The position numbers and the translations under genes are program-made. A stretch of 64,000 nucleotides of DNA from an uncultured bacterium (lineage in GTDB: Bacteria > Omnitrophota > Omnitrophia > Omnitrophales > Aquincolibacteriaceae): contig CAYZYT010000003.1 in the NCBI GenBank assembly GCA_964482725.1, positions 49,252 to 113,251 on the forward strand. Direction: 5' to 3'. Below are positions 1 to 64,000 of this stretch, piece by piece. The notes beneath the pieces were generated by a model. It was not told the origin of the DNA and did not search any database. It saw only the letters and a list, made by a program, of their open reading frames with translations. Within the stretch, counting starts at the first letter, position 1, and each line of letters starts with the position of its first letter.

Positions 1-195
1 GAGCGATTCAAAGCCGGGGAGGGACATTCTCCGAAAGACTTTGTTATTTACACAAGCGTTGCTGACCCGGGGCAAGCGGATCGGGCCAAAAAATTGGGAT
101 ATAGATTCTTCTCAAAGCCGACAGACCTCGAAACCTTAGTGGAAGTCCTTAAGAAGATTTGTGTTCGGCACAAGCTCCTGCGGAAGAAGGTCTAG
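1..195 (+). CDS. Response regulator receiver domain protein, C-terminal fragment; the gene starts upstream of the window
   Basis: The in-frame translation from base 1 (...FVIYTSVADPGQADRAKKLGYRFFSKPTDLETLVEVLKKI...) ends at a TAG at 193-195. The F/Y-x-x-KP motif and following helix are typical of the alpha4-beta5-alpha5 region of REC domains. Confidence 0.4.
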   Translation, partial: ERFKAGEGHSPKDFVIYTSVADPGQADRAKKLGYRFFSKPTDLETLVEVLKKICVRHKLLRKKV

Positions 196-830
196 AAAAG
201 AGCGGGAGAAGTTACGATGAAGAGTTTCGCCTCAATAGAATCGATGTTCTTGAGCTTGTGCGGAACTCCGGCGTCGAAATAAACTGATTCGTTGGAATGG
301 ATTTCCCTCTTTTGGTCCCCGTACGTCATTTCGAGCGTCCCTGACTCCACAAAGATCGCCACGCTTGAATTATCCCGGAACTGCCACTTCCTGATCTCCT
401 TGAACGGTTTGATCGTCATCCTGCCAAAGAAGAAATCCCGCTGGCTTTTCGATTGAGGGCTTAAGGTCTGGATTGTGAACCCATGTTGGGGATAATCAAT
501 GAATCCGCGCTCTCCATAACCGCACACGAAAAAGTTCCCGGGGTTCTCTGCCATAGCCCGCGTGGCGAGTTCAGCCAGTGATATTCCGAAAGCGTCCGAG
601 ATCATCACAAGTTTGTCTGACGACGGGTCTCGGACCCGTCCGGCGATGATGTTGTGAAGATTTTTCTCATTAATGCCGGTTTTCTTAGCGAGCCAGCTGA
701 CGGGCAGGGGGTGCTCGGAATCGGATTTGTGAATAAGAAGGGACTTAATGGCTTTGCCCCAATGTGGAGCCCGGACTGGGCGCTTGCCCTTATTCTGTTC
801 CTTCAGGTCTTTTCCAATCTCGTCGTACAT
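192..830 (-). CDS. XRE-family helix-turn-helix plus C-terminal cupin domain transcriptional regulator
   Basis: 212 aa. The N-terminal HTH_3-like segment reads SWLAKKTGINEKNLHNIIAGRVRDPSSDKLVMISDAFGISLAEL, and the C-terminal half (VAIFVESGTLEMTYGDQ...VYFDAGVPHK) looks like a small beta-barrel cupin. Confidence 0.7.
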   Translation of the reverse strand: MYDEIGKDLKEQNKGKRPVRAPHWGKAIKSLLIHKSDSEHPLPVSWLAKKTGINEKNLHNIIAGRVRDPSSDKLVMISDAFGISLAELATRAMAENPGNFFVCGYGERGFIDYPQHGFTIQTLSPQSKSQRDFFFGRMTIKPFKEIRKWQFRDNSSVAIFVESGTLEMTYGDQKREIHSNESVYFDAGVPHKLKNIDSIEAKLFIVTSPALF

Positions 831-1006
831 AGCCGCTCCTCCGGAGTGTTTTTTAAACGATCTAATAAGTTCGTTTATCTATATTGAAGCATAACATGCC
901 ACTTAATGTTTTGCAAGGTGACCAAAAGTAGCTTTTAAAGCACTTTTAGTCTAGCTCTTGTCTCTACAGCATGGAAATGTTAAGCATCTGAGTAGAGGAC
1001 AATGAA

Positions 1007-1438
1007 ATGCTGAAGCATCCAGTGGTGGTAGACAACCAGGAGCAGGGAAAAGGCCCCCGGCCTTACGGGCCGCAGGGCCCGGAGGGGACGGCAATCCCGG
1101 ATCTTCAGGAGCGGAATTTTGTTATGGATGAGCGTAAGATCAGCCAGTTGTTCACGGGCTACTTCAATAACAAAATGACGCTCCTGCTTTTCCTTATCCA
1201 GGCCAAGAGAGTAAAACCGAGTCCTGTGCTGGTCGGAACGGTCCATAGCTTTTTGGATGACATGTTCCGACACATGTTTGAGGGAAGCTTGCAAAAGCGG
1301 TACAGGCGTATATTCAAGTGGCTGAAACTGTTTTTCGGGAAACTGCCGGATGTCAGCGTCTATCAGAGGGATCGAGCGAAGGAATTTATCCGGGCGATCT
1401 ATGATGCGTTCGGGCTGCATCTTAAAGACGATGTTTGA
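1007..1438 (+). CDS. Hypothetical protein (143 aa)
   Basis: An AGAGGA RBS sits 7 nt upstream, and third-codon positions are GC-biased like neighbouring genes. It is the first of three closely spaced + strand ORFs. The strand is uncertain: a 146-aa ORF lies on the opposite strand at 980..1420, and an internal start at 1126 is possible. Confidence 0.3.
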   Translation: MLKHPVVVDNQEQGKGPRPYGPQGPEGTAIPDLQERNFVMDERKISQLFTGYFNNKMTLLLFLIQAKRVKPSPVLVGTVHSFLDDMFRHMFEGSLQKRYRRIFKWLKLFFGKLPDVSVYQRDRAKEFIRAIYDAFGLHLKDDV

Positions 1439-1452
1439 CAGGAGGATGACAA

Positions 1453-1577
1453 TGAAGAAGAAATGGGTTCGCAGGATCGCAAGAAAATGTGCTGCGTTTT
1501 ACCGCGGGTTCACTTGTTACCGTAAATATGTTCGGAGGGTCGAACTTGAACTCGGTAGCAAGCTGGAAGCGTGTTAA
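1453..1577 (+). CDS. Small, very basic hypothetical peptide (41 aa; MKKKWVRRIARKCAAFYRGFTCYRKYVRRVELELGSKLEAC)
   Basis: A strong AGGAGG RBS at 1441-1446 with 6-nt spacing precedes the ATG at 1453. The ORF starts right after the 1007..1438 stop and ends just before the ORF at 1590. Confidence 0.25.
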
Positions 1578-1589
1578 TGGGAAAGCTCT

Positions 1590-1913
1590 ATGGAGACCCG
1601 TGAGCTGTCACTGGAAATAAAAAAGATACCGGAAGGCCATTTGCGTTGCCTTATCAAGGCCATCGACCGGACCCATCAACTCTTGGCTCAGGAAGGAGCC
1701 TTGCAGGATTATGACCAGATCCATTCAGCGAAGTCGATCCTGTATGCCGCCATCGAGCAAATGGGCTTGCGAGGGGAGCGGATCTTTACGGCCCAGCGCA
1801 TGCTCCGCGAGCTTCTCTCTATTGTGACCACCCAATATCAATCTCCCGGCTACGACAAACAGGTCGGTCTCCAGATCCTTGCCGAGCTTAAAAATAGAAC
1901 CGAGGCATTATAA
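1590..1913 (+). CDS. Hypothetical protein (107 aa)
   Basis: An ORF with a GGGAAAG RBS-like motif upstream, third in the + strand trio, followed by a weak hairpin plus T-rich tract at about 1933-1975. I recognised no domain. Confidence 0.4.
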   Translation: METRELSLEIKKIPEGHLRCLIKAIDRTHQLLAQEGALQDYDQIHSAKSILYAAIEQMGLRGERIFTAQRMLRELLSIVTTQYQSPGYDKQVGLQILAELKNRTEAL

Positions 1914-2364
1914 GTTGCAGACAAAAGGCTTATGGCCGAGCCACTGCGGCCCTTTCTTCTTTCCATTCGGCTTCGAGATATTTTGCTTAGACTTTGACTA
2001 ATTTCTAGACTAGAGTTAGCCATTCTCTTTCCGGTAGAAATCATGTGTGCTGGGAAAAACAGTGTAGGGGAGGAAATTCCTTAAAGGGGGTTGTTCTGGG
2101 AATGCCGTCTGCTTAGGCCCTATTGGGAAGCGTCAAGAAAAAGGCGAGCACAGCGAGTTCTGCTAAGAACACGGTAACGAGCACGGCCAGTTCAGCCAAG
2201 AATACGGCGTCCAGCGCCGTCAAAAGAGTTAAGGCCGGGGAGATCAGCAAGCCAAAGTCATGGTGGGCCAGTTATCAGAGGTGTTTTCAAAAATCACGGA
2301 GTAGAGGCGTAACGTCTTTGTTAGAAGCATAGCTGCCGGCGCCTTCTCGCGCCAGGGGAACAGG

Positions 2365-3114
2365 ATGTCGCGGATGAAAAAGGCGGGTTTCCAATACATT
2401 GATAAACCGGACATAGCGCTCTCAGGGATCAAAAAAATCGTGCTGCTGGGGGATCCGGGATGCACCCGGTTTTCCGAAGACAGCCGAAAGATCTTCGGGC
2501 AGATCCTGGATCAAGAGGCGGATCTTTTTTTTATTTTGGGCGATCTCGTTTTCTCGGATGCTGAAGATGAGTTTCGCGAGCTGATCGCTTTTTGCGACTC
2601 CCGGGTCAAAGTGCCGGTCTTTGCTCTCCGCGGGAACCATGATCTTTCTCACTACGCCAAGTTTTTCGGCCGCAGGTCTTACGCGCTCGTATTAAATCAG
2701 CTCGTTTGTTTCTTTCTGTGTGATGCTACGGGACATTTTCTTTCGGAGGATCTCGACCTTTTGCGAGAAGAGCTTGAAAAACACAAAGAGAAGAACTTCC
2801 TCTTGCTGATGCACATTCCTCCTCCGACCCATGTGGACCGACGGGGTTTAAGGAAAGAAGATTGGGAAAAACTTAAAACAACCCTGGAGCCTTTTCGAGA
2901 GAGGATCAAACATATTTTTTGTGGCCACATTCATGGATTTCACGAGTATGAGATCGACGGCTATCCGGTCACGATCACGGCCGGCGGTGGGGCTGCTTTG
3001 CTCCATGAATTATTGCCGCCCGGGAAGAAGCTTCATCACTCCATCGCTCTTTCCATCCATCCAGACGGTTCTTTTAGAACGGAGTTTATCCCTGTCGGCG
3101 CGGGAGTTGTTTGA
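2365..3114 (+). CDS. Metallophosphoesterase (calcineurin-like phosphoesterase)
   Basis: It carries the canonical motif series GDPGCT...GDLVFSD...LRGNHD...GHIHGFHEY of the metallophosphoesterase superfamily. Confidence 0.8.
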   Translation: MSRMKKAGFQYIDKPDIALSGIKKIVLLGDPGCTRFSEDSRKIFGQILDQEADLFFILGDLVFSDAEDEFRELIAFCDSRVKVPVFALRGNHDLSHYAKFFGRRSYALVLNQLVCFFLCDATGHFLSEDLDLLREELEKHKEKNFLLLMHIPPPTHVDRRGLRKEDWEKLKTTLEPFRERIKHIFCGHIHGFHEYEIDGYPVTITAGGGAALLHELLPPGKKLHHSIALSIHPDGSFRTEFIPVGAGVV

Positions 3115-3201
3115 GTCTATTTCGGGTCCTATGCCAAGATCAGGCTGGTGGGGGACTCTCCGTATGAATATAATGCCTGCAATATTCGAGGAGGTTTTTC
3201 C

Positions 3202-3897
3202 ATGCCTATCATTCAAGTTGAACAACACCGGGTGCATCGGATTGGCTGGTTGCGTGCCGCAGTTTTAGGCGCCAATGATGGCATCATTTCGACGGCGAGC
3301 CTGCTCGTGGGGATTGCTGCGGCGCATGCGTCTCGGGAAGTAGTATTGACGGCCGGGGTGGCGGGTTTAGTGGCAGGAGCGATGTCCATGGCAGCCGGCG
3401 AGTATGTGTCGGTCAGTTCGCAAGCCGATACCGAGCGGGCCGACCTTGAGCGCGAGCGTAAGGAACTCGAGGAAGACGATGCCGGTGAGCGCAAGGAATT
3501 GGCAGCCATCTACGTAGACCGGGGTCTGGATGCGTTGCTCGCCAAGCAGGTCGCGGATCAGTTGATGGCCCATGATGCCTTGGGGGCACACGCCCGGGAT
3601 GAGCTTGGCATTTCCGTCCACTTGAAGGCGCGCCCCGTTCAGGCGGCGTTGGCATCGGGAGCGACTTTCTCTGTCGGAGCCGCGCTGCCGCTTCTTACGG
3701 TCATTGTAGCGCCGGAAACGGGATTAGTGCCTATCGTTTTTGGAACCTCACTTTTTTTTCTTGCGGGGTTGGGTACTTTGGCAGCGGTGACCGGGGGAGC
3801 GCCCGTCATGAAAGCGGCTGTTCGAGTCACTTTCTGGGGAGTGCTTGCCATGGGGTTGACCGCCGCGGTGGGCGCGTTGTTTGGAACGGTCGTGTGA
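3202..3897 (+). CDS. VIT1/CCC1 family iron/manganese transporter
   Basis: It has the signature LGANDGIISTASLLVGIAAA, the acidic cytoplasmic loop ERADLERERKELEEDDAGERKELAAIY, and C-terminal TM helices. A GAGGAGG RBS precedes the ATG at 3202 (the six-frame ORF starts earlier, at 3148). The gene is clearly more GC-rich than its surroundings. Confidence 0.8.
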   Translation: MPIIQVEQHRVHRIGWLRAAVLGANDGIISTASLLVGIAAAHASREVVLTAGVAGLVAGAMSMAAGEYVSVSSQADTERADLERERKELEEDDAGERKELAAIYVDRGLDALLAKQVADQLMAHDALGAHARDELGISVHLKARPVQAALASGATFSVGAALPLLTVIVAPETGLVPIVFGTSLFFLAGLGTLAAVTGGAPVMKAAVRVTFWGVLAMGLTAAVGALFGTVV

Positions 3898-4113
3898 TTC
3901 TTTTTAGGGGGCATTCCGGCATTCCAAGAGCTCAGGATTTACGTCCTGGGCTTTTTTGTTTCACAAAGAGGCCGGTGGCAGGGTAGTATATGCGCACGCG
4001 AGTCGATCTTTTGCATCGGAGACTTCTATGGTCGAGAAAGAGTTCTGTTTTTTTGAAGATCCGGAGTGTGTCACGCCCTACGTCCTGGACCTTTCTCCCC
4101 GTGGGTTTGTGAG

Positions 4114-4989
4114 ATGAAAAATCCCTTCGAAGAACCCATCCATGATTTGCTCATCCGGGGACGCATTACGGAAGCGACCGCTGAAATTTTGATGCGTCAT
4201 TACGCCAAACAGCCCGATCACTTCAAGGAAGAAATGGCCGCGGCTCCGGAGGATGTGAATCTTGCGCATCTTATGAGGCTCATCGATCTTCTGGAAAAGA
4301 AGAATGAAATGCGGAAAGACGCTGATCCTCCGCAAAATCCAGTTTCTCCTGCTGAGAATTCTCCGGAGATCCCCAAGCCGGTATCTTGTGCGGGAGAGGT
4401 GGAAGCCTCTGGGACGACGGACACCCCGCGAGTGGAGCCTGAGCAGGCGGAGCTGGAGACCCGACTTGCAGAAGTGAAAAGGAAATGCGATGCGCTCGAG
4501 GTCGAACTTGCGGCTGAAAAAGAATTCCGGCGGGAATTTGAAAAGAGAGCTTTTGATTACGCGAAAAAATATGCTGATGCGGAAGAGGAGCGAAGACTCG
4601 CCCGGACCGCTGAGGAAAACAAGAGGAAAACGCTCGAAGAAGAGCATCGTCAGCTTCTTGAAGAGGTCCGCCGGATGCGTGAGGGAGAGAAGCCGGGTCT
4701 GGAGAAAGCTCAGGAGGGGCCTTCTTCGGATCTTGTGGCCCTGGGCCAAGAGAGGGAGCGTCTCGCCAAAGCCCTTGAGGGAAGCCATGAGGAAAAGGAT
4801 AAGGCTCTTGCGCGGATCAAAGAATTAGAAGAGAGCTCGGGGCGCATGGAAATGCTGAAGAATCGCTGTTCTGACCTTGAAGAAGAGTTGAAGAAAGAGA
4901 AGGAAATGCGCGCGAAGATCCAAACTCAGTTCCAAGGTCTTGAAAAAACCTTGCTGGATCTCGAGCGGCAAATAAACGCATTGTCTTAA
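4114..4989 (+). CDS. Coiled-coil protein, E/K/R-rich, function unknown
   Basis: Long heptad-like charged repeats (EVELAAEKEFRREFEKRAF..., LEEELKKEKEMRAKIQ) suggest a coiled coil. The start was chosen at MKNPFEE, although the ORF opens at 4066. Confidence 0.45.
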   Translation: MKNPFEEPIHDLLIRGRITEATAEILMRHYAKQPDHFKEEMAAAPEDVNLAHLMRLIDLLEKKNEMRKDADPPQNPVSPAENSPEIPKPVSCAGEVEASGTTDTPRVEPEQAELETRLAEVKRKCDALEVELAAEKEFRREFEKRAFDYAKKYADAEEERRLARTAEENKRKTLEEEHRQLLEEVRRMREGEKPGLEKAQEGPSSDLVALGQERERLAKALEGSHEEKDKALARIKELEESSGRMEMLKNRCSDLEEELKKEKEMRAKIQTQFQGLEKTLLDLERQINALS

Positions 4990-5052
4990 GTTCTGGTAAG
5001 CCCGACAACCTTTCCGGAGCTTTTTTTATTCTCAGGAGTCTAAAAATACACC

Positions 5053-6615
5053 ATGTTTAAAAGTTTTGCGGCCCGTCTTTCGATCGTTTTTTTTCTCTCG
5101 AGCGCCCTCGTGCTTGTGGGCATTTTTACTTTCTTCTACTTCAAGGCAACGAAACTCCGCGACGATGCCTTCAAACAATATCTCGAGCATTTTACCCAGG
5201 TCAGCGCCAATCTGATCCCGGGCGAAGACATCCAGTCGATCTCGCTTATGCCCGGTTGCGAAAAATCTCCTGACGGTTTGGCCTTGATCAAGAAACTCCA
5301 GAGCATTCGAGCGGTTGATCGGGATATCTTTGACACGTACATTATGGTGGCGGACCCGGATCCGAATTATGTCCGTTTTGTGACGAACGCCGATCGGGAT
5401 CGGACGCCGGTGGGTTGCGGGGAGCGCTATGACATCCGCAAGAATCCGGAGATTCGGATGGGATTCCAAAAGTCCCATGCGAATCTGAAGACCGAGACGG
5501 ACCGGTGGGGCACTTGGGTCTCATCGTTTGCTCCTGTGAAGACCCGGTCGGGAAACACTGTCGGGATCATCGGTATGGATATTGCCGAGCAGACGGTTCT
5601 TGAGATCCGGCAGGAATTTTTTAGCCGCTTTATGATCGCGATCGCAGCTTGTCTTGTTTTTTCGCTCATCGTCGGTCTTTTAAGCTCGCTGTGGCTTACA
5701 AGACCGATCCGGCGGGTGGTCAAGGGGATGGAAACGGTGGGGGGCGGTGATCTCGAACACAAACTGGAGCGTTTTACCGAGACCGAATTCGATCGTATGT
5801 CCTGGATCTTCAACGAAATGACAGGATCTCTCAAACGCATGATGATTGAGCTCGCAAAGACGGTGCGCGAGCATGAAAGCGTGCGGCGTGAGCTCGAGAT
5901 CGCAACCGAGATCCAGCAGTCGATCTTTCCGAAACATCCTCCCGAGATCGAAGGCTTAGAGATCGAGGCCAAAAGCGTTCCGGCTAAAGAGGTGGGCGGG
6001 GATTATTATGATTTTATTCCGGCCTGTTCCGGCGATCAGACAGGCTTTATTATCGCGGATGCTTCCGGAAAAGGACTTCCCGGGACTCTTTACATGACCC
6101 GTTCCCGGAGCGTTTTCAGAGTGGTCTCTTCAGAAGAGATGCACCCCGGAGCGATCTTGAGCCGTTCGAACAATTATATCGCGGCCGATGCTTCTTCGGG
6201 GAAGGGGATGTTCATCACGGTCCTCTATCTGCTTTATGATGAAAAGAACAAACAGATGACCTGTGCTAATGCGGGCCATTATCCTCCCTTGTGGTTTAAA
6301 GCTAAAGAAAAGGTCTTTGCCGAGATCACCGCGAGCGGGGTTCCTGTGGGGATCCTGCCCGAACAAACTTATCAGGAAGAGACGATCCAGCTTGCGTCAG
6401 AAGACCTTCTCGTTCTATACACGGATGGAGTGATCGAGGCCAAAGCGGGTCACGGCGAAATGTTTGGGATTGAGAGGCTCAAGCGAGTGGTTGCAGAGAA
6501 CCGTTCCCTTAGCGCTCATGATCTTTTCATAAAGATCGAGTCCGCGATCAAAGAATTTATCGGTGAGGCCCCGCCCTTTGACGATATGACCCTCATTGTC
6601 ATCCGGGTCAAGTAA
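5053..6615 (+). CDS. Membrane sensor with periplasmic domain, HAMP domain and PP2C-type (SpoIIE/RsbU-like) serine phosphatase domain
   Basis: The layout is TM1, a periplasmic region of about 150 aa, TM2, a HAMP-like segment (RPIRRVVKGMETVGGGDLEHKLE), then a PP2C domain (GGDYYDF...IADASGKG...DDMTLIVIRV). Confidence 0.85.
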   Translation: MFKSFAARLSIVFFLSSALVLVGIFTFFYFKATKLRDDAFKQYLEHFTQVSANLIPGEDIQSISLMPGCEKSPDGLALIKKLQSIRAVDRDIFDTYIMVADPDPNYVRFVTNADRDRTPVGCGERYDIRKNPEIRMGFQKSHANLKTETDRWGTWVSSFAPVKTRSGNTVGIIGMDIAEQTVLEIRQEFFSRFMIAIAACLVFSLIVGLLSSLWLTRPIRRVVKGMETVGGGDLEHKLERFTETEFDRMSWIFNEMTGSLKRMMIELAKTVREHESVRRELEIATEIQQSIFPKHPPEIEGLEIEAKSVPAKEVGGDYYDFIPACSGDQTGFIIADASGKGLPGTLYMTRSRSVFRVVSSEEMHPGAILSRSNNYIAADASSGKGMFITVLYLLYDEKNKQMTCANAGHYPPLWFKAKEKVFAEITASGVPVGILPEQTYQEETIQLASEDLLVLYTDGVIEAKAGHGEMFGIERLKRVVAENRSLSAHDLFIKIESAIKEFIGEAPPFDDMTLIVIRVK

Positions 6616-6761
6616 TCTCCTCGGATTTTCAGGGATGGATACATGCTTTCCCCCTTGTAATTAAAGGACTTATGAATATCCTTGTCTGTAATTTGATTTT
6701 CTAATGGTCGACAAGGACAACCCTGACTTTTGTTTTCTTTTTCTGAAAGGTAGTTAGGGCC

Positions 6762-6845
6762 GCCCCAATCGAAGCTTTACTTCGATTGATAGGTATTGGG
6801 ACTGCCCCAATTTCAACTTTGTTGAAATTGATGAGTATTGGGACT
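6762..6845 (+). repeat. Tandem 2 x 42-nt unit, each holding a 9-bp-stem/5-nt-loop hairpin with conserved flanks (GCCCCAAT ... ATTGAT ... GTATTGGGACT); the stems covary between the two units
   Basis: Unit 1 is caatCGAAGctttaCTTCGattg and unit 2 is caatTTCAActttgTTGAAattg. The stem sequences differ but pairing is kept. The repeat lies 60 nt upstream of the efflux operon. Confidence 0.5.
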
Positions 6846-6850
6846 AGTAT
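6822..6850 (+). promoter_or_regulatory. Sigma70-like promoter candidate for the efflux operon: TTGAAA, 17-nt spacer, TAGTAT
   Basis: The -35 box at 6822-6827 lies inside the second hairpin and the -10 box at 6845-6850, with a 17-nt spacer. The first downstream gene starts at 6905. Confidence 0.35.
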
Positions 6851-6904
6851 GTTCGAAAGCCCTTTGCTATTCATCAACCCGAGGCCGCGTTTTTAAGATA
6901 ACCG

Positions 6905-8386
6905 ATGCTCAAAACGAATAGATCCTGCGGCTCGTGGCTTCTTCTCTCGCTCTTATCGCCTCTTTTAATCTCTTTTGTCGGCTGCCGGACATTGGAAGTT
7001 CCCGCGAAATCGGACGATATGTGGGCGCCCCCACAGTGGTACGCCCAGTCTAAGAAACCTGAGACGGTCCTTACGGCAGTGCAAGGGAGGAAACCGAGCA
7101 TCGAACAACCCATGAGACTTGTGGAACTGGTCGGCCTTGCTTTGGAGAACAATCCCTCGACCAAGCAGGCATGGTACCAAGCTCTTTCAGCCAAAGCCAA
7201 AGTGGGGGAAGCTCAGAGTGCTTGGTATCCCACCGTGACCGTCGCGCAGAATTTTGACACCACGCATACGGTTTCCCATCGTCCCCTTCAAAGTCTGAAT
7301 CAAGGAGACATCGGCGCCAATATGAAACTGGCCTATATGCTGGTTGATTTTGGAGGCCGGAGCGCGAAGGTGGAACAGGCCTTTCAGACATTGCTCTCGA
7401 CCAATTTTCAATTCAATCAAACTTTCCAGAACCTCCTGCTGAACGTGTCTTCCGCTTACTTTAATTTTTTCAGCACGACGGCGTTACTTGAAGCTGCCCA
7501 TATGGACGTCAAGGATGCTAAGGCGGCGCTCGATGCGACTAGTGCGAAATTTTCTGCCGGGATCCAGGCGAAGGTGGACGTGCTTCAGGCTACCGCCAGT
7601 TATCAGAAGATGCTCTATGAATTGGAGTCCGCCAAGGGAAATCTTAAGACCGCGGAAGGAGATCTCGCGAGGGTGTTGGGTTTCCCGGCGGGGACTCCGC
7701 TCAACATCATGCTTCCTGAAAAAGATGTGGAATTTAAGGTGGGGACAAGGGAAGTGGGGCAATTGATCGAGGAAGGTTTGGCCAAGCGCCCCGATATTGC
7801 CGCGGAACGTGCCAGCCTGGCCGCCAAGATCGCCGCGATCAAGGCCGCTCGGTCGGATCTCTGGCCGACCTTGAACGCTCAAACGACGGGAGCAAACGAT
7901 TGGTACAAATATTTTGGCCGCCATGGTTTGGACTATGAAACGCAGCACACGTACGGTTATACGGCCGGCGTGAGCGTTGATTGGCCTATTTTTGAAGGGT
8001 TTGATACGGTTTCCAAGATCAAGGTCGCCCAAGCTGATGCGGATGCCGAGTTCGAGAATTTGCGTCAGAAAGAGCTGAGTGCCACGGCGGATGTTTGGGA
8101 TGCCTATTATAACTTTGTGACGGCGACCCAAAAGCTCGAGGCCAGCAAAGCCTACCTGGATGCTTCGCAAGGTTCGTACGATCTTTCCATGGACGGGTAC
8201 AAGTCAGGTCTGAAAAGCATCCTGGATGTTTTAAACGCGGAATCGGATCTTTCCGACGCCCGCAGCCAGGTGATCAAATCGCGGAAGGAACTTTACACCA
8301 GCTTTGCTCAGGTGGCCTATGCCACCGGTACGATCAACGAGAGAACGGATGCTGCCCGGGCCGAGCAGGGCACGGTCGAGCTCTAA
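6905..8386 (+). CDS. TolC-like outer membrane efflux protein (OMF)
   Basis: 493 aa with a lipoprotein-type signal (LLISFVGC). The two-repeat OEP architecture is typical (YQALSAKAKVGEAQSAWYPT..., second repeat SDLWPTLNA...). It sits first in an operon with an MFP and an RND pump. Confidence 0.75.
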   Translation: MLKTNRSCGSWLLLSLLSPLLISFVGCRTLEVPAKSDDMWAPPQWYAQSKKPETVLTAVQGRKPSIEQPMRLVELVGLALENNPSTKQAWYQALSAKAKVGEAQSAWYPTVTVAQNFDTTHTVSHRPLQSLNQGDIGANMKLAYMLVDFGGRSAKVEQAFQTLLSTNFQFNQTFQNLLLNVSSAYFNFFSTTALLEAAHMDVKDAKAALDATSAKFSAGIQAKVDVLQATASYQKMLYELESAKGNLKTAEGDLARVLGFPAGTPLNIMLPEKDVEFKVGTREVGQLIEEGLAKRPDIAAERASLAAKIAAIKAARSDLWPTLNAQTTGANDWYKYFGRHGLDYETQHTYGYTAGVSVDWPIFEGFDTVSKIKVAQADADAEFENLRQKELSATADVWDAYYNFVTATQKLEASKAYLDASQGSYDLSMDGYKSGLKSILDVLNAESDLSDARSQVIKSRKELYTSFAQVAYATGTINERTDAARAEQGTVEL

Positions 8387-8411
8387 ATGAGAAGATAGGA
8401 GAATTGAGAAG

Positions 8412-9545
8412 ATGCGATTATTCCCTTTAAGGTTGCCGGTGCCGATGGCTTTTGTTTTTGCAGCGTTTTTTTTGATCTTGGGAAATGGCTGTTCCGAGAA
8501 AAAGGAAATGCCTCCGATGCCCCCGCGACCGGTTCAAACTGCCGTGGCCGTCCAAAAGGATGTGCCGTTCTTTGTCGAATCCTTCGGGAATTTAGCGGCG
8601 CTCGCCAATGTGGACATCAAGTCCCAGGTCACAGGCAAGATCCTCCAGGCTCATTTTAAACAAGGGCAGAGGGTCGCGGAGGGGGATCTTCTTTTTACCA
8701 TTGATCCTGCGGAATATCAGGCGGCGCTTGATAAGGCCAAGGCGATGGTGCGGGCCGATGACGTGGATATGAAAATGAAAAAAGATACTCTGGAACGGAA
8801 TCGCGGCCTGGCCAGTAAAGAACTGGTGTCTCAGCAGGACTTTGAAAAGTACGAAACGGATGTGGATGCGGCGGAAGCCAAAACTACGCTTGATAAAGCG
8901 GAGCTGGCTTTGGCGGAGATCAATTTAAATTATTGTTCCATTCAATCTCCCGTGAATGGCGTGACGGGGAAGGTGCTTGTGGATCCGGGGAATATTGTTC
9001 TGGCCAATAACGGTCCGACGCTCGCGAATGTGAAAGCGATCGATACGCTCTATGTGGATTTCACGGTGACGGACCGCCAGCTTCAAGCGATCCGCAGCGC
9101 GATGGCCGCGGGTATTTTGAAAGCGGAGGTCCGGGTCCCGGATGACGGAAAGGCCTATGTCGGGGAGTTGAAACTCATTGAGAACGCGGTCGACAACACG
9201 ACAGGGACTATTTCTCTCCGGGCGATCATTCCTAACGAAGGGAATGCCTTGTGGGCCGGTCAATTCGTTTATGTGAAATTGATCCTGGGCATTCAGAAGA
9301 ATGCCGTGTTGATCCCTTATGCGGCCGCACAGTTGGGACAGAAGGGGTCCTTTGCTTTTGTCGTGACGCCGGAAGGAAAAGCTGACTTGCGCATTCTGAA
9401 GACCGGGAGCCGCCAGGGGGATGATATCGTGGTTGAAGAAGGGATCCAAAAGGATGAGCGGGTCGTGACCCTGGGGCAAATGGGATTGAGTCAGGGGACT
9501 CCTGTGAAAGAGGTCCTGGCACAAACGGCGGAACAAAAGAAATAA
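8412..9545 (+). CDS. RND efflux periplasmic adaptor (membrane fusion protein, HlyD/AcrA family)
   Basis: It has a lipoprotein signal (LILGNGCSE), then biotinyl/lipoyl-like and coiled-coil hairpin regions (GDLLFTIDPAEYQAALDKAKA). Its C-terminal beta-barrel domains are AcrA-like. Confidence 0.85.
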   Translation: MRLFPLRLPVPMAFVFAAFFLILGNGCSEKKEMPPMPPRPVQTAVAVQKDVPFFVESFGNLAALANVDIKSQVTGKILQAHFKQGQRVAEGDLLFTIDPAEYQAALDKAKAMVRADDVDMKMKKDTLERNRGLASKELVSQQDFEKYETDVDAAEAKTTLDKAELALAEINLNYCSIQSPVNGVTGKVLVDPGNIVLANNGPTLANVKAIDTLYVDFTVTDRQLQAIRSAMAAGILKAEVRVPDDGKAYVGELKLIENAVDNTTGTISLRAIIPNEGNALWAGQFVYVKLILGIQKNAVLIPYAAAQLGQKGSFAFVVTPEGKADLRILKTGSRQGDDIVVEEGIQKDERVVTLGQMGLSQGTPVKEVLAQTAEQKK

Positions 9546-9680
9546 AAGAGAGACAAAAACCGTTATTCTGACCGCTGTGCTTTTTGCCGTCTGGCCGGCG
9601 CGGGCAAGCTCAGAAGAAAAGATCCGGGGCGAGATATTTTGTGGCGATCAAGATGACGACGAGTCATTTTAAAAAGGAAA

Positions 9681-12600
9681 ATGATGAGCTTTACAGATAG
9701 TTTCATCAAAAAACCGATCATGACGACACTGCTCATGGTGCTCGTCATGCTTTTCGGCATCGCGGCATTCTTTAGTCTGCCCATCAGTGACCTTCCGGTG
9801 GTGGATTCTCCCGTGATCACGGTGACTGTGGCTTATCCGGGTGCAAGTCCCGATACGATGGCCTCGACCGTGGCGGCGCCCCTCGAGAGTCAGTTCATGC
9901 AGATCCCGGGACTCAAATCGATCATCTCCACGAACACGGACAGCCAAACGGAGATCATGCTGACGTTTGAACTGAACCGGAGCATTGATCTCGCGGCACC
10001 GGACGTCCAGGCCGCCATTTCACGTGCACAGGCGAATCTTCCGACCGATCTTCCGGCTCCGCCCACTTATACCAAAACAAATCCCTCGGATACACCGATC
10101 ATGTATCTCATGGTGACCTCCGACAGCCTGACGCCCGGCCAGCTTTATGATTACGCGAACCGGACGATTGGCCAGAGGATCTCGATGATCGAAGGTGTTT
10201 CTCAGGTCCAGGTCTATGGCTCGCAATCGGCGATCCGTGTTCAGGTGGATCCTGCCAAACTTGCCGCCTATGGGATCGGTTTAAATGATATCGCCGGCGC
10301 AATCCAAACGGGAACCGTCACGGTCCCGGGGGGAAGTCTGAACGGAAATGTGCGCACCTTTTCGATACAACCGCAAGGTCAGATGATCGATGCCAAGGAG
10401 TATGAAGCGCTGATCGTGGCTTACCGGAACGGCGCCCCCATCCGTCTGCGGGATGTTGGGACTTGCGTGAATAGCACGATGAGCGATGTCGTGAATGTCA
10501 TGGCCTCGACGCATCCGGGTGAGAAGATGCATACCGGCGTGGCGGTGCTGCCGGTTTTTCGCCAGGTGGGATCGAACACGGTCGGTCTGGCCGAACGGAT
10601 CAAGCAAACGGTCGAGGCGCTGCAGCGTGAGATCCCGGGCTCGGTTCAGCTTTCGATCTATTATGACAAATCCAAATCGATCATTGAATCCATCGATGAC
10701 GTCAAGACGACGATCTTGATCGCGCTTGCGCTCGTCATTCTCGTCATCTTCCTGTTCCTCGGCCGCCTGTCGGACACGATCATCCCCGCGATGACATTGC
10801 CGGTTTCCATCATTGCCTCGTTCCTGGTTATGAAAGCGCTTAACTTCAGTTTGGATAACCTGTCTCTTATGGGGATCATCCTCGCGGTCGGGTTCGTGGT
10901 GGATGACGGGATCGTGGTGCTTGAGAACACGGTGCGTCTGATCGAACAAGGCATGAAACCGTTCCCCGCATCGATCAAAAGTGCCCAGGAGATCACCTTC
11001 ACCATCATTTCCATGACGCTCTCGCTCGCCGTTATTTTTATTCCGCTGGTATTTATGGGCGGCGTGGTGGGGAAGATCTTCCGAGAGTTCGCCGTGACCG
11101 TGGTCGTGACGATCCTTTGCTCCGGCGTCGTTTCTCTGACGCTCAGTCCCATGATGTGCGCCCGAATGTTGAAGGCTAAACAGGAAGGCAAAGAAAAAGA
11201 GAGCTGGATCCAGCGGATCATGAATCCGTTCATGGATAAGGTGATCGGAGGCTACAGCCGTCTTCTCAAAAAGATCCTCCTGCGTCCTTTTATCACGATC
11301 GTCCTGTGGTTGGCTTGTCTGGGAGGGACAGTTTATTTTTTCTGTGTGTTGCCCCAGACATTCCTTCCGGATGGTGATAGCAGTGCGATCATGGGAGGGA
11401 CCCTGATGCCTCTGGGGACCTCGACCCAACAGGCCCGGGAGTTTCAGGCCCAAGTGAATCAAGTGCTTGAAGGGGATCCCAACATTGAAAGGACTTTAAC
11501 GGCTTCCGGACTTCAGCCTGGCTCCGACCAGAGCACGGGGTTCATCCACATCGTTCTCAAAGAGCCGCATGATCGACTTCCGATGGCGAAGGCTTTGGCC
11601 GAGATCCGTGGCAAGCTGGCAAAGATCGCGGGAGGATTCGTGTTCGTGAAGGCAACGCCCTCGTTGCAGATCAGCACGGGGGGAGAAAGTACGGCGTCGG
11701 GGAGTAAATATTCTTACACCCTTCGGGGCGCGGATCAGGGAAAAGTTTACGAAAGCGCGATGCTGCTTGAAAAAGAATTCCGGGAGCATCCCGGATTTAT
11801 GGATGTGCAAAATAGCGTCAAGCTGAACTTGCCGACCTTGAAGGCGACGATCTTGCGGGATCGCGCCTCGACCCTGGGGATCACGGCCCAGGATATCGAA
11901 TATGCCCTGTCACTCGCTTATGCTCAGGGCAAAGTGACGCTTTACAAGACAAGCATCGATCAATACCAGGTGATCGTGGAGCTTGAAAAAAAATACCAGA
12001 AAGTTCCCGAGGATCTCGCCCGTGTCTATGTCCGGGCCAGCGCCACGGGAAAGATGGTGCCTCTTAGTTCTGTCCTGGAATGGACCGAAATAGTGACCCC
12101 TCAAAATGTGCCGCACGATTCGCAGCTGAACTCGGGGACGATCTCGTTCAATCTTAAAGAAGGGGTTCCGCTCGGAGATGCGACGAAATTTATCAACGAG
12201 ACTGCCGACAAAATCCTGCCCCCCGAAGTTGTCGGGAAATTGCAGGGCGAAGCGCAAGAATTTTCGGATGCAATCGCCAGTCTCACCCTCCTGATCATCA
12301 TCGCGATCTTTATTAAATATGTGATCCTCGGTATTCTCTATGAAAGTTATGTTCATCCGTTCACGATCATCACGACGCTTCCGGTCGGGACGCTCGGCGG
12401 CCTTGCCACGCTTTGGCTCTTCCATTCCGAGATGTCCCTTTATGCTTATGTCGGGATCTTTATGTTGCTCGGGATCGTGGCCAAGAACGGCATCATGATG
12501 GTGGACTTTGCCAATCAGGGCCTCGCCGAAGGGAAAAGCAATTTTGATGCGATCCATGACGCGAGCGTCGTACGCTTCCGGCCGATCCTCATGACGGGAC

Positions 12601-12824
12601 TTGCTGCGATCATGGGAGCGCTTCCCATCGCACTCGGATATGGCGCAGATGGTTCTTCGCGTATCCCGCTGGGGTTGGTGGTGGTCGGCGGTCTTGCCTT
12701 TTCCCAGGTTGTGACACTTTTTGTGACCCCCGGCCTTTTTCTTTACATGCAAGCTTTCCAGGAAAAAGTCCTGGATCGCTTCGAACTGACGCGTGCCGGT
12801 TCGTCGCGCAAACATGAGGTTTGA
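9681..12824 (+). CDS. RND efflux transporter permease (AcrB/HAE1-like)
   Basis: 1047 aa with the typical N-terminus MMSFTDSFIKKPIMTTLLMV. It has 12 TM helices with two large periplasmic loops and the conserved GIVVDDGIVVLEN and GIVAKNGIMMVDFANQ segments. Confidence 0.95.
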   Translation: MMSFTDSFIKKPIMTTLLMVLVMLFGIAAFFSLPISDLPVVDSPVITVTVAYPGASPDTMASTVAAPLESQFMQIPGLKSIISTNTDSQTEIMLTFELNRSIDLAAPDVQAAISRAQANLPTDLPAPPTYTKTNPSDTPIMYLMVTSDSLTPGQLYDYANRTIGQRISMIEGVSQVQVYGSQSAIRVQVDPAKLAAYGIGLNDIAGAIQTGTVTVPGGSLNGNVRTFSIQPQGQMIDAKEYEALIVAYRNGAPIRLRDVGTCVNSTMSDVVNVMASTHPGEKMHTGVAVLPVFRQVGSNTVGLAERIKQTVEALQREIPGSVQLSIYYDKSKSIIESIDDVKTTILIALALVILVIFLFLGRLSDTIIPAMTLPVSIIASFLVMKALNFSLDNLSLMGIILAVGFVVDDGIVVLENTVRLIEQGMKPFPASIKSAQEITFTIISMTLSLAVIFIPLVFMGGVVGKIFREFAVTVVVTILCSGVVSLTLSPMMCARMLKAKQEGKEKESWIQRIMNPFMDKVIGGYSRLLKKILLRPFITIVLWLACLGGTVYFFCVLPQTFLPDGDSSAIMGGTLMPLGTSTQQAREFQAQVNQVLEGDPNIERTLTASGLQPGSDQSTGFIHIVLKEPHDRLPMAKALAEIRGKLAKIAGGFVFVKATPSLQISTGGESTASGSKYSYTLRGADQGKVYESAMLLEKEFREHPGFMDVQNSVKLNLPTLKATILRDRASTLGITAQDIEYALSLAYAQGKVTLYKTSIDQYQVIVELEKKYQKVPEDLARVYVRASATGKMVPLSSVLEWTEIVTPQNVPHDSQLNSGTISFNLKEGVPLGDATKFINETADKILPPEVVGKLQGEAQEFSDAIASLTLLIIIAIFIKYVILGILYESYVHPFTIITTLPVGTLGGLATLWLFHSEMSLYAYVGIFMLLGIVAKNGIMMVDFANQGLAEGKSNFDAIHDASVVRFRPILMTGLAAIMGALPIALGYGADGSSRIPLGLVVVGGLAFSQVVTLFVTPGLFLYMQAFQEKVLDRFELTRAGSSRKHEV

Positions 12825-12888
12825 ACGCCTGAGTGAACGGGCTGCGCTTTGGGGGACGCAGCTCCGCGGACATAGGCGATAGGAGGAG

Positions 12889-13473
12889 TTGATGAAAAGG
12901 ATTCCATGGGGAATAGCGATCGTGATATTCGCGCTCGCGGGATGCGTGAGCACGGAGAAGATCCACACAGATTTTGACTGCAAAGCGGATTTTTCGGGGC
13001 TCAAAAAATTCGCGTGGGTTCCGGATATGAAGCAGGAGTCCCAGGACCCCCGGATCGATAATGCGGTCACGGAGGCCAAGATCCGGAACGCGGTGGAGCA
13101 AGCCCTCGCCGCCAAGGGGTATCAAAAGACTGAGGCCGGTCAGGCCGATTTCTGGGTGGCCTATCAGGCCGCGATCGAGGAAAAATTCGACGCGAGGATG
13201 ACCCAGTATCCCTACGCCACTCCGTCTACGAGGAGTATTGTGAACGGGAGTTACGCGCAAGATCTGACATGGGCTTACGGAGGGTCCAAAACTTTCCTGA
13301 GCCATTATGAAGAAGGAACGTTGATCTTGGACATCGTGAATCCCAAAGAGAAAAAACTGATGTGGCGAGGAACCGCCCAAGCCACCCTTGACGGAGGCCG
13401 GGATTCGGCGAAAAAGGACGCGCGCCTCAATGCGGGGGTCGAAAAGATCTTCGTGACCTTTCCGCCGAAATGA
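12889..13473 (+). CDS. Lipoprotein of unknown function
   Basis: Its signal peptide ends in a lipobox (IFALAGC), followed by a small soluble domain. Confidence 0.5.
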   Translation: MMKRIPWGIAIVIFALAGCVSTEKIHTDFDCKADFSGLKKFAWVPDMKQESQDPRIDNAVTEAKIRNAVEQALAAKGYQKTEAGQADFWVAYQAAIEEKFDARMTQYPYATPSTRSIVNGSYAQDLTWAYGGSKTFLSHYEEGTLILDIVNPKEKKLMWRGTAQATLDGGRDSAKKDARLNAGVEKIFVTFPPK

Positions 13474-13512
13474 TCTAAAACGTAAGCGGATTCTTATCAA
13501 AGAAAGGGTTCT

Positions 13513-14910
13513 ATGAAAGACAGGGCTTTTTTTTACAGTTTTAAGATCCGGGTCACTCTGGTTTTGATCCTCGCGATGGTCTCTGTGATGGGACTGAATA
13601 ATTACTTCGTCTACCGTTTTAATCTCACCGCGCATTTCGGGCAGCTTCGCCATTCTTTGATGATCATCGCTCAAATGGCGGGTTTGGCCGTGGATGCAGA
13701 GGCGCTTCAGAAGATCCCCCAGACCTGGGACGGGGTTCGGAGCCCTGCGTACCAAGAAGTGAACGCCAAGCTCCAGAAAGTTCTGGAGATGAACAAGCCG
13801 CTCCAATATGTCTATATCCTAGCGAAGACAAAAACCCCGGAGACGCTGCGTTTTTTGATGGATGTCGAAGCTCCGGGGACCCCGGGGTCCCGACGAAGAA
13901 GTTCTGCTCGACCCGGGGATCTTTACGACGCCCGTCACTTTCCGGAAATGATGGAAGGTTTTACGGGCCCGTCCGCGGATCAGAAGTTGCAAAAGGATGC
14001 GTGGGGAGTGACGCTTTCCGGTTATGCCCCGATCGCGGATAAGAACGGAAAAGTGATCGCGATCCTGGGTGTGGATATCCTCGCCGACGATATTAGCAAG
14101 ATGCAGCAGGAGATCCGAAGGCGTATGGGGGTGGTGCTGCTCTCGGGCGTTTTATTCTGTTGTGTCCTGGGGATATTGATCGCCGGAAGCGTTTCGGATC
14201 CTGTGAAAAGACTTACGGAGGGCACGCGCCAGCTGGCCGGGGACAATCTGGATTATCGGGTCGCGGTGCGGTCGCGGGATGAGATCGGGGACCTCGCAAA
14301 CTCTTTCAATGAAATGGCCGTAAGCCTCGCCCAGTCCCGGCAGCGCTTGCAAAATTATTTTTTCAAAGTAACCCAATCGCTCGTGAGAGCTCTCGAAGCC
14401 AAGGATTCCTACACGCAGGGACATTCGGAGCGTGTTGCAAACTTGTCGAGGAAGATCGCGTTGGAACTTGGGGTGAGCCCGGAAAAAGCGGAGCTGATCT
14501 GGTGTGTCGCGGAACTTCATGATATCGGAAAGCTTGTGATCTGCGAGACGATCCTGAACAAAAAAGATAAGCTGAGTTCCGAGGAATGGGAGGTTCTCAA
14601 AGAGCATCCTGTGACCGGTGAAAAGATCCTCGCGTCGGTTCTGGATGAGGAACTTTTGCGCGTGATCCGCTCGCACCACGAGCGTGTGGACGGGAAGGGT
14701 TATCCGGACGGCCTCAAGGGCGAAGAGATCGACCTTTCGTCGCAGATCGTTTCCATTGCGGATGCCTATGATGCCATGACCTCGATCCGGTCTTACCGAA
14801 AGCCGTTGACGCCCGAAGATGCCGCCGGAGAGATCGAACGTGCGAGCGGGACCCAATTCCGTCCCGAGGTCGTCAAGGCATTCCTCAAAGTGATCGGCCG
14901 TCCTGCGTAG
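13513..14910 (+). CDS. Membrane sensor with HAMP and HD-GYP domains (c-di-GMP phosphodiesterase family)
   Basis: The layout is TM, periplasmic sensor, TM, HAMP (PVKRLTEGTRQLAGDNLDYRV), then HD-GYP motifs (AELHDIGKL ... HHERVDGKGYPDGL). Confidence 0.85.
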   Translation: MKDRAFFYSFKIRVTLVLILAMVSVMGLNNYFVYRFNLTAHFGQLRHSLMIIAQMAGLAVDAEALQKIPQTWDGVRSPAYQEVNAKLQKVLEMNKPLQYVYILAKTKTPETLRFLMDVEAPGTPGSRRRSSARPGDLYDARHFPEMMEGFTGPSADQKLQKDAWGVTLSGYAPIADKNGKVIAILGVDILADDISKMQQEIRRRMGVVLLSGVLFCCVLGILIAGSVSDPVKRLTEGTRQLAGDNLDYRVAVRSRDEIGDLANSFNEMAVSLAQSRQRLQNYFFKVTQSLVRALEAKDSYTQGHSERVANLSRKIALELGVSPEKAELIWCVAELHDIGKLVICETILNKKDKLSSEEWEVLKEHPVTGEKILASVLDEELLRVIRSHHERVDGKGYPDGLKGEEIDLSSQIVSIADAYDAMTSIRSYRKPLTPEDAAGEIERASGTQFRPEVVKAFLKVIGRPA

Positions 14911-14928
14911 ACGGACGAACCCCTTCCT

Positions 14929-16029
14929 ATGAAAAAAAGAATCTTAATCTTTTTTTTATGCGCACTCGTGACTTTTCAAGTGCCTGGAAAATGTATCGTT
15001 CCGCCTTCCCGTGGTCTTTTTGTCTCCCTCATTCAGAATCCACCGACGCTTTCAAGTCGCGAAGCTATCGGGGAACTTGTCAGATTTTCAAAGAAAGCCA
15101 AGATCAAGATCCTCTTTGTGCAGATCTATCGCGCGAATCAGGCGTGGTTCCCTTCCAAGGTCGGAGATCCCGCGCCGTACGAGGCTGCTTTGAAAACGCT
15201 TGGGGAAGATCCTTTTGCATTTCTGATCCGGGAGGCGCACGACGCGGGGATTGAAGTGCATGCCTGGCTCAATATGCTGAGCCTGAGCGCGAATGAAAAT
15301 GCGCCGCTTCTCAAAAAATACGGGCCTGATATTCTGACGAGAAATCTTGAAGGAAAAAAGACGCTCGCGGATTACAAGATCGACAGTCAGTATTTTCTGG
15401 AGCCCGGGGATACGCGGGTGCGAAAAGAGCTCGTCTCGGTGGTGGAAGAGATCGTTCGAACCTACCCCCAATTGGACGGCATCCAATTTGATTACATCCG
15501 CTATCCTGACAGCCATCCGCGGTACGGTTATACCCTGGTCAATATGAACCGTTTCAAGAGTTCAACGGGTCTGAAGAAGATCAAAGAGGGGAGCCGGGCC
15601 TGGAGTGATTGGAAACGGGCTCAGGTGACGGAGCTTCTAAAACTTCTCGTGAAAAAAGCCAGGGCTGTTCGTCCCAAAATTCAGGTTTCCGCGACCGGGT
15701 GCATGTCCTACGCCCGGGCGCTTCATGAGGCGTTCCAGGATTGGCCCTCCTGGGTCAACACCGGTCTTGTGGATTTTGTGACAGTCATGAATTATTCCGC
15801 GGACCCTTCGGAGTACGCGCGCTGGAACGCGGTGGCGATAAGCAAAGTCTCGGCTCCTGAAAAGTTGTATATCGGGACCCCGGCCTACAAGCTTGTGAAA
15901 ACGCCGGAAGTTTTTAAAACAGAGTGGCGATCCTGTGAAAATTCGGGCGCTGCACTTTGCGCTGTTTTTCATTACGGCAGCCTCCTCGAAAACGTTGCTC
16001 TCGAAAAGCCCTTGGTCCGCGAAGAATAA
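14929..16029 (+). CDS. Glycoside-hydrolase-like family 10 (GHL10 / YngK-like) secreted protein
   Basis: It has a signal peptide and a TIM-barrel-like layout, with the motifs EVHAWLNML and QFDYIRYPD that I associate with the GHL10 (DUF187) family. Confidence 0.6.
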   Translation: MKKRILIFFLCALVTFQVPGKCIVPPSRGLFVSLIQNPPTLSSREAIGELVRFSKKAKIKILFVQIYRANQAWFPSKVGDPAPYEAALKTLGEDPFAFLIREAHDAGIEVHAWLNMLSLSANENAPLLKKYGPDILTRNLEGKKTLADYKIDSQYFLEPGDTRVRKELVSVVEEIVRTYPQLDGIQFDYIRYPDSHPRYGYTLVNMNRFKSSTGLKKIKEGSRAWSDWKRAQVTELLKLLVKKARAVRPKIQVSATGCMSYARALHEAFQDWPSWVNTGLVDFVTVMNYSADPSEYARWNAVAISKVSAPEKLYIGTPAYKLVKTPEVFKTEWRSCENSGAALCAVFHYGSLLENVALEKPLVREE

Positions 16030-16056
16030 TCTTTTAAAAAAAGAAGGAGACATGGT

Positions 16057-16521
16057 ATGGACCGGATGGAAGTAGCAAAGAAGTTTTATACGCAAGCACA
16101 GAGGATGACGATCGGGATGGCGGCCTCAGTGATCGCCTATGGAGCGATCGGATTCTATTTGATCCAGATGGGGAAGGCGGGCCCCGCGATCTTAAATGCC
16201 CAAACGTATCCGCTTGTAAAATACGGAGCGCTCACGGTCTCGGTTCTTGGAGTTTTCGCGATGTGGAAGATAAGCAACCGGATCTTTAGCGCGTCCCAGG
16301 GGGCTATCCCGGCGGCAGACCGTCCCGTGCAAAAGATTTTTTTAAAGACGGTCATCATGAACGCCGGGGCAGAGCTGCCGCTTCTTTTAGGGATGCTCCT
16401 CGTGTTCTTCGGAAGGCAGCCCTACGACTACATCCCGTTCGCGGTCGTTTCTCTTGCGGGCTTCGCGCTTGCGTTCCCCAAGAAAGAGCAATGGGCGACC
16501 TGGCTCGGAGCAGACTTCTGA
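16057..16521 (+). CDS. Hypothetical integral membrane protein (154 aa, about 4 TM helices)
   Basis: An ORF with a GGAG RBS-like element upstream and hydrophobic helices. It ends at the inverted-repeat element at 16541-16650. Confidence 0.45.
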   Translation: MDRMEVAKKFYTQAQRMTIGMAASVIAYGAIGFYLIQMGKAGPAILNAQTYPLVKYGALTVSVLGVFAMWKISNRIFSASQGAIPAADRPVQKIFLKTVIMNAGAELPLLLGMLLVFFGRQPYDYIPFAVVSLAGFALAFPKKEQWATWLGADF

Positions 16522-16540
16522 ATGCTTGAGGAAATCCCCA

Positions 16541-16650
16541 ACCCTAAATCCTAAACAAATCCAAAACAAAAAACTTCAAACTCAAAAGCGTGGTTTTGGA
16601 TTTCGAGTTTTAGACATTTGAGTTTATTTAGGGTTTAGTGTTTTGTGTTT
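16541..16650. repeat. A/T-rich imperfect inverted repeat of the CTAAAYCCTAAA / AAATCCAAAAC family, between convergent genes
   Basis: The left arm is ccctaaatcctaaacaaatccaaaac and the right arm gttttggatttcgag...tttagggtttag. The words are shared with the elements at 29791-29890, 30250-30360 and 39731-39828. It probably also acts as a bidirectional terminator. Confidence 0.5.
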
Positions 16651-16687
16651 AAGGTTTTGCGTGGAAGTTTCTTCGCATTTCAAAAAA

Positions 16688-17764
16688 TCAGGGGTTAATG
16701 AGCCCTTCGAAGAGTTCTTCGGGGGTGAAACGGCGGATGTCGAGGATGGCCTGAAAGACGGGCATGTATTCCTGCAGTTCACGGCCTGTTTCGGCGACTT
16801 TCGTGAGGTCGATCTGACGTTCCTTCTGGTAGCTTTCCAGGAAAATATTCCGGACCTCCTGTCGGACCGCGCCTGAAACCCGCACCGCGATAAAGCAAAG
16901 GAAAAATCCGATGTCCCAGACGCGTTTATCCTGGCGCCCGCAGAACTCCAGGTCCGTGAAGTAGACTTTCTGTTCCACCGCCACCCAGATGCAGTTGACG
17001 GGCTGAGTGTCGATCAGCGAGTAACCTGCGCGGTGGATCTTGGCTAGGCCGATCGCGGATTGCCGGATCACGGCCTCATCTCCGGGCCCCATCGCCTGGC
17101 GCTCGCCGATCCGTTCCAGGATCGAATCGACGGTCTCACCGGTGATATGCTCGGTGACCATGACTTTTTCGACGGCGTCATACGAGATGAGGCGCGGGAC
17201 CGGAACGCCAAGCTCGGTGAGCTGGACGCGGCTGACCATATCCACGGTGAATCGCTCATGGGTCTTGCCGCCGTAAATGGCGGGGAAGGGGCTGACGAAG
17301 GCGAGATGCTTGGCCCAGAAGCTGCCGGCATCGAGGAAGATCTTTACGAAGAAGCGGATCTCTTCTCCCGAGGTCTTGCGACCCGCCTGAAATTCAGGGC
17401 GAGGCTCGCCTGCTTTCGCAAGGCGGCAGTGCCAGATCTGGTTGGAATTGCTGACGCCTCCCGAGACGGACTCCACGGTCAGAGACTCAGGGTCCACACC
17501 CTCGAAGGCAAGCGCGTGGCGCCTCAAAAAGTTCCGGCAGGTGGCGATTTTGCGCCAATGGCCGACTCTGGAGAAACTCATGGCAAGGGAGACCACGAGC
17601 CAGGGGAATAAGAGCACCGTGCCCGCGATGATCTTAAATACGACGCGGGGCCGTGTTCTGAGGACATGCCCCGCAAACCGGGCCCGGAAGGCGGCGAATC
17701 TCTGGCGCAGTTTTTCCCGGCGAGTCGTCATAGCAGCATTCCTTTGGCGGAGCAAACATGACAT
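16688..17764 (-). CDS. Membrane-anchored kinase-like protein (APH/choline-kinase/Kdo-kinase-like phosphotransferase fold)
   Basis: It has an N-terminal TM helix followed by a protein-kinase-like fold, with a glycine-rich SGGVSNSN segment and a catalytic-loop-like region IDTQPVNCIW...DLEF. The assignment is tentative. Confidence 0.5.
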   Translation of the reverse strand: MSCLLRQRNAAMTTRREKLRQRFAAFRARFAGHVLRTRPRVVFKIIAGTVLLFPWLVVSLAMSFSRVGHWRKIATCRNFLRRHALAFEGVDPESLTVESVSGGVSNSNQIWHCRLAKAGEPRPEFQAGRKTSGEEIRFFVKIFLDAGSFWAKHLAFVSPFPAIYGGKTHERFTVDMVSRVQLTELGVPVPRLISYDAVEKVMVTEHITGETVDSILERIGERQAMGPGDEAVIRQSAIGLAKIHRAGYSLIDTQPVNCIWVAVEQKVYFTDLEFCGRQDKRVWDIGFFLCFIAVRVSGAVRQEVRNIFLESYQKERQIDLTKVAETGRELQEYMPVFQAILDIRRFTPEELFEGLINP

Positions 17765-17917
17765 TGTTAGAAGACGCTAGGCATTATAGCCTCATCCCTT
17801 GTCTTTACAACCCGGAAGCTTGGAAGATGGGTTCGGATCCAAAATAAAATTTGACAAATAGCGGTTGGTAGGGCATAGTTCCTTTTGTCGTAAGCAAGAG
17901 GTAGAACATGATGTGTA

Positions 17918-17955
17918 CCGCAAGGTAATGTTTGCCTTGCGGTTTTTTGTTTTTA
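17918..17955 (+). terminator. Rho-independent terminator-like hairpin (CCGCAAGG-9nt-CCTTGCGG plus T run) in the cspA upstream region
   Basis: An 8-bp GC-rich stem followed by TTTTTTGTTTTT. It is oriented for + strand transcription, yet no + strand gene lies closely upstream. It is either an sRNA end or a leader attenuator. Confidence 0.4.
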
Positions 17956-18079
17956 CCCTGTTTTCAACCCCCGGAAGGGGACAACAAAGCGGGCTAGTTC
18001 CAACTGCACCAGGTTGATGTTTTTACCGTAGTGAAGGTTGAACTTGTCATGCGATACAATAAAAGGAGTAACATCAACC

Positions 18080-18280
18080 ATGGTACAAGGTAAAGTGAAG
18101 TGGTTTAACAACTCAAAGGGCTATGGATTCATCTCCCGTGAGGGTGGCGCTGATGTGTTCGTGCATCACACCGCAATTCAGGGTGAGGGATACAAGTCTT
18201 TGGAAGAAGGCCAAGCGGTCGAATTTGAAGTGACCCACGGTCCCAAGGGCGAACAAGCCTCTAACGTTGTGAAGATCTAA
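18080..18280 (+). CDS. cspA: Cold-shock protein (CspA family)
   Basis: The 67-aa product [51 protein letters not shown]... carries the RNP1 and RNP2 motifs. An AAAGGAG RBS sits 8 nt upstream. Confidence 0.9.
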
Positions 18281-18302
18281 GAACCACAACAAGAGAAATA
18301 AA

Positions 18303-18337
18303 AAGCCCGGTGGCGAAAGCTGCCGGGCTTTTTTTGT
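18303..18337 (+). terminator. Rho-independent terminator after cspA
   Basis: The sequence aaaaGCCCGGtggcgaaagctgCCGGGCttttttt forms a hairpin followed by a T7 run. Confidence 0.8.
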
Positions 18338-18372
18338 GTGTGAGGGGTGCCCATTTTTTTCGAGGCCGTGCG

Positions 18373-19728
18373 TTATGTTTTTTGCAGGGAAGTATCTTCA
18401 CTGAGATGTCCCCAGGGAAAAGCGGTAAAGGGGGTCTCTGCGGTAGAAAGCTCGATCACGAGCCGCTTGTTGTCCGTGAAGTAGGGGTCGTTGGTAAGAT
18501 TTTTATTCTTATGGTCAGGTCGGTCGAGCGTGGCATTCTCAACAAAACCATATTTTGAGATTTTTCCAACCTCAAGAAGGTCCGCCAGGAGATAATCCCG
18601 CGAGTCGTCCAGGTTCGGATCGATCTTGTGTGTGGTCATGTACCAGGTTTTAAATGTGAACTTGACGCCGATATCGCGACTGATGGCGCCCATCCAGACA
18701 GGCTTTCCGTTGTAACGCATCGGGGTGTACCAAAGGCGGAAGTGAAGCCGCTGGTTGATGTTGTCCCGGGTCTTCTGGAATGCGATGTCCTGCGGGTGAC
18801 CGTGATAGTAGAGCGAGCTGATCGGGGAGTAGCGGTCATTTTCTCCCGTGAGGAACGCCTTGGCCATCGAAAGGCCAGAACCCATGGTGAGTGCGGCGGT
18901 CTCATCCCAGCCCGACGAAGTGAAGATCGTGATCAGGTCCTCCAGCTCTCCGATCACCACAAGGTTCAGCGGATCTCCCGCCCGGTTCCCTTTTTTGTTC
19001 GAGGTGCAACCGGGAAGTCCTGCAAGGTGCTTTGGGAAATCCTTGTCTGTGTATGCGGCGATGGCATCTTCCTGATAACGGCTCGCGAAATCTTGGGTGG
19101 TGTAATCGGGTTTCATCCCTGGCACCGTCACCGTAAAATCAAAGATCTCGCGTTTTTCATCTCCGATGAGATCCACCTTAACGTGCTTTGTGCCTTGATC
19201 GACGGAGGTATAGAGAAATCCCTCGTGTTTCTTGCCCGGATGGATGACATAACTATGCATGGATACTTTTTCGAAGATCCCGTCCATTTTTTTGTTCGCG
19301 TAACGGATCGTGAAGAAATTGACAGGGATCAGGACGAGGGCCGGGAAGAAAAGGATCGCGAGGAGACCTGATTCAAAGAACTGCCGGGTTTGTCTGTAAT
19401 GGGCCGCATAGGCGGCTTCTTCCGCGGAATAATAATTAGGATCCATATTCCTTGGGATGAGGAAATAGGTGTCCTCGCTCTGGTTGTCGATCTCGAGCCA
19501 GACCGGCTGTATCCCTCTTTTGGCGAGCGCAGTGCCAAAGAATTTTTTAGCTTCCTTGTTGCTCAGGACCGTGAGCGTGACGGCCAGGTTGTTGCGGGTC
19601 TGGGTCTGCGCTCTTTCCATAAAGGATGCGCGGTCCGTTGTGTGAGGTCGGTATCGGACGCAGCCGGAAAAGGCGAGGGCGAGGACAAGGAACGGGATCA
19701 ACAGGGGCCGTGTCTTTTTTAAATACAT
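18373..19728 (-). CDS. Lipoprotein with one TM segment and a large C-terminal domain (possibly LssY-C-like); function unknown
   Basis: It has a lipobox (LALAFSGC), an internal hydrophobic helix, and a C-terminal domain of about 300 aa. The start was chosen at MYLKK, although the ORF opens at a TTG at 19776. The family assignment is from memory only. Confidence 0.45.
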   Translation of the reverse strand: MYLKKTRPLLIPFLVLALAFSGCVRYRPHTTDRASFMERAQTQTRNNLAVTLTVLSNKEAKKFFGTALAKRGIQPVWLEIDNQSEDTYFLIPRNMDPNYYSAEEAAYAAHYRQTRQFFESGLLAILFFPALVLIPVNFFTIRYANKKMDGIFEKVSMHSYVIHPGKKHEGFLYTSVDQGTKHVKVDLIGDEKREIFDFTVTVPGMKPDYTTQDFASRYQEDAIAAYTDKDFPKHLAGLPGCTSNKKGNRAGDPLNLVVIGELEDLITIFTSSGWDETAALTMGSGLSMAKAFLTGENDRYSPISSLYYHGHPQDIAFQKTRDNINQRLHFRLWYTPMRYNGKPVWMGAISRDIGVKFTFKTWYMTTHKIDPNLDDSRDYLLADLLEVGKISKYGFVENATLDRPDHKNKNLTNDPYFTDNKRLVIELSTAETPFTAFPWGHLSEDTSLQKT

Positions 19729-19904
19729 TGTGTCAGCCTTTTGGGTCAACGTACAACGCGCCACGGACAACGTCAAGGCTAGCCGTGCTCCGTTGACCGT
19801 TGACCGGGTTGCATCATGTTCTTTGGTAGAGTTTTGACTCTTGCTTCTCTATAATATACCACAGTTGGAGAACGTCCAATTCTTAACACGCCCGGAGGCG
19901 CCCT

Positions 19905-20696
19905 GTGAAAAGAATAGCCCCTTTTGTCGCAATACTTTTCCTCACCAGCTGTTCCACCGTCCCCATCACAGGCCGCAGACAACTTTCCTTTATCCCCCAA
20001 GGCGAACTCATGAGCTTGAGCGATCAGAGCTACAAGGACGTTCTGAGCAAAGCCACGATCTCGACCGACGCAGTATGGAAACAAAAAGTTACGAACGTCG
20101 GGCAAAAGATCGCAGCCTCGGCGGAGACCTTCATGCGCGAGAACGGGATGGAAAAGGATCTCAAAAATTACAAATGGGAATTCAATCTGATCCAGGATGA
20201 CAAGACCGTGAACGCATTCTGTATGCCGGGCGGAAAGATCGTGGTCTACACAGGGATCCTTCCGGCGGTGCAGGATGAGAACGGCCTAGCAACGGTGATG
20301 AGCCATGAAGTGGCGCACGCGATCGCCAATCATGGAGGGGAGCGGATGAGCCAGGAGCTTTTGGTCCAGGCGGGCGGTATGGGACTTGCGCAGATCACAA
20401 AATCAAAGCCGGCTTTGGCGCAAAAGATCCTGATGCAGGCTTATGGGGCGGGCTCTCAGGTGGGGATCCTTTTGCCCTACAGCCGCAGCCATGAATCCGA
20501 AGCGGACCATATCGGGCTTGTACTCATGGCCCGGGCGGGTTACGACCCAAAGACCGCAGTCGCTTTTTGGGAAAGGATGAGTACTCTCGGCGGAGCCAAA
20601 CCTCCGGAACTGCTTTCCACTCACCCCGCGAATGCGCGCCGGATCGCGGATATTAATAAAGAAATTCCCGAAGCGGAAAAATATTACAAAAGCTAA
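19905..20696 (+). CDS. M48 family zinc metallopeptidase lipoprotein
   Basis: It has a lipobox (LFLTSCS), the HExxH motif in MSHEVAHAIANH, and a downstream Glu. The GTG start is preceded by a TATAAT-containing region. Confidence 0.8.
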   Translation: MKRIAPFVAILFLTSCSTVPITGRRQLSFIPQGELMSLSDQSYKDVLSKATISTDAVWKQKVTNVGQKIAASAETFMRENGMEKDLKNYKWEFNLIQDDKTVNAFCMPGGKIVVYTGILPAVQDENGLATVMSHEVAHAIANHGGERMSQELLVQAGGMGLAQITKSKPALAQKILMQAYGAGSQVGILLPYSRSHESEADHIGLVLMARAGYDPKTAVAFWERMSTLGGAKPPELLSTHPANARRIADINKEIPEAEKYYKS

Positions 20697-20789
20697 AACA
20701 GGACGACAGACCGGAGACTAGAGACTAGAGACTGGAGCTAAATCTCTTGTCTCGGGTCTTTAGTCTTCAGTCTGAAAAATGGAGCAATT

Positions 20790-21119
20790 ATGAAATATAA
20801 AATATTGGCAGTCATATTTGTGATGATGTTTATGGTTGTTGGCATAAGTTATGCTGCGGACGAACAGGCCTCGCTCGGGACTCAAGCGGGTGAAGCGGCA
20901 CGGGAGTTGAAGCGTACGGCAGGAGAGACCTTTTCGACGGGGGCTGTGAAGGTCGCGGATTCTTCCAAGAAAGTGGAAGCCGAGGCCCAGGAGACTTTAA
21001 AAACGCTTCAGCAGCAATGGGATGTGCTTGCGAAGCAGCTTCAGGAGAAAACCAAGCAGATCCAGACGCAGTGGCAACAACAGTGGCAGGATTTCAATAA
21101 GTCCTCAAATAAGCCATAG
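20790..21119 (+). CDS. Small secreted Q-rich protein of unknown function
   Basis: It has a signal peptide (MKYKILAVIFVMMFMVVGISYA) and a glutamine-rich C-terminus (QTQWQQQWQDF). Confidence 0.4.
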   Translation: MKYKILAVIFVMMFMVVGISYAADEQASLGTQAGEAARELKRTAGETFSTGAVKVADSSKKVEAEAQETLKTLQQQWDVLAKQLQEKTKQIQTQWQQQWQDFNKSSNKP

Positions 21120-21219
21120 TGATCGGACTCAACGGATTAAGCTTTATAAAACAGGGTTTTGTCCGATGTATAGGGGGCACCTCCATATAGGAAAGGACCT
21201 TTAAAGAAATGGCCCTCAA

Positions 21220-22731
21220 ATGAATTTTCCAGAAGACCTTCGCAATCAGATCAAGACGCACATTGCCGAGCGTTGCGGCCTTTATTTTCGCGATCACGAC
21301 CTCCGAAACCTTGAAGCGGGTGTGAGCCAGAGGATGAAAGCTTGCGGCTTCGATTCTGTCCATTCCTATTATCTCCATCTGACGACCTCCGCAGAAAAAG
21401 AAGCGGAGTTTCGCGAACTTCTCAATCTCCTTACGATCAATCACACCTATTTTTTCCGCAATGAGCCGCAGTTCCTGGCCTTTAAAGACAAAGTGCTCCC
21501 CGAGCTTATCGAGTTGCGGATGCGGCAGGTGATCCAATATAAAACCGAACAAAAACCGAAGCTCCGGATCTGGAGCGCAGGCTGCTCCACGGGCGAAGAA
21601 CCGTATACGATTGCCATGATCCTGCGTGAAGCGATCCCGCACCCTGAGGATTGGGATATCGAGATCCTGGCGACAGACGCGTCATCGGAAGCTATGGAAA
21701 AAGCCAAGCGGGGGATCTATAACGAGAATTCCATGCGGCTGGTGGAAGAGTCTTACCGGAGCAAATATTTTATCAAGTCTGTTTTTGCGAGGTCCCATGA
21801 GGAATGGAAGATCTCTGACGAGATCAAGAGAATGGTCCGATTTGGTTTTCTGAATCTTGTGGGCGATCCCTATCCTCCGGAGCTTGATGTTATTTTTTGT
21901 CGCAACGTGACCATTTATTTCGAGAATAAAACTACCATCAAAATTATGGAAGATTTTGCCGCGACCCTGACGGATCCCGGCTATCTTTTTCTGGGGTACT
22001 CCGAGAGTTTGCAGTTCCTTACAGATAAATTCCGCATGGCGAGCTGGCAGGATGGTATCTACTACCGAAAGGCGACCGAAAAAGACGAAGAGGCGGCGCC
22101 CGTAGCCTGGGGGCCGGAGGAACAGGAAGTGGAAGCCTATGTCGAGTCGATGCCACTTCCGGCGCTTGTCGCGATCACCGAAAACAAGCAACCCGTGGTT
22201 CTCTCCTCCGAAGAGTTTGAAGCTGTGCGCCAGCAGATCATCCGTTTTATTTATCTCAAGGAATATTCTAAAGCCATGGATTTGATCGAAAAGGTCTCTG
22301 TAGAGGGCGAAAAAATAGCCGATATACATTATCTGGCAGCGGATATCTATGCCAACCGGAACCAGCATCAAGATGCGAAGGCAAGGCTCCGGAAAGCCTT
22401 GGCGGTTGATTCTCTCTTTGCGCCGGCTTATTATCTTTTAGGCTGCATTTATCTGGATGAGAGTAAAAACGATCAGGCCAAAGAGAGCCTCTTGAAAGCG
22501 CTCTATATCGACAAAGATTTTATCATGGCGCGTTTTTATATGGCGCATCTGTTCCGGAGCGAGGGACGGACGAGTGAAGCGATCCGGGAGTACCGGAACA
22601 CGCTGGCCGCCCTTTCCAAAGGGGTGCCCAGTCCGAGAAGTCAAATGATCTTGCAAAGCAGCGGGTTCAGCCCCGCGACCCTAAAAAGTGTTTGTTGCGA
22701 TAATCTCGAACGTCTGAAGATGGAGTCCTGA
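21220..22731 (+). CDS. cheR: Chemotaxis protein methyltransferase CheR with C-terminal TPR repeats
   Basis: It carries the CheR SAM-binding motifs (LRIWSAGCSTGEEPYTIAMIL ... ILATDASSEAMEKAKRGIY ... DVIFCRNVTIYF), followed by TPR-like repeats of about 150 aa (AADIYANRNQHQDAKARLRKALAVD...). Confidence 0.9.
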   Translation: MNFPEDLRNQIKTHIAERCGLYFRDHDLRNLEAGVSQRMKACGFDSVHSYYLHLTTSAEKEAEFRELLNLLTINHTYFFRNEPQFLAFKDKVLPELIELRMRQVIQYKTEQKPKLRIWSAGCSTGEEPYTIAMILREAIPHPEDWDIEILATDASSEAMEKAKRGIYNENSMRLVEESYRSKYFIKSVFARSHEEWKISDEIKRMVRFGFLNLVGDPYPPELDVIFCRNVTIYFENKTTIKIMEDFAATLTDPGYLFLGYSESLQFLTDKFRMASWQDGIYYRKATEKDEEAAPVAWGPEEQEVEAYVESMPLPALVAITENKQPVVLSSEEFEAVRQQIIRFIYLKEYSKAMDLIEKVSVEGEKIADIHYLAADIYANRNQHQDAKARLRKALAVDSLFAPAYYLLGCIYLDESKNDQAKESLLKALYIDKDFIMARFYMAHLFRSEGRTSEAIREYRNTLAALSKGVPSPRSQMILQSSGFSPATLKSVCCDNLERLKMES

Positions 22732-23195
22732 TGAAGACCCTTATTTTTTCGATCGGCGAAAAAGATTACGGGGCGGACATTGCCCAGGTCCGGGAAGTCA
22801 TCCGGATGAGAAAAGTGACACGTGTCCCGGAAGCGCCTTCTTTTGTCGAAGGGGTGATCAGTCTTCGTGGCCGCGTCATTCCGCTCATCAATCTTCGGAA
22901 AAAGCTCGGCATGAAGTCTGAAGCGGTGCCGTCCAATCGCATTGTGGTGACCACGATCCAGAACCACTGGGCGGGAATCTTGGTGGACCTGGTCAAGGAT
23001 GTTGTGACGCTTCAATCAGAAGATATTGTCAAGCCGGACGAAGTACTTCAAAGCGTGACCTATCTTCTCGGGGTTGCCAAGTGGGAGGGCCGGGTGGTTC
23101 TCCTGGTGGACCTCACAGGGTTTCTGCGCGGAGAAGAATCCGCGGGGCTCCAAATGGTCCAGGAACGCGTTGAGATCAAAAAAAAGGAATCCTAA
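22731..23195 (+). CDS. cheW: CheW-like coupling protein
   Basis: 154 aa with a CheW fold (FSIGEKDYGADIAQVREVIRMRKVTRVPEAPSFVEGVISLRGRVIPLINLR). Its start overlaps the cheR stop (TGATG). Confidence 0.85.
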   Translation: MKTLIFSIGEKDYGADIAQVREVIRMRKVTRVPEAPSFVEGVISLRGRVIPLINLRKKLGMKSEAVPSNRIVVTTIQNHWAGILVDLVKDVVTLQSEDIVKPDEVLQSVTYLLGVAKWEGRVVLLVDLTGFLRGEESAGLQMVQERVEIKKKES

Positions 23196-23719
23196 TGACC
23201 GGGGATCAAGACAAAATTTATATCGATTCTGAGGGCGATGAATTTTCTGAGGAGATAAGTCATAAAAAGCTTCTTCGTGTGTTGGTTTTTTCTCTCGGGA
23301 AAGAAAATTATTGCGTGGATGTCCGTCAGGCCAAAGAGGTCATGAAAATGCCGGAAACGACCCGGGTTCCGAACGTTCCTGCCTTTGTGCTTGGCGTGGC
23401 AAACCTCCGCGGCGAGATCATCAGCATTCTTGATATGCATTATTTCTTCGGACTAGAACCGCAGGGAAAGTCCCAGGATGTTCGCGTCATCGTCACCGAT
23501 CTGAGCGGCGAGGCGGTCGGGCTTCGGGTGGACCGGGTGAACGATACGATCGGGATCAATGAAGACGAGATCCAGGTGCCTCTGGCAACGCTCCGAGGGA
23601 ATCTTGCGGCTTATACTAAGGGGCAGATAGCCCAAGGTGGAGAGATACTGATCTTTCTGGATCTCGACAAGGTTTTGCGCTGCGATGAGATGCAACGCTT
23701 GAGAAAAGGGGAAGGATAG
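23195..23719 (+). CDS. cheW: CheW-like coupling protein (second copy)
   Basis: 174 aa (FSLGKENYCVDVRQAKEVMKMPETTRVPNVPAFVLGVANLRGEIISILDM). Confidence 0.85.
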   Translation: MTGDQDKIYIDSEGDEFSEEISHKKLLRVLVFSLGKENYCVDVRQAKEVMKMPETTRVPNVPAFVLGVANLRGEIISILDMHYFFGLEPQGKSQDVRVIVTDLSGEAVGLRVDRVNDTIGINEDEIQVPLATLRGNLAAYTKGQIAQGGEILIFLDLDKVLRCDEMQRLRKGEG

Positions 23720-23731
23720 CGAATCGGTTCT

Positions 23732-23862
23732 GTCATTCCCGCGCCACCGCCTGCAAAGCGGCGGGGTCCCGCCCGACGGCGGGAAAAGCGGGAATCCAGA
23801 TCGGGATAAACTTCAGAGGGGATTCAGAGATTGGATTCCCGATAAAAACATTCGGGAATGAC
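23732..23862. repeat. MITE-like nested palindrome element, copy E1 of the GTCATYC...GRATGAC family
   Basis: Its termini are GTCATTCCCGCG ... CGGGAATGAC, with internal hairpins (ccgcctgcaaagcggcgg, tcccgcccgacggcggga, cccgataaaaacattcggg). It is a longer relative of the copy at 51574-51637. Confidence 0.5.
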
Positions 23863-23929
23863 AAGCAGCACGTCAATTGAATTTTAAATCAACTTGGATG
23901 AGTCTTTAAAATAAAAAGGGAGAAACACA

Positions 23930-25807
23930 ATGGCAAACTTATTGCGGAAGAGTCTTAAAGTCCGGGTGTTCGTGACATTCCTCGCGGTGGCGATCGTCGC
24001 GGTGTCTTTGCTGGGCGTGGTCGCGTATTTTTCAGGCCGGCGAATACTGCAGAAACAAATTCTTGATAGCTATAAGAACATTTCAGACTCAAGGGAAGGA
24101 GAGATCGTCATGTCCCTTGACGAGGCTAAGGCCGAATTTGCGCTTTTGGCCGGGGATTATCATATTCGGGAGCTCACGGAAAAGATTGTTAAAAACGATT
24201 TGGAAGCGGCGCGATCGCTCCAGGAACTTGTCGCCTATGCCAGGGCGCTTCTCGCGACAGGGAAGAACAGCTACGAATATTTCATTGTGGATATGCGGGG
24301 TAAGATCCTCGCCTCGACCGATGAGGCGCATATCGGAATCGACCGGGCGAAAGATGCGTATTTTATCAACGGACAAAAGCAGCTTTATATCAAAGATATC
24401 GGCAAATCCGAAATCACCGGCCAAGTCGGGTATGTGGTGGCGGGTCCGCTTCACTCGGTGGGCTCCGGGGAACTTTTGGGGGTGTTCTGCATTCGCCGAA
24501 ATCTTGAGCAAATGAACGCCATTATTTCAAATCACGAGGGCATGGGAGAAACCGGGGATATCTATATTGTTAATAAGGATGGATATTTGTTCACGAATTC
24601 CGCGTTTGAGGCAGCAGAGGCTCTCAAGAAAAGGATCGAGACTGAGCCCGTCCAGCTCTGGCAGTCGCAGAGAAAAGAATTAACGGGCCTCTACCGGGGA
24701 TTTGCAGGACAAATGGTGCTGGGCTCTTCGCATGGAGCGGATCTCTTAAAGGCCACGAACGACCTGGGATGGCTCTTGATCGCCAAGATCGACGCGCAGG
24801 AGGCTTTCGCACCAGTCCAGAAATTGGGTTTCACGATCCTCATGATCGGCTGCATCATCAGTATTCTGGTGGCACTCATCGCTTATCGTATTGCCAGCGG
24901 CATTGTCAACCCCATTACCGCGATCGCTCAGATCGCCCAAAGGGTGGGAGAAGGCGATCTGACTCATAATGTCGCGGAGACGACCGCTCAGGATGAGATC
25001 GGAAATCTGACAGCCGGTTTCAGGGCCATGATCACCGGACTCCGTAATATTTTGATGAAAGTCCAGGAAGCCACGGGGCAGATCACTGCTTCCGGTACCG
25101 AGATCCTTGCAGCGTCCCAGCAACAGGCCTCGGCGGCGCGGGAGCAATCTTCCGCGGTTGCGGAAACATCGTCAGCGGCGAAGGAGCTCTCCACAACCTC
25201 GGAGTCCGTGGGCGAAAGCATCAAGAAGGTCGCGCAAGTTGCGTCCCACGCCATGGCCGGAATGGCGAAGATCAAGGAATCGATCGATAAAACGAACGGG
25301 ATGCTGAACTCTCTTGGGGAGAAATCCCAAAAGATCGGGAAGATCACCGATCTTATCGATGACGTGGCCGACCAAACGAATCTTTTAGCTGTGAATGCTT
25401 CGATCGAAGCCGCGCGTGCCGGAGAACAGGGCCGAGGGTTTACGGTCGTGGCTGATGAGATCCGAAAACTTGCGGATTCGACCGCAAAATCCACCAAAGA
25501 TATCACGGGGCTGATCGAACTGATCCAGCACGAGATGTCGAACGCGATCATGTCGATGGAGCAAAGCATTCAGAGCGTGGATGAAGAGGCGCGGCTCGCG
25601 CAGCAGACCACGGAAAAGACCAAAGAGATCGCGATGAGCACGCACCAGCAGATTTCGGGCGCCAAACAGATCGCGGAAGCGATGATGAATATCGACGAGA
25701 CCATGAAACAGGTGGCCGCCGGGGCGCAGCAATCCCAGGTCGCCGTCAAACAGCTTACGGCCATGGCCGGGGAATTGAATCACCTGGCGTCGAAGTTCAA
25801 GCTGTAA
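23930..25807 (+). CDS. Methyl-accepting chemotaxis protein with a large periplasmic (double-Cache-like) sensor, HAMP and MCP signalling domain
   Basis: The layout is TM1, a periplasmic region of about 280 aa, TM2, HAMP ([23 protein letters not shown]), then an MCP signalling domain ([31 protein letters not shown]). Confidence 0.9.
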
Positions 25808-25867
25808 AGAAGCAAGAGGTAAAGAAATAAGAAGCAAAGAAACAAAGAAGCTGGCGCCATGTTGTTT

Positions 25868-25893
25868 TCTCTTGGGGACAAGAGGGTTTTTTT
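25868..25893 (+). terminator. Rho-independent terminator between the two MCP genes
   Basis: A CTCTTG-GGGA-CAAGAG hairpin followed by a T7 run. Confidence 0.55.
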
Positions 25894-25968
25894 GCGTCTT
25901 GGCTTCTTGCCTCTTGAATTTATTTGCGATTTTTATCAAATTGAAGCCAAAAGCGTTGGGGAAAAACC

Positions 25969-27477
25969 GTGAAGAAGAGTTTGGGGATCAGGGGAAAATT
26001 CATGATAGCGTTGCTGGGGATCTTGTTCCTCGGCGGCGCCTTGATGATGGCTTGGCTTTATTATTCTTCGCACGAGAATGTGAAGCGCCAAGCGATCCAG
26101 GGGGCGACGGTCCTGTCGGAGTCGATCCATGAAGCCGTCTATGGATTTATGCGGACCGGTCAGCAGAGCGATCTTGAGGCTTATCTTGAAAAAGGGAGCA
26201 AGATTCAATCGGTCGATGAGATCCGGGTGATACGAACCGATGTTCTGGAAAAAGAGCTGAGTGCAAAAAAAGATGGTTACGTGAAAGATGCTCTTGACCA
26301 GCAGGCGCTGAGTTCTGGTCAGATCCAACGGAAAATAGTGATCGCCGGGCGCGGGGAAGCCACCCGGATCGTTTCGCCGGTGATCGCGGAAAAATCATGC
26401 GTTGCCTGTCATGCGAGTGCCCGGGAAGGCGGGGTGATGGCCCTTTTGAGGACGACGGTCGTGTTCCAGTCGAGCCTGGATGCGATGAGGAGGGATCTGC
26501 TTAGGGCCGGTTTTATGCAGACCCTGATCCTGGTGATCGTGATCGGGGCAATTTTTATGCTGATTAGCAGGCTGATGGTGAATCCCTTGAATTCTCTGGC
26601 GGCGGTCGTCGATCTTGTTTCCAATGCCGACCTGACGCAGGAAGTGAAGGTCGGATCCCAGGATGAGATTGGCAGGCTCGCCGTAAGATTCAACAATATG
26701 ACGGCAGGGTTAAAGAATATTATAAAAAAAGTTCAGGAAGCTACGGGCCACATCACGACGGCGAGCCGTGAGATCCTTCTGGCGTCGCAGAAGCAGGCTT
26801 CAACCGCCCGAGAGCAGTCGTCCGCTGTGGCGGAAACGACGACCGCGGCCCAGCAACTGACCTCGACCTCCGTGCAGGTCGGGGAGAACAGCCGGAAGGT
26901 CGCCCAGGTGGCGGGTCATGCCCTGGAAGGGATGGCCAAGATCAAAAAAGCTATTTCCAAGACCCATGCAATGCTGGCGGAACTGGGCGAAAAATCTCAA
27001 AGGATCGGGACGATCACGGAACTGATCGATGATGTGGCGGATAAGACCAACCTGTTGGCGATAAATGCCTCGATTGAAGCGGCGCGTGCAGGAGAGCAAG
27101 GGCGCGGGTTTACGGTGGTCGCCTGTGAGATCCGCAAACTCGCGGATTCGACCGCCGCCTCAACCCAGGATATTACGGCGCTGATCGAGCTCATCCAACA
27201 TGAGATGTCCGATGCCATTGTCTCGATGGAAGAAAGCGTTCAGGGCGTGGACGAAGAGATGCGTCTTGCCCATCAGACCACGGAGAAGACCAAAGAGATT
27301 GAGACGAGCACGCACCAGCAGATCGCGGGCGTTCGGCAGATATCAGAGGCGATGATGAGCATCGATGGTGCGATGAAGCAGATCGCGACCGGTTCTCAGC
27401 AGTCGCAGGTCTCGGTCAAGCGGCTCGACGAGCTGGCCGGAGAATTGAAACAACTGGCCTCGAAGTTCAAGTTGTAA
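25969..27477 (+). CDS. Methyl-accepting chemotaxis protein with a small periplasmic sensor carrying a CXXCH c-type heme-binding motif
   Basis: The layout is TM1, a periplasmic domain of about 140 aa containing EKSCVACHAS (nt 26398-26412), TM2, HAMP, then an MCP signalling domain. The signalling domain is near-identical to that of the upstream MCP. Confidence 0.85.
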   Translation: MKKSLGIRGKFMIALLGILFLGGALMMAWLYYSSHENVKRQAIQGATVLSESIHEAVYGFMRTGQQSDLEAYLEKGSKIQSVDEIRVIRTDVLEKELSAKKDGYVKDALDQQALSSGQIQRKIVIAGRGEATRIVSPVIAEKSCVACHASAREGGVMALLRTTVVFQSSLDAMRRDLLRAGFMQTLILVIVIGAIFMLISRLMVNPLNSLAAVVDLVSNADLTQEVKVGSQDEIGRLAVRFNNMTAGLKNIIKKVQEATGHITTASREILLASQKQASTAREQSSAVAETTTAAQQLTSTSVQVGENSRKVAQVAGHALEGMAKIKKAISKTHAMLAELGEKSQRIGTITELIDDVADKTNLLAINASIEAARAGEQGRGFTVVACEIRKLADSTAASTQDITALIELIQHEMSDAIVSMEESVQGVDEEMRLAHQTTEKTKEIETSTHQQIAGVRQISEAMMSIDGAMKQIATGSQQSQVSVKRLDELAGELKQLASKFKL

Positions 27478-27650
27478 GCAGTTCGCGGACCTTGTGAGTG
27501 GACTCAAGGGATTGATGGGGATGTTGATCCCATAGGTAGCGGCAACGGTCATGAAGCCCGTATCGGTAACGGCAAAGGTGACGAGACCGTAACTGGAAGA
27601 CGAAACGGGCATCGTTACCGTAACCGAACAATGTAATTCGGGGGTTAAAA

Positions 27651-29789
27651 GTGGCTTTCGATAAATCAAAATTCATCGACCAGTTCAAAACCGAGACGCG
27701 GGAGCGCATCCAGACGCTCAGTCTTGGCTTGCTGAAGCTTGAGAAAAATCCCTCGGACCGTGAACTTTTAAATTCCATGATGCGGGAGGCCCACAGCATT
27801 AAGGGCGGGGCCGGCATGATGGGGTACAAACGGATCGCGGACATCACCCATAAAATGGAAGACGGTCTTCAGCGAGCTTTGAACGGTCAAATCACCCTTA
27901 CAAAAACTTGTTTCGAAATGCTTTTTAAGTGCCTGGATGCCGTCGAGCCGCTTCTTCAGGATAAAGTGACCTGGAACGATCGCGGGATCAACCGAGACTT
28001 CACGGAAGATCTCTGCGTTTTGGCTGAAAAGATTTTTTCAGGAAATTTCAAGGGAGAAATCCCTCCGACGGTGGAAGCCGCGGTGGCATGTGCGGTGCCT
28101 GAAGCTCCGTTGGCGTCTGAACCCGAGGCGCCCCTGCCGCCGGCTTCGGAACCTGCGGCACCCGTGGAGGACAGTGTTCGGGTGGATATCGAAAAACTGA
28201 ACCGTCTGATTAATCTTTCCGGGGAGCTGCTCATTTCCAAAATTCGTCTCGAAGAACTTTCCAAAAACCTTTTGGAGAAAGCGGAAGCTCAGGGAGAAGC
28301 GTACGGGGTTTTCAGCGGAGTGGTGAAGGATCTGACCGCGGTGACGGACCGAATTGATCTCCTGACTGAGAACATGCAGGATGAAATGATGAAGGTGCGG
28401 ATGTTGCCGGTGGCTTATCTCTTCAATACGTTCCCCAGGGCGATGAGGGATCTTGCCCAGTCAAAAGGCAAGGGAATCGATCTTGTGATCGAGGGACAGG
28501 AGACCCATCTGGATAAAGCGATCCTAGATGAGATGAAAGTTCCTCTCATGCATCTTTTAAGGAATTCGGTGGATCATGGGATCGAATCTCCTGAGGAGAG
28601 GATAAGACAGAACAAGCCGGCTGTTGGGAAGATCTGTCTTTCTGCCACCCAAGAGGGTTCTCAGGTGGTCATTGCGGTAACGGATGATGGCCGCGGGATC
28701 GATGTGGCCAAGGTCAAGGAGATCGCGGTCGCGAAGGGGCTTGTTTCGCGAGAAAATATTCAGTCCATGGTGGATGAACAGGTCTTCCAGTTGCTTTTTG
28801 CCCCCGGGTTCAGCACGAGTGAAGAAGTGACCGAGATCTCGGGGCGCGGGGTCGGGCTTGATGTGGTCCGGGAAACGGTGATCCGGCTGAAGGGCATGGT
28901 GGAGGTCAGCTCCGATCCTTCTTTAGGGACGAGCTTTATCATCCGTTTGCCGCTGACACTTGCGATCACCAAAAGTCTTCTCGTGATGGCAGGAAGCGAT
29001 ACGTACGCCATCCCGGTCGATTCGGTGATCGAAACGGTCCGCATCGATCTGGACAATCTGAAGACTGTCGAGACCAAAGATGTGATCACCGTCCGCGGGC
29101 ACATTTTGCCGGTCGTGAAGTTGCATGATATTTTCGGGCTTCCCGCGAAAGGGATCCTGGAAAAGAAGTTTTTCCCCGTCCTGATCGTTCAGTCCGTTGA
29201 AAAAAGGGTCGGCCTCCTGGTGGATGAGCTTATCGGGCGCCAGGAGATCATCTCCAAAAGCATGGGGGATCCCTTGAAGCATGTGAAGCACATTTCGGGT
29301 GCGACGATCCTGGGAAGCGGGAAAGTGGTGATGATCCTGGATATCCCGTCGATCATCCATTCGGCGGAGGGCGGGGTGGTGCGGCCGTCGGAGGCAAAGC
29401 CCAAGGGGGCCCCCGGCAAAAAGAAAAAAACGATCTTGCTTGCCGAAGATACGCTCACGACTGCCATGCTCGAGAAAAACATCCTGGAGTCGGTGGGCTA
29501 TTCGGTCGTTATTGCGCGCGACGGCCAGGAAGCGCTCGACAAGGCTTCCCAGGAGAAATTCGATCTTGTGATCTCCGACGTTTTGATGCCGCGCATGGAC
29601 GGGTTTGAGCTGGTGACGCGCCTTCGAAGAGAAAAAAATTATAAAGAAATTCCGATCATCATCGTGACCACGCGTGAAAGCGATGAAGATAAGCGCAAAG
29701 GTATGGAAGCCGGAGCGAATGCCTATCTTCTGAAAAGCGATTTTACTTCCGAAGGTCTTCTGGAGACGATCGAGCGACTGCTCGGGTAA
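27651..29789 (+). CDS. cheA: CheA histidine kinase fused to a C-terminal CheY-like receiver (CheA-REC hybrid)
   Basis: The domain series is Hpt (REAHSIKGGAGMMGY), dimerisation, HATPase (GRGVGLDVV), CheW-like, then REC (ILLAEDTL...DLVISDVLMPRMDGFEL...LLKSDF). A GTG start has a GGGGG RBS-like motif upstream. Confidence 0.95.
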   Translation: MAFDKSKFIDQFKTETRERIQTLSLGLLKLEKNPSDRELLNSMMREAHSIKGGAGMMGYKRIADITHKMEDGLQRALNGQITLTKTCFEMLFKCLDAVEPLLQDKVTWNDRGINRDFTEDLCVLAEKIFSGNFKGEIPPTVEAAVACAVPEAPLASEPEAPLPPASEPAAPVEDSVRVDIEKLNRLINLSGELLISKIRLEELSKNLLEKAEAQGEAYGVFSGVVKDLTAVTDRIDLLTENMQDEMMKVRMLPVAYLFNTFPRAMRDLAQSKGKGIDLVIEGQETHLDKAILDEMKVPLMHLLRNSVDHGIESPEERIRQNKPAVGKICLSATQEGSQVVIAVTDDGRGIDVAKVKEIAVAKGLVSRENIQSMVDEQVFQLLFAPGFSTSEEVTEISGRGVGLDVVRETVIRLKGMVEVSSDPSLGTSFIIRLPLTLAITKSLLVMAGSDTYAIPVDSVIETVRIDLDNLKTVETKDVITVRGHILPVVKLHDIFGLPAKGILEKKFFPVLIVQSVEKRVGLLVDELIGRQEIISKSMGDPLKHVKHISGATILGSGKVVMILDIPSIIHSAEGGVVRPSEAKPKGAPGKKKKTILLAEDTLTTAMLEKNILESVGYSVVIARDGQEALDKASQEKFDLVISDVLMPRMDGFELVTRLRREKNYKEIPIIIVTTRESDEDKRKGMEAGANAYLLKSDFTSEGLLETIERLLG

Positions 29790-29790
29790 A

Positions 29791-29890
29791 ACAAATCCTA
29801 AATCTGAAATCCAAGCTCTATGCATAAAATCCGAAATACGAATATCGAAATTCGAAATAATTCATTAATTTCAAAAATCCAAACAAGATA
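29791..29890. repeat. Left arm of the inverted repeat flanking the four-helix-bundle ORF (AAATCCTAAAT / AAATCCGAAATACGAATATCGAAATTCGAAA words)
   Basis: It matches the reverse complement of 30250-30360 (for example AATCCGAATATCGAAACTCGAAA) and shares words with the repeats at 16541-16650 and 39731-39828. Confidence 0.5.
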
Positions 29891-29895
29891 AACCG

Positions 29896-30243
29896 ATGGC
29901 TGGAAAATACGATTTAGAAGAAAGCACGGAGAAATTCGCTCGGGATGTGATCCGGTTTTGTAAGGTCTTGCCTAAGAATGCCATCAATTTTGAACTTATG
30001 AGCCAAGTGGTGCGGTCGGCGGGATCCGTAGGTGCTAACTACATAGAGGCAAATGAAGCGCTTAGAAAAAAAGATTTTCTTCACCGCATTAAAATCTGTA
30101 GGAAAGAAGCGAAAGAGACCAGATATTGGTTGCGGCTTATCGGATCAGATGATGTCGCTATCGAAAAAGAGGCAAGCTGTTTGGGTAAGGAAGCTACTGA
30201 GCTGATGAACATCTTCGGAGCAATCCTCAGAAAAGCTTCATAG
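29896..30243 (+). CDS. Four-helix-bundle protein (23S rRNA intervening-sequence protein family)
   Basis: The 115-aa product MAGKYDLEESTEKFARDVIRFCKVLPKNAINFELMSQVVRSAGSVGANYIEANEALRKKDFLHRIKICRKEAKETRYWLRLI matches the conserved pattern of this family as I remember it. The ORF lies in the loop of a long inverted repeat. Confidence 0.8.
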   Translation: MAGKYDLEESTEKFARDVIRFCKVLPKNAINFELMSQVVRSAGSVGANYIEANEALRKKDFLHRIKICRKEAKETRYWLRLIGSDDVAIEKEASCLGKEATELMNIFGAILRKAS

Positions 30244-30249
30244 CTGGGC

Positions 30250-30360
30250 GTTTAAGCATTGGAAAATTCGAATTTGTTTCGAGTTTCGATATTCGGATTT
30301 AGGGTTTAGCGTTTAGAATTTAGGGTTTATTTTTGTTTCGATGTTCGGATTTTGATATTT
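30250..30360. repeat. Right arm of the inverted repeat flanking the four-helix-bundle ORF (TTTCGATATTCGGATTTAGGGTTTAG words)
   Basis: It is the reverse-complement partner of 29791-29890 and contains three TTTAGGGTTTA-like words. Confidence 0.5.
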
Positions 30361-30378
30361 GCATTTAAAGGGGGATCC

Positions 30379-31392
30379 ATGCCAAAAACCATCCGGGTTC
30401 TGATCGTGGACGATTCGACGCTGGCCCGTCAGGCTCTGAGCGCCCTTCTTAGTACGGATCCCGAGATCGAAGTGATCGGAGAGGCTCGTAACGGGAGAGA
30501 GGGTTATGAGAAGACCCTGGCTTTAAGGCCCGACGTGATCACTATGGATATTACGATGCCGGTCATGGATGGGGTTCAGGCCACGGAACTTATCATGGAG
30601 GAAGTCCCCACGCCGATCGTGCTCGTTAGCACCCGGGATGTCCAGGTGATCGTCAAGGCGCTCGCGTTCGGGGCGATGGATTTTGTGGCGAGCACCGGGG
30701 ATCTTGAAGAGATGAGGGCAGAGCTGATCGACAAGGTGAGGATCGCTTCACGAGTGAGGGCGATCCGGCGTATGCATACCCGTCCAGTCCTTCAAAGAAC
30801 GATTACTCGCCGGCCGGCCGCATCCACGGTCGTGGCTCTCGGGATATCAACGGGAGGCCCCCAGGCGCTTCAAATCCTGCTCTCCATGTTGCCGGCTAAA
30901 TTCCCTGGGAGCATTCTTGTGGTCCAGCATATTTCTTCCGGTTTTATTCAAGGGCTCGTGGAATGGTTGAGTGTCACCTCTCCACTCGATATCCGTGTCG
31001 CGAAGGCCGGGGATGCATTGAAGATCGGAACGGTCTTTTTCGCGCCGGATGGTGTTCATATGACTGTAGATAAAGAGGAAAAGATCGCTCTCAAGGAAGA
31101 TGTCTCCAAAAAGATGCTCCACGTCCCTTCGATCGATGTGATGATGCGATCCGTGGCGGAAGTTTATCAAGAAAGAGCCCTGGGGGTCATCATGACCGGG
31201 ATGGGCCACGATGGTGTGGAGGGGATCTCTTCGATCAAGTCTGCGGGAGGTTATACGATCGCGCAGGATGAAAAAACGTCCGCGATCTATGGGATGAACA
31301 AGCTTGCGGTAGATCAAGGTACGATCGAGCGTGTGTTGGCGCTTGAGCAGATCGCCGCCGAATTGATTCGCGTCGCCGGCGGCACGTACTAA
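30379..31392 (+). CDS. cheB: Chemotaxis response regulator protein-glutamate methylesterase CheB
   Basis: It has an N-terminal REC domain (RVLIVDDS...VITMDITMP) and a C-terminal methylesterase with the catalytic triad context GISTGGPQAL, VVQHISSGF and TGMGHDG. An AAAGGGGG RBS precedes the ATG at 30379. Confidence 0.9.
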   Translation: MPKTIRVLIVDDSTLARQALSALLSTDPEIEVIGEARNGREGYEKTLALRPDVITMDITMPVMDGVQATELIMEEVPTPIVLVSTRDVQVIVKALAFGAMDFVASTGDLEEMRAELIDKVRIASRVRAIRRMHTRPVLQRTITRRPAASTVVALGISTGGPQALQILLSMLPAKFPGSILVVQHISSGFIQGLVEWLSVTSPLDIRVAKAGDALKIGTVFFAPDGVHMTVDKEEKIALKEDVSKKMLHVPSIDVMMRSVAEVYQERALGVIMTGMGHDGVEGISSIKSAGGYTIAQDEKTSAIYGMNKLAVDQGTIERVLALEQIAAELIRVAGGTY

Positions 31393-31420
31393 CTCCCCGA
31401 GAAAAAGTTTTTTAAAGCTT

Positions 31421-31509
31421 CGTCATCCTGAGCACCGCGAAGGATCCCGCTTTGAGATTCTTCGGCCTGCTGCTTCTTGCTTCCGCAAGAAGCAGGTCTC
31501 AGAATGACG
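31421..31509. repeat. MITE-like nested palindrome element, copy E2 of the GTCATYC...GRATGAC family
   Basis: It reads cgtcatcctgagc ... gaaggatcccgctttgagattcttc ... ctgcttcttgcttccgcaagaagcag ... ctcagaatgacg, and is homologous along its length to 39829-39936. Confidence 0.55.
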
Positions 31510-31556
31510 TTTTTTGGGGTGCAGGATAAAACCATTTTTTTCATATAGGAAAATCC

Positions 31557-32750
31557 ATGAAAAAGAGAATTCTTGTGGTGGATGATAGCTCGCTGGTGCG
31601 CGAGATGTACAAGGCTCAGTTGGAAGAAGCCGGCTATGAGGTCTGGACCTCAGCGGATGGGATCGAAGCAATTAATGCGGCGTTCACTCAATCTCCCGAC
31701 CTCGTTTTGTTGGATGTCCATATGCCCAAGATCAATGGGTATCAAGTCTGCCGGCTTCTCAAGGATCGTTCTGAAACCAAAGATATCCCGATCGTCATTA
31801 TGACGGCTCGGGATGCCGGCGGGGTGGTCGAAGATCCCCAGAAATGGAGTTTTCAGACCGGCGCAGACGGATTTTATGGCAAAGACGAAGGCGCGGCCCT
31901 GCTGCCCTCCGTAGCCTTGTACCTTCAAAAAAATAGGCCCCTTGCGAAATCTCCCTTGGCCGGTCAGGCCAAAGCCATGAGTGAGACCGAGATCATGCTC
32001 GCGCTTTCCGAGCTTTTGGACCGCCAGCTTTATCTGGATATCACGCGGCTCAAGGAATTGAATGAAATGAAGAATGTGTTTGTTTCGAACGTGGCCCACG
32101 AGTTCCGAACACCGATCGCGGCCATGCAAGGTTATCTCGAGAACCTCCGGGATGGCATTTATGGTCCGGTGACGTCGGAACAGAAAGAAACCATGGCGGC
32201 GATGCTCAAGACGATCAGGCGCGTCTTGCGTTTAACACGGGACATGCTGGATATTTCAAAGATCGAAGCGGGAAGGCTCGAGCTGGATCACCAGGATGTT
32301 GACCTCGCGAAGGTCGTCAGGGAAGCGGCCAAGACTTTTGAAATCGAGGCTTCCAAAAAACGGATCAAGCTTGTTCTTCAGATCCCGGGCAATCCCGTTC
32401 ATTTCTGGGGGGACGAAGACCGGATACCTCAAGTGTTCGTGAATCTCATCAGCAATGCCATTAAATACACCCCCGAAGGCCAGACCGTAACGGTTCGGGT
32501 TCATGAAGAGCCGCAGGACGGTGCGATCCGTGTTGAGGTGGAAGATACCGGCAAGGGAATTCCTGTAGATCAGAGAGAAAATATCTTTGATAAATTCACC
32601 CGGATCAAGACTGAGAAAGAGGAAGGCACAGGCCTCGGGCTCTCCATCGCGAAGGACCTCGTCATGCTGCACGGAGGGAATATCTGGGTCGAGTCCGTTT
32701 CCCCCACAGGTTCCCGCTTCGTGGTCATTTTGCCCCAGAAGAAACCCTAG
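31557..32750 (+). CDS. Hybrid response regulator/histidine kinase (N-terminal REC, then HisKA and HATPase)
   Basis: The REC domain reads RILVVDDSSLVREM...LVLLDVHMPKINGYQVC, HisKA reads NVAHEFRTPIAAMQGY, and HATPase reads DEDRIPQVFVNLISNAIKYT ... DTGKGIP ... GTGLGLSIAK. Confidence 0.85.
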   Translation: MKKRILVVDDSSLVREMYKAQLEEAGYEVWTSADGIEAINAAFTQSPDLVLLDVHMPKINGYQVCRLLKDRSETKDIPIVIMTARDAGGVVEDPQKWSFQTGADGFYGKDEGAALLPSVALYLQKNRPLAKSPLAGQAKAMSETEIMLALSELLDRQLYLDITRLKELNEMKNVFVSNVAHEFRTPIAAMQGYLENLRDGIYGPVTSEQKETMAAMLKTIRRVLRLTRDMLDISKIEAGRLELDHQDVDLAKVVREAAKTFEIEASKKRIKLVLQIPGNPVHFWGDEDRIPQVFVNLISNAIKYTPEGQTVTVRVHEEPQDGAIRVEVEDTGKGIPVDQRENIFDKFTRIKTEKEEGTGLGLSIAKDLVMLHGGNIWVESVSPTGSRFVVILPQKKP

Positions 32751-32895
32751 TTCCCGCTTCGCGTCGCTTCCGAAAAATTCAGCCGACCAGCTTTCAAGGC
32801 AGGGACAAGGGGTTTAGTCCGTGGGGGGGTATGTCGATAATGAGTTATCGACATAATTCAGGTTTATGAACTATCATTAGGGAGAATCATGCTAA

Positions 32896-33285
32896 GTGGC
32901 GGGGTGTTCCGTGGCTAAAAAAATTCTGCTGGTCGATGACAGCGCGTTGGTGTGCGCCATGATCAAGACGCAGTTGGAAGAGGCCGGTTATGAGGTCTTG
33001 ATCGCGAAAGATGGGCAGGAGGGTTTGGACCTCGCACGTAAGGAAGTGCCCGATTTTATCTTGCTGGATCTGATGCTTCCAAAACTCGATGGCTATAAAG
33101 TCTGCCGGATGCTCAAATTCGACAAAGTTTTCGAGCATATTCCCGTTATTATTTTTTCGGCTCGGGAGAGTGATGCGGATAAGAAACTCGCGGAGCAGTC
33201 CGGGGCCAACGCGTATATGGTCAAACCGTTCGATCCGGAGTTGTTCCATAAGACGATCCAGAAGTTGACCCGGAACTCAGCCTAG
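32896..33285 (+). CDS. Single-domain CheY-like response regulator (paralog 1 of 4)
   Basis: It has the acidic pocket LLVDDS, phosphoacceptor Asp in FILLDLMLP, and Lys in MVKPFD. It is closest to paralog 4. Confidence 0.85.
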   Translation: MAGCSVAKKILLVDDSALVCAMIKTQLEEAGYEVLIAKDGQEGLDLARKEVPDFILLDLMLPKLDGYKVCRMLKFDKVFEHIPVIIFSARESDADKKLAEQSGANAYMVKPFDPELFHKTIQKLTRNSA

Positions 33286-33313
33286 ATCATTCAGGGATGC
33301 GAGAGTTGCTTCT

Positions 33314-33724
33314 ATGAAAAAAAAGATTCTTTTGGTGGAAGATGAATCCCAGATACGGACGATCATTAGCGCGCGGTTGGCGGCCATGGGTTTTGAGGTG
33401 CTGATCGCGAAAGATGGTCTCGAGGGGCTGCATCTCGTTCGCAAGGAATCTCCGGACGTCGTTTTGTTGGATCTGATGCTCCCCGGAATGGACGGCTACA
33501 AACTATGCCGGATGATCAAATTCGATGTGGCTCTTGAACATATCCCGGTCGTCATTTGTTCGGCCAGGGCGAGTGATGAGGACAAGAAACGTGCAGAACA
33601 GTCCGGCGCTGACGCTTATCTGGTGAAGCCGTTCGAGATCAAATTGTTTGTGGAGACCATCCAGAAGCTGCTAGGGGTCTCACCTTCCAACCAACCTGAC
33701 GGGTTAGAAAAACCAGACTCGTGA
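33314..33724 (+). CDS. Single-domain CheY-like response regulator (paralog 2 of 4)
   Basis: It has the REC motifs LLVEDES, VVLLDLMLPGMDGYKLC and LVKPFE, plus a short C-terminal tail. Confidence 0.85.
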   Translation: MKKKILLVEDESQIRTIISARLAAMGFEVLIAKDGLEGLHLVRKESPDVVLLDLMLPGMDGYKLCRMIKFDVALEHIPVVICSARASDEDKKRAEQSGADAYLVKPFEIKLFVETIQKLLGVSPSNQPDGLEKPDS

Positions 33725-33764
33725 AAAGTTATTGGATAGAGTCAAGGGCGCGTGAGGGGCTTTT

Positions 33765-34133
33765 ATGAAAAAAAAGGTCCTTTTTGTGGAGGATGAATCC
33801 CAGATACGGGAGATCATTCTCGCGCGGTTGACCGCCATGGATTTTGAGGTGGTGGTCGCCAAAGACGGTCTCGAGGGTTTGCGGCTTGTTCGCACGAAAC
33901 GCCCCGACATGGTTTTACTGGACCTGATCCTTCCAAAACTGGACGGCTACAAGCTTTGCCGGATGATCAAGTTCGATACCACGCTTGAGCATATTCCGGT
34001 GATCATCTGCTCGGCCCTGGGAAGCGACGAGGACAAAAAACTCGCCGAACAAGCCGGCGCAGATGCGTACATGATCAAACCGTTCGATATGGATTTGTTT
34101 GTTTCCCTGGTCCAAAAGCTGACGGGTGTTTGA
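33765..34133 (+). CDS. Single-domain CheY-like response regulator (paralog 3 of 4)
   Basis: It has the REC motifs LFVEDES, MVLLDLILPKLDGYKLC and MIKPFD. It is closest to paralog 2. Confidence 0.85.
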   Translation: MKKKVLFVEDESQIREIILARLTAMDFEVVVAKDGLEGLRLVRTKRPDMVLLDLILPKLDGYKLCRMIKFDTTLEHIPVIICSALGSDEDKKLAEQAGADAYMIKPFDMDLFVSLVQKLTGV

Positions 34134-34213
34134 TCTTCAGGTTTGGATTTTGAGAACAGGCGTTTTTAGGGATTTTTATTTTGATAAAATGAAAGGTGAA
34201 TAGGGCGAATTTC

Positions 34214-34582
34214 ATGAAAAAAAGGATCCTTTTGGTGGATGATGAGCCCAATATTCTGACGATCGTGAGCGCGCGCCTGGTGGCCCTGGGTTTCGAAGTG
34301 CTGATCGCTCGAGACGGTCAGGAGGGCTTGGACCTTGCGCGCAAGGAATCTCCGGATGCGATCTTGTTGGATCTGATGCTTCCGAAGCTCGATGGTTATA
34401 AAGTCTGCCGGATGCTCAAATTCGACAAGGTTTATGGGCATATCCCGGTGATCATCTTTTCAGCCAAGGGGAGTGAGGAGTCTAAGAAGATGGCGGATCA
34501 GGCCGGTGCCGACGCGTATATGGTCAAGCCGTTCGATAACAAGTTGTTCGCGGAGACAATGAAGAGGCTGACAGGGGTTTGA
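34214..34582 (+). CDS. Single-domain CheY-like response regulator (paralog 4 of 4)
   Basis: It has the REC motifs LLVDDEP, AILLDLMLPKLDGYKVC and MVKPFD. An alternative GTG start lies at 34196. Confidence 0.85.
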   Translation: MKKRILLVDDEPNILTIVSARLVALGFEVLIARDGQEGLDLARKESPDAILLDLMLPKLDGYKVCRMLKFDKVYGHIPVIIFSAKGSEESKKMADQAGADAYMVKPFDNKLFAETMKRLTGV

Positions 34583-34599
34583 CCCTGATCGGAGAGACG

Positions 34600-36270
34600 A
34601 TGGTCCCAGACGTTAAATTATTAGAATTGTTGGTGAAGCAAGGGATGCTTCAGCAGGAGCAGGCGGATCAGGCCAAAAAAGAGGCGGGTCGCGTCGGCCA
34701 GTCTCTTGAATCCGTTCTTGTGAAGAGCGGTTTTATCACCGATGAAGAACTCGCCAGCACAAAAGCTACGATCCTCGGAGTGCCCTACATCGACATCAAT
34801 AATTATCGTCTCGACCGTGAACTGGTCAAGTTGATCCCCGAGAAGATCGCAAAGAAATACAGTCTTATCCCTCTTTTTTCGACCGGCGAAGCGCTTTCCA
34901 TCGGGATGATCGATCCTCAGAATATCGTGGCCATCGACCAGATCCGTAAACTCACCAACTTTGACGTGGTCGATCCCATCCTGGTCTCCTCAGGAGGTTT
35001 TCAGGCCGCGCTCAACACCTATTATCGTTCCTACGGTTCCATGGCGGATATCGTCAAGACCCTTGAAAAAGAGAAAACGCCCAGCATGGGCGAATCGCTT
35101 TTGGGCGAGATCACTGAGAAGACCCCTGTCAGCAAGCTCGTGGATTCTTTGCTGATGCAGGCCGTTCAATCTCGAGCCTCGGACATCCATATTGAACCTG
35201 AAGAAACGATCGTTTCGGTACGGCTTCGCGTGGACGGGCTTTTGCATCACATCACGACTTTTCCGCTTGTGATCCAAAACGCGGTCGTCTCGCGCGTGAA
35301 GATCCTGGGCGGCATGGATATCACCGAGAACCGGAAGCCCCAGGACGGCAAGATCCGCATGGAGCTCGAGGGGAAGGATCTGGATATCCGCGTTTCAACC
35401 TTCCCGACCCTTTTCGGCGAGAACGTGGTGCTGCGACTTTTGGACAAGCGTGCGATGCTTCCGAACCTTGTGGAATTAGGTTTTTCCAAAGAGAACCTCG
35501 ATAATTTTTCAAAACTGATCACGCGCTCGCATGGCATCATTCTGGTAACCGGCCCCACGGGAAGCGGGAAAACGACTACGCTTTACGCGGCGCTTTCCAA
35601 GATCAACAGCGAAGAGAAAAATATTGTGACGATCGAAGATCCCGTGGAATATGTGCTGCCCCGGGTTCGTCAGACCCAGGTCAATGTCAAAGCCGGCATC
35701 ACCTTTGCCAACGGGCTGCGAGGATTTTTGCGTCAAGATCCAGACATTATGATGGTCGGTGAGATCCGCGATAAGGAGACTGTGGAAATGGCGATCCAGT
35801 CGGCGCTGACCGGACATCTTGTGTTCTCAACCTTGCACACCAACGACGCCCCTTCCGCCTTGGCGCGCCTCATCGACATGGGGGCGGAACCGTTTCTGAT
35901 CTCTAGCTCGGTGATCGGGATCCTGGCGCAGAGGCTTGTTCGTGTGAATTGTCCCAAGTGTCGTGAGCCTTACACTCCCTCAGCTGCGGTGCTCCAAAGC
36001 GTCGGACTTCCGGAGGGAACCCAGGTGATGCGCGGGAAAGGCTGCACCAAATGCAACCAGAGCGGATTCACAGGTCGTATTGGGATCTTTGAGTTGATGT
36101 ACATTACCGATGAGATCAAATCCCTTGTGGATGCTCGTCGTTCGGCCGCGGATATCAAGAAGAAAGCCGTGGAGCAGGGGATGAAGACCTTGCGGCAGGA
36201 TGGTTTAGAAAAAGTCCTGAAAGGGATGACGCCTCTCGAAGAAGTCCTGAGAGTGACCGAGATCGAATAA
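34600..36270 (+). CDS. pilB: Type IV pilus assembly ATPase PilB/GspE family (MshE-like)
   Basis: It has an N-terminal T2SSE_N-like domain, Walker A GPTGSGKTTTLYA, Asp and His boxes, and a tetracysteine motif (CPKCREPY...CTKCNQSGF). The start was chosen at the ATG with a GGAGAG RBS, although the ORF opens at a TTG at 34579. Confidence 0.9.
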   Translation: MVPDVKLLELLVKQGMLQQEQADQAKKEAGRVGQSLESVLVKSGFITDEELASTKATILGVPYIDINNYRLDRELVKLIPEKIAKKYSLIPLFSTGEALSIGMIDPQNIVAIDQIRKLTNFDVVDPILVSSGGFQAALNTYYRSYGSMADIVKTLEKEKTPSMGESLLGEITEKTPVSKLVDSLLMQAVQSRASDIHIEPEETIVSVRLRVDGLLHHITTFPLVIQNAVVSRVKILGGMDITENRKPQDGKIRMELEGKDLDIRVSTFPTLFGENVVLRLLDKRAMLPNLVELGFSKENLDNFSKLITRSHGIILVTGPTGSGKTTTLYAALSKINSEEKNIVTIEDPVEYVLPRVRQTQVNVKAGITFANGLRGFLRQDPDIMMVGEIRDKETVEMAIQSALTGHLVFSTLHTNDAPSALARLIDMGAEPFLISSSVIGILAQRLVRVNCPKCREPYTPSAAVLQSVGLPEGTQVMRGKGCTKCNQSGFTGRIGIFELMYITDEIKSLVDARRSAADIKKKAVEQGMKTLRQDGLEKVLKGMTPLEEVLRVTEIE

Positions 36271-37487
36271 TGGAAGTCTCCTACCGCTATCAAGCCCGTG
36301 ATAAATTTGGACGGTCGGTGGCCGGACAGATGAGCGCCGTCTCCGATACGGAGGTCGCGACCAACCTTAAAACGAAGGGGCTGACTCCCTTTTCCATTGA
36401 GCCTATCGGGGAAAAGGCGTCCCGTGATTTTTTGGCGCCCTTTCGCCGCTTTAAACAAAGTGACGTCAATGCCTTTACGCGTGAGCTTTATACACTGACC
36501 CGGGCCGGATTGACCATCCTGGCATCTCTGGAGGTGATCGGGGAGCAAGACCGAAATCCCGTGCTCAAGAAGATCGTGGAAGGGCTCATCCAAAGTATCC
36601 GGGGCGGTGCGAGCATCTCCGATAGCTTGCAGCGTTATCCGAAGATCTTTAGCGTCCTTTACGTCAACATGATCCGGGCCGGTGAGGTTTCGGGTCGGCT
36701 GGAACAGATCCTGGAGCGCTTGATCTTCATTGGCGAGGCGGAAGAAAAACTTCAGATGCGCGTCAAGGCGGCGCTTCGTTATCCCGCCATTGTCTTTGGA
36801 GCTCTTGTGCTGGCGTTCCTATTTCTCACCAATTTTATCATCCCGCGTTTTGCCGTTCTTTTCACCCAAAGCGGTGTCGAGCTGCCGCTCCCGACCCGTC
36901 TCCTTTTAGGGATCCATGATGCTTTTACGAAGTATGGGTGGGTGACGGCGATCCTCGTGACCGCCCTGGTGATCTTTCTTATCCGATTTCTGAAGACTCC
37001 CACGGGGAAGCTTTGGCGTGATCGTCTCATGCTCAAGGTACCTGTTTTCGGGTCGTTAATTCTCAAATCTGAAATGTCGCGCTTTGCCCGCATCATGGCG
37101 CTTTTGATCCAGAGCGGGATCCCGGCACTTCGGGCTCTTGAGATCGCATCCGGAAGTTCTGATAATAAAGTGATCGTCGGAGCGATCGATAAGATTCGTG
37201 TGAGTGTTACGGAAGGGACCAGTATGACCGAGCCTATGAAGGCGAGCGGCATTTTTCCGCCTTCGGTGGTACGGATGGTCCATGTGGGGGAAGAGACCGG
37301 GAAAATTGATGAGTTGCTTTTAAAGGTCTCGGAATACTATGATATGCAGGTGGAATACACAGTTACCAATCTGATGGTTCTGATCGAACCGATGTTGATC
37401 GTGGTGCTCGGAGGGATGGTGTTTGTGCTGGCGCTCGGGATGTTCCTCCCGATGTGGAATATGATCAAGGTGTTTCAGCACGCATAG
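36270..37487 (+). CDS. pilC: Type IV pilus platform protein PilC/GspF family
   Basis: 405 aa with two GspF-type repeats and 3 TM helices. Its start overlaps the pilB stop (TAATG). Confidence 0.9.
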   Translation: MEVSYRYQARDKFGRSVAGQMSAVSDTEVATNLKTKGLTPFSIEPIGEKASRDFLAPFRRFKQSDVNAFTRELYTLTRAGLTILASLEVIGEQDRNPVLKKIVEGLIQSIRGGASISDSLQRYPKIFSVLYVNMIRAGEVSGRLEQILERLIFIGEAEEKLQMRVKAALRYPAIVFGALVLAFLFLTNFIIPRFAVLFTQSGVELPLPTRLLLGIHDAFTKYGWVTAILVTALVIFLIRFLKTPTGKLWRDRLMLKVPVFGSLILKSEMSRFARIMALLIQSGIPALRALEIASGSSDNKVIVGAIDKIRVSVTEGTSMTEPMKASGIFPPSVVRMVHVGEETGKIDELLLKVSEYYDMQVEYTVTNLMVLIEPMLIVVLGGMVFVLALGMFLPMWNMIKVFQHA

Positions 37488-37506
37488 GGTTCATGCCCTA
37501 TAGTGT

Positions 37507-37590
37507 TGGCACTGCTCAGGATTGGCTTATACGGGACCTAATGCAGGTGTTTACACCTATAATGCTACGAGCGGGACTTTCCAGTAATAA
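37507..37590 (+). pseudogene. Pilin gene 3' remnant (last ~25 codons plus the double stop TAATAA) with no start codon
   Basis: It translates in frame as ...LAYTGPNAGVYTYNATSGTFQ**, matching the C-termini of the two intact pilins at 37660-38034 and 38141-38515. An in-frame stop lies at 37501 and no start codon is present. Confidence 0.5.
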
Positions 37591-37659
37591 TTTTTCGATC
37601 GACTTAAGTAAAGTGTCCGGGAATGAATGATGTATAAAAATAACAAAAGGAGAAGTCCA

Positions 37660-38034
37660 ATGTTCAAACGCGAAAAAGGTTTTACGCTCATTGAATTGAT
37701 CATGGTGATCGTGCTGTTAGGTCTTTTGGCGGTTGTGGCGATCCCGCAATACACCAATCTCCAGACCCAGGCCAAGACGGCTGCCGAACAAGGGGTGGTC
37801 GGAGGTGTTCGTTCGGGCATCTACACCAAATATGCCGCCAATCTGGCGCAAAATGTCACTCCGGCCTACCCGGCAACACTAGGCGGAACTGGAAGTTGCA
37901 CAACGGGCAGTCCCTGTTTTGGCAATGTTCTTTCACAGGGGATCACGCAGGATTGGTCAGCCAGTGGTGCGACTTTCACGGGTCCCAATGGTGGTACTTA
38001 CACCTACAACGCTACGACCGGGACTTTCCAATAA
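37660..38034 (+). CDS. pilA: Type IVa major pilin (prepilin with N-terminal methylation motif)
   Basis: It has a 7-aa leader MFKREKG followed by FTLIELIMVIVLLGLLAVVAIPQY. An AAAAGGAGAA RBS precedes the ATG at 37660. Confidence 0.85.
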   Translation: MFKREKGFTLIELIMVIVLLGLLAVVAIPQYTNLQTQAKTAAEQGVVGGVRSGIYTKYAANLAQNVTPAYPATLGGTGSCTTGSPCFGNVLSQGITQDWSASGATFTGPNGGTYTYNATTGTFQ

Positions 38035-38140
38035 TAATCTTTGTGGCGGAGTGATGTGGGGTGTTTCTGCATTAATTGAGGCATAGGGCTGCAAAACGAA
38101 GCAGACCTGTTCCCGACAAATCAACAAAAGGAGAATGTAA

Positions 38141-38515
38141 ATGTTTAAACGTGCAAAAGGTTTTACGCTCATTGAATTGATCATGGTGATCGTGCTGTTA
38201 GGTCTTTTGGCGATCGTGGCGATCCCGCAATACACCAATCTCCAGACTCAGGCCAAGACGGCCGCAGAACAAGGGGTGGTCGGAGGCGTTCGTTCGGGGA
38301 TCTACACCAAGTATGCCGCCAACTTAGCGCAAAATGTCACGCCTGCTTTTCCGGCCACGTTGGATGCCAATGCGAACGGTGCTTGTGTGACCTGCTTTAC
38401 CAACGTTCTCTCTCAACCGATCAACGACACGACCTGGACTAAGTCCGGATCGGCTTATACAGGGCCTAATTCCGGCGTTTACTCCTACAACGCTACGACC
38501 GGGACTTTCCAGTAA
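38141..38515 (+). CDS. pilA: Type IVa major pilin, tandem paralog
   Basis: The leader MFKRAKG is followed by FTLIEL. Its N-terminal 75 aa are near-identical to the first pilin, the C-terminal variable region diverges, and the last ~20 aa are conserved. Confidence 0.85.
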   Translation: MFKRAKGFTLIELIMVIVLLGLLAIVAIPQYTNLQTQAKTAAEQGVVGGVRSGIYTKYAANLAQNVTPAFPATLDANANGACVTCFTNVLSQPINDTTWTKSGSAYTGPNSGVYSYNATTGTFQ

Positions 38516-38544
38516 TAAGATTTGTGCCCGATCACAGTTGTGGA

Positions 38545-38580
38545 AAAGCGGGCGTCCTCAAAGGACGCCCGCTTTTCGTT
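38545..38580 (+). terminator. Rho-independent terminator after the second pilin gene
   Basis: The sequence aaaaGCGGGCGTCCtcaaaGGACGCCCGCttttcg forms a 10-bp GC-rich stem followed by Ts. Confidence 0.8.
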
Positions 38581-38596
38581 ATCGAAAGGGTGATTC

Positions 38597-39730
38597 GTGA
38601 ATAAGAAGGGTTCGGCCCTGATGACGGTGCTTATCGTCGTCATCCTTATTCCCATTATTGTTTTTGCCACCACCAGTTTCATTACGTCTTCCTTGCTCCG
38701 CTACACCACGCAAAACAGGAACATCAAGGCCCTCTACCTTGCCCAGGCGGGGATCCATCGGGCCATTTACAAGATCAGGAACGGTGCGCCCGGCGCGCCT
38801 CTGACGGATTTTACCGACCATATCCCCCCAGGCTCGGACGACACAGCCCTTGTGCAACAGACGGGAATAAGTGGTAATGTCTATCAGGTCAAATCGACAG
38901 GAACCTCGGTTGCGGTAAATTATCCGACGCTGATCTCCCGAATGGTTTCTGTGCAATACAATGACAACACGAACAAAATCAGCCTTTGTGCTGAGGGGGA
39001 TGGCACCGGCTTTCCGCCTCTGTGTAGTGCGATTTGGTGGCCGTTTAGCGAGGGATCGGGATATACGACAGGGACCTCGCCCTATGGGGGCACTCTGACG
39101 CCTTCGACTGCAAACGGGCCGGCATGGACTACCGATCGTTATGGGGCCGCGGGGAAAGCGCTCAATTTTAATCAAGCCGCCACCACCAATTATGTGGTCG
39201 TTCCTGATTCTGCGGGGCTTGATCTCACCACCTCTGGAACACTCATGGCATGGATCCGTCCCTCTGCGATACCCAACCAAGCCCAACAGACCATTGTGCA
39301 TAAAGGGGGAGCTACGACAGCCACGAATGCTTATGCCCTTTTTCTTCGTCGACAGAGCACTAATCTAGCCAGAGTCCGATTTTGGATTTACAGTGGCACT
39401 GGGAATGGCACCCAATATTTGGCAAGTGGTGGTACGAATATGGGCCTTAACACTTGGTACCATATCGCCGGAGTTTGGGACTCAACCGGTTTGCGTGTCT
39501 ACCGCAATGGAGTGCCCGACGGTACTCTCGTGAGCGCCAATCGGGTGGCGAGGACTAATGCCAATTCCTTGTACATAGGTGCGAGTGGGACTTTGGCAGC
39601 AGCCCAAGAGTTTGCCGGGAAAATCGATGAAGTGTACATCTATGGTTGCCGAAAAACCGATGCGGAAATTAAGACTTATTACAATGCCACCTGCGCCGGA
39701 AGCGGCGCGACTCCTTGTCCGCAGCCTTGA
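38597..39730 (+). CDS. Minor pilin (PilX/GspK-like N-terminus lacking Glu5) with a C-terminal LamG/concanavalin-A-like jelly-roll domain
   Basis: A GTG start has a GAAAGGG RBS upstream. The N-terminus KKGSALMTVLIVVILIPIIVF is pseudopilin-like without E5. The C-terminal region (TLMAWIRP...WYHIAGVWDSTGLRVYRNGVPDG...SLYIGA...GKIDEVYIY) has a LamG-like pattern. Confidence 0.55.
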   Translation: MNKKGSALMTVLIVVILIPIIVFATTSFITSSLLRYTTQNRNIKALYLAQAGIHRAIYKIRNGAPGAPLTDFTDHIPPGSDDTALVQQTGISGNVYQVKSTGTSVAVNYPTLISRMVSVQYNDNTNKISLCAEGDGTGFPPLCSAIWWPFSEGSGYTTGTSPYGGTLTPSTANGPAWTTDRYGAAGKALNFNQAATTNYVVVPDSAGLDLTTSGTLMAWIRPSAIPNQAQQTIVHKGGATTATNAYALFLRRQSTNLARVRFWIYSGTGNGTQYLASGGTNMGLNTWYHIAGVWDSTGLRVYRNGVPDGTLVSANRVARTNANSLYIGASGTLAAAQEFAGKIDEVYIYGCRKTDAEIKTYYNATCAGSGATPCPQP

Positions 39731-39828
39731 TCCGGGGAATGAATGATAAACTCTAAACTCGAAATCCGAGACTCTAAACAAATTCAAATTTATGAAAACT
39801 CTAAACACTAGAGCGTCTCTCAATAGCG
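39731..39828. repeat. A/T-rich CTCTAAAC / CGAAATCCGAG repeat copy, same family as 16541-16650 and 29791-30360
   Basis: It contains ctctaaactcgaaatccgagactctaaacaaa...aaactctaaacacta. Confidence 0.4.
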
Positions 39829-40304
39829 TCGTCATCCTGAGCTTGCCCCGTTTTACGGGGCGGGCGAAGGATCTCACTTTGAGATTCTTCGGACTGCTGC
39901 CTTCTGCGAAGGCAAGAAGCAGGTCTCAGAATGACGCCTTTCTGCGAAAAGGTGTCACGCTGATAGAACTGATCATGGCCATGGTCATATTGGTCGCGAT
40001 CTCCATCCCGACGGCTTCTATGATCGGAGCGCAGATCCAGGGTATGGCCGAGTCTTCAGACCTTACGGCGGCCGGGAATGCGGCGCGAGCGCAGATGGAA
40101 AAACTCGAGAATACCGCCTATGGAAATGTCACGGCAAACAGCACCACCGTTTCTCCTTACGAGCTGAGCTGGGGCGTCGCGGAGACCGTGAATGGCACCG
40201 AAGCGATGAAAAATATTACGATGAGCATTCAGAGGACCGGGACGTCATCGGTTCTGTTGACGCTTTACAACACGTTCTGTAAGGGTGTGAGCGACGGCGA
40301 ATGA
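39792..40304 (+). CDS. Pseudopilin (type IV prepilin-like) whose 5' end is uncertain or disrupted by inserted repeats
   Basis: The mature-pilin-like segment G-VTLIELIMAMVILVAISIP starts at about 39951. The only in-frame ATG upstream is at 39792, and the 53 aa before the Gly are a read-through of the two repeat elements. No canonical start exists within 20 codons of the Gly. Confidence 0.45.
   Translation: MKTLNTRASLNSVVILSLPRFTGRAKDLTLRFFGLLPSAKARSRSQNDAFLRKGVTLIELIMAMVILVAISIPTASMIGAQIQGMAESSDLTAAGNAARAQMEKLENTAYGNVTANSTTVSPYELSWGVAETVNGTEAMKNITMSIQRTGTSSVLLTLYNTFCKGVSDGE
39829..39936. repeat. MITE-like nested palindrome element, copy E3 of the GTCATYC...GRATGAC family
   Basis: It reads cgtcatcctgagc ... 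ccccgttttacgggg ... gaaggatctcactttgagattcttc ... ctgccttctgcgaaggcaagaagcag ... ctcagaatgacg. Confidence 0.55.
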
Positions 40305-40383
40305 AAAATATCCGCGGGTTTACCCCGTTAGAGACTGGTCAAAGATCACTTCAGCTACGTTTTCCTGGTGAGGGGCAATAAGC

Positions 40384-40998
40384 ATGAACGCCTGGGTAGG
40401 GCAGGACTCGCGGAAGCGCTCAAAGAAGCGCTTCCTGTCTCTAACGGGGTTTACCCTTATTGAGCTTGTGATGGTAATTCTTATCGCGAGCGCTCTTTCC
40501 ATGGGCGGGTACTACATCATGCAGTTTATGGTCCAGAATACCTTCTACTTGCCGAACCAGGTCCAGACAGATCTCGCGGCCGCGCAGGCCTTGGAGACTT
40601 TGGTCGAAGGGGATACGGCGACCGTTCACGGATTACGTTTCTCAAGGACCGTAACGGCTCTTGCGCCCAACGACGTGACGGTGAAGGACCAGGATTGCGG
40701 AGATTTGAGGTTCTGGCTGGATACGGCGAATCACCAGCTCAAACGGCAGATTGGAGGGGGGGCCGAGACTGTGGTGCCGTATTTTATGCCTCCGAGTGTG
40801 TCTTTTACCGGATCCGGTGTCGGAGATGCTTTTTTCACTTATTACGATGGGTTGGAGGTAGAGACGAATGACCCTACCAAGGTGCGCCGCATCCAGATCA
40901 ATTTAATTGCTCAACAAGGAGCGGGTTCGGTCGATAGTTTTCAAGGGATCAGTCGTCAGAACACGTCCGTTAAAGTGAGTAAATATACATGCGTGTAA
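40384..40998 (+). CDS. Pseudopilin (prepilin-type N-terminal cleavage/methylation domain protein)
   Basis: The leader ...RFLSLTG is followed by FTLIELVMVILIASALSMGGYYIM. The mature part is about 180 aa. Confidence 0.6.
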   Translation: MNAWVGQDSRKRSKKRFLSLTGFTLIELVMVILIASALSMGGYYIMQFMVQNTFYLPNQVQTDLAAAQALETLVEGDTATVHGLRFSRTVTALAPNDVTVKDQDCGDLRFWLDTANHQLKRQIGGGAETVVPYFMPPSVSFTGSGVGDAFFTYYDGLEVETNDPTKVRRIQINLIAQQGAGSVDSFQGISRQNTSVKVSKYTCV

Positions 40999-41094
40999 AC
41001 CCGGAAGCTACCGTGTTTAGTTTATTCTTCCGGGTTAACGGTACGGTTCGGATCCATTAATTAAACACAACGGGTCATCATCGCCAGGAGTCTC

Positions 41095-42672
41095 ATGTCT
41101 TTTCTTTCTATAGAATTAGGGAAGCATCAGTTCAAGGTGCTTTTACTTGAAAGAGAGAAGGATGTTTTGGTGATCCGGCAAGATCTCGCTCTCATCATTC
41201 CTCCCGAGTTCATCAAATCCAAGATCCCCGAAGCGCTTAAGGATTTTATGCGGCGCTACGATGTTACGGATCACAAGATTTTTTTGACCCTTTCGGACCC
41301 GAGCGTGATCACCCTTAAGAATGCTGTGTTCCCCCTGATGGCGACAGGCGAACTTGTGGCGGCGATCGCATGGCACGCCAAAGAAGAGGGGGTCTTGACG
41401 GAGGATGTGATCTTTTTTAGTTATGAGATCGTCAAGGAGTTCGAGGACTCCGAAGGCGCGAAGAAGGTCGCGGTGACGTATTCAACCGTGAACCGGAAGC
41501 TTCTCGAAGAGTCGATCCGGATGCTGAAGCGGATGGGCCTCGAGGTCCTCCATGTGAGTGCTGCGCCGCTCAACACCCCGAAGGTTTTGCCGGCTGCGGC
41601 AGACAAGTCTCAATCTCAGATGGTGCTGCATCTGGGGTATTCCTCTTCGACTTGTGTGATCTATAAAAATGGAAAACTGGTTTTTATGAGAACCTTGTCG
41701 TTCTCTTACGAGAAAACCCGGTTGAGTCTGAACGACCCGCTCTTTTTGGGGGCGAAGTTCAGAACCCCGGCAGCCGAGGCGGAGATCGAGAAGGCGATCC
41801 AGACGATCGGGATCCCTCACGAAGAATTCTCGGTCGGGAGCGGGGAGAACCAGGCCACGCAGTTTTTTGGTCTCATGCGACCGGTCTTGGAAGGTCTTGT
41901 CCGTGAGATCCGTTATTCCCTGACTTATTTTATGCAAAACTTAAGTGAAGAAAAGCCTTCGGCTTTGTTCCTGACGGGACATGGCACGAGATTCAAGGGC
42001 CTGGATCTTTATCTTAACAGAGAGTTGGAAATGCCCGTTTCAAACCTGAGGCTGCCTTCGTCAGCCCGGTGCGACCAGGCCGCTGTCCTTGAAGACCCGA
42101 TTCGGCTCAGTCAGTGTGTGAGTGCGGTGGCAGGACTTCTTCCGGGTGAGAAGAGCGCGGATTTCATGCCTTTTGAGATTAAAAGCCAGAAGTTCGAAAC
42201 TTTCCAGAGAAGTGTCTTGAAAATGGTTACGCTTGTTGCGGCGGGGCTCTGTGTGAGCTCATTCATTTTAGCGAATCTTCACGGGGTTTTTTTAAAGGAG
42301 CGTTTCGGGCTTGGAGAAAAAGAGCTTGCGAACTTCGGGAAATTCGCTCAGGCTTCAGCCCAGGCGTTCCCGAAGTATTATTTGACGCGCGAGTTGGAAA
42401 AAGCGACGATCCCTGCCGACAAAGTTTTGCGTCTCTTGGGGCATTTGATGCCCGGGGGGTTGGCGATGCGCCATTTTGAAGTCGATTCTTCAAGCCGTTC
42501 CATGGTGGCAGATCTTGAGACGTCCGGGTTGGATGAGGGGGGGAATCCGATGGTCGAGGACCTCCTCAGGAGGCTCCGGGAAACGGGATTTTTTAAAAGG
42601 GTCGATGCGAAGCCCGTGAACGGATATTCGGTGTCCGTTTACAGGCTCGAAGGAGTTTTCCGAAATGATTAA
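41095..42672 (+). CDS. pilM: PilM-like actin-fold ATPase with a fused C-terminal PilN-like bitopic domain
   Basis: The N-terminal ~350 aa are PilM/FtsA-like (a CAGGAG RBS precedes the start). A TM helix (VTLVAAGLCVSSFILANL) and a periplasmic domain of about 130 aa follow. Confidence 0.65.
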   Translation: MSFLSIELGKHQFKVLLLEREKDVLVIRQDLALIIPPEFIKSKIPEALKDFMRRYDVTDHKIFLTLSDPSVITLKNAVFPLMATGELVAAIAWHAKEEGVLTEDVIFFSYEIVKEFEDSEGAKKVAVTYSTVNRKLLEESIRMLKRMGLEVLHVSAAPLNTPKVLPAAADKSQSQMVLHLGYSSSTCVIYKNGKLVFMRTLSFSYEKTRLSLNDPLFLGAKFRTPAAEAEIEKAIQTIGIPHEEFSVGSGENQATQFFGLMRPVLEGLVREIRYSLTYFMQNLSEEKPSALFLTGHGTRFKGLDLYLNRELEMPVSNLRLPSSARCDQAAVLEDPIRLSQCVSAVAGLLPGEKSADFMPFEIKSQKFETFQRSVLKMVTLVAAGLCVSSFILANLHGVFLKERFGLGEKELANFGKFAQASAQAFPKYYLTRELEKATIPADKVLRLLGHLMPGGLAMRHFEVDSSSRSMVADLETSGLDEGGNPMVEDLLRRLRETGFFKRVDAKPVNGYSVSVYRLEGVFRND

Positions 42673-43252
42673 TGTCCAAAAGGACCGGATCACTTATTCC
42701 CAGATCGCGATCTTTGTATGGGCGCTTTCGATCGTGCTGGGGGTTGTTCTTTTTTTTCAGTTCGTGGATGGTCCGGCAGATTTACGAGTGCTGGGGATCC
42801 GTGAGCGTCTGGATGTTATTGAAACCCGGCTGAAGTGGATGACCCAGACCATTGACACGATCCAGGATCCCGTAAAGGTCCTGGAATATTTCAAGGAGAA
42901 GGATCGGGATCTTGACCGAAGGTTTCCTGATGCGGCGGAGAAGTCTTTGCTGATGCTGACGGAGTATGCCAACAAATTTGGGCTTCGGGTCGAACGGATC
43001 CAGGCGGAAAGACCGCGGAAGGTTGTGAGCGCTCGCGGGGGGCCGCTTGACGCGGAAGGAAAGATTTGTTATGGAGTGCAGGTTTCCCTTAGGTTTAAAG
43101 GGGAGTACTACAACCTCGTTAAGTATCTCGATGCCTTGCGCAAGGTGGTCCCGGCTTTTCTGGTCGTGAGGGATATCTCGATCGATAATAAGTTTTCGTC
43201 TGGGCCGAAGCTCGAAGGTACTCTGGATCTGAGTCTCTACCTCCTGGAGTGA
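42665..43252 (+). CDS. pilO: PilO-like inner-membrane pilus assembly protein
   Basis: It has an N-terminal TM, a coiled coil, and a C-terminal ferredoxin-like region (VSLRFKGEYYNLVKYLDALRKVVPAFLVVRDISI). It overlaps the upstream gene. Confidence 0.5.
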   Translation: MINVQKDRITYSQIAIFVWALSIVLGVVLFFQFVDGPADLRVLGIRERLDVIETRLKWMTQTIDTIQDPVKVLEYFKEKDRDLDRRFPDAAEKSLLMLTEYANKFGLRVERIQAERPRKVVSARGGPLDAEGKICYGVQVSLRFKGEYYNLVKYLDALRKVVPAFLVVRDISIDNKFSSGPKLEGTLDLSLYLLE

Positions 43253-43734
43253 TGATGCAAAAAAAAGTGGCTTTCCAACTGGGTGTGATCGGGGTCATGG
43301 CGCTTGCCTTGGTGCTTATGAGTATTCCTCTTTTTAAGAAGGGGACGGGGGGCTCCAAGAAGCTTTCGACGTCCCCTGCCGCGTCCGGGCTTGCGTCCAA
43401 TGCGGGTCTCGGGCGGACGGATTCCTCCGGGCCAACGATCAAGTTGCGGCATATAAAGGACGATAAATTCTATGAGAGGCTTAGCCGTGTTGCGGAGGCT
43501 TTGCCCCTGGCTCGCGATCCTTTTTCTTTTACTTTTACAGGTCCCAAGAGTCTGCGCGATGGTATGGAGCTTGCAGGGATCCTCTGGGAAGGTGAAAAGC
43601 CCATCGCGATCATTAATCAGTCATTTTTTAATGTCGGAGATTCCAACGAGCAATTCAGCGTGATCAAGATCTTGCAGGACCGGGTGGTGTTAAAAGATAG
43701 AACCGGAGAGTTCGAACTTCGCCTGAAACAGTAG
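43249..43734 (+). CDS. pilP: PilP-like lipoprotein or bitopic pilus assembly protein
   Basis: It has an N-terminal hydrophobic segment, the conserved RDPF motif (LARDPFSF), and a C-terminal beta domain. Confidence 0.45.
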   Translation: MMMQKKVAFQLGVIGVMALALVLMSIPLFKKGTGGSKKLSTSPAASGLASNAGLGRTDSSGPTIKLRHIKDDKFYERLSRVAEALPLARDPFSFTFTGPKSLRDGMELAGILWEGEKPIAIINQSFFNVGDSNEQFSVIKILQDRVVLKDRTGEFELRLKQ

Positions 43735-43818
43735 TACGTCATGGGATCAATTCGTCCTGGATTTGTAGGACAGGTTTCAATCTGCCCTACCTCAGTAGGT
43801 GAATTCACGGGAGGCATC

Positions 43819-45363
43819 ATGAAGGCTCGACTTTGGATTTTTTTAGCTTTTTTTATGGGGGTGTCGGCATTTCTAGCCGGTGCCGCGGAGCCCGGTTTGA
43901 GCAGCCTTAAATTCAAGGATACTGAGATCTCGACGGTGCTGAAGGCCATTGAGAAGAAAGCGGGTCTCGAAGGGAAAAAGATCACGATCGTGACAACGCC
44001 CGAGGTGTTTGGACTCGTGACGGTGGATCTCGAGAATGTCGATTGGAAGACCGCGTTCAAGGTTATTCTCAAGATGTACGATCTCGGTTATACCCAGGAC
44101 GGGAATATTCTTACGGTCTCCACCCTCACCAAGATCGGGGATGACCAGAAAAAAGAGGATGATGCTCTTTTTGCCTCCGGCGGGATGAAGATCGAAGCCT
44201 TCAAGCTCAAGCATGTTGAAGCCGCCGATGTCGCAAAAATGATCACGCCCTTTCTTTCTGAAAAAGGGAAAGTCTCCGTCATGGATGTTGTGAATAAGCA
44301 GGGATGGGGTTTTTCCGCGAGTACGAGCGGGCAAACCAGTGTGGGGGATGGAGCCTCTTCCGGAAATAGTGGTTCCTCCAATCAGACCCAAGCGCCGCAA
44401 AATACGACCAAAATGACACGGACCAAGATCTTGGCGGTTTCTGATACGCCGATCGTGGTGCGTCAGGTCGCAAAGCTCATTGAAGAAGTGGATGTGGCGC
44501 CCAAGCAGGTCCTGATCCGTGCGATCCTTCTGGAAGTGGTGCAGAACAAACTTTTTGATCTCGGTCTTGATTTTGGGACCCTCGACACGAAGGGAACTGC
44601 GGGAGATATTTTTAACAAGGATTATAAGCTGGGGGCTGCCAGCCGGTTTTCCGAAACACCGAGTGCTTTCAAACCCTTTGAAACAGGGATGACCTCGGCT
44701 AATTCGGGGCTTAAATTTGGATTTTCAAAAATGCAAGGCACGCAATTTGAAGTAACTTTGCATGCGCTTCAAGAAGATAAAAACACCAACACCCTGTCCA
44801 CGCCTACGATCCTCACTCTCGATGGCCGCGAGGCCACGATCTTGGTTGGGCAGCAATATCCGATCGTCGACACTACGTCGAGCACCAATGTCAATAACAC
44901 GGTGGGGGGGTCGCTCAATTATTATCAGAATATCGGGATCCAGCTTCGCGTGGTGCCGCAGATCGTCGGCGATAACGAAGACCGGGTGAATCTCATCGTC
45001 CACCCCACAGTTTCCAATAAAAACGAGACGGTTAAAGTCAAAGGAGGCGCTGACGGTCTCGCCACCATAGCCGAATATCCTATTATCGATACCCGCGAAG
45101 CTGAGACTCAGATGGTGATCGATGATGGAGATACCGTGGTGATGGGCGGACTCTTGAGTGATGCGAAAACAAAAGAGTTGGCCGGAGTGCCTTTCTTGAG
45201 CGATATCCCGCTTTTGGGGAAAATCTTTGACAGACTGACGAAAAATGGCGAGAAGAAAGACCTTGTGATCTTTCTGACCGTGAAGATCGTTCGTCCCTCC
45301 ATGGTGCTTCCCGCGGATGTTTTGGACCGGACGAAGATCGACCAAATGACCAAAGGCTTATGA
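43819..45363 (+). CDS. pilQ: Type IV pilus secretin PilQ/MshL family
   Basis: A GGGAGG RBS precedes the start. It has a signal peptide, N domains, and the secretin C-domain with the signature GGLLSDAKTKELAGVPFLSDIPLLGKIFD. Confidence 0.85.
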   Translation: MKARLWIFLAFFMGVSAFLAGAAEPGLSSLKFKDTEISTVLKAIEKKAGLEGKKITIVTTPEVFGLVTVDLENVDWKTAFKVILKMYDLGYTQDGNILTVSTLTKIGDDQKKEDDALFASGGMKIEAFKLKHVEAADVAKMITPFLSEKGKVSVMDVVNKQGWGFSASTSGQTSVGDGASSGNSGSSNQTQAPQNTTKMTRTKILAVSDTPIVVRQVAKLIEEVDVAPKQVLIRAILLEVVQNKLFDLGLDFGTLDTKGTAGDIFNKDYKLGAASRFSETPSAFKPFETGMTSANSGLKFGFSKMQGTQFEVTLHALQEDKNTNTLSTPTILTLDGREATILVGQQYPIVDTTSSTNVNNTVGGSLNYYQNIGIQLRVVPQIVGDNEDRVNLIVHPTVSNKNETVKVKGGADGLATIAEYPIIDTREAETQMVIDDGDTVVMGGLLSDAKTKELAGVPFLSDIPLLGKIFDRLTKNGEKKDLVIFLTVKIVRPSMVLPADVLDRTKIDQMTKGL

Positions 45364-46163
45364 CGGCACTTCAGGAATTCTACGGATACAGGACCCAGCC
45401 TTTCAATATCACCACGAACGCGGAACTCTTCTTTCAAGGTTCATCCCATCAGGAGGCGCTTGCCTCGTTGATGTATGGTATTGAAGAACGCAAGGGGCTG
45501 ATCCTGATCACCGGGGAAGTGGGGACGGGGAAGACCACGCTTTGTAAAGCGCTGCTGGAACGGTTGCCGCAGTCGGTGAGGACTTCCTTCATCATGAGCC
45601 CGTATTTTAGCGATATTCAGCTTCTGCAGGCGATCGTGGAAGATTTTGGCCTTGAGCCAGAGAAAAAGACGCGCTTGGACATTATTAAGAAACTGGACGC
45701 TTTTTTGATCGATCTCAGTCTGAATCAGGGGAATGCGGTATTGATCATCGATGAAGCTCAAAACCTCAAGGCCCGGCAGCTCGAGCAGGTCCGGCTTCTT
45801 TCGAATCTTGAGACGAAGCACGGGAAGCTCCTCCAGATCGTGCTTGTGGGGCAGCCGGAGCTTAAGGAGCATCTCGAACGCTATGATCTGAGGCAGCTTT
45901 ATCAGAGGATCGTGATCAAATATGAGCTGCGTCCTCTGGAGTTTGCGGATGTGAAAGCCTATGTGGATTTCCGGATTGAGCATTCGGGAATGACCGGTCT
46001 CTTTATCCCCCCCGAAGGATATCGTATGATCCATGAGTTCTCAAAGGGGATCCCGCGGCTTGTGAATCTTCTGTGCGATCGGGCGCTCTTACTCGGATTT
46101 GTTCGGAAAGAAAAAGTTTTGGGGACGGATGTTTTTGTCGCTGCGATGGAAGAGATCCGATGA
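45360..46163 (+). CDS. ExeA/GspA-like AAA ATPase (MshM-like)
   Basis: It has Walker A GEVGTGKTTLCKAL and Walker B VLIIDEAQNL. It is co-oriented with the secretin and overlaps it by 4 nt. Confidence 0.8.
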   Translation: MTALQEFYGYRTQPFNITTNAELFFQGSSHQEALASLMYGIEERKGLILITGEVGTGKTTLCKALLERLPQSVRTSFIMSPYFSDIQLLQAIVEDFGLEPEKKTRLDIIKKLDAFLIDLSLNQGNAVLIIDEAQNLKARQLEQVRLLSNLETKHGKLLQIVLVGQPELKEHLERYDLRQLYQRIVIKYELRPLEFADVKAYVDFRIEHSGMTGLFIPPEGYRMIHEFSKGIPRLVNLLCDRALLLGFVRKEKVLGTDVFVAAMEEIR

Positions 46164-46600
46164 GCATTGTTTACGATTATCTGAAGCAGATCCAGGCGAA
46201 AAAGCCTTTGGAAAAGGTGACTCCGGAGGTTCTTTCGTCGGTTCCTTCTCCGGTCAAGAAAAAGGCCGGATCTCCACTCGGGATGAAAATTGGAGTTGGG
46301 GTTTTGGGGTGTCTTTTGCTGGCTTCTGGCCTGTATTTTTTTCTTCCGAAGGGCGAAAAGACCACGATCAAGGTTTACCAGGCTCCGGAAAAGCCCAAGG
46401 TGGCTCAGTCCGAGAATCCTGGCGAGGGTTGTATCCTCGAAGGGATCATTTACAATCCTTCCCGGCCCTTTGCGATCATTAATGGCAAAATGCTTGAGGT
46501 GGGTGGGCGGATCGGTGATTTTGAAGCCACGCAGATAACGGCTGATTCCGTGTCGCTCAAGAACTTAAAAGACGGTTCTTCCCGCACCATCCGATTGTAA
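46160..46600 (+). CDS. Bitopic membrane protein, GspB/PilP-like partner of the ExeA-like ATPase
   Basis: It overlaps the upstream gene (ATGA). It has a TM helix (IGVGVLGCLLLASGLYFFL) and a C-terminal beta domain (FAIINGKMLEVGGRIGDFEATQI). Confidence 0.4.
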   Translation: MSIVYDYLKQIQAKKPLEKVTPEVLSSVPSPVKKKAGSPLGMKIGVGVLGCLLLASGLYFFLPKGEKTTIKVYQAPEKPKVAQSENPGEGCILEGIIYNPSRPFAIINGKMLEVGGRIGDFEATQITADSVSLKNLKDGSSRTIRL

Positions 46601-46770
46601 CTTCTCGTTTGCTCTGTCGTGCTTTTGTCTTCACCCGGGCCAGCTTCTAGGAAGTGTCCAGACAGGCAGCTTTCTTTGTAGCGTCGAGCGTCATGATATG
46701 CTTCGCTTGCCATTTTCAATTCATCCATTTTCCTTAATGCTTCTGGGTGATAAAATAACGGAGGTGGAGG

Positions 46771-47658
46771 ATGCCCGCATCGTCCGGGATTCAAACTGCA
46801 GCGCAAAACTTTCTTAGGGGGGAATTTATGGAAAAAGAGATCACAGCGGTACAGAAGGCCATCGATAAGCTTATTGAATTCGGGACAGAATACGGTCTGC
46901 AAGTCATTGGCGCTATTCTTGTTCTTATTATCGGAAACCTCGTCGGGAATTGGGTCAAGGGGATCATCCTCCAGCTTTGTGAGAAGAAGAAGATCGACAT
47001 CACCTTGTCCCGGTTTATCGCATCTTGCGTGAAGATCGCGATCCTTGCCTTTGCCGTTATTATCGCGCTCGGGAAATTCGGCATTACGATCGCCCCTTTT
47101 ATTGCTGTGATCGGTGCTGGAGCCTTTGGCGCAAGTATGGCGTTGCAGGGACCTCTCTCCAATTATGGCGCGGGAATCTCGATCATCCTGGGCCATCCGT
47201 TCGTGGTGGGAGACACCATCGTGGTGACCGGCCAGAGTGGAGTAGTCCATGAAGTGACGCTCTCTTCGACGATCCTTACGGATGAGGATGGCGTGAAGAT
47301 CACGATCCCGAACAAGAGTATCGTGGGGGAGATCATCCACAATTCCTTCAAGTATAAGATCGTGGAAAACAAGGTAGGCATCAGCTGCTCGGATGATCCT
47401 GAAAAGGCCATTCATGTGATCCAAAAGACGATCGCAGGGTTTAAAGAGGTGGCCGAGACGCCTAAGCCCCAGGTAGGTCTCCAGGAGTTTGGAGATTCTT
47501 CACTTAACATCGGTTGCCGTTACTGGATCCCGACCACGAAATATTTCCAGACCCTTTGTGCGATCAATCTTGCCATCCATAAAGCGCTTAACGCGGCTCA
47601 AATGACGATGCCTTACCCGCGACAGGATGTTCACATTATTTCAGGGAAGATTTCCTGA
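46771..47658 (+). CDS. mscS: Small-conductance mechanosensitive channel (MscS family)
   Basis: A GGAGGTGGAGG RBS precedes the start. It has 3 TM helices and a conserved pore-helix region (IAPFIAVIGAGAFGASMALQGPLSNYGAGISIILGHPFVVGDTIVV). Confidence 0.8.
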   Translation: MPASSGIQTAAQNFLRGEFMEKEITAVQKAIDKLIEFGTEYGLQVIGAILVLIIGNLVGNWVKGIILQLCEKKKIDITLSRFIASCVKIAILAFAVIIALGKFGITIAPFIAVIGAGAFGASMALQGPLSNYGAGISIILGHPFVVGDTIVVTGQSGVVHEVTLSSTILTDEDGVKITIPNKSIVGEIIHNSFKYKIVENKVGISCSDDPEKAIHVIQKTIAGFKEVAETPKPQVGLQEFGDSSLNIGCRYWIPTTKYFQTLCAINLAIHKALNAAQMTMPYPRQDVHIISGKIS

Positions 47659-47686
47659 AGAACCGGACGAAAGGCTTTTGACCTTC

Positions 47687-47765
47687 CGTCATTTTGATCC
47701 TGAGCGTGGTGGGAGAGCCTCTCCGCTGGGATCCTTCGCGGGGCTCAGGATGACGAGGGTTTCGT
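47687..47765. repeat. MITE-like nested palindrome element, copy E4 of the GTCATYC...GRATGAC family
   Basis: It reads cgtcattttgatcctgagcg ... ggatccttcgcggggctcaggatgacg. Confidence 0.5.
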
Positions 47766-47828
47766 TAGAAGTTCTTCGCGTTCTTGCTTAACGCATCGAT
47801 GATGAAATGATCCAGGCGGCAGGAGCAC

Positions 47829-50093
47829 ATGAAAAAAATCCTAGGGCTTTCTTTTGGCATTCTGGGTTTCTCGTCGCTTATTTCCCAGGTGGTGGTAATC
47901 CGGGAACTGGCGATGAGTTTTTATGCCAATGAGTTTTTTATCGGCTGGGTTCTCTTTTGCTGGCTTCTTGGCACTGCGTTGGGGAGCGTGCTTGGCTCAA
48001 GGCTTTCTCGCGATGCAAAAAGTGCGTTTCGTATGCTGGGGATCTGTCATGTTCTCGTGGCCGTTCTTTTTCCCATAACGATCACCCTTATACGCTCCGG
48101 CAAGCTTATCCTTGGGACTCCCCCCGGAGCGCTGCCGGGATTTCTCCCTTCGCTCTTTTTTTCGCTTGCGGTCCTTGTGCCCCTCTGTGGGGTACTCGGC
48201 ATGCAATTCGCTATTGCGGCAAGAGCCCAGCGGGCACAACCTTGGGAGGGGGAACAGGGGCCGGAGGTGGGGTGGGCCTATCTTTGGGAATGTCTTGGAT
48301 TCATCGCGGGCGGGGCGGTTTTTAGTCTCGTCCTTGTTTTTGCCAATGAATTTCGCGTTGCGGCGATCCTTGCGATTCTAAATCTTGCGGTGGCTTGTGG
48401 AATTTCCAGGTTGGTTTTTGAAAAGACAAAAAAGGGTGGGTGGCTCCTGGCCCTTGTCGCAATCCTCTTTTCGGCATGGTTTTTTATAAGCAGTTCTTTT
48501 TTACAGCAAGAAACGTCCCAGAGACGGTTTCCGAATGAAACGCTCCTCCGAACCGAAAATACTGTTCATGGCAATGTGTCTGTCACGCGACTAGGGTCGC
48601 AGTATAATTTTTATCAGAGCGGGCTGCTTTTAGGGGCCGCTCGGGAGGATCTTGCCAGTGAATATCTTATCCATTTCCCGATGCTTTCGCATCCGGCCCC
48701 TCAAAAAGTCCTGCTCCTCGGGACCGGGTTCAATGGCCCCTTACAGCAGATCTTAAGGCATGGCCCCCAAGAAGTTCGTGCAGTCGAACTGGATCCCGAA
48801 TTTTTAAAGATCGCGCGAGAATTTCTTCCGGAGGATCTCCAGGCGACTCTACGCGATCCCCGGGTACGGCTTGAGGCCGCGGATCCGAGGGGGTTCCTCA
48901 GGGAAGAAGGAGAGAAGTTCGATGTGATCATCGCCAATTTTCCGGATCCGGCTTCGGTCCTTATTAATCGCAATTATACAGAACAGTTCTTTCGTTCGAT
49001 TCGTGACCGTCTCTCTGCCGGCGGCGTGTTTGCGACCCACATTACGTTTGCGGCGAATACTCTAACGCCGGAGCTGGAGCGTCTCGGCAGTTCGGTTTAT
49101 GCAACGCTCAATCAGGTTTTTCCTTCCGTTCAGGTCCTCCCGGAGGACACACTTTTTTTTCTGGCTTCGGCGGGCGGAGCCTCGAGTTTTGGGCCTCAGG
49201 AAATGATCGACCGGCTTTCCAAGCGGAAAATCAATCCGGATTATGTGACGCCGGATCAGATCCGAGACCGTCTTACGAACGACCGTGTGGAGCGGGTTAC
49301 GACGGCTTTTCGTAATTCGATATGGAAAACGAAGAACACGGACCTTCGGCCGAGGACCTGCTATTTTATGTTCTTGCGGTGGCTCAGTCAGTTCGATCCC
49401 AGGATCACAAAAGCATTCTTTTTTTGGGCCACCGTCCCTTTCCCGGTTATTCTGGCGGTGGGTTTATGCGGGGTTCTTTTGTTCGGTATTTTTTCTAAGG
49501 AACCCGAAGCGCGGATGCAGAAGCTTGCGCATGTCAGTATGGGGACCGTCGGATTTTCACTGATGGCTTTTGAGATCGTGGTGATTTATCTTTTTCAGGC
49601 GGTTTTTGGGAATCTTTATTACTGGCTTGCCGGGGTGATCACGACGTTTATGGCGGGACTGGGCGTGGGAGCCTTGGCGGCGCTAGGCTTGAAAAAGATC
49701 CCTGAGCGATTTGCGCTTGCAGGCCTTCATGGGGTCAATGCGGTGTTTTTCTTTTTACTGATCAAGGTTTTCGAACGGATCTTTTCGAAGGGGATTTTCC
49801 CTGGAGAGGAATATCAGGCCGTTTTCTTAGCCATGGCGCTTTTAGGCGGACTTACCGCCGGGGCGGCTTTTCCATTTGCGAATCGGCTTTATCTCAACCG
49901 GGGAAGAGGGGATCGTCTTGGGAGTGTTTATGCGGCAGATCTTTGGGGGGCGGCGCTGGGGGCTCTTTTGACCGCCGGATTTCTTATCCCGATATGGGGA
50001 ATTCCGCAAACGCTGATACTTCTGGGCGCGTTGAACGTCCTTCTAGTGGCGCTTCTCCTTTTCCGAAAAGACATCGGCCGTAAACACCTGTAG
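47829..50093 (+). CDS. Polytopic membrane protein with an embedded spermidine-synthase-like (aminopropyltransferase fold) domain
   Basis: 754 aa. It has about 7 N-terminal TM helices, then a PABS-like domain (VLLLGTGFNGP...VRAVELDPEFLKIAREFLP...FDVIIANFPDP), then about 5 C-terminal TM helices. Confidence 0.65.
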   Translation: MKKILGLSFGILGFSSLISQVVVIRELAMSFYANEFFIGWVLFCWLLGTALGSVLGSRLSRDAKSAFRMLGICHVLVAVLFPITITLIRSGKLILGTPPGALPGFLPSLFFSLAVLVPLCGVLGMQFAIAARAQRAQPWEGEQGPEVGWAYLWECLGFIAGGAVFSLVLVFANEFRVAAILAILNLAVACGISRLVFEKTKKGGWLLALVAILFSAWFFISSSFLQQETSQRRFPNETLLRTENTVHGNVSVTRLGSQYNFYQSGLLLGAAREDLASEYLIHFPMLSHPAPQKVLLLGTGFNGPLQQILRHGPQEVRAVELDPEFLKIAREFLPEDLQATLRDPRVRLEAADPRGFLREEGEKFDVIIANFPDPASVLINRNYTEQFFRSIRDRLSAGGVFATHITFAANTLTPELERLGSSVYATLNQVFPSVQVLPEDTLFFLASAGGASSFGPQEMIDRLSKRKINPDYVTPDQIRDRLTNDRVERVTTAFRNSIWKTKNTDLRPRTCYFMFLRWLSQFDPRITKAFFFWATVPFPVILAVGLCGVLLFGIFSKEPEARMQKLAHVSMGTVGFSLMAFEIVVIYLFQAVFGNLYYWLAGVITTFMAGLGVGALAALGLKKIPERFALAGLHGVNAVFFFLLIKVFERIFSKGIFPGEEYQAVFLAMALLGGLTAGAAFPFANRLYLNRGRGDRLGSVYAADLWGAALGALLTAGFLIPIWGIPQTLILLGALNVLLVALLLFRKDIGRKHL

Positions 50094-51578
50094 GTTCACT
50101 TTCGGATCTTTCCAACAGTCTCGGGGCAATCCGGCTTTCTGGGAACAAAGCTCGCTCAAGAACTCCTCCTTGCTCCATCCCGTTTCAGTGGCGACTTGTG
50201 GCAGAAAAACCCCGTGATGAAAATCTTTAGAAATTTGAACGCCGTGTTTCCCTAGCTCGATCTCTTGGGCCGTCTCCACTCTTCTGAGCGGGCTCAGGAC
50301 CGAGATCTCGTATTCCAGTTTCCCTAGTTCGTCCGCCGTGACAGGCCTGAAGCGCGGATCCTGAGAAGCGGCGGAAATGGCCATTTGCTGGATGATCTTG
50401 AAAAGAGGCTCCGAGGGCTCGAAGCGGCCGATACACCCGCGAAGCTGGCCATTTTCTTTCAGGGTTACAAATGCACCGAGCCGTGCTGTCAGCGCCGGGG
50501 ATGATGGAGAAAATTCCTGGGTTTTTCCAGTTTGGACGTAACTTTCCACGGTGGCGCGCGCGATCTTCAGAAGTTCTGCCTGGTCCTGCGCGGTCATCCC
50601 TTTTTCATCTGCCCTGGGTGAAAGCGGCTTTGTGCCGGGTTTTGAGGGAAAAGCGACCGCGCCGTAACCGACGACGCGGTTTTTGTCTCCTGCCGGAGAG
50701 TCCCCCGAGTTAGCATATTTTAAAAGAACCGGAGCGGGATCCCCGGCGGCTTTTGCCAGCAGCAGAGCCGTCCGGACTCCGCTGGGGCTACAAAGAAAAG
50801 TTTCGGCTTGCGGGATGCGTTCGGAAGCCAGGGTGTTCAGGATCGCGTTCAGATTCTCCGTTTTTCCGGTCAGGATGGCCTCTAGGACTTTCTTGTCCCC
50901 TTCAGAGGCTTCAGTGTAGGCCGGATAGTGCGACATGTCCGTGCTTGCGACGAGTACTGTTTTTTCATCCATAAGCGACGGGAGGATCGCCGCGAGTTTT
51001 TCTGCGAGTTCCGGGGAATCGCCGCTAAAAAGGATAGGCACGATCTTGAAATCTTTCAGGACGCGTTGGAGGAACGGAAGTTGTACCTCGAGCACGTGAT
51101 CGCCTTCGTAGATGTCCGGACGGTCGACGATGGCGGGGTCTGCGGCAAGGAGTTTTGAAGTGATCGCTTCATCCACGGGGACAAGACCGAGAGGCGTTTC
51201 AAAGGCGCCTCGGGCGTAGATCGCGATGCCGTCGAAAGAATGACGGTGGCTGTTCCCGATCAGGATGACCGTACGGATGTCCCGGTCTTGGAGCACTTTA
51301 TAGGCGTATGCGGCGACCGGTCCCGAATAAACATAACCAGCATGCGGGACCATGATCGCGCGGATCGGTTCCTTGATCTTGGGTGGATCGGCCTGGCGAA
51401 GGAGGGCATCCACGTATGGCTCAAGGGTTGCTTTGTCTCCCGGATAAAATCCTCCGGCCACAGCGGCTTTCCGGATGTTGTTTCCTGGGGCCTCTTTTTT
51501 TTCTCCGGACAAGCTGAACGTAAAGGCTAGGGAAAGAATAGCGAATAGGAGAACATGGACGCTTTTCTTTTTTGTCAT
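50043..51578 (-). CDS. AmmeMemoRadiSam system fused protein: Memo-like (protein B) N-terminal domain plus AMMECR1 (protein A) C-terminal domain, with an N-terminal hydrophobic leader
   Basis: The Memo motifs are AGGFYPGD and MVPHAGYVYSG, and the AMMECR1 motif is LRGCIGRFEP. The start was chosen at MTKKKSVHVLLFAILSLAFTF; the ORF extends further upstream only by reading through repeat E5. It is adjacent to the partner radical SAM gene. Confidence 0.75.
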   Translation of the reverse strand: MTKKKSVHVLLFAILSLAFTFSLSGEKKEAPGNNIRKAAVAGGFYPGDKATLEPYVDALLRQADPPKIKEPIRAIMVPHAGYVYSGPVAAYAYKVLQDRDIRTVILIGNSHRHSFDGIAIYARGAFETPLGLVPVDEAITSKLLAADPAIVDRPDIYEGDHVLEVQLPFLQRVLKDFKIVPILFSGDSPELAEKLAAILPSLMDEKTVLVASTDMSHYPAYTEASEGDKKVLEAILTGKTENLNAILNTLASERIPQAETFLCSPSGVRTALLLAKAAGDPAPVLLKYANSGDSPAGDKNRVVGYGAVAFPSKPGTKPLSPRADEKGMTAQDQAELLKIARATVESYVQTGKTQEFSPSSPALTARLGAFVTLKENGQLRGCIGRFEPSEPLFKIIQQMAISAASQDPRFRPVTADELGKLEYEISVLSPLRRVETAQEIELGKHGVQISKDFHHGVFLPQVATETGWSKEEFLSELCSQKAGLPRDCWKDPKVNLQVFTADVFSEKEKRH

Positions 51579-51637
51579 TCCCGCGAAAGCGGGAATCCAG
51601 GCGTATGGATCCCCGATAGAAGCCTTCGGGGATGACA
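51574..51637. repeat. MITE-like palindrome element, copy E5 of the GTCATYC...GRATGAC family
   Basis: It reads gtcattcccgcgaaagcgggaatccagg ... gatccccgatagaagccttcggggatgacag. The Memo-fusion ATG (minus strand, 51576-51578) lies inside its first arm. Confidence 0.5.
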
Positions 51638-51669
51638 GCAAGGATTTATTAAGATTTGAAATTTTAGAT

Positions 51670-52824
51670 CTATTTCCAAACGCCGGGGATTTTTTCTCCA
51701 TCGGGGCAGGCTCCCTCTTTAAGGTTGTTAGCGATAATAAAATAGCCTTGGCGGACGATCGCTTTTTCTTTTGAGCTTGGGCACCAGGTCGTCTCACCCT
51801 CAGGGTAAGCAATGTTTCCGATATAAACGTATTTTAGGCCTTCTTCCATCGCGATCTGCCGGGCGCGAACCAGCGTTTCAGGCGGCGTGGGCGGCATGTT
51901 CTTTAATTTGTATTGCGGAAAGAAACGGCTGAAGTGGAGCGGCACGTTGTCGCCCAGATTCTCATGGATCCAACGGGCCAAGGCGCGGAGTTCGTCCTCA
52001 CTGTCATTTTCACCCGGAATAAGAAGCGTCACGATCTCAAGCCAGACGCCGCTTTCTTGGATGATCTTCAGGCTTTTTAAAATAGATCCCAGACGACCCC
52101 CGGTGAATTCGCGGTAAAACTTTTCGTTAAATGCCTTCAGGTCAACCTTGTAGGCATCGATCGTTTTCAGGAGTTCCTTCAGAGGTTCTTCTTCGATATA
52201 ACCATTCGAAATGACCACGGTCCTGAGACCTCTGGCTTTGGCGAGTTTTGCGGTCTCAAGCATGAACTCATAGTTGATCACAGGCTCGTTGTAGGTGAAA
52301 GCGATGGATCTTGAGCCGGTTTCCAGGGCCTTGGCCACCACTTGCTCCGGGGTTGCGAGCTCCACCGGGGCGTCTTTGGGAAAACATTGTGAGATCTCCC
52401 AGTTTTGGCAAAAAAGGCAGCTCATATTGCATCCTGTGGAAGCGATCGAAAAGGCCTTGCTCCCCGGCAGGACATGAAAGAAAGGTTTTTTCTCGATCGG
52501 GTCGACATGCACGCTGGCGATCTTGCCGTAAACCATGGAATAGAGTTTCCCCTGGATATTTCTTCGAGCCTTGCAAAGGCCCCACTCCCCGGCGGAAAGC
52601 ACGCATCGACTTGGACAGAGGGAGCACTTGACCATGCGATTGGCGAGTGGCTCGTAGTAGCGGGCCTCATGGGCATTCGCCATGTCTTCCATTTCTGAGC
52701 GAACGGCCTTTTCGCGTTGGTAGACAAAAAAAAGCGCGGTTCCCACCACCAGGACAAGAAAAAAAAGTCCCAAGGATCTTCGGAACAGGGCTGTTGGGCT
52801 CATCGGAAATGTAACCAGAAACAA
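51670..52824 (-). CDS. AmmeMemoRadiSam system radical SAM enzyme
   Basis: It has the N-terminal CxLCPxxC motif (VKCSLCPSRCVLSAGEWGLCKARRN) and the radical SAM CxxxCxxC motif (CNMSCLFCQNW). It may start at the internal Met 45 (MEDMANAHE...), which would drop the predicted N-terminal TM helix. Confidence 0.8.
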   Translation of the reverse strand: MFLVTFPMSPTALFRRSLGLFFLVLVVGTALFFVYQREKAVRSEMEDMANAHEARYYEPLANRMVKCSLCPSRCVLSAGEWGLCKARRNIQGKLYSMVYGKIASVHVDPIEKKPFFHVLPGSKAFSIASTGCNMSCLFCQNWEISQCFPKDAPVELATPEQVVAKALETGSRSIAFTYNEPVINYEFMLETAKLAKARGLRTVVISNGYIEEEPLKELLKTIDAYKVDLKAFNEKFYREFTGGRLGSILKSLKIIQESGVWLEIVTLLIPGENDSEDELRALARWIHENLGDNVPLHFSRFFPQYKLKNMPPTPPETLVRARQIAMEEGLKYVYIGNIAYPEGETTWCPSSKEKAIVRQGYFIIANNLKEGACPDGEKIPGVWK

Positions 52825-53105
52825 AGCGCCAGAAGGATCGCTCCGATCGTGTAAGCGTAAGCTGCGGATAGCTGCTCGCTTTTAGAAAGCTTCCACTGCA
52901 GGAACCTGGCACGGAGAGGGATCACGACATGGACCAAGAACAGGATGTACAGCAACAGGGGAAGGATGTTTTGATGGAGTTGCTTGGCCAGCTGCGGCTC
53001 CATGATGTTTTTGGTGATCCCCAGGCCCGTGAGGATAAAAAGTAACATGAGCACGGCCAGGACCCACCGGCCGGAACGGTCGATCGCGGTAAGAAAATTC
53101 AGCAT
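52800..53105 (-). CDS. Small hypothetical membrane protein (101 aa, 3 TM)
   Basis: The ORF has hydrophobic helices, lies in the same orientation as its neighbours, and overlaps the long form of the radical SAM ORF by 25 nt. Confidence 0.35.
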   Translation of the reverse strand: MLNFLTAIDRSGRWVLAVLMLLFILTGLGITKNIMEPQLAKQLHQNILPLLLYILFLVHVVIPLRARFLQWKLSKSEQLSAAYAYTIGAILLALCFWLHFR

Positions 53106-53124
53106 AAGTTTCGATCCTTTATTT

Positions 53125-53739
53125 TTACTTATTATGGAGAAGCGAATAAAATCCGTAAATAAGAAAAATGCCGCTGACCACGAAGCCGCTCACGCGGGCC
53201 ATGGCCCGGAATTCTTTTGCTTTGGAAGCGAGCCCTAAGAATACAAGCGGCAGGAAATACACAGAACTTGCGAGAAAGAAAAGCGCGAAGTAGATCGCGC
53301 CGTAAAGAGCGCTGTGCTGGGAGAACACATAAGTGACCGACAGAAGGAACGGCGGGCAAAGATTGATCCCCATAAAAAATCCCATGAGTACCGGACTGCG
53401 GCCCCTCAGGAATTTCGGGGGGGAACAGAAGTTTTTCTCGCGAGCAAGGCCCAAAAGATAAAAAAGAAGTATGAGCGAGAGTGCGATGAAGGAAATGTCC
53501 GTCGCGCGACGGAGCCACTCGGCCGCGAACTTTTCTCCGAGGTAGCCCGCCAGCCATCCAAAACAAAGATAGCCCGCAAGCCGTCCTGTCAGGAATTCAA
53601 GGAGGACAAGGAAGTTCTTTTTGGAGCTGCGCTCTTCTGCGCCAAAAATAACCCCCATGAATGGGAAACAATACATGAGGCAGAATGCCCCCACCGAGAG
53701 TCCGGCTAAAAGCGGTTGCAGGAACAGGGTGGTATTCAT
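53125..53739 (-). CDS. Polytopic membrane protein (TauE/SafE- or DsbD_2-like transporter family, tentative)
   Basis: It has about 6 TM helices. The start was chosen at MNTTLF, and the family assignment is weak. Confidence 0.4.
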   Translation of the reverse strand: MNTTLFLQPLLAGLSVGAFCLMYCFPFMGVIFGAEERSSKKNFLVLLEFLTGRLAGYLCFGWLAGYLGEKFAAEWLRRATDISFIALSLILLFYLLGLAREKNFCSPPKFLRGRSPVLMGFFMGINLCPPFLLSVTYVFSQHSALYGAIYFALFFLASSVYFLPLVFLGLASKAKEFRAMARVSGFVVSGIFLIYGFYSLLHNK

Positions 53740-53808
53740 CTTTTGGACTTTATCCTCCAGGACGTTATAATACCAAAATTCCAAGCGAGCTGTTCCTGAA
53801 TTTCAAGT

Positions 53809-55305
53809 TTGTTTTGCCCGCGCGAAAGGATATCAGACGTGAAGGTCTTTTTTTTAAATATTCCTTACCATGAGCGGTTTACCCGCGAAAGTCGTTCTCC
53901 GGGTGTCGCGCCTTCAGGAACCCTCTATTATCCCATCTACCTTGCGCTTGCGGCGGGTCTTGTGCGAAAGCACGGGTGCACGATCGACTTTCTGGATGCC
54001 CCGGCCGAAAGCTATGATCTCGGGAGGACCGAGGAGCGCGTGGCGCAATTCCGACCCGACCTTATTGTTGCGACGACGGTAACCGCTTCTGTTTTCCATG
54101 ACGTCAAAATCATGGACCAGCTTGCAAAGAAGACCGGGGCCCTGACGATGCTTGTCGGTACGCACCCGACCGCTCGGCCGCTTGAAACTCTTAAAATGTC
54201 TGAAAGCCTGGACTTTGTCGCCGTGGGAGAATACGACCTTACGGTTCTTGAGGTGGCGCAGCACTTCGCCGAAGGGAAAAAACGCGAAGAACTTTCTTGC
54301 GTCAAGGGGTTGGCTTTTCGCTTGGGGGATCAACGGATCCTGAACGAACGACGGCCGTGGCATGAAAACCTCGACGAGATTCCCTGGGCGAGTTTGATCT
54401 ACCGGGACTTTTTAAAGATCGAGCATTACAGCTACGGCGCTCAACTCCATCCTGAAGTCACGATCGTGAGCGGTCGTGGTTGTCCCTATCAATGCACCTT
54501 TTGTGTATTTCCGCAGACCATCACGGGACAGCGTTACCGGCCGCGTTCGGTCAAAGACGTGGTCGACGAAATGGAGTTCATTCAGAAAACGTGGCCCCAT
54601 AACAAGGAGATCATGTTCGAGGATGATACGTTGACCGTGGACAAAGATCGCATGCGCGCTCTCTCGGAGGAGATCTTGCGCCGTAAGCTCAAGGTGACTT
54701 GGTCCGGAAATGCTCGAGCTGATTTTGACGACGTTCTGCTTTTGAAACTCATGAAGAAAGCCGGGTGCCGTCTGTTTTGTGTCGGGTTTGAGTCCGCCGA
54801 CCAGGCGATCTTAGACGAGATGCGAAAAGGCGGGGCCACGATCAAGGTCCGGGAACGTTTTGTGAACGCTTGTACCGAGGCCGGGATCATGATCCACGGA
54901 TGTTTTCTTTTCGGCGGGGCGAACGAGACCCGCGAAAGCATGCGTCAAACGCTTGAAATGGCGAAACACATGAAGCTTGATACCGCCCAGTTCTTTCCGA
55001 TCATGGTCTATCCCGGGACGCGCGCCTACGAAGAGGCCAAGGCGAGCGGGGAGCTGGATTCCGAGAATTATGACGAGTGGCTTCGGGGCAGCGGCTACTA
55101 TGCCTCTCAGATCCACCGGGGAGCATTGACCGGCGAGGCGATCGCGAAATTCACAGATCTCGCTTACCATGAATTCTATCTGAGGTCTTCTTTTATTCTT
55201 CGAAAGGCATGGCAGTTCTTGTTTTCTCCCGCGGAACGATCGCGGATCCTTTTCGGATTTCAGTTCTTCATGAAAAAGATATTCACCCGGGAAAAGACCC
55301 CATGA
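53809..55305 (+). CDS. B12-binding domain radical SAM protein
   Basis: The N-terminal cobalamin-binding Rossmann-like region is followed by a radical SAM core with CPYQCTFC and a C-terminal domain. Confidence 0.8.
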   Translation: MFCPRERISDVKVFFLNIPYHERFTRESRSPGVAPSGTLYYPIYLALAAGLVRKHGCTIDFLDAPAESYDLGRTEERVAQFRPDLIVATTVTASVFHDVKIMDQLAKKTGALTMLVGTHPTARPLETLKMSESLDFVAVGEYDLTVLEVAQHFAEGKKREELSCVKGLAFRLGDQRILNERRPWHENLDEIPWASLIYRDFLKIEHYSYGAQLHPEVTIVSGRGCPYQCTFCVFPQTITGQRYRPRSVKDVVDEMEFIQKTWPHNKEIMFEDDTLTVDKDRMRALSEEILRRKLKVTWSGNARADFDDVLLLKLMKKAGCRLFCVGFESADQAILDEMRKGGATIKVRERFVNACTEAGIMIHGCFLFGGANETRESMRQTLEMAKHMKLDTAQFFPIMVYPGTRAYEEAKASGELDSENYDEWLRGSGYYASQIHRGALTGEAIAKFTDLAYHEFYLRSSFILRKAWQFLFSPAERSRILFGFQFFMKKIFTREKTP

Positions 55306-56276
55306 GAGTGGCTGTTGTTTCCGCAGTCTATAATGAAGAAAAGCACATAGGCCGAATGATCGAAGGCCTGATGGCTCAGACCCGCATGCCGGAGGAAATT
55401 GTTCTCGTGGATGACGGGTCGCAGGACGGCACGGCCAGGGTGATCGAGCCGTATGCACAACGCTATCCAGTGATCCGGCTCATTCGGAATTCCAACCAGG
55501 GACCTGCGGCGTCGCGTAATATCGGTTGGCGTGCGGCCCAAGCGGAGGTTGTCATTTTTACAGATGGAGATTGCGTGCCGGATCGTGACTGGATCGAAAA
55601 ATTGCTTAAGCTTTTCGTAGCCGACGATATCGCGGCGGTTGCGGGGACTTATCGGACGCTCAATGGGAATTCCGTGCTCGCCCGCTTTGTTGGGCATGAG
55701 ATCGCGTGGCGTTATCGCAATGTCTCGGGCGCGGTCGATGCTCATGGATCCTACAATCTTGCGGTAAGGAAACGTGTGCTCGAGGAGATCGGAGGGTTCG
55801 ACGAATCTTACAAGGTGCCAAGTGGGGAAGATTGGGACCTGACCTACAGGATCTCGCGTCGCTACAAGATCCTTTTTGCGCCGGACGCGATCGTGGCGCA
55901 TGCCCATCCGGAAGCGTTCTGGTCGTACATGAACAATCAGGTGCGTCGCGGGTTTGACAGGATCAAGCTTTATAACGATCATCCAGAAAAAAGAAGCGGG
56001 GATGTTTATACCGGCGGGATCGTGAAGTACCAGGTCTTGGCGGCCGGGCTTTTGCCCCCAGCGTTGTTCCTCCTGCCTTTCCAATGTTTTCGTGTTATTC
56101 CGATCCTCCTTTTCCTTTTCCTCTTTGGCTCTTGCTGGAATTCTTTCGGGTTTATTTTCCGGCGCGATCCTGCGGCGGCCTTCTATGGCCTAGGAGTTCA
56201 GTGGGCTCGATCGTTTGCCTGGGCTTGGGGCGCGATCAAAGGTGTCCTGCGCTTCGGCTTCAAATTCAGGAAATAA
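55302..56276 (+). CDS. Family 2 glycosyltransferase
   Basis: It has VAVVSAVYNEEKHIGRMIEG, VLVDDGSQDGT and the FTDGDCV (DxD) motif, plus C-terminal TM helices. It overlaps the upstream stop (ATGA). Confidence 0.85.
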   Translation: MRVAVVSAVYNEEKHIGRMIEGLMAQTRMPEEIVLVDDGSQDGTARVIEPYAQRYPVIRLIRNSNQGPAASRNIGWRAAQAEVVIFTDGDCVPDRDWIEKLLKLFVADDIAAVAGTYRTLNGNSVLARFVGHEIAWRYRNVSGAVDAHGSYNLAVRKRVLEEIGGFDESYKVPSGEDWDLTYRISRRYKILFAPDAIVAHAHPEAFWSYMNNQVRRGFDRIKLYNDHPEKRSGDVYTGGIVKYQVLAAGLLPPALFLLPFQCFRVIPILLFLFLFGSCWNSFGFIFRRDPAAAFYGLGVQWARSFAWAWGAIKGVLRFGFKFRK

Positions 56277-56277
56277 T

Positions 56278-56928
56278 ATGGATCTATCCGTCAAAAAAGA
56301 GAATTGGGACCGGTTCTGGAGCGCGGAGGGATCCGTGCGTTTTACGAAAAAAAGCTGGAGCAAGGTCCGCATCATGGAAGTTCTGGACGGTGTTGTTCGC
56401 GAAGGGATGCAAGTCCTTGATGCCGGCTGTGGTTCTGGTTTTTTTTCTGCGTATTTTTTGGAGAAAGGCTGTCGGGTGTGGGCCCTGGACCATTCGGAGG
56501 CCTCTCTTGAAATCGCGAGGAAAAGCACGCAAGGCCGCTGCCAAGCCTATTTGAAGGAAGACCTTTTTCAGGACGATTGGAAGGGGCCTTTTCGGAATCA
56601 ATTCGACTTGATCTTCTCAGACGGGCTTTTCGAGCATTTTCCTGAAGCGGATCAGAGGCGATTGATGAGCCATTTCAACGAACTCAAAAAAGAAAATGGG
56701 ACCGTTGCGACATTTGTCCCGAACCGTTATTCCTGGTGGGAAGTTGTGAGGCCTTTTGTGATGCCCGGGATCCAGGAAGTGCCTTTTACTCCGTCAAAGC
56801 TGATGGAGCTCCACAGCGGTATGCGTCTCCTCAAAACGGGCGGATTGAACGTGTTGCCGTTCCGTAACTCTCCCGAACGATTCCTCGGATCCAGATTGGG
56901 AATGATCCTTTATTGTCTCGCGGCTTGA
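56278..56928 (+). CDS. Class I SAM-dependent methyltransferase
   Basis: It has motif I VLDAGCGSGFFSAYFLEKGCRVWALD and post-I LDHSEASL. It starts 2 nt after the GT2 stop. Confidence 0.8.
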   Translation: MDLSVKKENWDRFWSAEGSVRFTKKSWSKVRIMEVLDGVVREGMQVLDAGCGSGFFSAYFLEKGCRVWALDHSEASLEIARKSTQGRCQAYLKEDLFQDDWKGPFRNQFDLIFSDGLFEHFPEADQRRLMSHFNELKKENGTVATFVPNRYSWWEVVRPFVMPGIQEVPFTPSKLMELHSGMRLLKTGGLNVLPFRNSPERFLGSRLGMILYCLAA

Positions 56929-56953
56929 TCGGCGGTCGGGTTTGTCGCAGGAT

Positions 56954-59900
56954 TCAGGCGGATTTCTTTGGAATATAGTGGGATAATTTCGCCTTGAGAG
57001 CGGCGAAGATCATGGCGAAGGATCCCTTTTGTTCCAGTTTGTCGCAGACCAGGTAAAAAGCCGGCACGACAAAAAGCGTCAACACGGTCGAGACCAATAC
57101 GCCGCCGATGATCGCGACGCCCATCGGGATGCGGGTCTCTGCTCCGGGGCCGAGTGCCAGCGCGGGCGGGATGGCGGCGGCGATGGTGGAAACGGAAGTC
57201 ATGATGATCGGACGCAAGCGGATCGGGCAGGCGGTGAGGATCGCGTCGTAAGTGTTCATGCCGCGTGATCTCATTTGATTGGTGAAATCCACGAGCAGGA
57301 TGGAGTTTTTCTTGACGATCCCCATTAAAAGTAAGAGACCGATGAAACTAAAGATGCTGAGGGATTGATTGGCGATCAAAAGGGCCCAAAAAGCGCCGAC
57401 GAGACTGAACGGAAGGGCTAGGAGCACTGTGATGGGGTGGACGATGTGGTTGAATTGGGAAGCCAGGATCATGTAGGCCACCACGATGCCCATGATGAGT
57501 GCGAAAATAAGACTCGTCATCGATTCCTTGAAAGTTTGGCTCGTGCCGCTGAAGACCACGCGGTAGCGGTCGGGGAGTATTTCTTCGGCGATCTTTTGGG
57601 CTTCTTGGATGGCTTTTGCAAGTGATTGACCGTTGGCGGCGCTCGCATAAAGACTGATAGCGCGTTCGCGTCCCTGGCGGGTGATGCTCAGGAGACTGGG
57701 GCGTTCCGTGATCTTCACGACGTCCGAGAGTTGCACCATTTCGCCGCGGTTATTCCATATCCAAAGATCCCCGATGTTTTCAGTGGTTCTGCGATCCTGA
57801 TCATTGGCTTTTACCCTCACATCATAACGCTTTCCGTTCTGCGTGTATTTCGCGACGCGCTCGCCCCCGATCATGGCGTTCACTGTGCGGGCAATGGTTT
57901 CGATGCTTGCGGCATGGTCAAAGGCCAAATCGCGGTCCGGAGTGATCCTTACCTCGGTGAGGCCGGAGCGGTAGTCGCTGTCGACATCCTGGAAGTAGGG
58001 GCTCTTTTTCATCTGGCTCTGGATCTTTTCAGCGCATTCGATCAGTTTGTCCCAGTCGGGTCCCCGGATCGAAAATTCGATCGGGTACCCGCGGGTCGCG
58101 GAGAACCCTCGCGTGGAAAGGTCCTGCATGATCGCTTTTACATTCTGGATCTTATTGATACCGGTTCGGAGTTGGTCCATGACATCTTGCTGCGTCGGAC
58201 GCCGCTTGAGCACCGGATCGTACGGACGATCGTTCGGGTCTTTGAGGGTCACGAAGAGCATGCCAGCGTTCACCTCGCCTTCGATGCCTCCCATACGCAC
58301 GCCGATGACACAAAAATAACGCTTGAGGCTTGGATTTTGCGTGGCAAGGGCTTCGACCTCCTTGAATTTTTCACTCGTGAAGTAAACCGAGGATCCGATG
58401 GGTGTTTCCAGGGCGACCAGGAAGATGCTCTGGTCTTGCGCCGGCACGAACTCTTTCCGGAGGAGCGGAGCCGTGATCATGTAAGAGGCGATACAAAAAA
58501 TGAAAGAGGCGATGAGGACTTTCCACTTATGCTTGAGAGTGAAGACAAGGCTTTTGGCGTAAAGTTCATTCAGCTTGATCATCCCGTGTTCGAAAGCTTT
58601 GCCGAACCGGGTTTTCCTTTCTCCGATCTCAAGGAGCTGGGAACAGCGCATCGGAGCAAGGGTCAAGGCTTCGAGAAGCGAGAGAAAAACGGCGGCGGTG
58701 ATCGTGATGCCGAATTGGAGGAAGAATTTTCCGATAATGCCCTTCATGTAGACCACGGGAAGAAAGATCGCCGCGATCGCCAGCGTGGCGGCTAAGGCCG
58801 CGAAGGTGATCTCCTTGGAGCCTTTTAAAGCGGCATCCATCTTGCCCTGGCCCATTTCGCGGTGGCGGACGATATTTTCAAGCACCATGATGGCGTCGTC
58901 CACGACGATGCCGATGGCCAGCGAAAGCCCGAGTAACGTGAAAATATTCATGGTGAATCCTGCAAACTTCATCACGATGAAGGTGCCGAGGATCGAGGTG
59001 GGGATCGCGAGCAGGATGTTCATGTTCGAGCTCCACGAACCCAAAAAGAGCCAGCAGACCAGGGACGTGAGCACGGCGGAAAGAATGAGTGTTAGGAAGA
59101 GTTCATGGACGCTATCGCTGATAAATTTACTCGAATCAAAATTGATCCCGATCGAAAAGTCGGGGGGAAGCTCGCGCTGGACTTCCAGGAGCCTTTTTTT
59201 GACGCCCTCGGCCACAGCGACCGTATTGGCTCCGCGCTGCTTGCGGATGCCGAGGCCGACGGCCGGTTGTCCCATGACACGCGACATCCTCCGGAGGTCC
59301 GCGAGACCGTCCTCGATCCTGGCTACTTCGCTCAATCGGATCGGCCGGTAAATAGGTTTTCCGTCCCGCTTATTGATCACGATCTTTTCGAATTCGCTGA
59401 CCGACCGCGCTTCGCCCATCGCACGGACCGAGGATTCTGTTTCCTGGGTCTCCAGTTTTCCGGCCGGGATCTCAACGTGTTCGGTTTGAATCGCGGTGAT
59501 CACGTCTTGCACCGTGAGCTGGTAGGAGAGGAGTTTTTTTGTATCGATCCACACGCGCAGGTTGCGCTCGAGAAATCCGCCGAGGAAGATCTCTCCGACC
59601 CCCGGCACGGTCTTGAAACGGTCCTTAATGTCCCGGTCGACATAATCCATCAGGTCTTTTAACGGCAGGCGGGAGGTGACCGCCAGGAACATGATCGGCT
59701 GGTCTTCGGGATTGAACTTCTGAATGATCGGAGGATCCATGTCGACCGGCAGGCGGCGGCGAGCCTCCGAGATCTTACTCTGGACTTCCTGGAGCGCGAC
59801 ATCGATGTCGCGGTCGAGATCGAACTCGAGCTTGATATTGGCTTTGCCTTCCGAGGAAGAAGAGGAAATATCGCGGAGTCCTTCGATCCCCATGACGGAG

Positions 59901-60106
59901 TCTTCAATGATATCGACCACGTCCGATTCCATGACCTCAGGCGCGGCGCCTTCCCATAGCACGCTAACGTTCAGAACAGGGAAGTCCACGTCCGGCATCT
60001 GCCCGACGCCCATTCCGTGGCAGCCGAGTACGCCGAAGACCATCAGCCCAATCATGAGCATCCAGGCGAACACCGGATTTTTGATCGAGATCTCGGATAA
60101 ATTCAT
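56954..60106 (-). CDS. RND efflux transporter permease (second copy, AcrB/HAE1-like)
   Basis: 1050 aa with the N-terminus MNLSEISIKNPVFAWMLMIGLMVFG and 12 TM helices with two large periplasmic loops. Confidence 0.95.
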   Translation of the reverse strand: MNLSEISIKNPVFAWMLMIGLMVFGVLGCHGMGVGQMPDVDFPVLNVSVLWEGAAPEVMESDVVDIIEDSVMGIEGLRDISSSSSEGKANIKLEFDLDRDIDVALQEVQSKISEARRRLPVDMDPPIIQKFNPEDQPIMFLAVTSRLPLKDLMDYVDRDIKDRFKTVPGVGEIFLGGFLERNLRVWIDTKKLLSYQLTVQDVITAIQTEHVEIPAGKLETQETESSVRAMGEARSVSEFEKIVINKRDGKPIYRPIRLSEVARIEDGLADLRRMSRVMGQPAVGLGIRKQRGANTVAVAEGVKKRLLEVQRELPPDFSIGINFDSSKFISDSVHELFLTLILSAVLTSLVCWLFLGSWSSNMNILLAIPTSILGTFIVMKFAGFTMNIFTLLGLSLAIGIVVDDAIMVLENIVRHREMGQGKMDAALKGSKEITFAALAATLAIAAIFLPVVYMKGIIGKFFLQFGITITAAVFLSLLEALTLAPMRCSQLLEIGERKTRFGKAFEHGMIKLNELYAKSLVFTLKHKWKVLIASFIFCIASYMITAPLLRKEFVPAQDQSIFLVALETPIGSSVYFTSEKFKEVEALATQNPSLKRYFCVIGVRMGGIEGEVNAGMLFVTLKDPNDRPYDPVLKRRPTQQDVMDQLRTGINKIQNVKAIMQDLSTRGFSATRGYPIEFSIRGPDWDKLIECAEKIQSQMKKSPYFQDVDSDYRSGLTEVRITPDRDLAFDHAASIETIARTVNAMIGGERVAKYTQNGKRYDVRVKANDQDRRTTENIGDLWIWNNRGEMVQLSDVVKITERPSLLSITRQGRERAISLYASAANGQSLAKAIQEAQKIAEEILPDRYRVVFSGTSQTFKESMTSLIFALIMGIVVAYMILASQFNHIVHPITVLLALPFSLVGAFWALLIANQSLSIFSFIGLLLLMGIVKKNSILLVDFTNQMRSRGMNTYDAILTACPIRLRPIIMTSVSTIAAAIPPALALGPGAETRIPMGVAIIGGVLVSTVLTLFVVPAFYLVCDKLEQKGSFAMIFAALKAKLSHYIPKKSA

Positions 60107-61416
60107 GACACTTCTCCGATTGCAACCCGGAAGGCCGCCTCATCCTGTTTCATAATATAATAGGTCAGGTTCTGGCGTTGCCGTGTATTGTGAAGAGATT
60201 CCAGCGCGGCGAGGACATCCAGGTTGCTGACGAGACTCCGGGTGTATTCTTCTGACTGGATGGCGTAATTGTTCTCAGCGTCGCGGACCGCCTCTTTCAA
60301 GAGGGCATTCGTCTCTTTGGCGGAAACCCAGATCTCATAGCTCTGCTTGATGTCGAGTTCGGCCTGACGTTTGGCAAGAGTGAAATAAAGTTTTTTCTGT
60401 TTCAGGATACCGATCGAATCCTTGACCTGTCCGACCGTTTCGCCTCCTGAGAAAAGAGGGATATCGAACCTGAAAAGTGTGTCGAAATCCAGATTTGCCA
60501 AGGCACCTTCGCGGCGCGTGTACTGATTGTGGTCGAGCGTGATCGTGGGCCAGAAACCGCTTTGGGCGACGAGGATCCCGCGCCAGGCCGTTTTTACGGC
60601 TTGTTCTGCGGCCTTGACGTCTGAACGCACCGCCGCCATTTTGAGATGCTCGGTCAGTGTTTGCGACGAAACCTCCTCGGCGACCTCTTCTTCGAGCGGA
60701 CGCCCTCCCAGTTCGGTTCCGGTCAAGAATTCCAGAAGATAACGCATCGTTGCAAGGGCTCCCCGGGCGGCCGCCAGGTCCGCCTCGAGTATTTTAAGAT
60801 TCGTCCGAGCTGTGATCACTTCGCTCTTGCGCGAACGGCCGATTTTTTCGCGCTCTTCCAGCTCCTGGATCCTCTTCCCGAGCAGTGCACGGACTCCCTG
60901 GTTGATCTCGATCTCCTTTTCATAGCGAAGGACGTTGTAAAAAGCGCGGGCCACGTCGGTATAGAGAAGCTCTTTGGCGCGGATCCAGGCTTCCGTTTGC
61001 TCTCGTCTGTAACTTCCGGCGCCCGTCAAAGCCCCGATCGCCTTGAATCCCTGGAAAAGCGGCTGGCTGATCTTGAATTTGCTTTCCTGTATGTTCGGAT
61101 CACCCAAGTTCGCAGTCCCGCCGCCTCCGCTCAGATTGCTTTGTTGGTTGTCCTGGAATGTGCGCTCAATGATGAAATCGACGTTGCCGAGTCCCTGGCT
61201 TGCCGCATTGAATACTTGCGCTGTGGCGCGGGAGATGGCTTCTTTTTGGATGGCCACGGTTTCGCTTTGGATCAGCGCGAGGCGGTAACATTCTTCGAGA
61301 GACAGCGTCGGTGTCACTACGGGTTGGGGAGTGGAAATGTTTTCTTTCGCCTGGGCAAGAGGGCAGGCCACCGTCACCAGGGCGAGGCAGAAAATCAGGA
61401 AGTTTTTAACGCTCAT
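60103..61416 (-). CDS. TolC-like outer membrane efflux protein (second copy)
   Basis: It has a signal peptide (MSVKNFLIFCLALVTVACPLAQA) and OEP repeats. It overlaps the RND start by 4 nt. The start was chosen at the second Met to limit overlap with the MarR gene. Confidence 0.7.
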   Translation of the reverse strand: MSVKNFLIFCLALVTVACPLAQAKENISTPQPVVTPTLSLEECYRLALIQSETVAIQKEAISRATAQVFNAASQGLGNVDFIIERTFQDNQQSNLSGGGGTANLGDPNIQESKFKISQPLFQGFKAIGALTGAGSYRREQTEAWIRAKELLYTDVARAFYNVLRYEKEIEINQGVRALLGKRIQELEEREKIGRSRKSEVITARTNLKILEADLAAARGALATMRYLLEFLTGTELGGRPLEEEVAEEVSSQTLTEHLKMAAVRSDVKAAEQAVKTAWRGILVAQSGFWPTITLDHNQYTRREGALANLDFDTLFRFDIPLFSGGETVGQVKDSIGILKQKKLYFTLAKRQAELDIKQSYEIWVSAKETNALLKEAVRDAENNYAIQSEEYTRSLVSNLDVLAALESLHNTRQRQNLTYYIMKQDEAAFRVAIGEVS

Positions 61417-61855
61417 TTTTGGACCTCGACGAGAAATCGTCCATGACTTTTGAAAGTTCCGCATAAAAGCGTCCGATCGTTTCGTGCGCCGAGGCGTTGA
61501 ACTGATCGTAGGCTTTGAGAAGCACCCCGAGGCCCTGTTCCTGGATCTCTCCGATGATTTTTTTGCCTTTCGGAAGGATCTCCAACTGGATCACGCGGCG
61601 GTCCCGGGTGTCGGGGACGCGTTTCAGGAACTTCTTTTTTTCAAGGCGGTCGACGAGATTGGTGACCGCAGGTTTGGTGATCTCGAGACGGCTGCTTATT
61701 TCGGTCATGGAAACTGTCCCGAGAAGCATGAGTTGGCAGAGGAGTGAATACTGAGGTAACGTCAGATTGACCCGGCCCAGCATCTGGGTGTGCATGCGCG
61801 AGAATTTGGGATGCAGCTCTCTGAAGCTTGCGGCAAAAGTTTCTCGTCGGTTCAC
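61406..61855 (-). CDS. MarR family transcriptional regulator
   Basis: 149 aa with a winged HTH (LTLPQYSLLCQLMLLGTVSMTEISSRLEITKPAVTNLVDRLEKKKFLKRVPDTRDRRV). Confidence 0.85.
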   Translation of the reverse strand: MNRRETFAASFRELHPKFSRMHTQMLGRVNLTLPQYSLLCQLMLLGTVSMTEISSRLEITKPAVTNLVDRLEKKKFLKRVPDTRDRRVIQLEILPKGKKIIGEIQEQGLGVLLKAYDQFNASAHETIGRFYAELSKVMDDFSSRSKNER

Positions 61856-62009
61856 AGGACTCCTGGAAAACGGGGAAATGGTTAAATGGTTAAACTATCA
61901 ACGCGTTGAAGTATATGGGTGAGGCACGGGAAAAGCAAGAGGTAAAGAGGAGTTCTTATGCAGGGGTCAGTCTACCCAAATATCGGGGAAGCTTGGAGGG
62001 GGGCGCGGA

Positions 62010-63485
62010 TTGTGGCATAATGGGGTCATGATCATTTTCCGGAAGATCCTTTTTTATCTTTTTTTTGCGCTTTATCTTGTCCTGTGCCCGATCATCATCC
62101 TCTACGCATTTGGCTATATCTTTACGCCCAAGGTCGAGGAAGGGTTCGCCAAGACAGGGCTGATCCATATCGAAACGCTTCCTGGGAATGCGTCTATTTC
62201 GATCGCGAATAGACGCTACTCCGAAAGGACGCCTGCCACAGTTCGGAACCTTCTCCCCGGACAGTACGCTATGAAGATCCTTTTGCGCGGGTTCAGGCCC
62301 TGGGTGCGGACGGTGGCCGTGGAACCTGGGAAGGCTGTCAATTTTGAAAAAGTTTTGCTGGTCCCTCTGAGCGTCAAGACCCGAACGTTGATCTCTGAAC
62401 CCTTTGCGGACCTTTGGCCTGTGCCGGCGACGCGTTATCTCCTTCTTAAAAAAACAGAGCGGGCTGGGGATCTCAAGGTGTTTGACTGGAAAAATGAAGT
62501 TTCCCGTCCGGTTCTCCCCGAGGGATCTTCTTTTTTGGAGGCGGAGCTCGTCAGGGTTTTTAGAGGCAAGGAGAGCCCCTTCATCATCCTTCAAGTGAAG
62601 ACTTCCGCGGGTATGAAATTCCTGGGGTGTCAGTTGGATAAGGAAAAATCGGAAGTGAAAGATCTCTCGCCCCTTTTTGAGAAGGGAGAGCCGGACGAGA
62701 TCTCTTGGGAAGGGGGCCATCCCGACTGTCTTTTCGCGTTGCGAGGTGAGGATCTTTCGAGGTTGGATCTTGAAAAAATGACCGTGTTCCCGGATTTTCT
62801 TTCAAAGATCCGGGGTTTTGGGATTTTTAAGGGCAAAGTTTATGCTCTCCGCGGTTCCTCGATCGTTCGTTTAGGGGTTAACGCCAAAAAAGGGGAGGAG
62901 ACCTTGGTGGAAAAAGGCATTTTCCTGGATAACCTTTTTAGAGGCGATGAAAAGTATAAGATCGATTTTCTTTCGAATGACACGATCTGTTTCCGGGGAG
63001 AACGAGGGGAGCTTTTTTCGAACGCTCTGCCGTATCGTTTTGTCGACGAAGGGGTGCGTGGGTACCAGACCCATGCGGGCGGTCGGAAGGTCGCGTTATG
63101 GCAGGGGACGCGGGTCGGGGTGCTTGATTTTGAAAAAACGGAACGGAAAAAAGAATTTTTTGAGCGAGGGCCCGAGATCGAGTGGCTTTTTGAAAAGGGG
63201 AAGAGTATCCGTCAGGCTTATTTTGTTCTCGATGCCGCTTATGTTCTGTTTTGCGATGAAGACAAAATATTCCTCGCACGTATTGGGGAACGGCAGGGCC
63301 CTTTGGAGAAGCTCGTGGCGGTGAGGGCGGGAAGCGGATTCTTTTATGCGGAGAAAACCGGAAAACTTTATTATCTGGAACCCTCCCGGGGTGAGTTTGT
63401 GGCTGCGGATATTCTTCCGGAAGGGATCACTCTTTCTGATGTGATCAATGAGCTGGAAAAAGAAACCCAGGGGACGCTTAAATGA
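62010..63485 (+). CDS. Membrane-anchored PEGA domain protein
   Basis: It has an N-terminal TM helix, then a PEGA-like segment (IETLPGNASISIANRRYSERTPATVRNLLPGQYAMKILLRGFRPW) and a long beta-rich C-terminus. The start is either the TTG at 62010, which has a GGAGG RBS, or the ATG at 62028. Confidence 0.5.
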   Translation: MWHNGVMIIFRKILFYLFFALYLVLCPIIILYAFGYIFTPKVEEGFAKTGLIHIETLPGNASISIANRRYSERTPATVRNLLPGQYAMKILLRGFRPWVRTVAVEPGKAVNFEKVLLVPLSVKTRTLISEPFADLWPVPATRYLLLKKTERAGDLKVFDWKNEVSRPVLPEGSSFLEAELVRVFRGKESPFIILQVKTSAGMKFLGCQLDKEKSEVKDLSPLFEKGEPDEISWEGGHPDCLFALRGEDLSRLDLEKMTVFPDFLSKIRGFGIFKGKVYALRGSSIVRLGVNAKKGEETLVEKGIFLDNLFRGDEKYKIDFLSNDTICFRGERGELFSNALPYRFVDEGVRGYQTHAGGRKVALWQGTRVGVLDFEKTERKKEFFERGPEIEWLFEKGKSIRQAYFVLDAAYVLFCDEDKIFLARIGERQGPLEKLVAVRAGSGFFYAEKTGKLYYLEPSRGEFVAADILPEGITLSDVINELEKETQGTLK

Positions 63486-64000
63486 AATTTCGTTATTCGC
63501 GCCAAGGATTGAATAAAAAAGAAATTTTGCTGCAGCGTAGCTTCGAAGTGCTTCCGGGCTTGACTAGCTGGATCTTGATTCTGGGGCTGGTGGCGCTTTC
63601 GATCTGGATGCCCCTCGTTGCTGCGATCGCGGTGATCGCTTTTATGCTGGCTTGGGTCCTGAGGCTTTTTTATCTGACGATCTTTCTCCTCCTCTCTTAC
63701 GTCAGGCTTTCGATCGAGAAAGATACGGATTGGCTGGGGCGTATTCGTGGCATAGACCGGTTCGAGGCTTATTTGACAGAAACTCGCAAGGGGTGTCACG
63801 AGAAGGACTGGTATAAGCGGATTTCTCATTGGGCGCACCGGAACGATATGGAGCGTCTGAAAAAATCGGGGGATATCCCGCCGCGTTCGTCAGAGATCTT
63901 TCATTTAGTCGTGATCCCCGTGATAAAAGAATCTCCTCAGGTGGTGGCGGCGAATGTTTTAAGTGTGGCTCATAATAAAGCTTTTGCCCGGCAGGCGATC
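63482..64000 (+). CDS. Membrane protein, possibly a glycosyltransferase (N-terminal part; continues beyond the window)
   Basis: Its ATG overlaps the upstream stop (ATGA). It has two TM helices, then a region starting LVVIPVIKESPQ that resembles the start of a GT-A catalytic domain. There is no stop within the window. Confidence 0.3.
   Translation, partial: MKFRYSRQGLNKKEILLQRSFEVLPGLTSWILILGLVALSIWMPLVAAIAVIAFMLAWVLRLFYLTIFLLLSYVRLSIEKDTDWLGRIRGIDRFEAYLTETRKGCHEKDWYKRISHWAHRNDMERLKKSGDIPPRSSEIFHLVVIPVIKESPQVVAANVLSVAHNKAFARQAI

Follow-up and report, generated by a model that had tools for sequence, protein, structure and literature searches.

The Che3 cluster of the alphaproteobacterium Rhodospirillum centenum is chemotaxis-like and contains two kinases, a CheA-REC and a further histidine kinase that also carries a REC; CheA3 phosphorylates the receiver of CheS3, and CheY3 is phosphorylated only by CheS3~P (PMC3868531). 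Its output is cyst development, the cluster is devoid of organelle genes and CheY3 is its single CheY. The Frz system of Myxococcus xanthus comprises two CheW-type proteins, an MCP, a CheA-REC (FrzE) and CheB, and its REC-only outputs steer type IV pilus-dependent motility. A CheR with TPR is also present (FrzF, PMC3447774), whereas the receptor is cytoplasmic, a REC-HisKA-HATPase hybrid kinase (REC-HK) is absent, the genes are separate from the pilus gene cluster and the outputs FrzX and FrzZ, not encoded beside pilB, act on the MglA/MglB polarity module. Pil-Chp of Pseudomonas aeruginosa (gene order pilGHIJK-chpA) serves type IV pili and contains ChpA, a CheA with about nine Hpt domains and a C-terminal REC, the 40H receptor PilJ, CheR and CheB homologues and two single-domain receivers; its output goes largely through cAMP and FimV/FimL-dependent polarity. 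In the MSHA pilus of Vibrio cholerae the extension ATPase has an MshEN domain, one component is a fusion of PilM-N type, and the secretin gene mshL is followed by mshM, for an ExeA-like ATPase. Finally, receiver proteins that lack both enzymatic and DNA-binding output domains act directly on the pilus extension ATPase: the REC-only DrdR of Xanthomonas, a tandem-REC orphan, binds PilB and PilT and increases their ATPase activity (PMC13507683), and the PATAN-REC regulators of Synechocystis (PixG, PixE and others) bind PilB1 (bioRxiv 10.1101/2021.06.11.447907).

The locus compared here comprises 25 kb (positions 21220-46600) of an uncultured Omnitrophota bacterium, within a 64-kb stretch of DNA analysed as a whole (the window). 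It joins chemotaxis-like sensing genes, a chain of small receivers and a complete type IV pilus gene set in a gap-free run of 26 genes on the same strand (Table 1). With moderate confidence it is read as a chemosensory system of ACF architecture that is linked to a T4aP-like pilus machine by a phosphorelay of several steps. Pfam and NCBIfam scans recovered the + strand gene order of the original prediction, including its extra REC-HK and its array of CheY genes, identified as four single REC genes. The run described as uninterrupted is indeed on one strand and without gaps, but a 115-aa four-helix-bundle gene between cheA and cheB had been overlooked; pilP and gspB hold their places in the order, their identity being a positional call only. 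The likeness to Che3 lies in the architecture of the two kinases, and the Frz components listed above recur here, CheR-TPR included.

Table 1. Genes of the chemosensory and pilus locus, with positions in the window and the matches on which each call is based.
Feature	Position	Strand	Basis
CheR with C-terminal TPR	21220-22731	+	Pfam: CheR 1.3e-57, CheR_N; TPR_8 and others at residues 347-465
CheW	22731-23195	+	Pfam: CheW 3.8e-35
CheW	23195-23719	+	Pfam: CheW 1.2e-34
MCP 1, transmembrane; periplasmic dCache_1, HAMP, class 36H signalling domain	23930-25807	+	Pfam
MCP 2, class 36H; periplasmic CVACH (haem-c binding motif)	25969-27477	+	Pfam: HAMP, MCPsignal
CheA-REC hybrid kinase	27651-29789	+	Pfam: single Hpt, dimerisation, HATPase, one CheW domain, REC; no P2
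Four-helix-bundle protein (23S rRNA IVP), 115 aa	29896-30243	+	PF05635 2.6e-17; TIGR02436 80 bits
CheB methylesterase, N-terminal REC	30352-31392	+	CheB_methylest 6.7e-57; NCBIfam NF001965 323 bits (cut-off 293)
REC-HK	31557-32750	+	Pfam
Y1 stand-alone receiver	32896-33285	+	Response_reg
Y2 stand-alone receiver	33314-33724	+	Response_reg
Y3 stand-alone receiver	33765-34133	+	Response_reg
Y4 stand-alone receiver	34196-34582	+	Response_reg
PilB-type extension ATPase, N-terminal MshEN	34579-36270	+	T2SSE 1.6e-137, MshEN 3.2e-19
PilC/GspF platform protein	36270-37487	+	T2SSF x2, 4.4e-51
Major pilin paralogue 1	37627-38034	+	N_methyl 1.6e-7
Major pilin paralogue 2	38141-38515	+	N_methyl 8.4e-7
GspK/PilX-like minor pilin with LamG (concanavalin-like) domain	38597-39730	+	Laminin_G_3 3.5e-29
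Minor pilin/pseudopilin 1	39792-40304 (true start probably later)	+	Weak N_methyl 2.4e-4
Minor pilin/pseudopilin 2	40384-40998	+	Weak N_methyl 2.8e-3
PilM-PilN fusion, GspL/MshI-like topology	41095-42672	+	PilM_2 7.4e-9 at residues 7-316
PilO-like alignment-complex protein	42665-43252	+	Weak T2SSM_b and Amuc_1100 matches only
PilP-like	43249-43734	+	No family match; position between pilO and secretin
Outer-membrane secretin	43741-45363	+	Secretin 7.8e-44, Secretin_N, STN
ExeA/GspA-like AAA ATPase	45360-46163	+	AAA_22 7.3e-28
GspB-like, small single-pass	probably 46157-46600	+	No family match; positional call

The chemosensory half begins with a CheR-TPR whose architecture is the same in the orthologues of loci L165-L172; it and CheB are predicted to be the adaptation enzymes of the system. 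The two CheW proteins are 35% identical and the start and stop codons of their genes overlap by 1 nt. Both MCPs are of class 36H and 74% identical in their cytoplasmic domains. MCP 1 has a C-arm of 126 aa (18 heptads) and aligns without gaps with residues 274-516 of E. coli Tsr, whereas the 40H receptor PcaY needs inserts of 14+14 aa. In MCP 2 the CVACH motif occupies residues 144-148, between transmembrane segments at ~7-33 and ~176-208, and the match to Mcp40H-20_sensor is sub-threshold (24.9 bits, cut-off 27). For CheA, of 712 aa, over 120 orthologues share 55-89% identity; those carrying an organism name are almost all labelled Omnitrophota or Omnitrophica. The 23S rRNA IVP gene varies in position or is missing in orthologous clusters and is probably a hopping passenger rather than a component of the pathway.

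By its domain signature this half is ACF-type, not Pil-Chp/Tfp-like. The resemblance to Tfp-class pathways proposed earlier was drawn from CheR-TPR and CheA-REC, which together with REC-HK are the signature of ACF-type clusters (PMC3447774), and is therefore not supported. A Tfp-class pathway extended by lineage-specific genes and joined to an MSHA-type pilus would explain the physical joining of chemosensory and pilus genes and the C-terminal REC of CheA, as in ChpA. This CheA has one Hpt domain, however, while 94% of Tfp CheAs are multi-Hpt (PMC10782961), and in a neighbour-joining tree it falls outside the clade of ChpA-like CheAs (1000-2500 aa, multi-Hpt), whose loci present REC-REC-CheW-MCP-CheR upstream. 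The 36H receptors, a gene order differing from that of Pil-Chp and four receivers instead of two also separate the window from that system. The class 36H, typical of F7 systems (PMC7184735), and a CheA-core distance of 0.615 to the F7 CheA of E. coli, no greater than to other CheAs, would fit a flagellar (F-class) chemotaxis system merely adjoining pilus genes. Such an arrangement is hardly credible: no flagellar or motor genes were found among the scanned ORFs of the 64-kb window, two Omnitrophota genome surveys mention neither flagella nor chemotaxis, and a CheA-REC without P2, CheR-TPR and REC-HK are non-F-class features, exceptions being F3 and F5, the latter requiring a double CheW domain (PMC10782961) that is missing here. 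As far as the window shows, then, neither the F-class che genes nor the flagellar neighbours that the original prediction had set against its own reading are present.

The pilus half is T4aP-like with GspA/GspB-like accessory genes, and not demonstrably MSHA-type. The MSHA label had in its favour the ExeA-like ATPase downstream of the secretin, the PilM-N fusion as in MshI and the MshEN domain. Nevertheless, the secretin scores 140.8 bits with the MshL model (cut-off 250.2), PilB is nearest to the T4aP proteins PilF and PilB, and the ExeA-like ATPase scores best with the PEP-CTERM ATPase model (TIGR03015, 263.5 bits, cut-off 324.5). An MshN-like TPR gene is lacking, the gene order is other than in V. 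cholerae and the N-terminal motifs of the extension ATPase are KLL and SLE instead of RLG and RLG. On both halves together, a Tfp-class pathway serving an MSHA-type pilus is judged quite improbable.

A further reading is a type II secretion-like pseudopilus in place of a surface pilus, the sensory system gating protein secretion. The GspE, GspF and GspD models score nearly as the pilus models do: the secretin reaches 222 bits with PilQ, 216 with GspD and 141 with MshL, and PilC reaches 349 bits with GspF and 326 with Thermus PilC, all of these under their cut-offs. The PilM-PilN protein has the GspL topology, with one transmembrane segment at ~373-400 followed by a C-terminal domain; its orthologue in L083 matches both PilM_2 (5.6e-23) and PilN. 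The T2SSM_b match of the PilO-like protein, the GspK-like minor pilin, the GspA/GspB-like pair and the lack of PilT in the window point the same way. This reading is nonetheless unlikely, every Gsp equivalog cut-off being missed. The best solved relatives of PilB, matched over its full length including MshEN, are Thermus PilF (517 bits), Geobacter PilB (498) and Myxococcus PilB (480), while EpsE (423) has no match to the PilB N-terminus. There are two paralogues of abundant-type pilin (83% identity) and an adhesin-like tip pilin with LamG, and broadly similar clusters are scored as T4aP in a published survey of Omnitrophota (PMC10066038).

Within the T4aP-like machine, the LamG minor pilin has a weak GspK match at its N-terminus, a TafC match and orthologues in L167 and L168, and is a candidate tip adhesin. 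The other two minor pilins each have one N-terminal hydrophobic segment. The position of the PilP-like gene is conserved in L083 and L010, and the C-terminal domains of the PilP-like and GspB-like proteins are 36% identical (E 2e-7). As predicted, PilT and PilD are lacking in the window: tblastn with PilB identified no paralogue there that could be a PilT-like ATPase, and no prepilin peptidase was found among the scanned ORFs. Since the window has no PilT, a dynamic, retractile pilus is only putative.

The two halves meet at the REC-HK and the receivers. In CheR-TPR clusters a histidine-kinase module is present in about 40% of multidomain response regulators (PMC3447774); here the H-box His of REC-HK and its receiver Asp are both visible in the translation, and orthologues lie after cheB in L165, L166, L167 and the P0012 contig. 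Y1-Y4 (Response_reg 1e-24 to 1e-27, Pfam) are paralogous, with a mutual identity of 59-74% and a spacing of 28-62 nt, and the last 4 nt of Y4, stop codon included, overlap the start of pilB. They belong to a family of receivers encoded directly 5' of pilB which have the signature LDLMLPKxDGYKVCRxLKFD..IPII in common, keep all phospho-switch residues and occur in records labelled Omnitrophota, Planctomycetota or Planctomycetia, Elusimicrobia and Margulisiibacteriota. These plain single RECs are distinct from the tandem DrdR and the PATAN-containing cyanobacterial proteins, as is their position beside pilB. Of 35 loci whose PilB is at least 46% identical, 19 have a REC gene in the 400 bp upstream of pilB, versus 3 of the 41 loci below 46%; beside this REC there is usually a histidine kinase with PAS, GAF or REC input.

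Eleven orthologous Omnitrophota che clusters were compared, the window included (CheA 57-100% identical). The che-pilus link recurs, REC gene(s) and then pilB following the che cluster in five (the window, L167, L168, L083 and L172), with variation in REC number (1-11), REC-HK presence and gene order. The proposal of a lineage-specific wiring is only half right: the junction is confined to one clade of Omnitrophota, where it is variable, but the module of kinase, stand-alone REC and PilB spans several phyla. L165 and the P0012 contig (~85% CheA identity) and L166 (75%) have the flanks of the window (LssY_C-M48 and MscS-spermidine synthase); there the che cluster stops at REC-HK, without REC array or pilus. 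In L003, a close PilB relative (83-85% identity, genome scan), REC-pilB-pilC sits beside housekeeping genes, which indicates that che adjacency is dispensable.

These four loci favour two functionally independent neighbours placed alongside by rearrangement, the ACF-type che system having its output via REC-HK at a distant target and the pilus operon being separately regulated with its own receivers. REC-HK and Y1 are 145 nt apart, and a promoter-like site (10/12) in between would permit separate transcription, promoter and terminator scans being at chance level overall; the PilB-linked kinases of other phyla have PAS or GAF input and no che genes. Independence is accordingly given a minor though real share of probability. 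Against it stand the five junctions, with L083 and L172 differing in gene order and relay composition; the single RECs after cheB in the pilus-less loci L170 and L171, which group within the PilB-preceding family; and stray che genes at other PilB loci (cheR and cheB in L025, cheW and an MCP in L026, cheW in L031).

For the coupled system, the signal path is likely to run from MCP to CheA, REC-HK, a stand-alone REC and PilB. Receptor signals would set the autophosphorylation of CheA, which would pass phosphate to the receiver of REC-HK, like CheA3 to CheS3 in R. centenum; REC-HK, as the putative second kinase in this relay, would then phosphorylate the stand-alone receivers. In L168, with REC array and pilus and no REC-HK, direct phosphorylation of the RECs by CheA may occur. 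A Y4-type receiver would putatively bind PilB and alter its activity or localisation, as proposed by likeness to DrdR and the PATAN-REC proteins. The genomes of relatives suggest that it is through these switch proteins that the pilus motor receives the sensory signal. Pilus extension would then follow chemical or redox cues, and the system likely serves attachment to surfaces or host cells and pilus-based movement of the Omnitrophota cell.

The gene order of the original prediction holds: ORF listing together with Pfam and NCBIfam scans gave a same-strand run, whose coordinates are collected in the table with those of the other features. The chemosensory half comprises, in order, CheR-TPR, two CheW, an MCP (dCache_1-HAMP), a second MCP, CheA-REC, CheB and a REC-HisKA-HATPase hybrid kinase (REC-HK), followed by four single-domain REC genes (Y1 to Y4, the last one nearest to pilB). 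The pilus half is formed by PilB (MshEN and T2SSE), PilC, two pilins, a LamG-domain GspK-like minor pilin and two weak N_methyl proteins, and then by a PilM-TM-PilN-type fusion, a PilO-like protein, a protein in the PilP position, the secretin, an ExeA-like AAA ATPase and a small single-pass protein. Domain E-values lie between 1e-17 and 1e-137, so chance is no concern for these calls. The second MCP had been described as haem-type and indeed carries a periplasmic CVACH motif (residues 144-148) flanked by two transmembrane segments. The order had also been called uninterrupted; the order stands, the continuity does not, as a 115-aa four-helix-bundle gene of the 23S_rRNA_IVP family (TIGR02436) lies in the cheA/cheB interval. 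The names pilP and gspB-like are given by position only, neither protein giving a family match, and pilO is a name taken from weak matches only; the C-terminal domains of the PilP-position and GspB-like proteins are alike (36% identity over 47 aa).

Coordinates of the features in the window and in related loci (L-numbers denote loci in related genomes)
Locus	Position	Feature
Window	6905-12824	First RND efflux system
Window	13513-14910	c-di-GMP gene
Window	20790-21119	109-aa protein, directly upstream of cheR
Window	21220-46600 (+)	Chemosensory and pilus genes
Window	29896-30243	IVP gene
Window	31557-32750	REC-HK, after cheB
Window	32896-34582	Y1 to Y4
Window	32751-46770	Interval with the block from Y1 to the GspB-like gene
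Window	41095-42672	PilM-N fusion
Window	42665-43252	PilO-like protein
Window	43741-45363	Secretin
Window	50043-51812	Memo-AMMECR1 fusion
Window	51670-52824	Radical SAM enzyme
Window	56954-61464	Second RND efflux system
L165	14430-14492	Interval corresponding to window 32751-46770
L166	519-860	c-di-GMP gene
L167	6842-7201	IVP gene
L168	12200-12559	IVP gene
L169	13902-16982	c-di-GMP gene site
L170	4947-5291	IVP gene
L170	15123-16667	c-di-GMP gene
L171	15947-17329	c-di-GMP gene
L172 (GCA_043813305.1, JBDRLC010000064.1)	12143-22124	Stand-alone RECs between cheA and pilB
L085	about 7066	IVP gene

The block is bordered on the left by RND efflux genes, HAMP-SpoIIE, HAMP-HD-GYP, LssY_C and an M48 peptidase, and on the right by MscS, a spermidine-synthase-like membrane protein, Memo/AMMECR1, radical SAM genes and a glycosyltransferase (GT2). 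Neither tRNA genes nor Rfam families were found in the window, and promoter and terminator scans for operon boundaries stayed at chance level. The 109-aa protein encoded next to cheR has a signal peptide and a Q/E/K-rich helical sequence without family assignment; it is found in L165 (66% identity), L167 and L168 (58%) and L166 (44%), and its gene may belong to the che operon. The two RND systems flank the region on opposite strands, each with an outer-membrane factor and an AcrB-type pump (1047 and 1050 aa), the first also with a membrane-fusion protein. The Memo-AMMECR1 fusion adjoins the radical SAM enzyme, an arrangement kept in L165, L166 and the P0012 contig, the locus of another relative. 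As to the organism, the nearest PilB in a one-genome-per-species scan (83% identity) belongs to a MAG labelled Candidatus Omnitrophica, and more than 120 CheA orthologues at 55-89% identity were identified, those named by organism being almost all Omnitrophota or Omnitrophica. The exact window proteins are present in the Logan assemblies of SRR12261223 and SRR12261224.

The chemosensory half had been likened to the Tfp class, of which Pil-Chp is an example. Its CheA has 712 aa, with one Hpt (residues 8-97), one CheW domain and a C-terminal REC according to Pfam; a P2 domain is absent, residues 98-173 giving no Pfam domain and about 135-173 being a Pro/Ala/Glu-rich linker. Multiple Hpt domains are a feature of 94% of Tfp CheAs, and a second CheW domain of 99% of F5 CheAs (PMC10782961). 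The window CheA, with its single Hpt, is thus not the multi-Hpt ChpA-type CheA with C-terminal REC of the Tfp class. Its distant matches in a metagenome scan are mostly ChpA-like proteins of 1000-2500 aa, whose loci show a REC-REC-CheW-MCP-CheR order upstream. In a neighbour-joining tree of 73 CheA kinase cores, a rough one without support values, the window CheA and that of L083 fall outside the large multi-Hpt ChpA-like clade, and their neighbours are short single-Hpt CheA-REC proteins; the distance to the F7 CheA of E. coli is no larger than to other CheAs, and the tree rules out the ChpA-like clade only. In both MCPs the C-arm past the hairpin tip is exactly 126 residues long (18 heptads), and both align without gaps to residues 274-516 of E. 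coli Tsr, where a 40H receptor needs two 14-residue insertions; both are therefore of class 36H. Pil-Chp has a PilJ-type 40H receptor and the gene order pilG-pilH-pilI-pilJ-pilK-chpA. In the window the genes run cheR-W-W-MCP-MCP-cheA-cheB, and the REC genes come after them.

The architectural features of ACF-type clusters are found in this half. CheR-TPR genes occur predominantly in such clusters, where about 40% of the multidomain response regulators are REC-HisKA-HATPase proteins (PMC3447774). In the window, CheR (residues 74-277) is followed by a short TPR stretch (347-465), the multidomain response regulator is the REC-HK, with REC, HisKA and HATPase_c, and CheA has REC, a single CheW domain and no P2. 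NCBIfam gave generic CheA, CheW, CheB and CheR matches only, and the supplementary tables of the CheA-architecture paper hold no Omnitrophota entries. By its architecture, then, the chemosensory half is ACF-type and not Pil-Chp-type, and the Tfp label has to be abandoned in view of the single-Hpt CheA outside the ChpA-like clade, the 36H MCPs and the different gene order. The pilus machine as apparent output, an organelle of both motility and adhesion, blurs the functional distinction between ACF and Tfp.

The pilus half is called T4aP-like with T2SS/MSH-like accessory genes, on the basis of the best PilB matches, the missed equivalog cut-offs, the ATPase model and weak Akkermansia matches. 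A PilB-type ATPase (T2SSE, 1.6e-137) and a PilC platform (two T2SSF domains) are present, as expected of a T4aP. Among solved relatives, PilB gave its best matches, end to end and with the N-terminal MshEN included, to Thermus PilF (517 bits), then to Geobacter PilB (about 498) and Myxococcus PilB (480), all above V. cholerae EpsE (423). The NCBIfam equivalog level was missed by PilB (607 bits against a cut-off of 675.65) and PilQ (222 against 284). A T2SS-like pseudopilus is a minority possibility; the T2SS equivalogs GspD, GspE and GspF reached 215.7, 603.3 and 348.9 bits, under their cut-offs of 351, 630 and 424. The alignment complex has PilM and PilN fused, PilO by weak matches only and PilP by position only, together with a clear Secretin domain. 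Among the window ORFs scanned for domains there was no flagellar gene and no prepilin peptidase (PilD), and tblastn with PilB revealed no second PilB/PilT-type ATPase within the 64 kb; PilT and PilD had been predicted to be missing from the window.

The MSHA-type label proposed for this pilus is not supported. The secretin scored lower with the MshL model (TIGR02519, 140.8 bits against a cut-off of 250.2) than with the PilQ and GspD models. MshE has two RLG-type c-di-GMP-binding motifs in its MshEN; the window PilB keeps the MshEN fold (3.2e-19) with motifs KLL... and SLE... in place of RLG, which makes a c-di-GMP input doubtful, as judged from the motifs. The idea that loss of RLG tracks the REC upstream of pilB was dropped for want of a clean correlation, both perfect motifs lacking in 26 of 28 REC-linked and 26 of 33 unlinked PilBs (n=61). 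In MSHA the secretin is followed by MshM, an ExeA-like ATPase, and MshN, a TPR protein. Here it is followed by an ExeA-like AAA_22 ATPase, with the PEP-CTERM-associated ATPase TIGR03015 as best model (263.5 bits), and by the small GspB-like gene, with no TPR gene in the place of MshN. Weak matches to Akkermansia proteins, namely Amuc_1100 for the PilO-like protein, Amuc_1101 for PilM-N and Amuc_1098 for the secretin, fit a PVC-type pilus cluster and suggest that the Amuc_1100 pilus-like cluster and that of the window are related PVC-type systems.

Ten orthologous che clusters were compared with that of the window. L167 (CheA identity 87%) continues with cheB, REC-HK, one REC, pilB, pilC, a pilin, LamG, two pseudopilins and pilM, and L168 (73%) with cheB, four RECs, pilB and pilus genes, lacking the REC-HK. 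L083 (64%) has a PAS-HK and two RECs upstream of cheR and then cheB, two RECs and pilB through pilP, with almost no intergenic space in the run from cheB. L172 (59%) has 11 stand-alone RECs between cheA and pilB, accompanied by two HisKA-HATPase-GGDEF hybrids (one with MASE3-PAS) and one PAS-only protein. L165 and the P0012 contig (about 85%), as well as L166 (75%), share the flanks of the window and pass from REC-HK directly to MscS, without REC array or pilus. Finally, L169, L170 and L171 (57-63%) present cheB, at least one REC and other signalling genes, with no pilus within 10 kb. Judged from these neighbourhoods, the che-pilus junction recurs in varying forms but is dispensable. Set against L165, L166 and the P0012 contig, the window has the whole 13.7-kb block from Y1 to the GspB-like gene, and those three loci lack all of it. 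In L003 (PilB identity 83-85%) a REC-pilB-pilC-pilins run comes right after housekeeping genes, and its pilus proteins are as similar to those of the window as those of L168 are, which suggests that the block was relocated rather than lost. Insertion of the block as a mobile element was considered and rejected, as comparison with L165 and L166 revealed no junction repeats and neither tRNA genes nor an integrase mark the junctions.

Two further kinds of gene recur in these neighbourhoods. Genes related to c-di-GMP (HAMP-HD-GYP type, GGDEF-HD-GYP, HK-GGDEF fusion and a PilZ gene) lie beside several of the che clusters, and the unusually long relay of L172 also points to c-di-GMP. The IVP gene (PF05635 / TIGR02436) occupies different slots among orthologous che clusters, either cheA/cheB (also in L168 and L085), between the two cheW or upstream of cheR, and is absent from others. 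Given these shifts and absences, a role for it in the che system was rejected, and its behaviour is that of a hopping passenger gene.

The REC genes between the two halves belong to a distinct family. Y1 to Y4 share 59-74% identity; Y1 pairs with the first REC of L168, and Y4 with the pilB-adjacent REC of L168, L167 and L003, so the array is older than these lineages. The stop codon of Y4 and the start of pilB overlap by 4 nt. For 76 PilB loci the upstream sequence was long enough to look for a single REC in the 400 bp before pilB; there was one in 19 of the 35 loci at 46% PilB identity or more, against 3 of the 41 more distant ones. The records with these RECs are labelled Omnitrophota, Planctomycetota or Planctomycetia, Elusimicrobia and Margulisiibacteriota, among others. 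The family signature is LDLMLPKxDGYKVCRxLKFD..IPII, with the acidic pocket, the phospho-accepting Asp, Thr/Ser, Tyr and Lys all kept. The family does not include E. coli CheY or the REC domains of CheA, CheB and REC-HK; it does include the single RECs next to cheB in L170 and L171, two che loci without a pilus. In four loci (L025, L028, L029 and L030) PilB occurs as two tandem paralogues; the REC immediately precedes the second copy and lies about 1.3 kb before the first, and in L025 cheR and cheB stand between pilB and pilC. A cross-phyla module of REC-HK, REC and PilB was discarded, since tblastn had matched the kinase core only: the usual partner beside the REC is, by Pfam, a cytoplasmic histidine kinase with GAF, PAS, PilZ or REC-PAS input. 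The corrected module is a histidine kinase, a stand-alone REC and PilB, and the bare-REC input of the kinase in the window's clade fits a place downstream of CheA.

The signal would pass from the MCPs to CheA, to the receiver of REC-HK, to its kinase, to Y1-Y4 and to PilB. The conserved catalytic residues are in place, with the Hpt His in HSIKGG, the H-box HEFRTP and the receiver Asp residues, and the MCPs have Glu/Gln at the methylation-site positions of Tsr in the alignment. Three precedents support this order: in R. centenum CheA3 phosphorylates a CheS3 receiver and CheY3 is phosphorylated by CheS3~P only (PMC3868531); the REC-only DrdR of Xanthomonas binds PilB and PilT, whose ATPase activity it stimulates (PMC13507683); and PATAN-REC regulators of Synechocystis bind PilB1 (bioRxiv 10.1101/2021.06.11.447907). 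Direct transfer from CheA to the RECs is an equally open variant, given that L168 has no REC-HK. By either route, the che system probably signals to the pilus machine of the window, so that the predicted wiring of chemosensing to pili is retained and its class and pilus labels are not. A wider reading is put forward tentatively and is the less likely to be true: the cross-phyla REC family directly upstream of pilB, previously unrecognised, might be a dedicated phospho-switch of the extension motor, fed in Omnitrophota by a complete methylation-adapting chemosensory array via expandable REC/kinase relays (up to 11 receivers, and HK-GGDEF hybrids).

To our knowledge, the way in which chemosensory systems control type IV pili is understood for a few models only (Pil-Chp, Frz and the cyanobacterial Tax/Pix), in which the pathway acts on the pilus motor by an indirect route or with the help of special adaptor domains. 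Pili under chemosensory control are known, as are, separately, ACF clusters with REC-HK outputs and receivers that bind PilB. What is combined here is an ACF-architecture array physically fused to a pilus cluster, a variable REC relay between them and, in several phyla, a stand-alone REC family encoded ahead of pilB. A pilB-adjacent single receiver is missing from the PilB cofactors listed in a 2024 review. Nearly all Omnitrophota classes have T4aP according to the main genome survey of the phylum, in which neither 'chemotaxis' nor 'flagell' occurs; the same two terms are absent from a 2026 preprint on complete Omnitrophota genomes, and both sources describe T4aP genes as abundant. The cells are mostly ultra-small and host-dependent according to surveys. 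The neighbourhoods described here, from an uncultured phylum, give a complete candidate path from receptor to motor, whose last step is a plain receiver with a gene overlapping the start of pilB. If confirmed, this would be a simple and widespread phosphorylation switch for pilus extension, and a concrete hypothesis on the way in which Omnitrophota aim their pili at surfaces or host cells. Should the dedicated-switch reading be true, Omnitrophota would have a true pilus-based taxis or host-seeking system.

Follow-up and report, generated by a model that had tools for sequence, protein, structure and literature searches.

The window, the whole 64-kb stretch of Omnitrophota DNA analysed here, carries five short structured elements, all of which lie in spacers between co-directional genes. 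Two of these spacers are in chemotaxis loci, between cheW and an MCP gene and between cheB and a hybrid histidine kinase gene; the others separate a LamG-domain gene from a prepilin-like gene (element 3), mscS from a spermidine-synthase-like gene, and a radical SAM gene from a Memo/AMMECR1 gene (element 5). Reading the DNA at all five places bore out the preliminary description in that the segments are present, ORF-less, dense, intergenic and built of nested palindromes. No transposase domain, Y1 included, was detected among the 30 window ORFs scanned against Pfam, no tRNA or tmRNA gene was found in the window, and no Rfam family matched anywhere in it at gathering thresholds.

Anatomy of the elements

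The limits of the elements were refined by direct extraction (Table 1). Each of the five consists of two short, inverted, tagged hairpin units with their tags facing outwards, i.e. a head-to-head dimer. A unit opens with an unpaired CGTC or TGTC tag (six and four of the ten window units, respectively), followed by a stem that begins with the pairs A-T and T-A; after the loop and the returning half of the stem comes a short tail. All nine complete units have the AT-starting stem, the return arm and a tail of the form CCA or CYC. The termini GTCAT(T/C)C and GRATGAC ascribed to every copy in the preliminary description are in part confirmed, as all five elements end in GRATGAC and four of them start with GTCAT(T/C)C; the copy at 47687 starts with CGTCATTT, and its left unit is broken. 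A loop of 4 nt occurs in unit 5a only, the loops of the other units measuring 3, 9, 21 or 33–45 nt. According to folding, the long loops carry extra GC-rich hairpins (23744–23788, 39844–39864 and 31468–31495) that extend the unit helix.

Table 1. Limits of the five elements and layout of their hairpin units, in window coordinates
Feature	Type	Start	End	Strand	Description
Element 1	1	23731	23863		units 1a and 1b
Unit 1a	1	23731	23799	+	TGTC tag, stem ATTCCCGC/GCGGGAAT, 45-nt loop with two nested GC-rich hairpins, tail CCAG
Unit 1b	1	23829	23863	-	TGTC tag, stem ATTCCCGA/TCGGGAAT, 9-nt loop, tail CCA; faces 1a, tags outward
Element 2	2	31421	31509		units 2a and 2b
Unit 2a	2, triplet CCT	31421	31450	+	CGTC tag, arms ATCCTGAGC/GCGAAGGAT, 3-nt loop, tail CCC
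Unit 2b	2, triplet TCT	31451	31509	-	CGTC tag, arms ATTCTGAGA/CCGAAGAAT, loop hairpin CCTGCTTCTTGC/GCAAGAAGCAGG, tail CTCA
Element 3	2	39830	39936		units 3a and 3b
Unit 3a	2, triplet CCT	39830	39877	+	21-nt loop with nested hairpin GCCCCG/CGGGGC
Unit 3b	2, triplet TCT	39878	39936	-	collinear with unit 2b
Element 4	2	47687	47755		units 4a and 4b
Unit 4a	broken	47687	47706	+	CGTC tag, ATTTTG (CGTCATTTTG), left arm ATCCTGAGC, without own right arm
Unit 4b	2, triplet CCT	47725	47755	-	CGTC ATCCTGAGC CCC GCGAAGGAT CCCA
Element 5	1	51573	51637		units 5a and 5b
Unit 5a	1	51573	51600	+	TGTCATTCCCGCGAAAGCGGGAATCCAG, 4-nt loop
Unit 5b	1	51603	51637	-	TGTC ATCCCCGA, 9-nt loop, TCGGGGAT CCA

The five elements represent two unit types inside one superfamily rather than one uniform family. 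Type 1 units (elements 1 and 5) have perfect 8-bp stems, ATTCCCGC/GCGGGAAT or ATYCCCGA/TCGGGRAT, and the tail CCA in all four cases; the two elements share arms, as had been noted. When the type 1 dimers (five short ones, from the window and from contigs L003, L004 and L161) were aligned, tags, arms and tails were invariant, and loops and spacers varied. The conceptual translation of a type 1 unit reads WIPAFAGMT. Type 2 units (elements 2, 3 and 4) have a 9-position stem with the arms ATCCTGAGC/GCGAAGGAT or ATTCTGAGA/CCGAAGAAT, in which a conserved G.A/A.G tandem mismatch separates five Watson-Crick pairs from one or two further pairs; units 2b and 3b have one additional A.C mismatch. Their layout can be written as GTC-AT-NNN-GAG ... 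GA-N'N'N'-AT, with an upper stem of variable length, a tail of CCC or CTC and triplets that include CCT, TCT, CCC, GCT, TCC and TTC. In the type 2 dimers of the window, which are heterodimers, a CCT unit is paired with a TCT unit, and the translation of type 2 reads VILS..AKD. The collinear homology that had been reported for the elements at 31421 and 39830 was reproduced, with 85% identity over 78 nt.

Strict tagged hairpins, defined by a perfect 8-bp stem after GTC, occur six times in the window, whereas 200 shuffled versions contained 0.11 on average and never more than 2, and GTCATYC occurs 34 times where 19.9 occurrences are expected. Folding, which the preliminary description had proposed as a check, gave single-strand z-scores between -4.6 and -7.6 for every element except the degenerate copy at 47687, which scored -2.1. 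Arm-level searches allowing mismatches yielded no convincing further copies in the window. A 31-nt match to the type 1 family at 45964–45994, located within an AAA_22 ATPase gene and with a poor stem, was excluded as a possible relic or chance match. No flanking direct repeat that could represent a target-site duplication was found at any of the five elements.

Start codons and reading frames

The ATG at the right end of each element had been considered a potential start codon. This holds for element 5, the only one in which a terminal ATG is in frame with the downstream gene: the minus-strand ATG at 51578–51576, which comes from the GTCAT of unit 5a, would start the Memo/AMMECR1 protein as MTKKKSVHVLLFAILSLAFTFS... 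with a normal-looking signal peptide. An alternative start upstream (ATG at 51701; MEKKS, conserved in L008) would read in frame across the whole of element 5. Element 3 lies entirely in frame inside the mechanical ORF 39792–40304 of the prepilin-like gene, and no ATG, GTG or TTG occurs between the element and the prepilin-like G/VTLIEL cleavage motif. The ATG of its tag, at 39931, misses the reading frame of the gene by one position, and one extra A in the run 39947–39950 would yield MTPFCEKG/VTLIEL, resembling MPKKTERG/VTLIEL of L006. In elements 1 and 2 the ATG is unused, the downstream genes starting 67 and 47 nt beyond it, respectively. No terminator-like site was scored around these two elements; a TTTTTT run directly follows element 2 only, past the whole dimer.

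Comparison with related Omnitrophota contigs

CheB homologues with 55–64% identity bear the name Candidatus Omnitrophota, the closer ones being unnamed metagenome proteins. Fetched contigs whose CheB proteins are 75–96% identical to the CheB of the window served as relatives. At all five positions they include an empty site or a different unit type, as would suit the REP-like, dispersed repeats also considered in the preliminary description. The spacer between cheB and the kinase gene measures 164 nt in the window, but in L004, L006/L007, L008 and the P0013 contig it has only 9–19 nt. The corresponding spacer of L003 is occupied by another type 2 dimer, the left unit of which shows a compensated stem (ATGCT.../...AGCAT). 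L003 and L004 have no element between cheW and the MCP gene, and L004 and L008 have none in the mscS spacer, which is also shorter there. Between the radical SAM and Memo genes, L004 has a 40-nt spacer, and in L008 the two genes overlap. The LamG-pilin spacer is empty (14 nt) in L006 and contains a type 1 dimer in L003, where the window has type 2. Conversely, type 1 dimers occupy sites in the relatives that are vacant in the window (L003 16498–16632; L004 7631–7696 and 18179–18256). The window has 10 units in its 64 kb, and the relatives have 0–6 per 17–21 kb. The spacers are too diverged to show junctions, and insertion rather than deletion was therefore inferred from parsimony.

The relative with a 96% identical CheB (L002) has element 2 at the same place with 96.6% identity, which equals the identity of the flanking genes. 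Element 1 and a copy at a non-orthologous site in L003 are 88% identical, and the cheB DNA of both genomes is 77.5% identical; the two copies have identical arms, the same unusual structured loop of 45–49 nt and, outside the tag, six common bases (CGGTTC). Taken together, the comparison with the relatives shows a dispersed repeat in turnover, with a constrained stem sequence. Short-read assemblies break at such elements: L001 ends and L005 starts inside one.

Distribution and association with Ssn-like genes

Units of both types recur in hundreds of public contigs and are also present in IMG/VR contigs, and a pattern search for the type 1 heterodimer gave matches in metagenomes. An exact-pattern scan for the type 2 unit, with one genome per species, returned at least 119 stretches, and the phyla were read from the 80 matches listed. 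These listed matches span at least 15 phyla; the hosts include Acidobacteriota (many), Omnitrophota (L013, L023 and L024), Patescibacteria, Chloroflexota, Verrucomicrobiota, Planctomycetota, Bacteroidota, Chlorobiales, Bacillota, Fibrobacter, Gemmatimonadota and several classes of Pseudomonadota, as well as Bdellovibrionales, Dormiibacterota, Binataceae and Eggerthellaceae.

The fetched loci (3.77 Mb) were searched with an HMM built from generic small GIY-YIG sequences and iterated on these loci. This revealed nine Ssn-like GIY-YIG ORFs (PF01541) of about 95 aa, eight of which adjoin tagged units of the type used for fetching, several with units on both sides. Five of them adjoin type 2 units (L010, L029, L046, L061 and L081) and three adjoin type 1/NTS units (L360, L395 and L448). 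For the ninth ORF, in L161, the flanking units are of a third type, GTGTCATTGCGAGG...CGAAGCAATC. The nine proteins form one family with 34–75% mutual identity, in which the type 1-associated members group together, and at least 7984 homologues of about 95 aa are present in the protein collection. The 120 top-ranking homologues found for the L161 protein bear names from many phyla, none of them Omnitrophota. NCBIfam has no model for these small GIY-YIG proteins, and a PDB sequence search gave only weak UPF0213 and UvrC GIY-YIG matches. Neither the window nor about 113 kb of the relatives L001–L008 contains a GIY-YIG gene detectable with a purpose-built HMM, lax thresholds included.

The conservation of the type 2 hairpin was assessed by counting 'bystander' GTCAT-NNN-GAG left arms in the fetched loci, together with right arms of the form GA-N'N'N'-AT within 70 nt. 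The CCT class was left out because the loci had been fetched by CCT and this class was hence biased. Among 267 non-CCT left arms, 96 were accompanied by their own complementary right arm, compared with about one per non-cognate triplet; by triplet, the cognate arm was present for 58 of 64 TCT, nine of 11 TCC and nine of 10 GCT left arms. Since the triplet covaries within the unit while the GAG...GA core is fixed, the hairpin of the individual unit, beyond the dimer alone, is a conserved structure.

Discussion

Two bodies of literature are relevant to these elements. CGTC-tagged REPs (Di Nocera et al. 2013, PMC3733652) carry the tag CGTC, often TGTC, with CCTC allowed, and are divided into the families CGTC-1 to CGTC-4; their stems of 8–9 bp almost always begin with complementary A and T, their loops measure 4–5 nt apart from deviant ones in some families, and their tails fit CCA (PMC3733652). 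They occur mostly as head-to-head dimers with spacers of 20–100 bp, sometimes with small stem-loops, between unidirectional or convergent genes, with some intragenic copies, and are not linked to transposase genes, including those of tyrosine transposases; in Neisseria, CGTC-1 is the dRS3 repeat (PMC3733652). The second body of work (Chenal et al. 2025, PMC11893778), which does not cite the first, describes the 28-nt NTS of Neisseria, CGTCATTCCCGCGMAVGCGGGAATCYRG, which includes dRS3, and its partner SsnA, a 94-aa single-domain GIY-YIG protein that binds and cuts the NTS as single-stranded DNA only, cleaving beside it in a strand-specific manner, and is inactive on RNA. In many bacteria, ssn genes (cd10448-type GIY-YIG) are flanked by such hairpins, termed SRM, which are present in many copies per genome, and in N. 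meningitidis the SsnA-NTS pair reduces transformation by NTS-containing DNA (PMC11893778). We join the literature on CGTC REPs with that on NTS/SRM and Ssn, since both equate their repeat with dRS3.

Judged by sequence, the elements of the window are members of this known repeat class (CGTC REPs; Neisseria dRS3/NTS), in a phylum not listed before. The unpaired CGTC/TGTC tag, the A-T/T-A start of the stem, the CCA-type tail and the lack of a linked transposase are those of CGTC REPs, as are the head-to-head dimers with structured spacers between unidirectional genes and the occasional intragenic copies. Type 1 corresponds to CGTC-1, and its translation is akin to the intragenic CGTC-1 peptides SFPRKRES, VIPAKAGI and DSRFRGND (PMC3733652). 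Of the 28 positions of the NTS consensus, unit 5a matches 27, and elsewhere both unit types occur in repeat-gene-repeat layouts with GIY-YIG genes of about 95 aa, as in the NTS/SsnA system. However, Omnitrophota are absent from the five phyla listed in PMC3733652, and in contrast to the 4–5-nt loops of CGTC REPs, those of the window mostly comprise 9 nt, or 21–45 nt with nested hairpins. Type 2 stems contain a conserved tandem G.A/A.G mismatch, and VILS..AKD is absent from the intragenic-copy table of PMC3733652. Unlike the situation in Neisseria, nine of the ten window units fall outside the published SRM search pattern, whose sole match in the window is unit 5a, and no ssn gene is present in the window or in L001–L008. 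The Rickettsia repeats RPE-4 and RPE-6, assigned to CGTC-4 and CGTC-1, respectively (PMC3733652), can lie in frame inside coding regions, like elements 3 and 5; they differ in sequence family and host, and in-frame use of the window elements is a prediction.

Considering all of this, we propose that the elements are CGTC/TGTC REP-type dimers of the dRS3/NTS class with a cognate Ssn-type nuclease in the host, an explanation that we regard as probable as a whole. The preliminary description had named MITEs alongside REP-like RNA elements; classical MITEs would be deletion derivatives of insertion sequences mobilised in trans by a transposase of the DDE or TnpA/TnpB type. The mutually inverted ends (GTCATYC ... 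GRATGAC), the presence and absence of copies among relatives and the CGGTTC shared by element 1 and its non-orthologous counterpart in L003 would fit such an origin. However, none of the five elements has a target-site duplication, and the supposed terminal inverted repeats are two inverted self-contained hairpin units. What is repeated is one tagged hairpin, whose own arms covary, and the units pair variously, for example CCT with TCT or ATTCCCGC with ATCCCCGA. As the scanned ORFs include no transposase, no parent insertion sequence was found in the window and the sole gene type seen adjoining units elsewhere encodes a GIY-YIG nuclease, a MITE origin is very unlikely. The IS200/IS605 TnpB-type partner that had been suggested finds no better footing, given that the tag is not GTAG, that a GIY-YIG gene of the Ssn type adjoins the units elsewhere and that no transposase is linked to repeats of this kind (PMC3733652). 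Closely connected is the view that the elements are GTAG-type REPs or REPINs maintained by a RAYT, an IS200-like Y1 transposase. The organisation is indeed the same, as REP doublets are likewise pairs of inverted tagged hairpins between co-directional genes, forming two hairpins or one long imperfect hairpin and dispersed in spacers, but the tag is CGTC or TGTC and never GTAG, tyrosine transposase genes show no association with CGTC repeats (PMC3733652), the scanned window ORFs lack a Y1 domain, and the candidate partner is a GIY-YIG rather than an HUH/Y1 protein. With no RAYT association, this view appears highly improbable.

A primary role at the RNA level, in which operon stem-loops are selected to stabilise, terminate or attenuate transcripts and the behaviour as a DNA repeat is secondary, draws on the position of all five elements between co-directional genes, where they would be transcribed, on their strong predicted structures and on the TTTTTT run after element 2. 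Against this, terminator scans around elements 1 and 2 gave no site, no Rfam family matched, and close relatives run the same operons with element-free spacers of 9–19 nt. Moreover, SsnA does not act on RNA (PMC11893778), and it is the stem sequences, beyond the pairing, that are invariant across unrelated sites and phyla. Such invariance points to recognition by a sequence-specific protein, and we consider a primary RNA function unlikely. An effect on the expression of the flanking genes, as raised in the preliminary description, is conceivable. Only the general abundance of short palindromes speaks for chance palindromes or for an assembly or vector artefact, and the likelihood of this is negligible: six strict units stand against 0.11 in shuffles, units are present in hundreds of public contigs, and the same element at the same place in the independent assemblies L001 and L002 shows that no vector or assembly artefact is involved. 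The preliminary description's own counter-case, unrelated palindromes or an artefact, is thereby answered.

For REP-type dimers with a cognate Ssn-type nuclease, we propose the following hypothetical scenario, in which (i) the units would form hairpins when the DNA is single-stranded, i.e. during replication, repair or the entry of transforming or conjugating DNA; (ii) a cognate Ssn-type GIY-YIG nuclease, with its gene elsewhere in the genome, would bind the hairpins and cut beside the tag, as SsnA does in Neisseria; (iii) this pairing of protein and repeat, present or past, would account for the multiplication of the units, the copying route to new sites being left unspecified; (iv) elements in operon spacers would be passively co-transcribed as stable stem-loops; and (v) elements would occasionally become the 5' end of a gene, as where the tag of element 5 may supply an in-frame ATG. 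Because type 2 units adjoin Ssn-like genes, they behave like SRMs, although the published pattern misses them. Tentatively, these GA-type units may even form a major and so far undescribed branch of the hairpins recognised by Ssn proteins, paired with GIY-YIG nucleases of about 95 aa as a set of their own, a possibility to which we give less credence than to the explanation as a whole.

In summary, the structured spacer 'junk' in these Omnitrophota operons is of a repeat class previously known from Proteobacteria, Bacteroidetes and others, which has a biochemically defined partner enzyme in Neisseria. For annotation, such elements are relevant because they break short-read assemblies, become absorbed into called ORFs and can supply start codons. 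Since the published SRM pattern finds only one of the ten window units, surveys that use it undercount. What is possibly new relative to the literature is the unit type with the GA mismatch, which is found across many phyla, and its link to Ssn-like genes. If the triplet sets specificity, the proteins encoded by these genes would form a naturally occurring series of nucleases for single-stranded DNA whose recognition code could be read.

Further unit types and arrays

Tagged hairpin units of other kinds, and in other arrangements, occur outside the window (see table). In L161, a locus fetched by unit pattern, a third unit type (GTGTCATTGCGAGG ... CGAAGCAATC) lies on both flanks of an Ssn-like GIY-YIG gene, with partial copies in tandem on one side of the gene and a type 1 dimer approximately 350 nt away. 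The related contigs L006 and L007 carry an identical single unit of another CGTC type, with a 5-nt loop and a 9-bp stem containing one mismatch; it occupies the cheW-MCP spacer, the position held by element 1 in the window. Type 2 units also form direct arrays with regular spacing, as on a viral contig (L299) and a Thermoanaerobaculia contig (L050). Within the window, a possible degenerate type 1 unit sits inside the AAA_22 ATPase gene; this match could be a relic or a chance occurrence.

The tagged hairpin elements are also break points inside which short-read assemblies stop: the Logan contig L001 ends within the long loop of element 1 (window about 23771), and the start of L005 falls inside the same dimer as L004 7631-7696.

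Features located in the window and in other contigs
Feature	Contig	Positions	Strand	Sequence	Copies and spacing
Possible degenerate intragenic type 1 unit	window	45964-45994	minus	GGTC ATTCCCGAA ... TCCGGAAAT CCA	
Third unit type at Ssn-like gene	L161	7480-7560 and 7850-7945			
Single unit, another CGTC type	L006; L007	2404-2432; 5642-5670		TGTC ATCCGCCGG CTTGA CCGGAGGAT CC	
Type 2 direct array	L299	8595-8969			n=5, about 87 nt
Type 2 direct array	L050	1563-1890			n=3, 148 nt
AT-rich periodic repeat	window	16626-16671, 20718-20790, 29800-29880, 30264-30340, 39742-39800, 51640-51670			
Pilus/type II secretion-like cluster	window	about 32900-46700			

A second kind of spacer repeat in the window is AT-rich and periodic and is unrelated to the tagged hairpin units. 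Its motifs are TTTAGGGTTTAG, CTCTAAAC, GAGACTAGAGACT and AAATTCGAAAT, some copies being inverted relative to others. In the window, L004 and L008 the Memo/AMMECR1 ORF has at its 5' end the conceptual translation of this repeat, a peptide of the 'ISNLKFQI' type.

Gene starts and gene content

For the prepilin-like gene that follows element 3, no canonical start codon was found between the element and the G|VTLIEL motif (window 39931-39966). The ATG of the element 3 tag is one frame off the gene, and the frame hinges on the length of the A-run at 39947-39950.

Among the relatives compared, a 23S rRNA intervening-sequence protein gene (PF05635) was seen between both cheW genes in L003 only (4534-4893).

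The pilus/type II secretion-like cluster comprises four tandem response-regulator paralogues, T2SSE, T2SSF, LamG, PilM, a secretin and the AAA_22 gene, together with three pilin paralogues in tandem (37516-38523). Among the relatives compared, it is missing from L004, L008 and the P0013 contig, in which mscS directly follows the histidine kinase gene; L003 and L006 do carry it, and the cluster is therefore a variable island.

Follow-up and report, generated by a model that had tools for sequence, protein, structure and literature searches.

The chemoreceptor gene discussed here encodes a protein with a single CXXCH in its sensor domain, which raises the questions of whether this motif marks a genuine site of heme c attachment, what such a receptor would respond to, and where its signal would be sent. 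A first, sequence-only reading of the same DNA had proposed a periplasmic heme-c sensor on a methyl-accepting chemotaxis protein (MCP), of the type known from Geobacter GSU0582 and GSU0935, that would couple redox or gas sensing to pilus behavior. We refer to the receptor as the heme MCP and to the whole 64-kb stretch of DNA that was analyzed as the window. The gene and the parts of its product are laid out as follows:

25969..27477, + strand: heme MCP gene, GTG start, 502 aa (ORF list and translation)
25996..26064, + strand: TM1, residues ~10-32 (Kyte-Doolittle 19-residue windows >1.6; basic N-terminus MKKSLGIRGK before TM1)
26065..26505, + strand: predicted periplasmic sCache_heme sensor domain, residues ~33-179
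26149..26151, + strand: Met61 codon, predicted distal (sixth) axial heme ligand (alignment with GSU0935 Met60)
26398..26412, + strand: C144-V-A-C147-H148, predicted heme c attachment motif and proximal His (sequence and homolog alignment)
26506..26577, + strand: TM2, residues about 180-205, the coordinates being those of ~180-203 (hydropathy; HAMP directly after)
26560..26715, + strand: HAMP domain, residues 198-249, cytoplasmic (Pfam PF00672, E=1.2e-11)
26929..27426, + strand: MCP signaling domain, residues 321-486 (Pfam PF00015, MCPsignal, E=6.7e-37)

Judged by its HAMP domain, its MCP signaling hairpin, and the location of its gene inside a che cluster, the protein is a methyl-accepting chemotaxis protein; the PF00672 and PF00015 scores are well above the Pfam cut-offs, and an exact-sequence look-up returned no identical record for the 502-aa protein. 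The four basic residues ahead of TM1 (K2, K3, R8, and K10), together with an obligately cytoplasmic HAMP domain after TM2, place residues ~33-179 outside the cytoplasm. Since the window also encodes a secretin, TolC-like outer-membrane factors (OEP), and AcrB pumps, the host would be a diderm and so possess a periplasm, which the sensor domain is predicted to face. This placement, originally proposed for a sensor of about 140 aa between TM1 and TM2, held when the topology was re-checked (two TM helices, a basic N-terminus, and HAMP after TM2), although hydropathy gives the domain a slightly greater length of ~147 aa.

The motif itself, SCVACH with Cys144, Cys147, and His148 at nt 26398-26412, lies exactly where it was first reported and is, as also claimed, the only CXXCH in the receptor, a protein with just 3 Cys. 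No second CXXCH was found in the 64 kb of the window when stop-to-stop segments of at least 80 codons were searched in all six frames. Short motifs can arise at random, and this is the one argument for viewing the CXXCH as coincidental and the periplasmic loop around it as unrelated. However, with Cys at 0.88% and His at 1.45%, as in a set of 48 proteins encoded in the window, 1.6e-4 such motifs would be expected in the sensor domain and 0.02 in all 18,283 residues of these proteins, so that the motif is well beyond chance even when conservation is left aside. Its invariance in homologs and its retention in the syntenic ortholog described below refute a chance origin, to which we attach next to no probability.

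The extent of this conservation emerges from an HMMER search run exhaustively against 1.8 billion cluster representatives. It recovered 115 proteins at a threshold of E<=1e-3, of which 26 also passed E<=1e-10, and the top match is 66% identical. A CXXCH occurs at the equivalent position in ~103 of the 115 proteins. We reject the exceptions as evidence against conservation, as they consist of four truncated fragments, two spurious matches to repeat proteins (P0067 and P0098), five proteins in which CX3CH takes its place, and two cytochromes c aligned over the CXXCH segment only; every complete and genuine homolog carries either CXXCH or CX3CH. Among 48 sensor domains aligned with MAFFT, full invariance is limited to C144, C147, and H148, with Gly64 and Pro137 coming close to it. 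A second alignment likewise has these three columns alone as invariant, and the concern voiced with the original claim, that homologs might fail to conserve the CXXCH, is not borne out. A word-indexed search with the N-terminal 203 aa gave one match, a fragment on a 675-nt contig (P0001), which ends right after the first Cys and is uninformative on the motif.

Family membership is less evident from the single sequence than from its homologs. The sensor scores 24.9 bits (E=2.6e-5) against a cut-off of 27 for PF21563 (Methyl-accepting chemotaxis sensory transducer, class 40H, sensor; Mcp40H-20_sensor), the Pfam model of the Geobacter MCP heme sensors, and 19.4 bits against a cut-off of 24.1 for PF11845 (Tll0287-like, DUF3365), and therefore narrowly misses both Pfam gathering thresholds, which reflects the divergence of its subfamily. 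When the single sequence was compared with the PDB by phmmer, 3B42 was the first match (E=0.0035) and 3B47 the next (E=0.31), with the CXXCH of the heme MCP aligned to those of both structures. A profile of the 48 sensor domains matched 3B47 (E=1.4e-13) and 3B42 (E=8.8e-12), again with the CXXCH in register, and gave no other meaningful match. Pfam annotation of 75 full-length homologs assigned PF21563 to 45 and PF11845 to 20, and the output domains of these proteins (MCP in 45, HATPase_c of histidine kinases in 11, and GGDEF in a few) form a mix that matches the modular distribution described for the sCache_heme family. The class named in PF21563 probably does not extend to the signaling domain. 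Residues 185-502 of the heme MCP align with residues 198-515 of E. coli Tar with no net change in length, which points to a domain of the 36-heptad (36H) type and not 40H.

The predicted fold is in agreement with this assignment. An AlphaFold2 model of the sensor, built with the 48-sequence alignment, has a mean pLDDT of 95.5 and a pTM of 0.88. It begins with two helices, the first of them the long N-terminal one, continues through a strand, two short helices, two strands, the CXXCH helix, and a final strand, and ends in a C-terminal helix leading to TM2. The CXXCH helix (model residues 115-120, carrying C117, C120, and H121, which correspond to C144, C147, and H148 in the protein) sits between strands E102-112 and E129-138. 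The sensor model thus shows a single-Cache topology with the CXXCH helix inserted between beta3 and beta4, which is the defining feature of “sCache_heme” (Deshpande et al., bioRxiv 2026, PMC12889525). Comparison with the GSU0582 and GSU0935 sensors, suggested at the outset as a check, gave a matching fold at a pairwise identity of ~17-20%. The description of the domain as PAS-like needs amending: the relation to the Geobacter type stands, however, current classification assigns the fold to Cache (sCache_heme) and not to PAS (PMC12889525).

The sCache domains of WalK, CitA, and DcuS (4YWZ, 2J80, and 3BY8), which have the same fold, lack both the CXXCH helix and a cofactor and bind small ligands or unknown ligands. 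The heme MCP sensor could by analogy be a heme-free Cache domain for a small organic ligand, with the CXXCH forming a structural disulfide, acting as a thiol redox switch, or binding a metal. However, the C-x-x-C-H including its His is invariant in ~100 homologs of divergent architectures, each residue of the motif aligns with its counterpart at the heme-attachment sites of three heme-c proteins of solved structure, and a family-wide CXXCH conservation of 99% has been published (PMC12889525). We therefore regard a heme-free domain as very improbable, if slightly less so than a chance motif.

Our preferred reading, to which we give a probability of roughly 85%, is that the protein is a chemoreceptor with a heme-c sCache sensor, predicted from its sequence and modeled fold to carry heme c. 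The domain homology, motif conservation, fold, topology, and Met conservation behind this reading were observed, and from them we infer heme attachment, as well as the stimulus and pathway output considered below. The central proposal, an MCP whose periplasmic heme-c sensor resembles those of GSU0582 and GSU0935, is accordingly well founded in the invariant CXXCH, the profile match, PF21563, the fold, the topology, and the distal Met. Like GSU0582 (PDB 3B47) and GSU0935 (PDB 3B42), the heme MCP is arranged as TM1, a periplasmic heme-c sensor (~130-150 aa in this group), TM2, HAMP, and an MCP domain, with the CXXCH at the same alignment position and a Met that matches Met60 of GSU0935. It differs from them, beyond the low pairwise identity, in its host, which is Omnitrophota-like and not a member of the Desulfobacterota, and in belonging to a close subfamily that conserves, after the Met, a G-Q-Q motif of its own.

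Tll0287 (structure 5B82) belongs to the same sCache_heme family in which we place the heme MCP sensor, however, it stands alone as a protein and has Cys/His axial ligation, whereas the heme MCP has a predicted distal Met and a sensor anchored in the membrane on an MCP. The Cache_heme-HAMP protein of Pseudomonas azotoformans, a proposed gas (NO) sensor (PMC12889525; bioRxiv 10.64898/2026.05.25.727664), resembles the heme MCP up to the HAMP domain, which likewise follows a periplasmic heme-c Cache domain framed by two TM helices. Unlike the heme MCP with its MCP output and conserved Met, it lacks an MCP output and reportedly has no distal ligand provided by the protein. DcrA of Desulfovibrio vulgaris, an MCP with a periplasmic c-type heme and a proposed sensor of redox potential or oxygen, has an extra cytoplasmic PAS domain (PMC8396549); it is set beside the heme MCP here by description only.

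The heme of GSU0935 is bound via Cys140 and Cys143, with His144 as the proximal and Met60 as the distal ligand (PMC8396549). As His110 of 3B42_A is His144 of GSU0935 (an offset of 34), Met26 of the chain is Met60, and it is with this residue that Met61 of the heme MCP aligns (G-F-M-R-T-G vs. G-Y-M-M-K-G). A Met occupies the Met61 column in 24 of the 26 close homologs and in 30 of the 48 domains of the wider set. A further 15 of these 48 have a Met five residues later, across the invariant Gly, and 44/48 sensor domains have a Met at either of the two sites. This pattern of conservation supports His/Met ligation with an exchangeable Met in the heme MCP.

On this basis a mechanism can be proposed. 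The loop between TM1 and TM2 would be exported, after which a cytochrome c maturation system would attach heme to Cys144 and Cys147, with His148 as the proximal axial ligand and Met61, where the long N-terminal helix ends, as the exchangeable distal ligand. A change at the heme iron, triggered either by oxidation or reduction at the ambient redox potential or by binding of a diatomic gas such as NO, would displace or re-bind Met61. This exchange may then move the N-terminal helices, which run on into TM1 and TM2, and the signal would run via HAMP to the MCP hairpin and modulate the CheA-REC kinase of the Che cluster. Sensing of redox state or NO through heme ligand exchange is, by our analysis, the most likely function of the receptor.

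Between these two stimuli the evidence is divided. The receptor may be specifically a sensor of NO, or of another diatomic gas, and not of redox potential, with NO on the ferrous heme displacing an axial ligand to generate the signal. GSU0582 and GSU0935 bind both NO and CO (PMC8396549), and the signaling-linked P. azotoformans Cache_heme-HAMP protein is reported to have kinetics like those of NO sensors, with a slow NO off-rate comparable to those of H-NOX and NosP, and not to form a stable complex with O2 (PMC12889525). However, the P. azotoformans protein is the one that reportedly has no protein distal ligand, whereas the heme MCP and its close relatives retain a Met at the Met60 position, and no NO-metabolism genes were seen in the 64-kb window. 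Furthermore, the Geobacter sensor domains are high-spin when oxidized and low-spin with Met bound when reduced, with midpoint potentials of -156 and -251 mV (PMC8396549), and the tight binding of this Met in the reduced state gives a redox-linked switch. A dedicated NO sensor is a credible but minority prospect, and on sequence grounds the retained Met leans toward a Geobacter-type redox switch in the heme MCP.

Covalent attachment would also depend on a maturation system, the genes of which had been named as a further check on the proposal. Inspection of essentially all large ORFs in the 64-kb window found no ccm, resB, or ccsA genes. A DsbD_2-family membrane protein is encoded at 53125-53784; it has no NCBIfam match and we reject it as a sign of heme c maturation. 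Multiheme homologs of CbcL and ImcH have been recorded in Candidatus Omnitrophica, which makes heme-c maturation plausible in the phylum (PMC6295460). We found no literature joining Omnitrophota with cytochrome c and chemotaxis.

The remaining question is where the signal would go, and it concerns two adjacent sets of genes:

21220..32750, + strand: chemosensory cluster of CheR-TPR, CheW, CheW, dCache MCP, heme MCP, CheA-CheW-REC hybrid, a small four-helix ORF, CheB, and a REC-HisKA-HATPase hybrid (Pfam)
32896..46163, + strand: three single-domain REC proteins, a PilB/GspE-like ATPase with MshEN, GspF/PilC, N-methyl (pseudo)pilins, a PilM-like protein, a secretin, and an ExeA-like ATPase (Pfam, NCBIfam)

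Within the cluster, residues 182-502 of the heme MCP, from TM2 to the C-terminus, are 65.5% identical to residues 304-625 of the upstream dCache MCP (BLASTP), and by this similarity the two receptors are tandem paralogs with different sensors. A scan of species-representative genomes seeded by a 10-sequence alignment found relatives at three loci, all in metagenome-assembled genomes (MAGs) of Candidatus Omnitrophica/Omnitrophota. One of these, L001, which is the locus of the closest relative, is syntenic with the window over ~15.5-32.7 kb and 46.7-51.4 kb at 67-81% nucleotide and 63-87% amino-acid identity, and across the stretch from CheR to the REC-histidine kinase (63-85% amino-acid identity) gene order is conserved. 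The L001 ortholog of the heme MCP retains CMACH and GFMRTGQQ.

The proposed coupling of heme sensing to pilus behavior is weakened by this comparison. The adjacency of the two gene sets in the window is real, however, the 14-kb block at 32.7-46.7 kb, including the REC trio, has no counterpart in L001, where the REC-histidine kinase is followed directly by MscS. In the one relative examined, then, the che genes occur without the pilus-like genes that adjoin them here, so that a link between heme sensing and a pilus would be possible in this genome and is not a conserved property of the receptor pathway. Even the label “pilus” is uncertain, because the NCBIfam scores of the ATPase, the platform protein, and the secretin reach the equivalog cut-offs of neither the T4P nor the T2SS models.

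The receptor may instead signal through the Che cluster to another target, for example via the REC-histidine-kinase hybrid to gene regulation, with the neighboring block incidental. The synteny of CheR to REC-histidine kinase with a locus devoid of the REC trio and the pilus/T2SS-like genes argues for such an output, as does the doubtful pilus identity of the block itself. Against it, all genes from CheR through the ExeA-like ATPase lie on the same strand with short gaps, three CheY-like REC proteins are encoded immediately upstream of the PilB/GspE-like ATPase, and the cluster has a hybrid CheA-REC and a CheR-TPR, which are typical of non-flagellar Che systems. We consider the chances of an output other than the pilus-like machine to be evenly balanced, and those of coupling to pilus behavior, for which the basis is adjacency in the genome of the window, to be no better than even.

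A bolder possibility, which we consider unlikely although well above the heme-free and chance alternatives, is that the sub-Pfam subclade, restricted to Omnitrophota and marked by G-F/L-M-x-T-G-Q-Q and several invariant acidic or basic residues, constitutes a distinct heme-c Cache sensor with another midpoint potential or ligand, wired in this genome via the three CheY-like proteins to a recently acquired PilB/secretin machine. If so, attachment or twitching in a bacterium of a candidate phylum would respond to redox or NO cues. The heme MCP changes no concept, as the domain, the MCP architecture, and the likely mechanism were all established before: the sCache_heme family has been known since 2008, and a 2026 survey covered more than 5,000 to 20,000 sequences. 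What is added is the extension of an already well described class of periplasmic heme-c sensors to an Omnitrophota-like lineage. As the subclade lies just under the curated Pfam thresholds, automated annotation would probably leave its sensor unassigned. The heme MCP sensor is also an easily expressed candidate for addressing the question of redox vs. NO in Met-ligated sCache_heme receptors. The scan also found two further sensors: the MAG that contains L001 has a second sensor (locus L002), 54% identical and borne on a ~990-aa protein, and another MAG has a 44%-identical sensor (locus L003), both of them with CXXCH.

The two tandem methyl-accepting chemotaxis proteins (MCPs) of the window, encoded at 23930-25807 and 25969-27477, are 65.5% identical from TM2 onward, whereas their sensors are unrelated, a dCache_1 domain in the first and a predicted heme-c sCache domain in the second. 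In L001, the closest, syntenic Omnitrophica locus, the first MCP (8345-9886) has 513 aa, and its tblastn match to the dCache MCP of the window is limited to the C-terminal part of the latter. This pattern suggests that the signalling scaffold has been conserved while sensor modules were swapped on it.

Sensor domains related to that of the heme MCP are also found in other proteins of Omnitrophica metagenome-assembled genomes (MAGs), in hosts that are either longer non-MCP proteins or of different length:

L002 (same MAG as L001), ~9922-12900: paralogous predicted heme-c sensor domain, 54% identical, with CLVCH
L003 (another MAG), ~9925-11640: paralogous predicted heme-c sensor domain, 44% identical, with CMACH

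Given the L002 paralogue, one Omnitrophica MAG has at least two predicted heme-c sensors of this kind. Five distant homologues (P0050, P0061, P0078, P0084 and P0104) carry CX3CH in place of CXXCH at the same position (e.g., CLTKCH, CVRKCH and CVSSCH), a putative variant heme-attachment spacing inside the sensor family. Two further homologues, P0095 and P0101, resemble cytochromes c (11 CXXCH motifs in one of them), and the matches of both are confined to query residues ~109-152 and ~107-152, respectively, that is, the CXXCH helix and its flanks. These partial matches fit the published idea that the CXXCH segment of the sensor originated from a cytochrome c fragment (PMC12889525).

Two other membrane sensors of the window, each with a HAMP domain and an N-terminal sensor region, lack CXXCH. 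The one gene of the window that is connected with cytochrome c maturation, if only by name, is a DsbD_2 gene, which is flanked by radical-SAM genes and whose product has no NCBIfam match. The positions of these three genes are:

5053-6615, +: HAMP-SpoIIE/PP2C phosphatase, membrane sensor
13513-14910, +: HAMP-HD-GYP protein, membrane sensor
53125-53784, -: membrane protein of the DsbD_2 family (E=3.3e-18 to PF13386, "cytochrome c biogenesis protein transmembrane region")

Gene content in and next to the Che cluster differs from L001 as follows:

29896-30243, +: "23S rRNA-intervening sequence protein" family ORF, four-helix bundle, 115 aa (PF05635, E=2.6e-17)
32700-46750: ~14-kb block with three CheY-like REC genes, PilB/GspE-MshEN ATPase, GspF/PilC, pseudopilins, LamG protein, PilM-like protein, secretin and ExeA/PEP-CTERM-type ATPase

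The block, bounded exactly by the REC-HK and MscS genes, has no counterpart in the otherwise collinear L001, in which 15830-15926 is the corresponding interval, and the difference is an insertion or deletion. The PF05635 ORF lies in the 560-nt cheA-cheB gap of the window and is absent between these genes in L001, where they are 37 nt apart; a copy, 34% identical, is found on a different contig of the same MAG (L002, 248-559).
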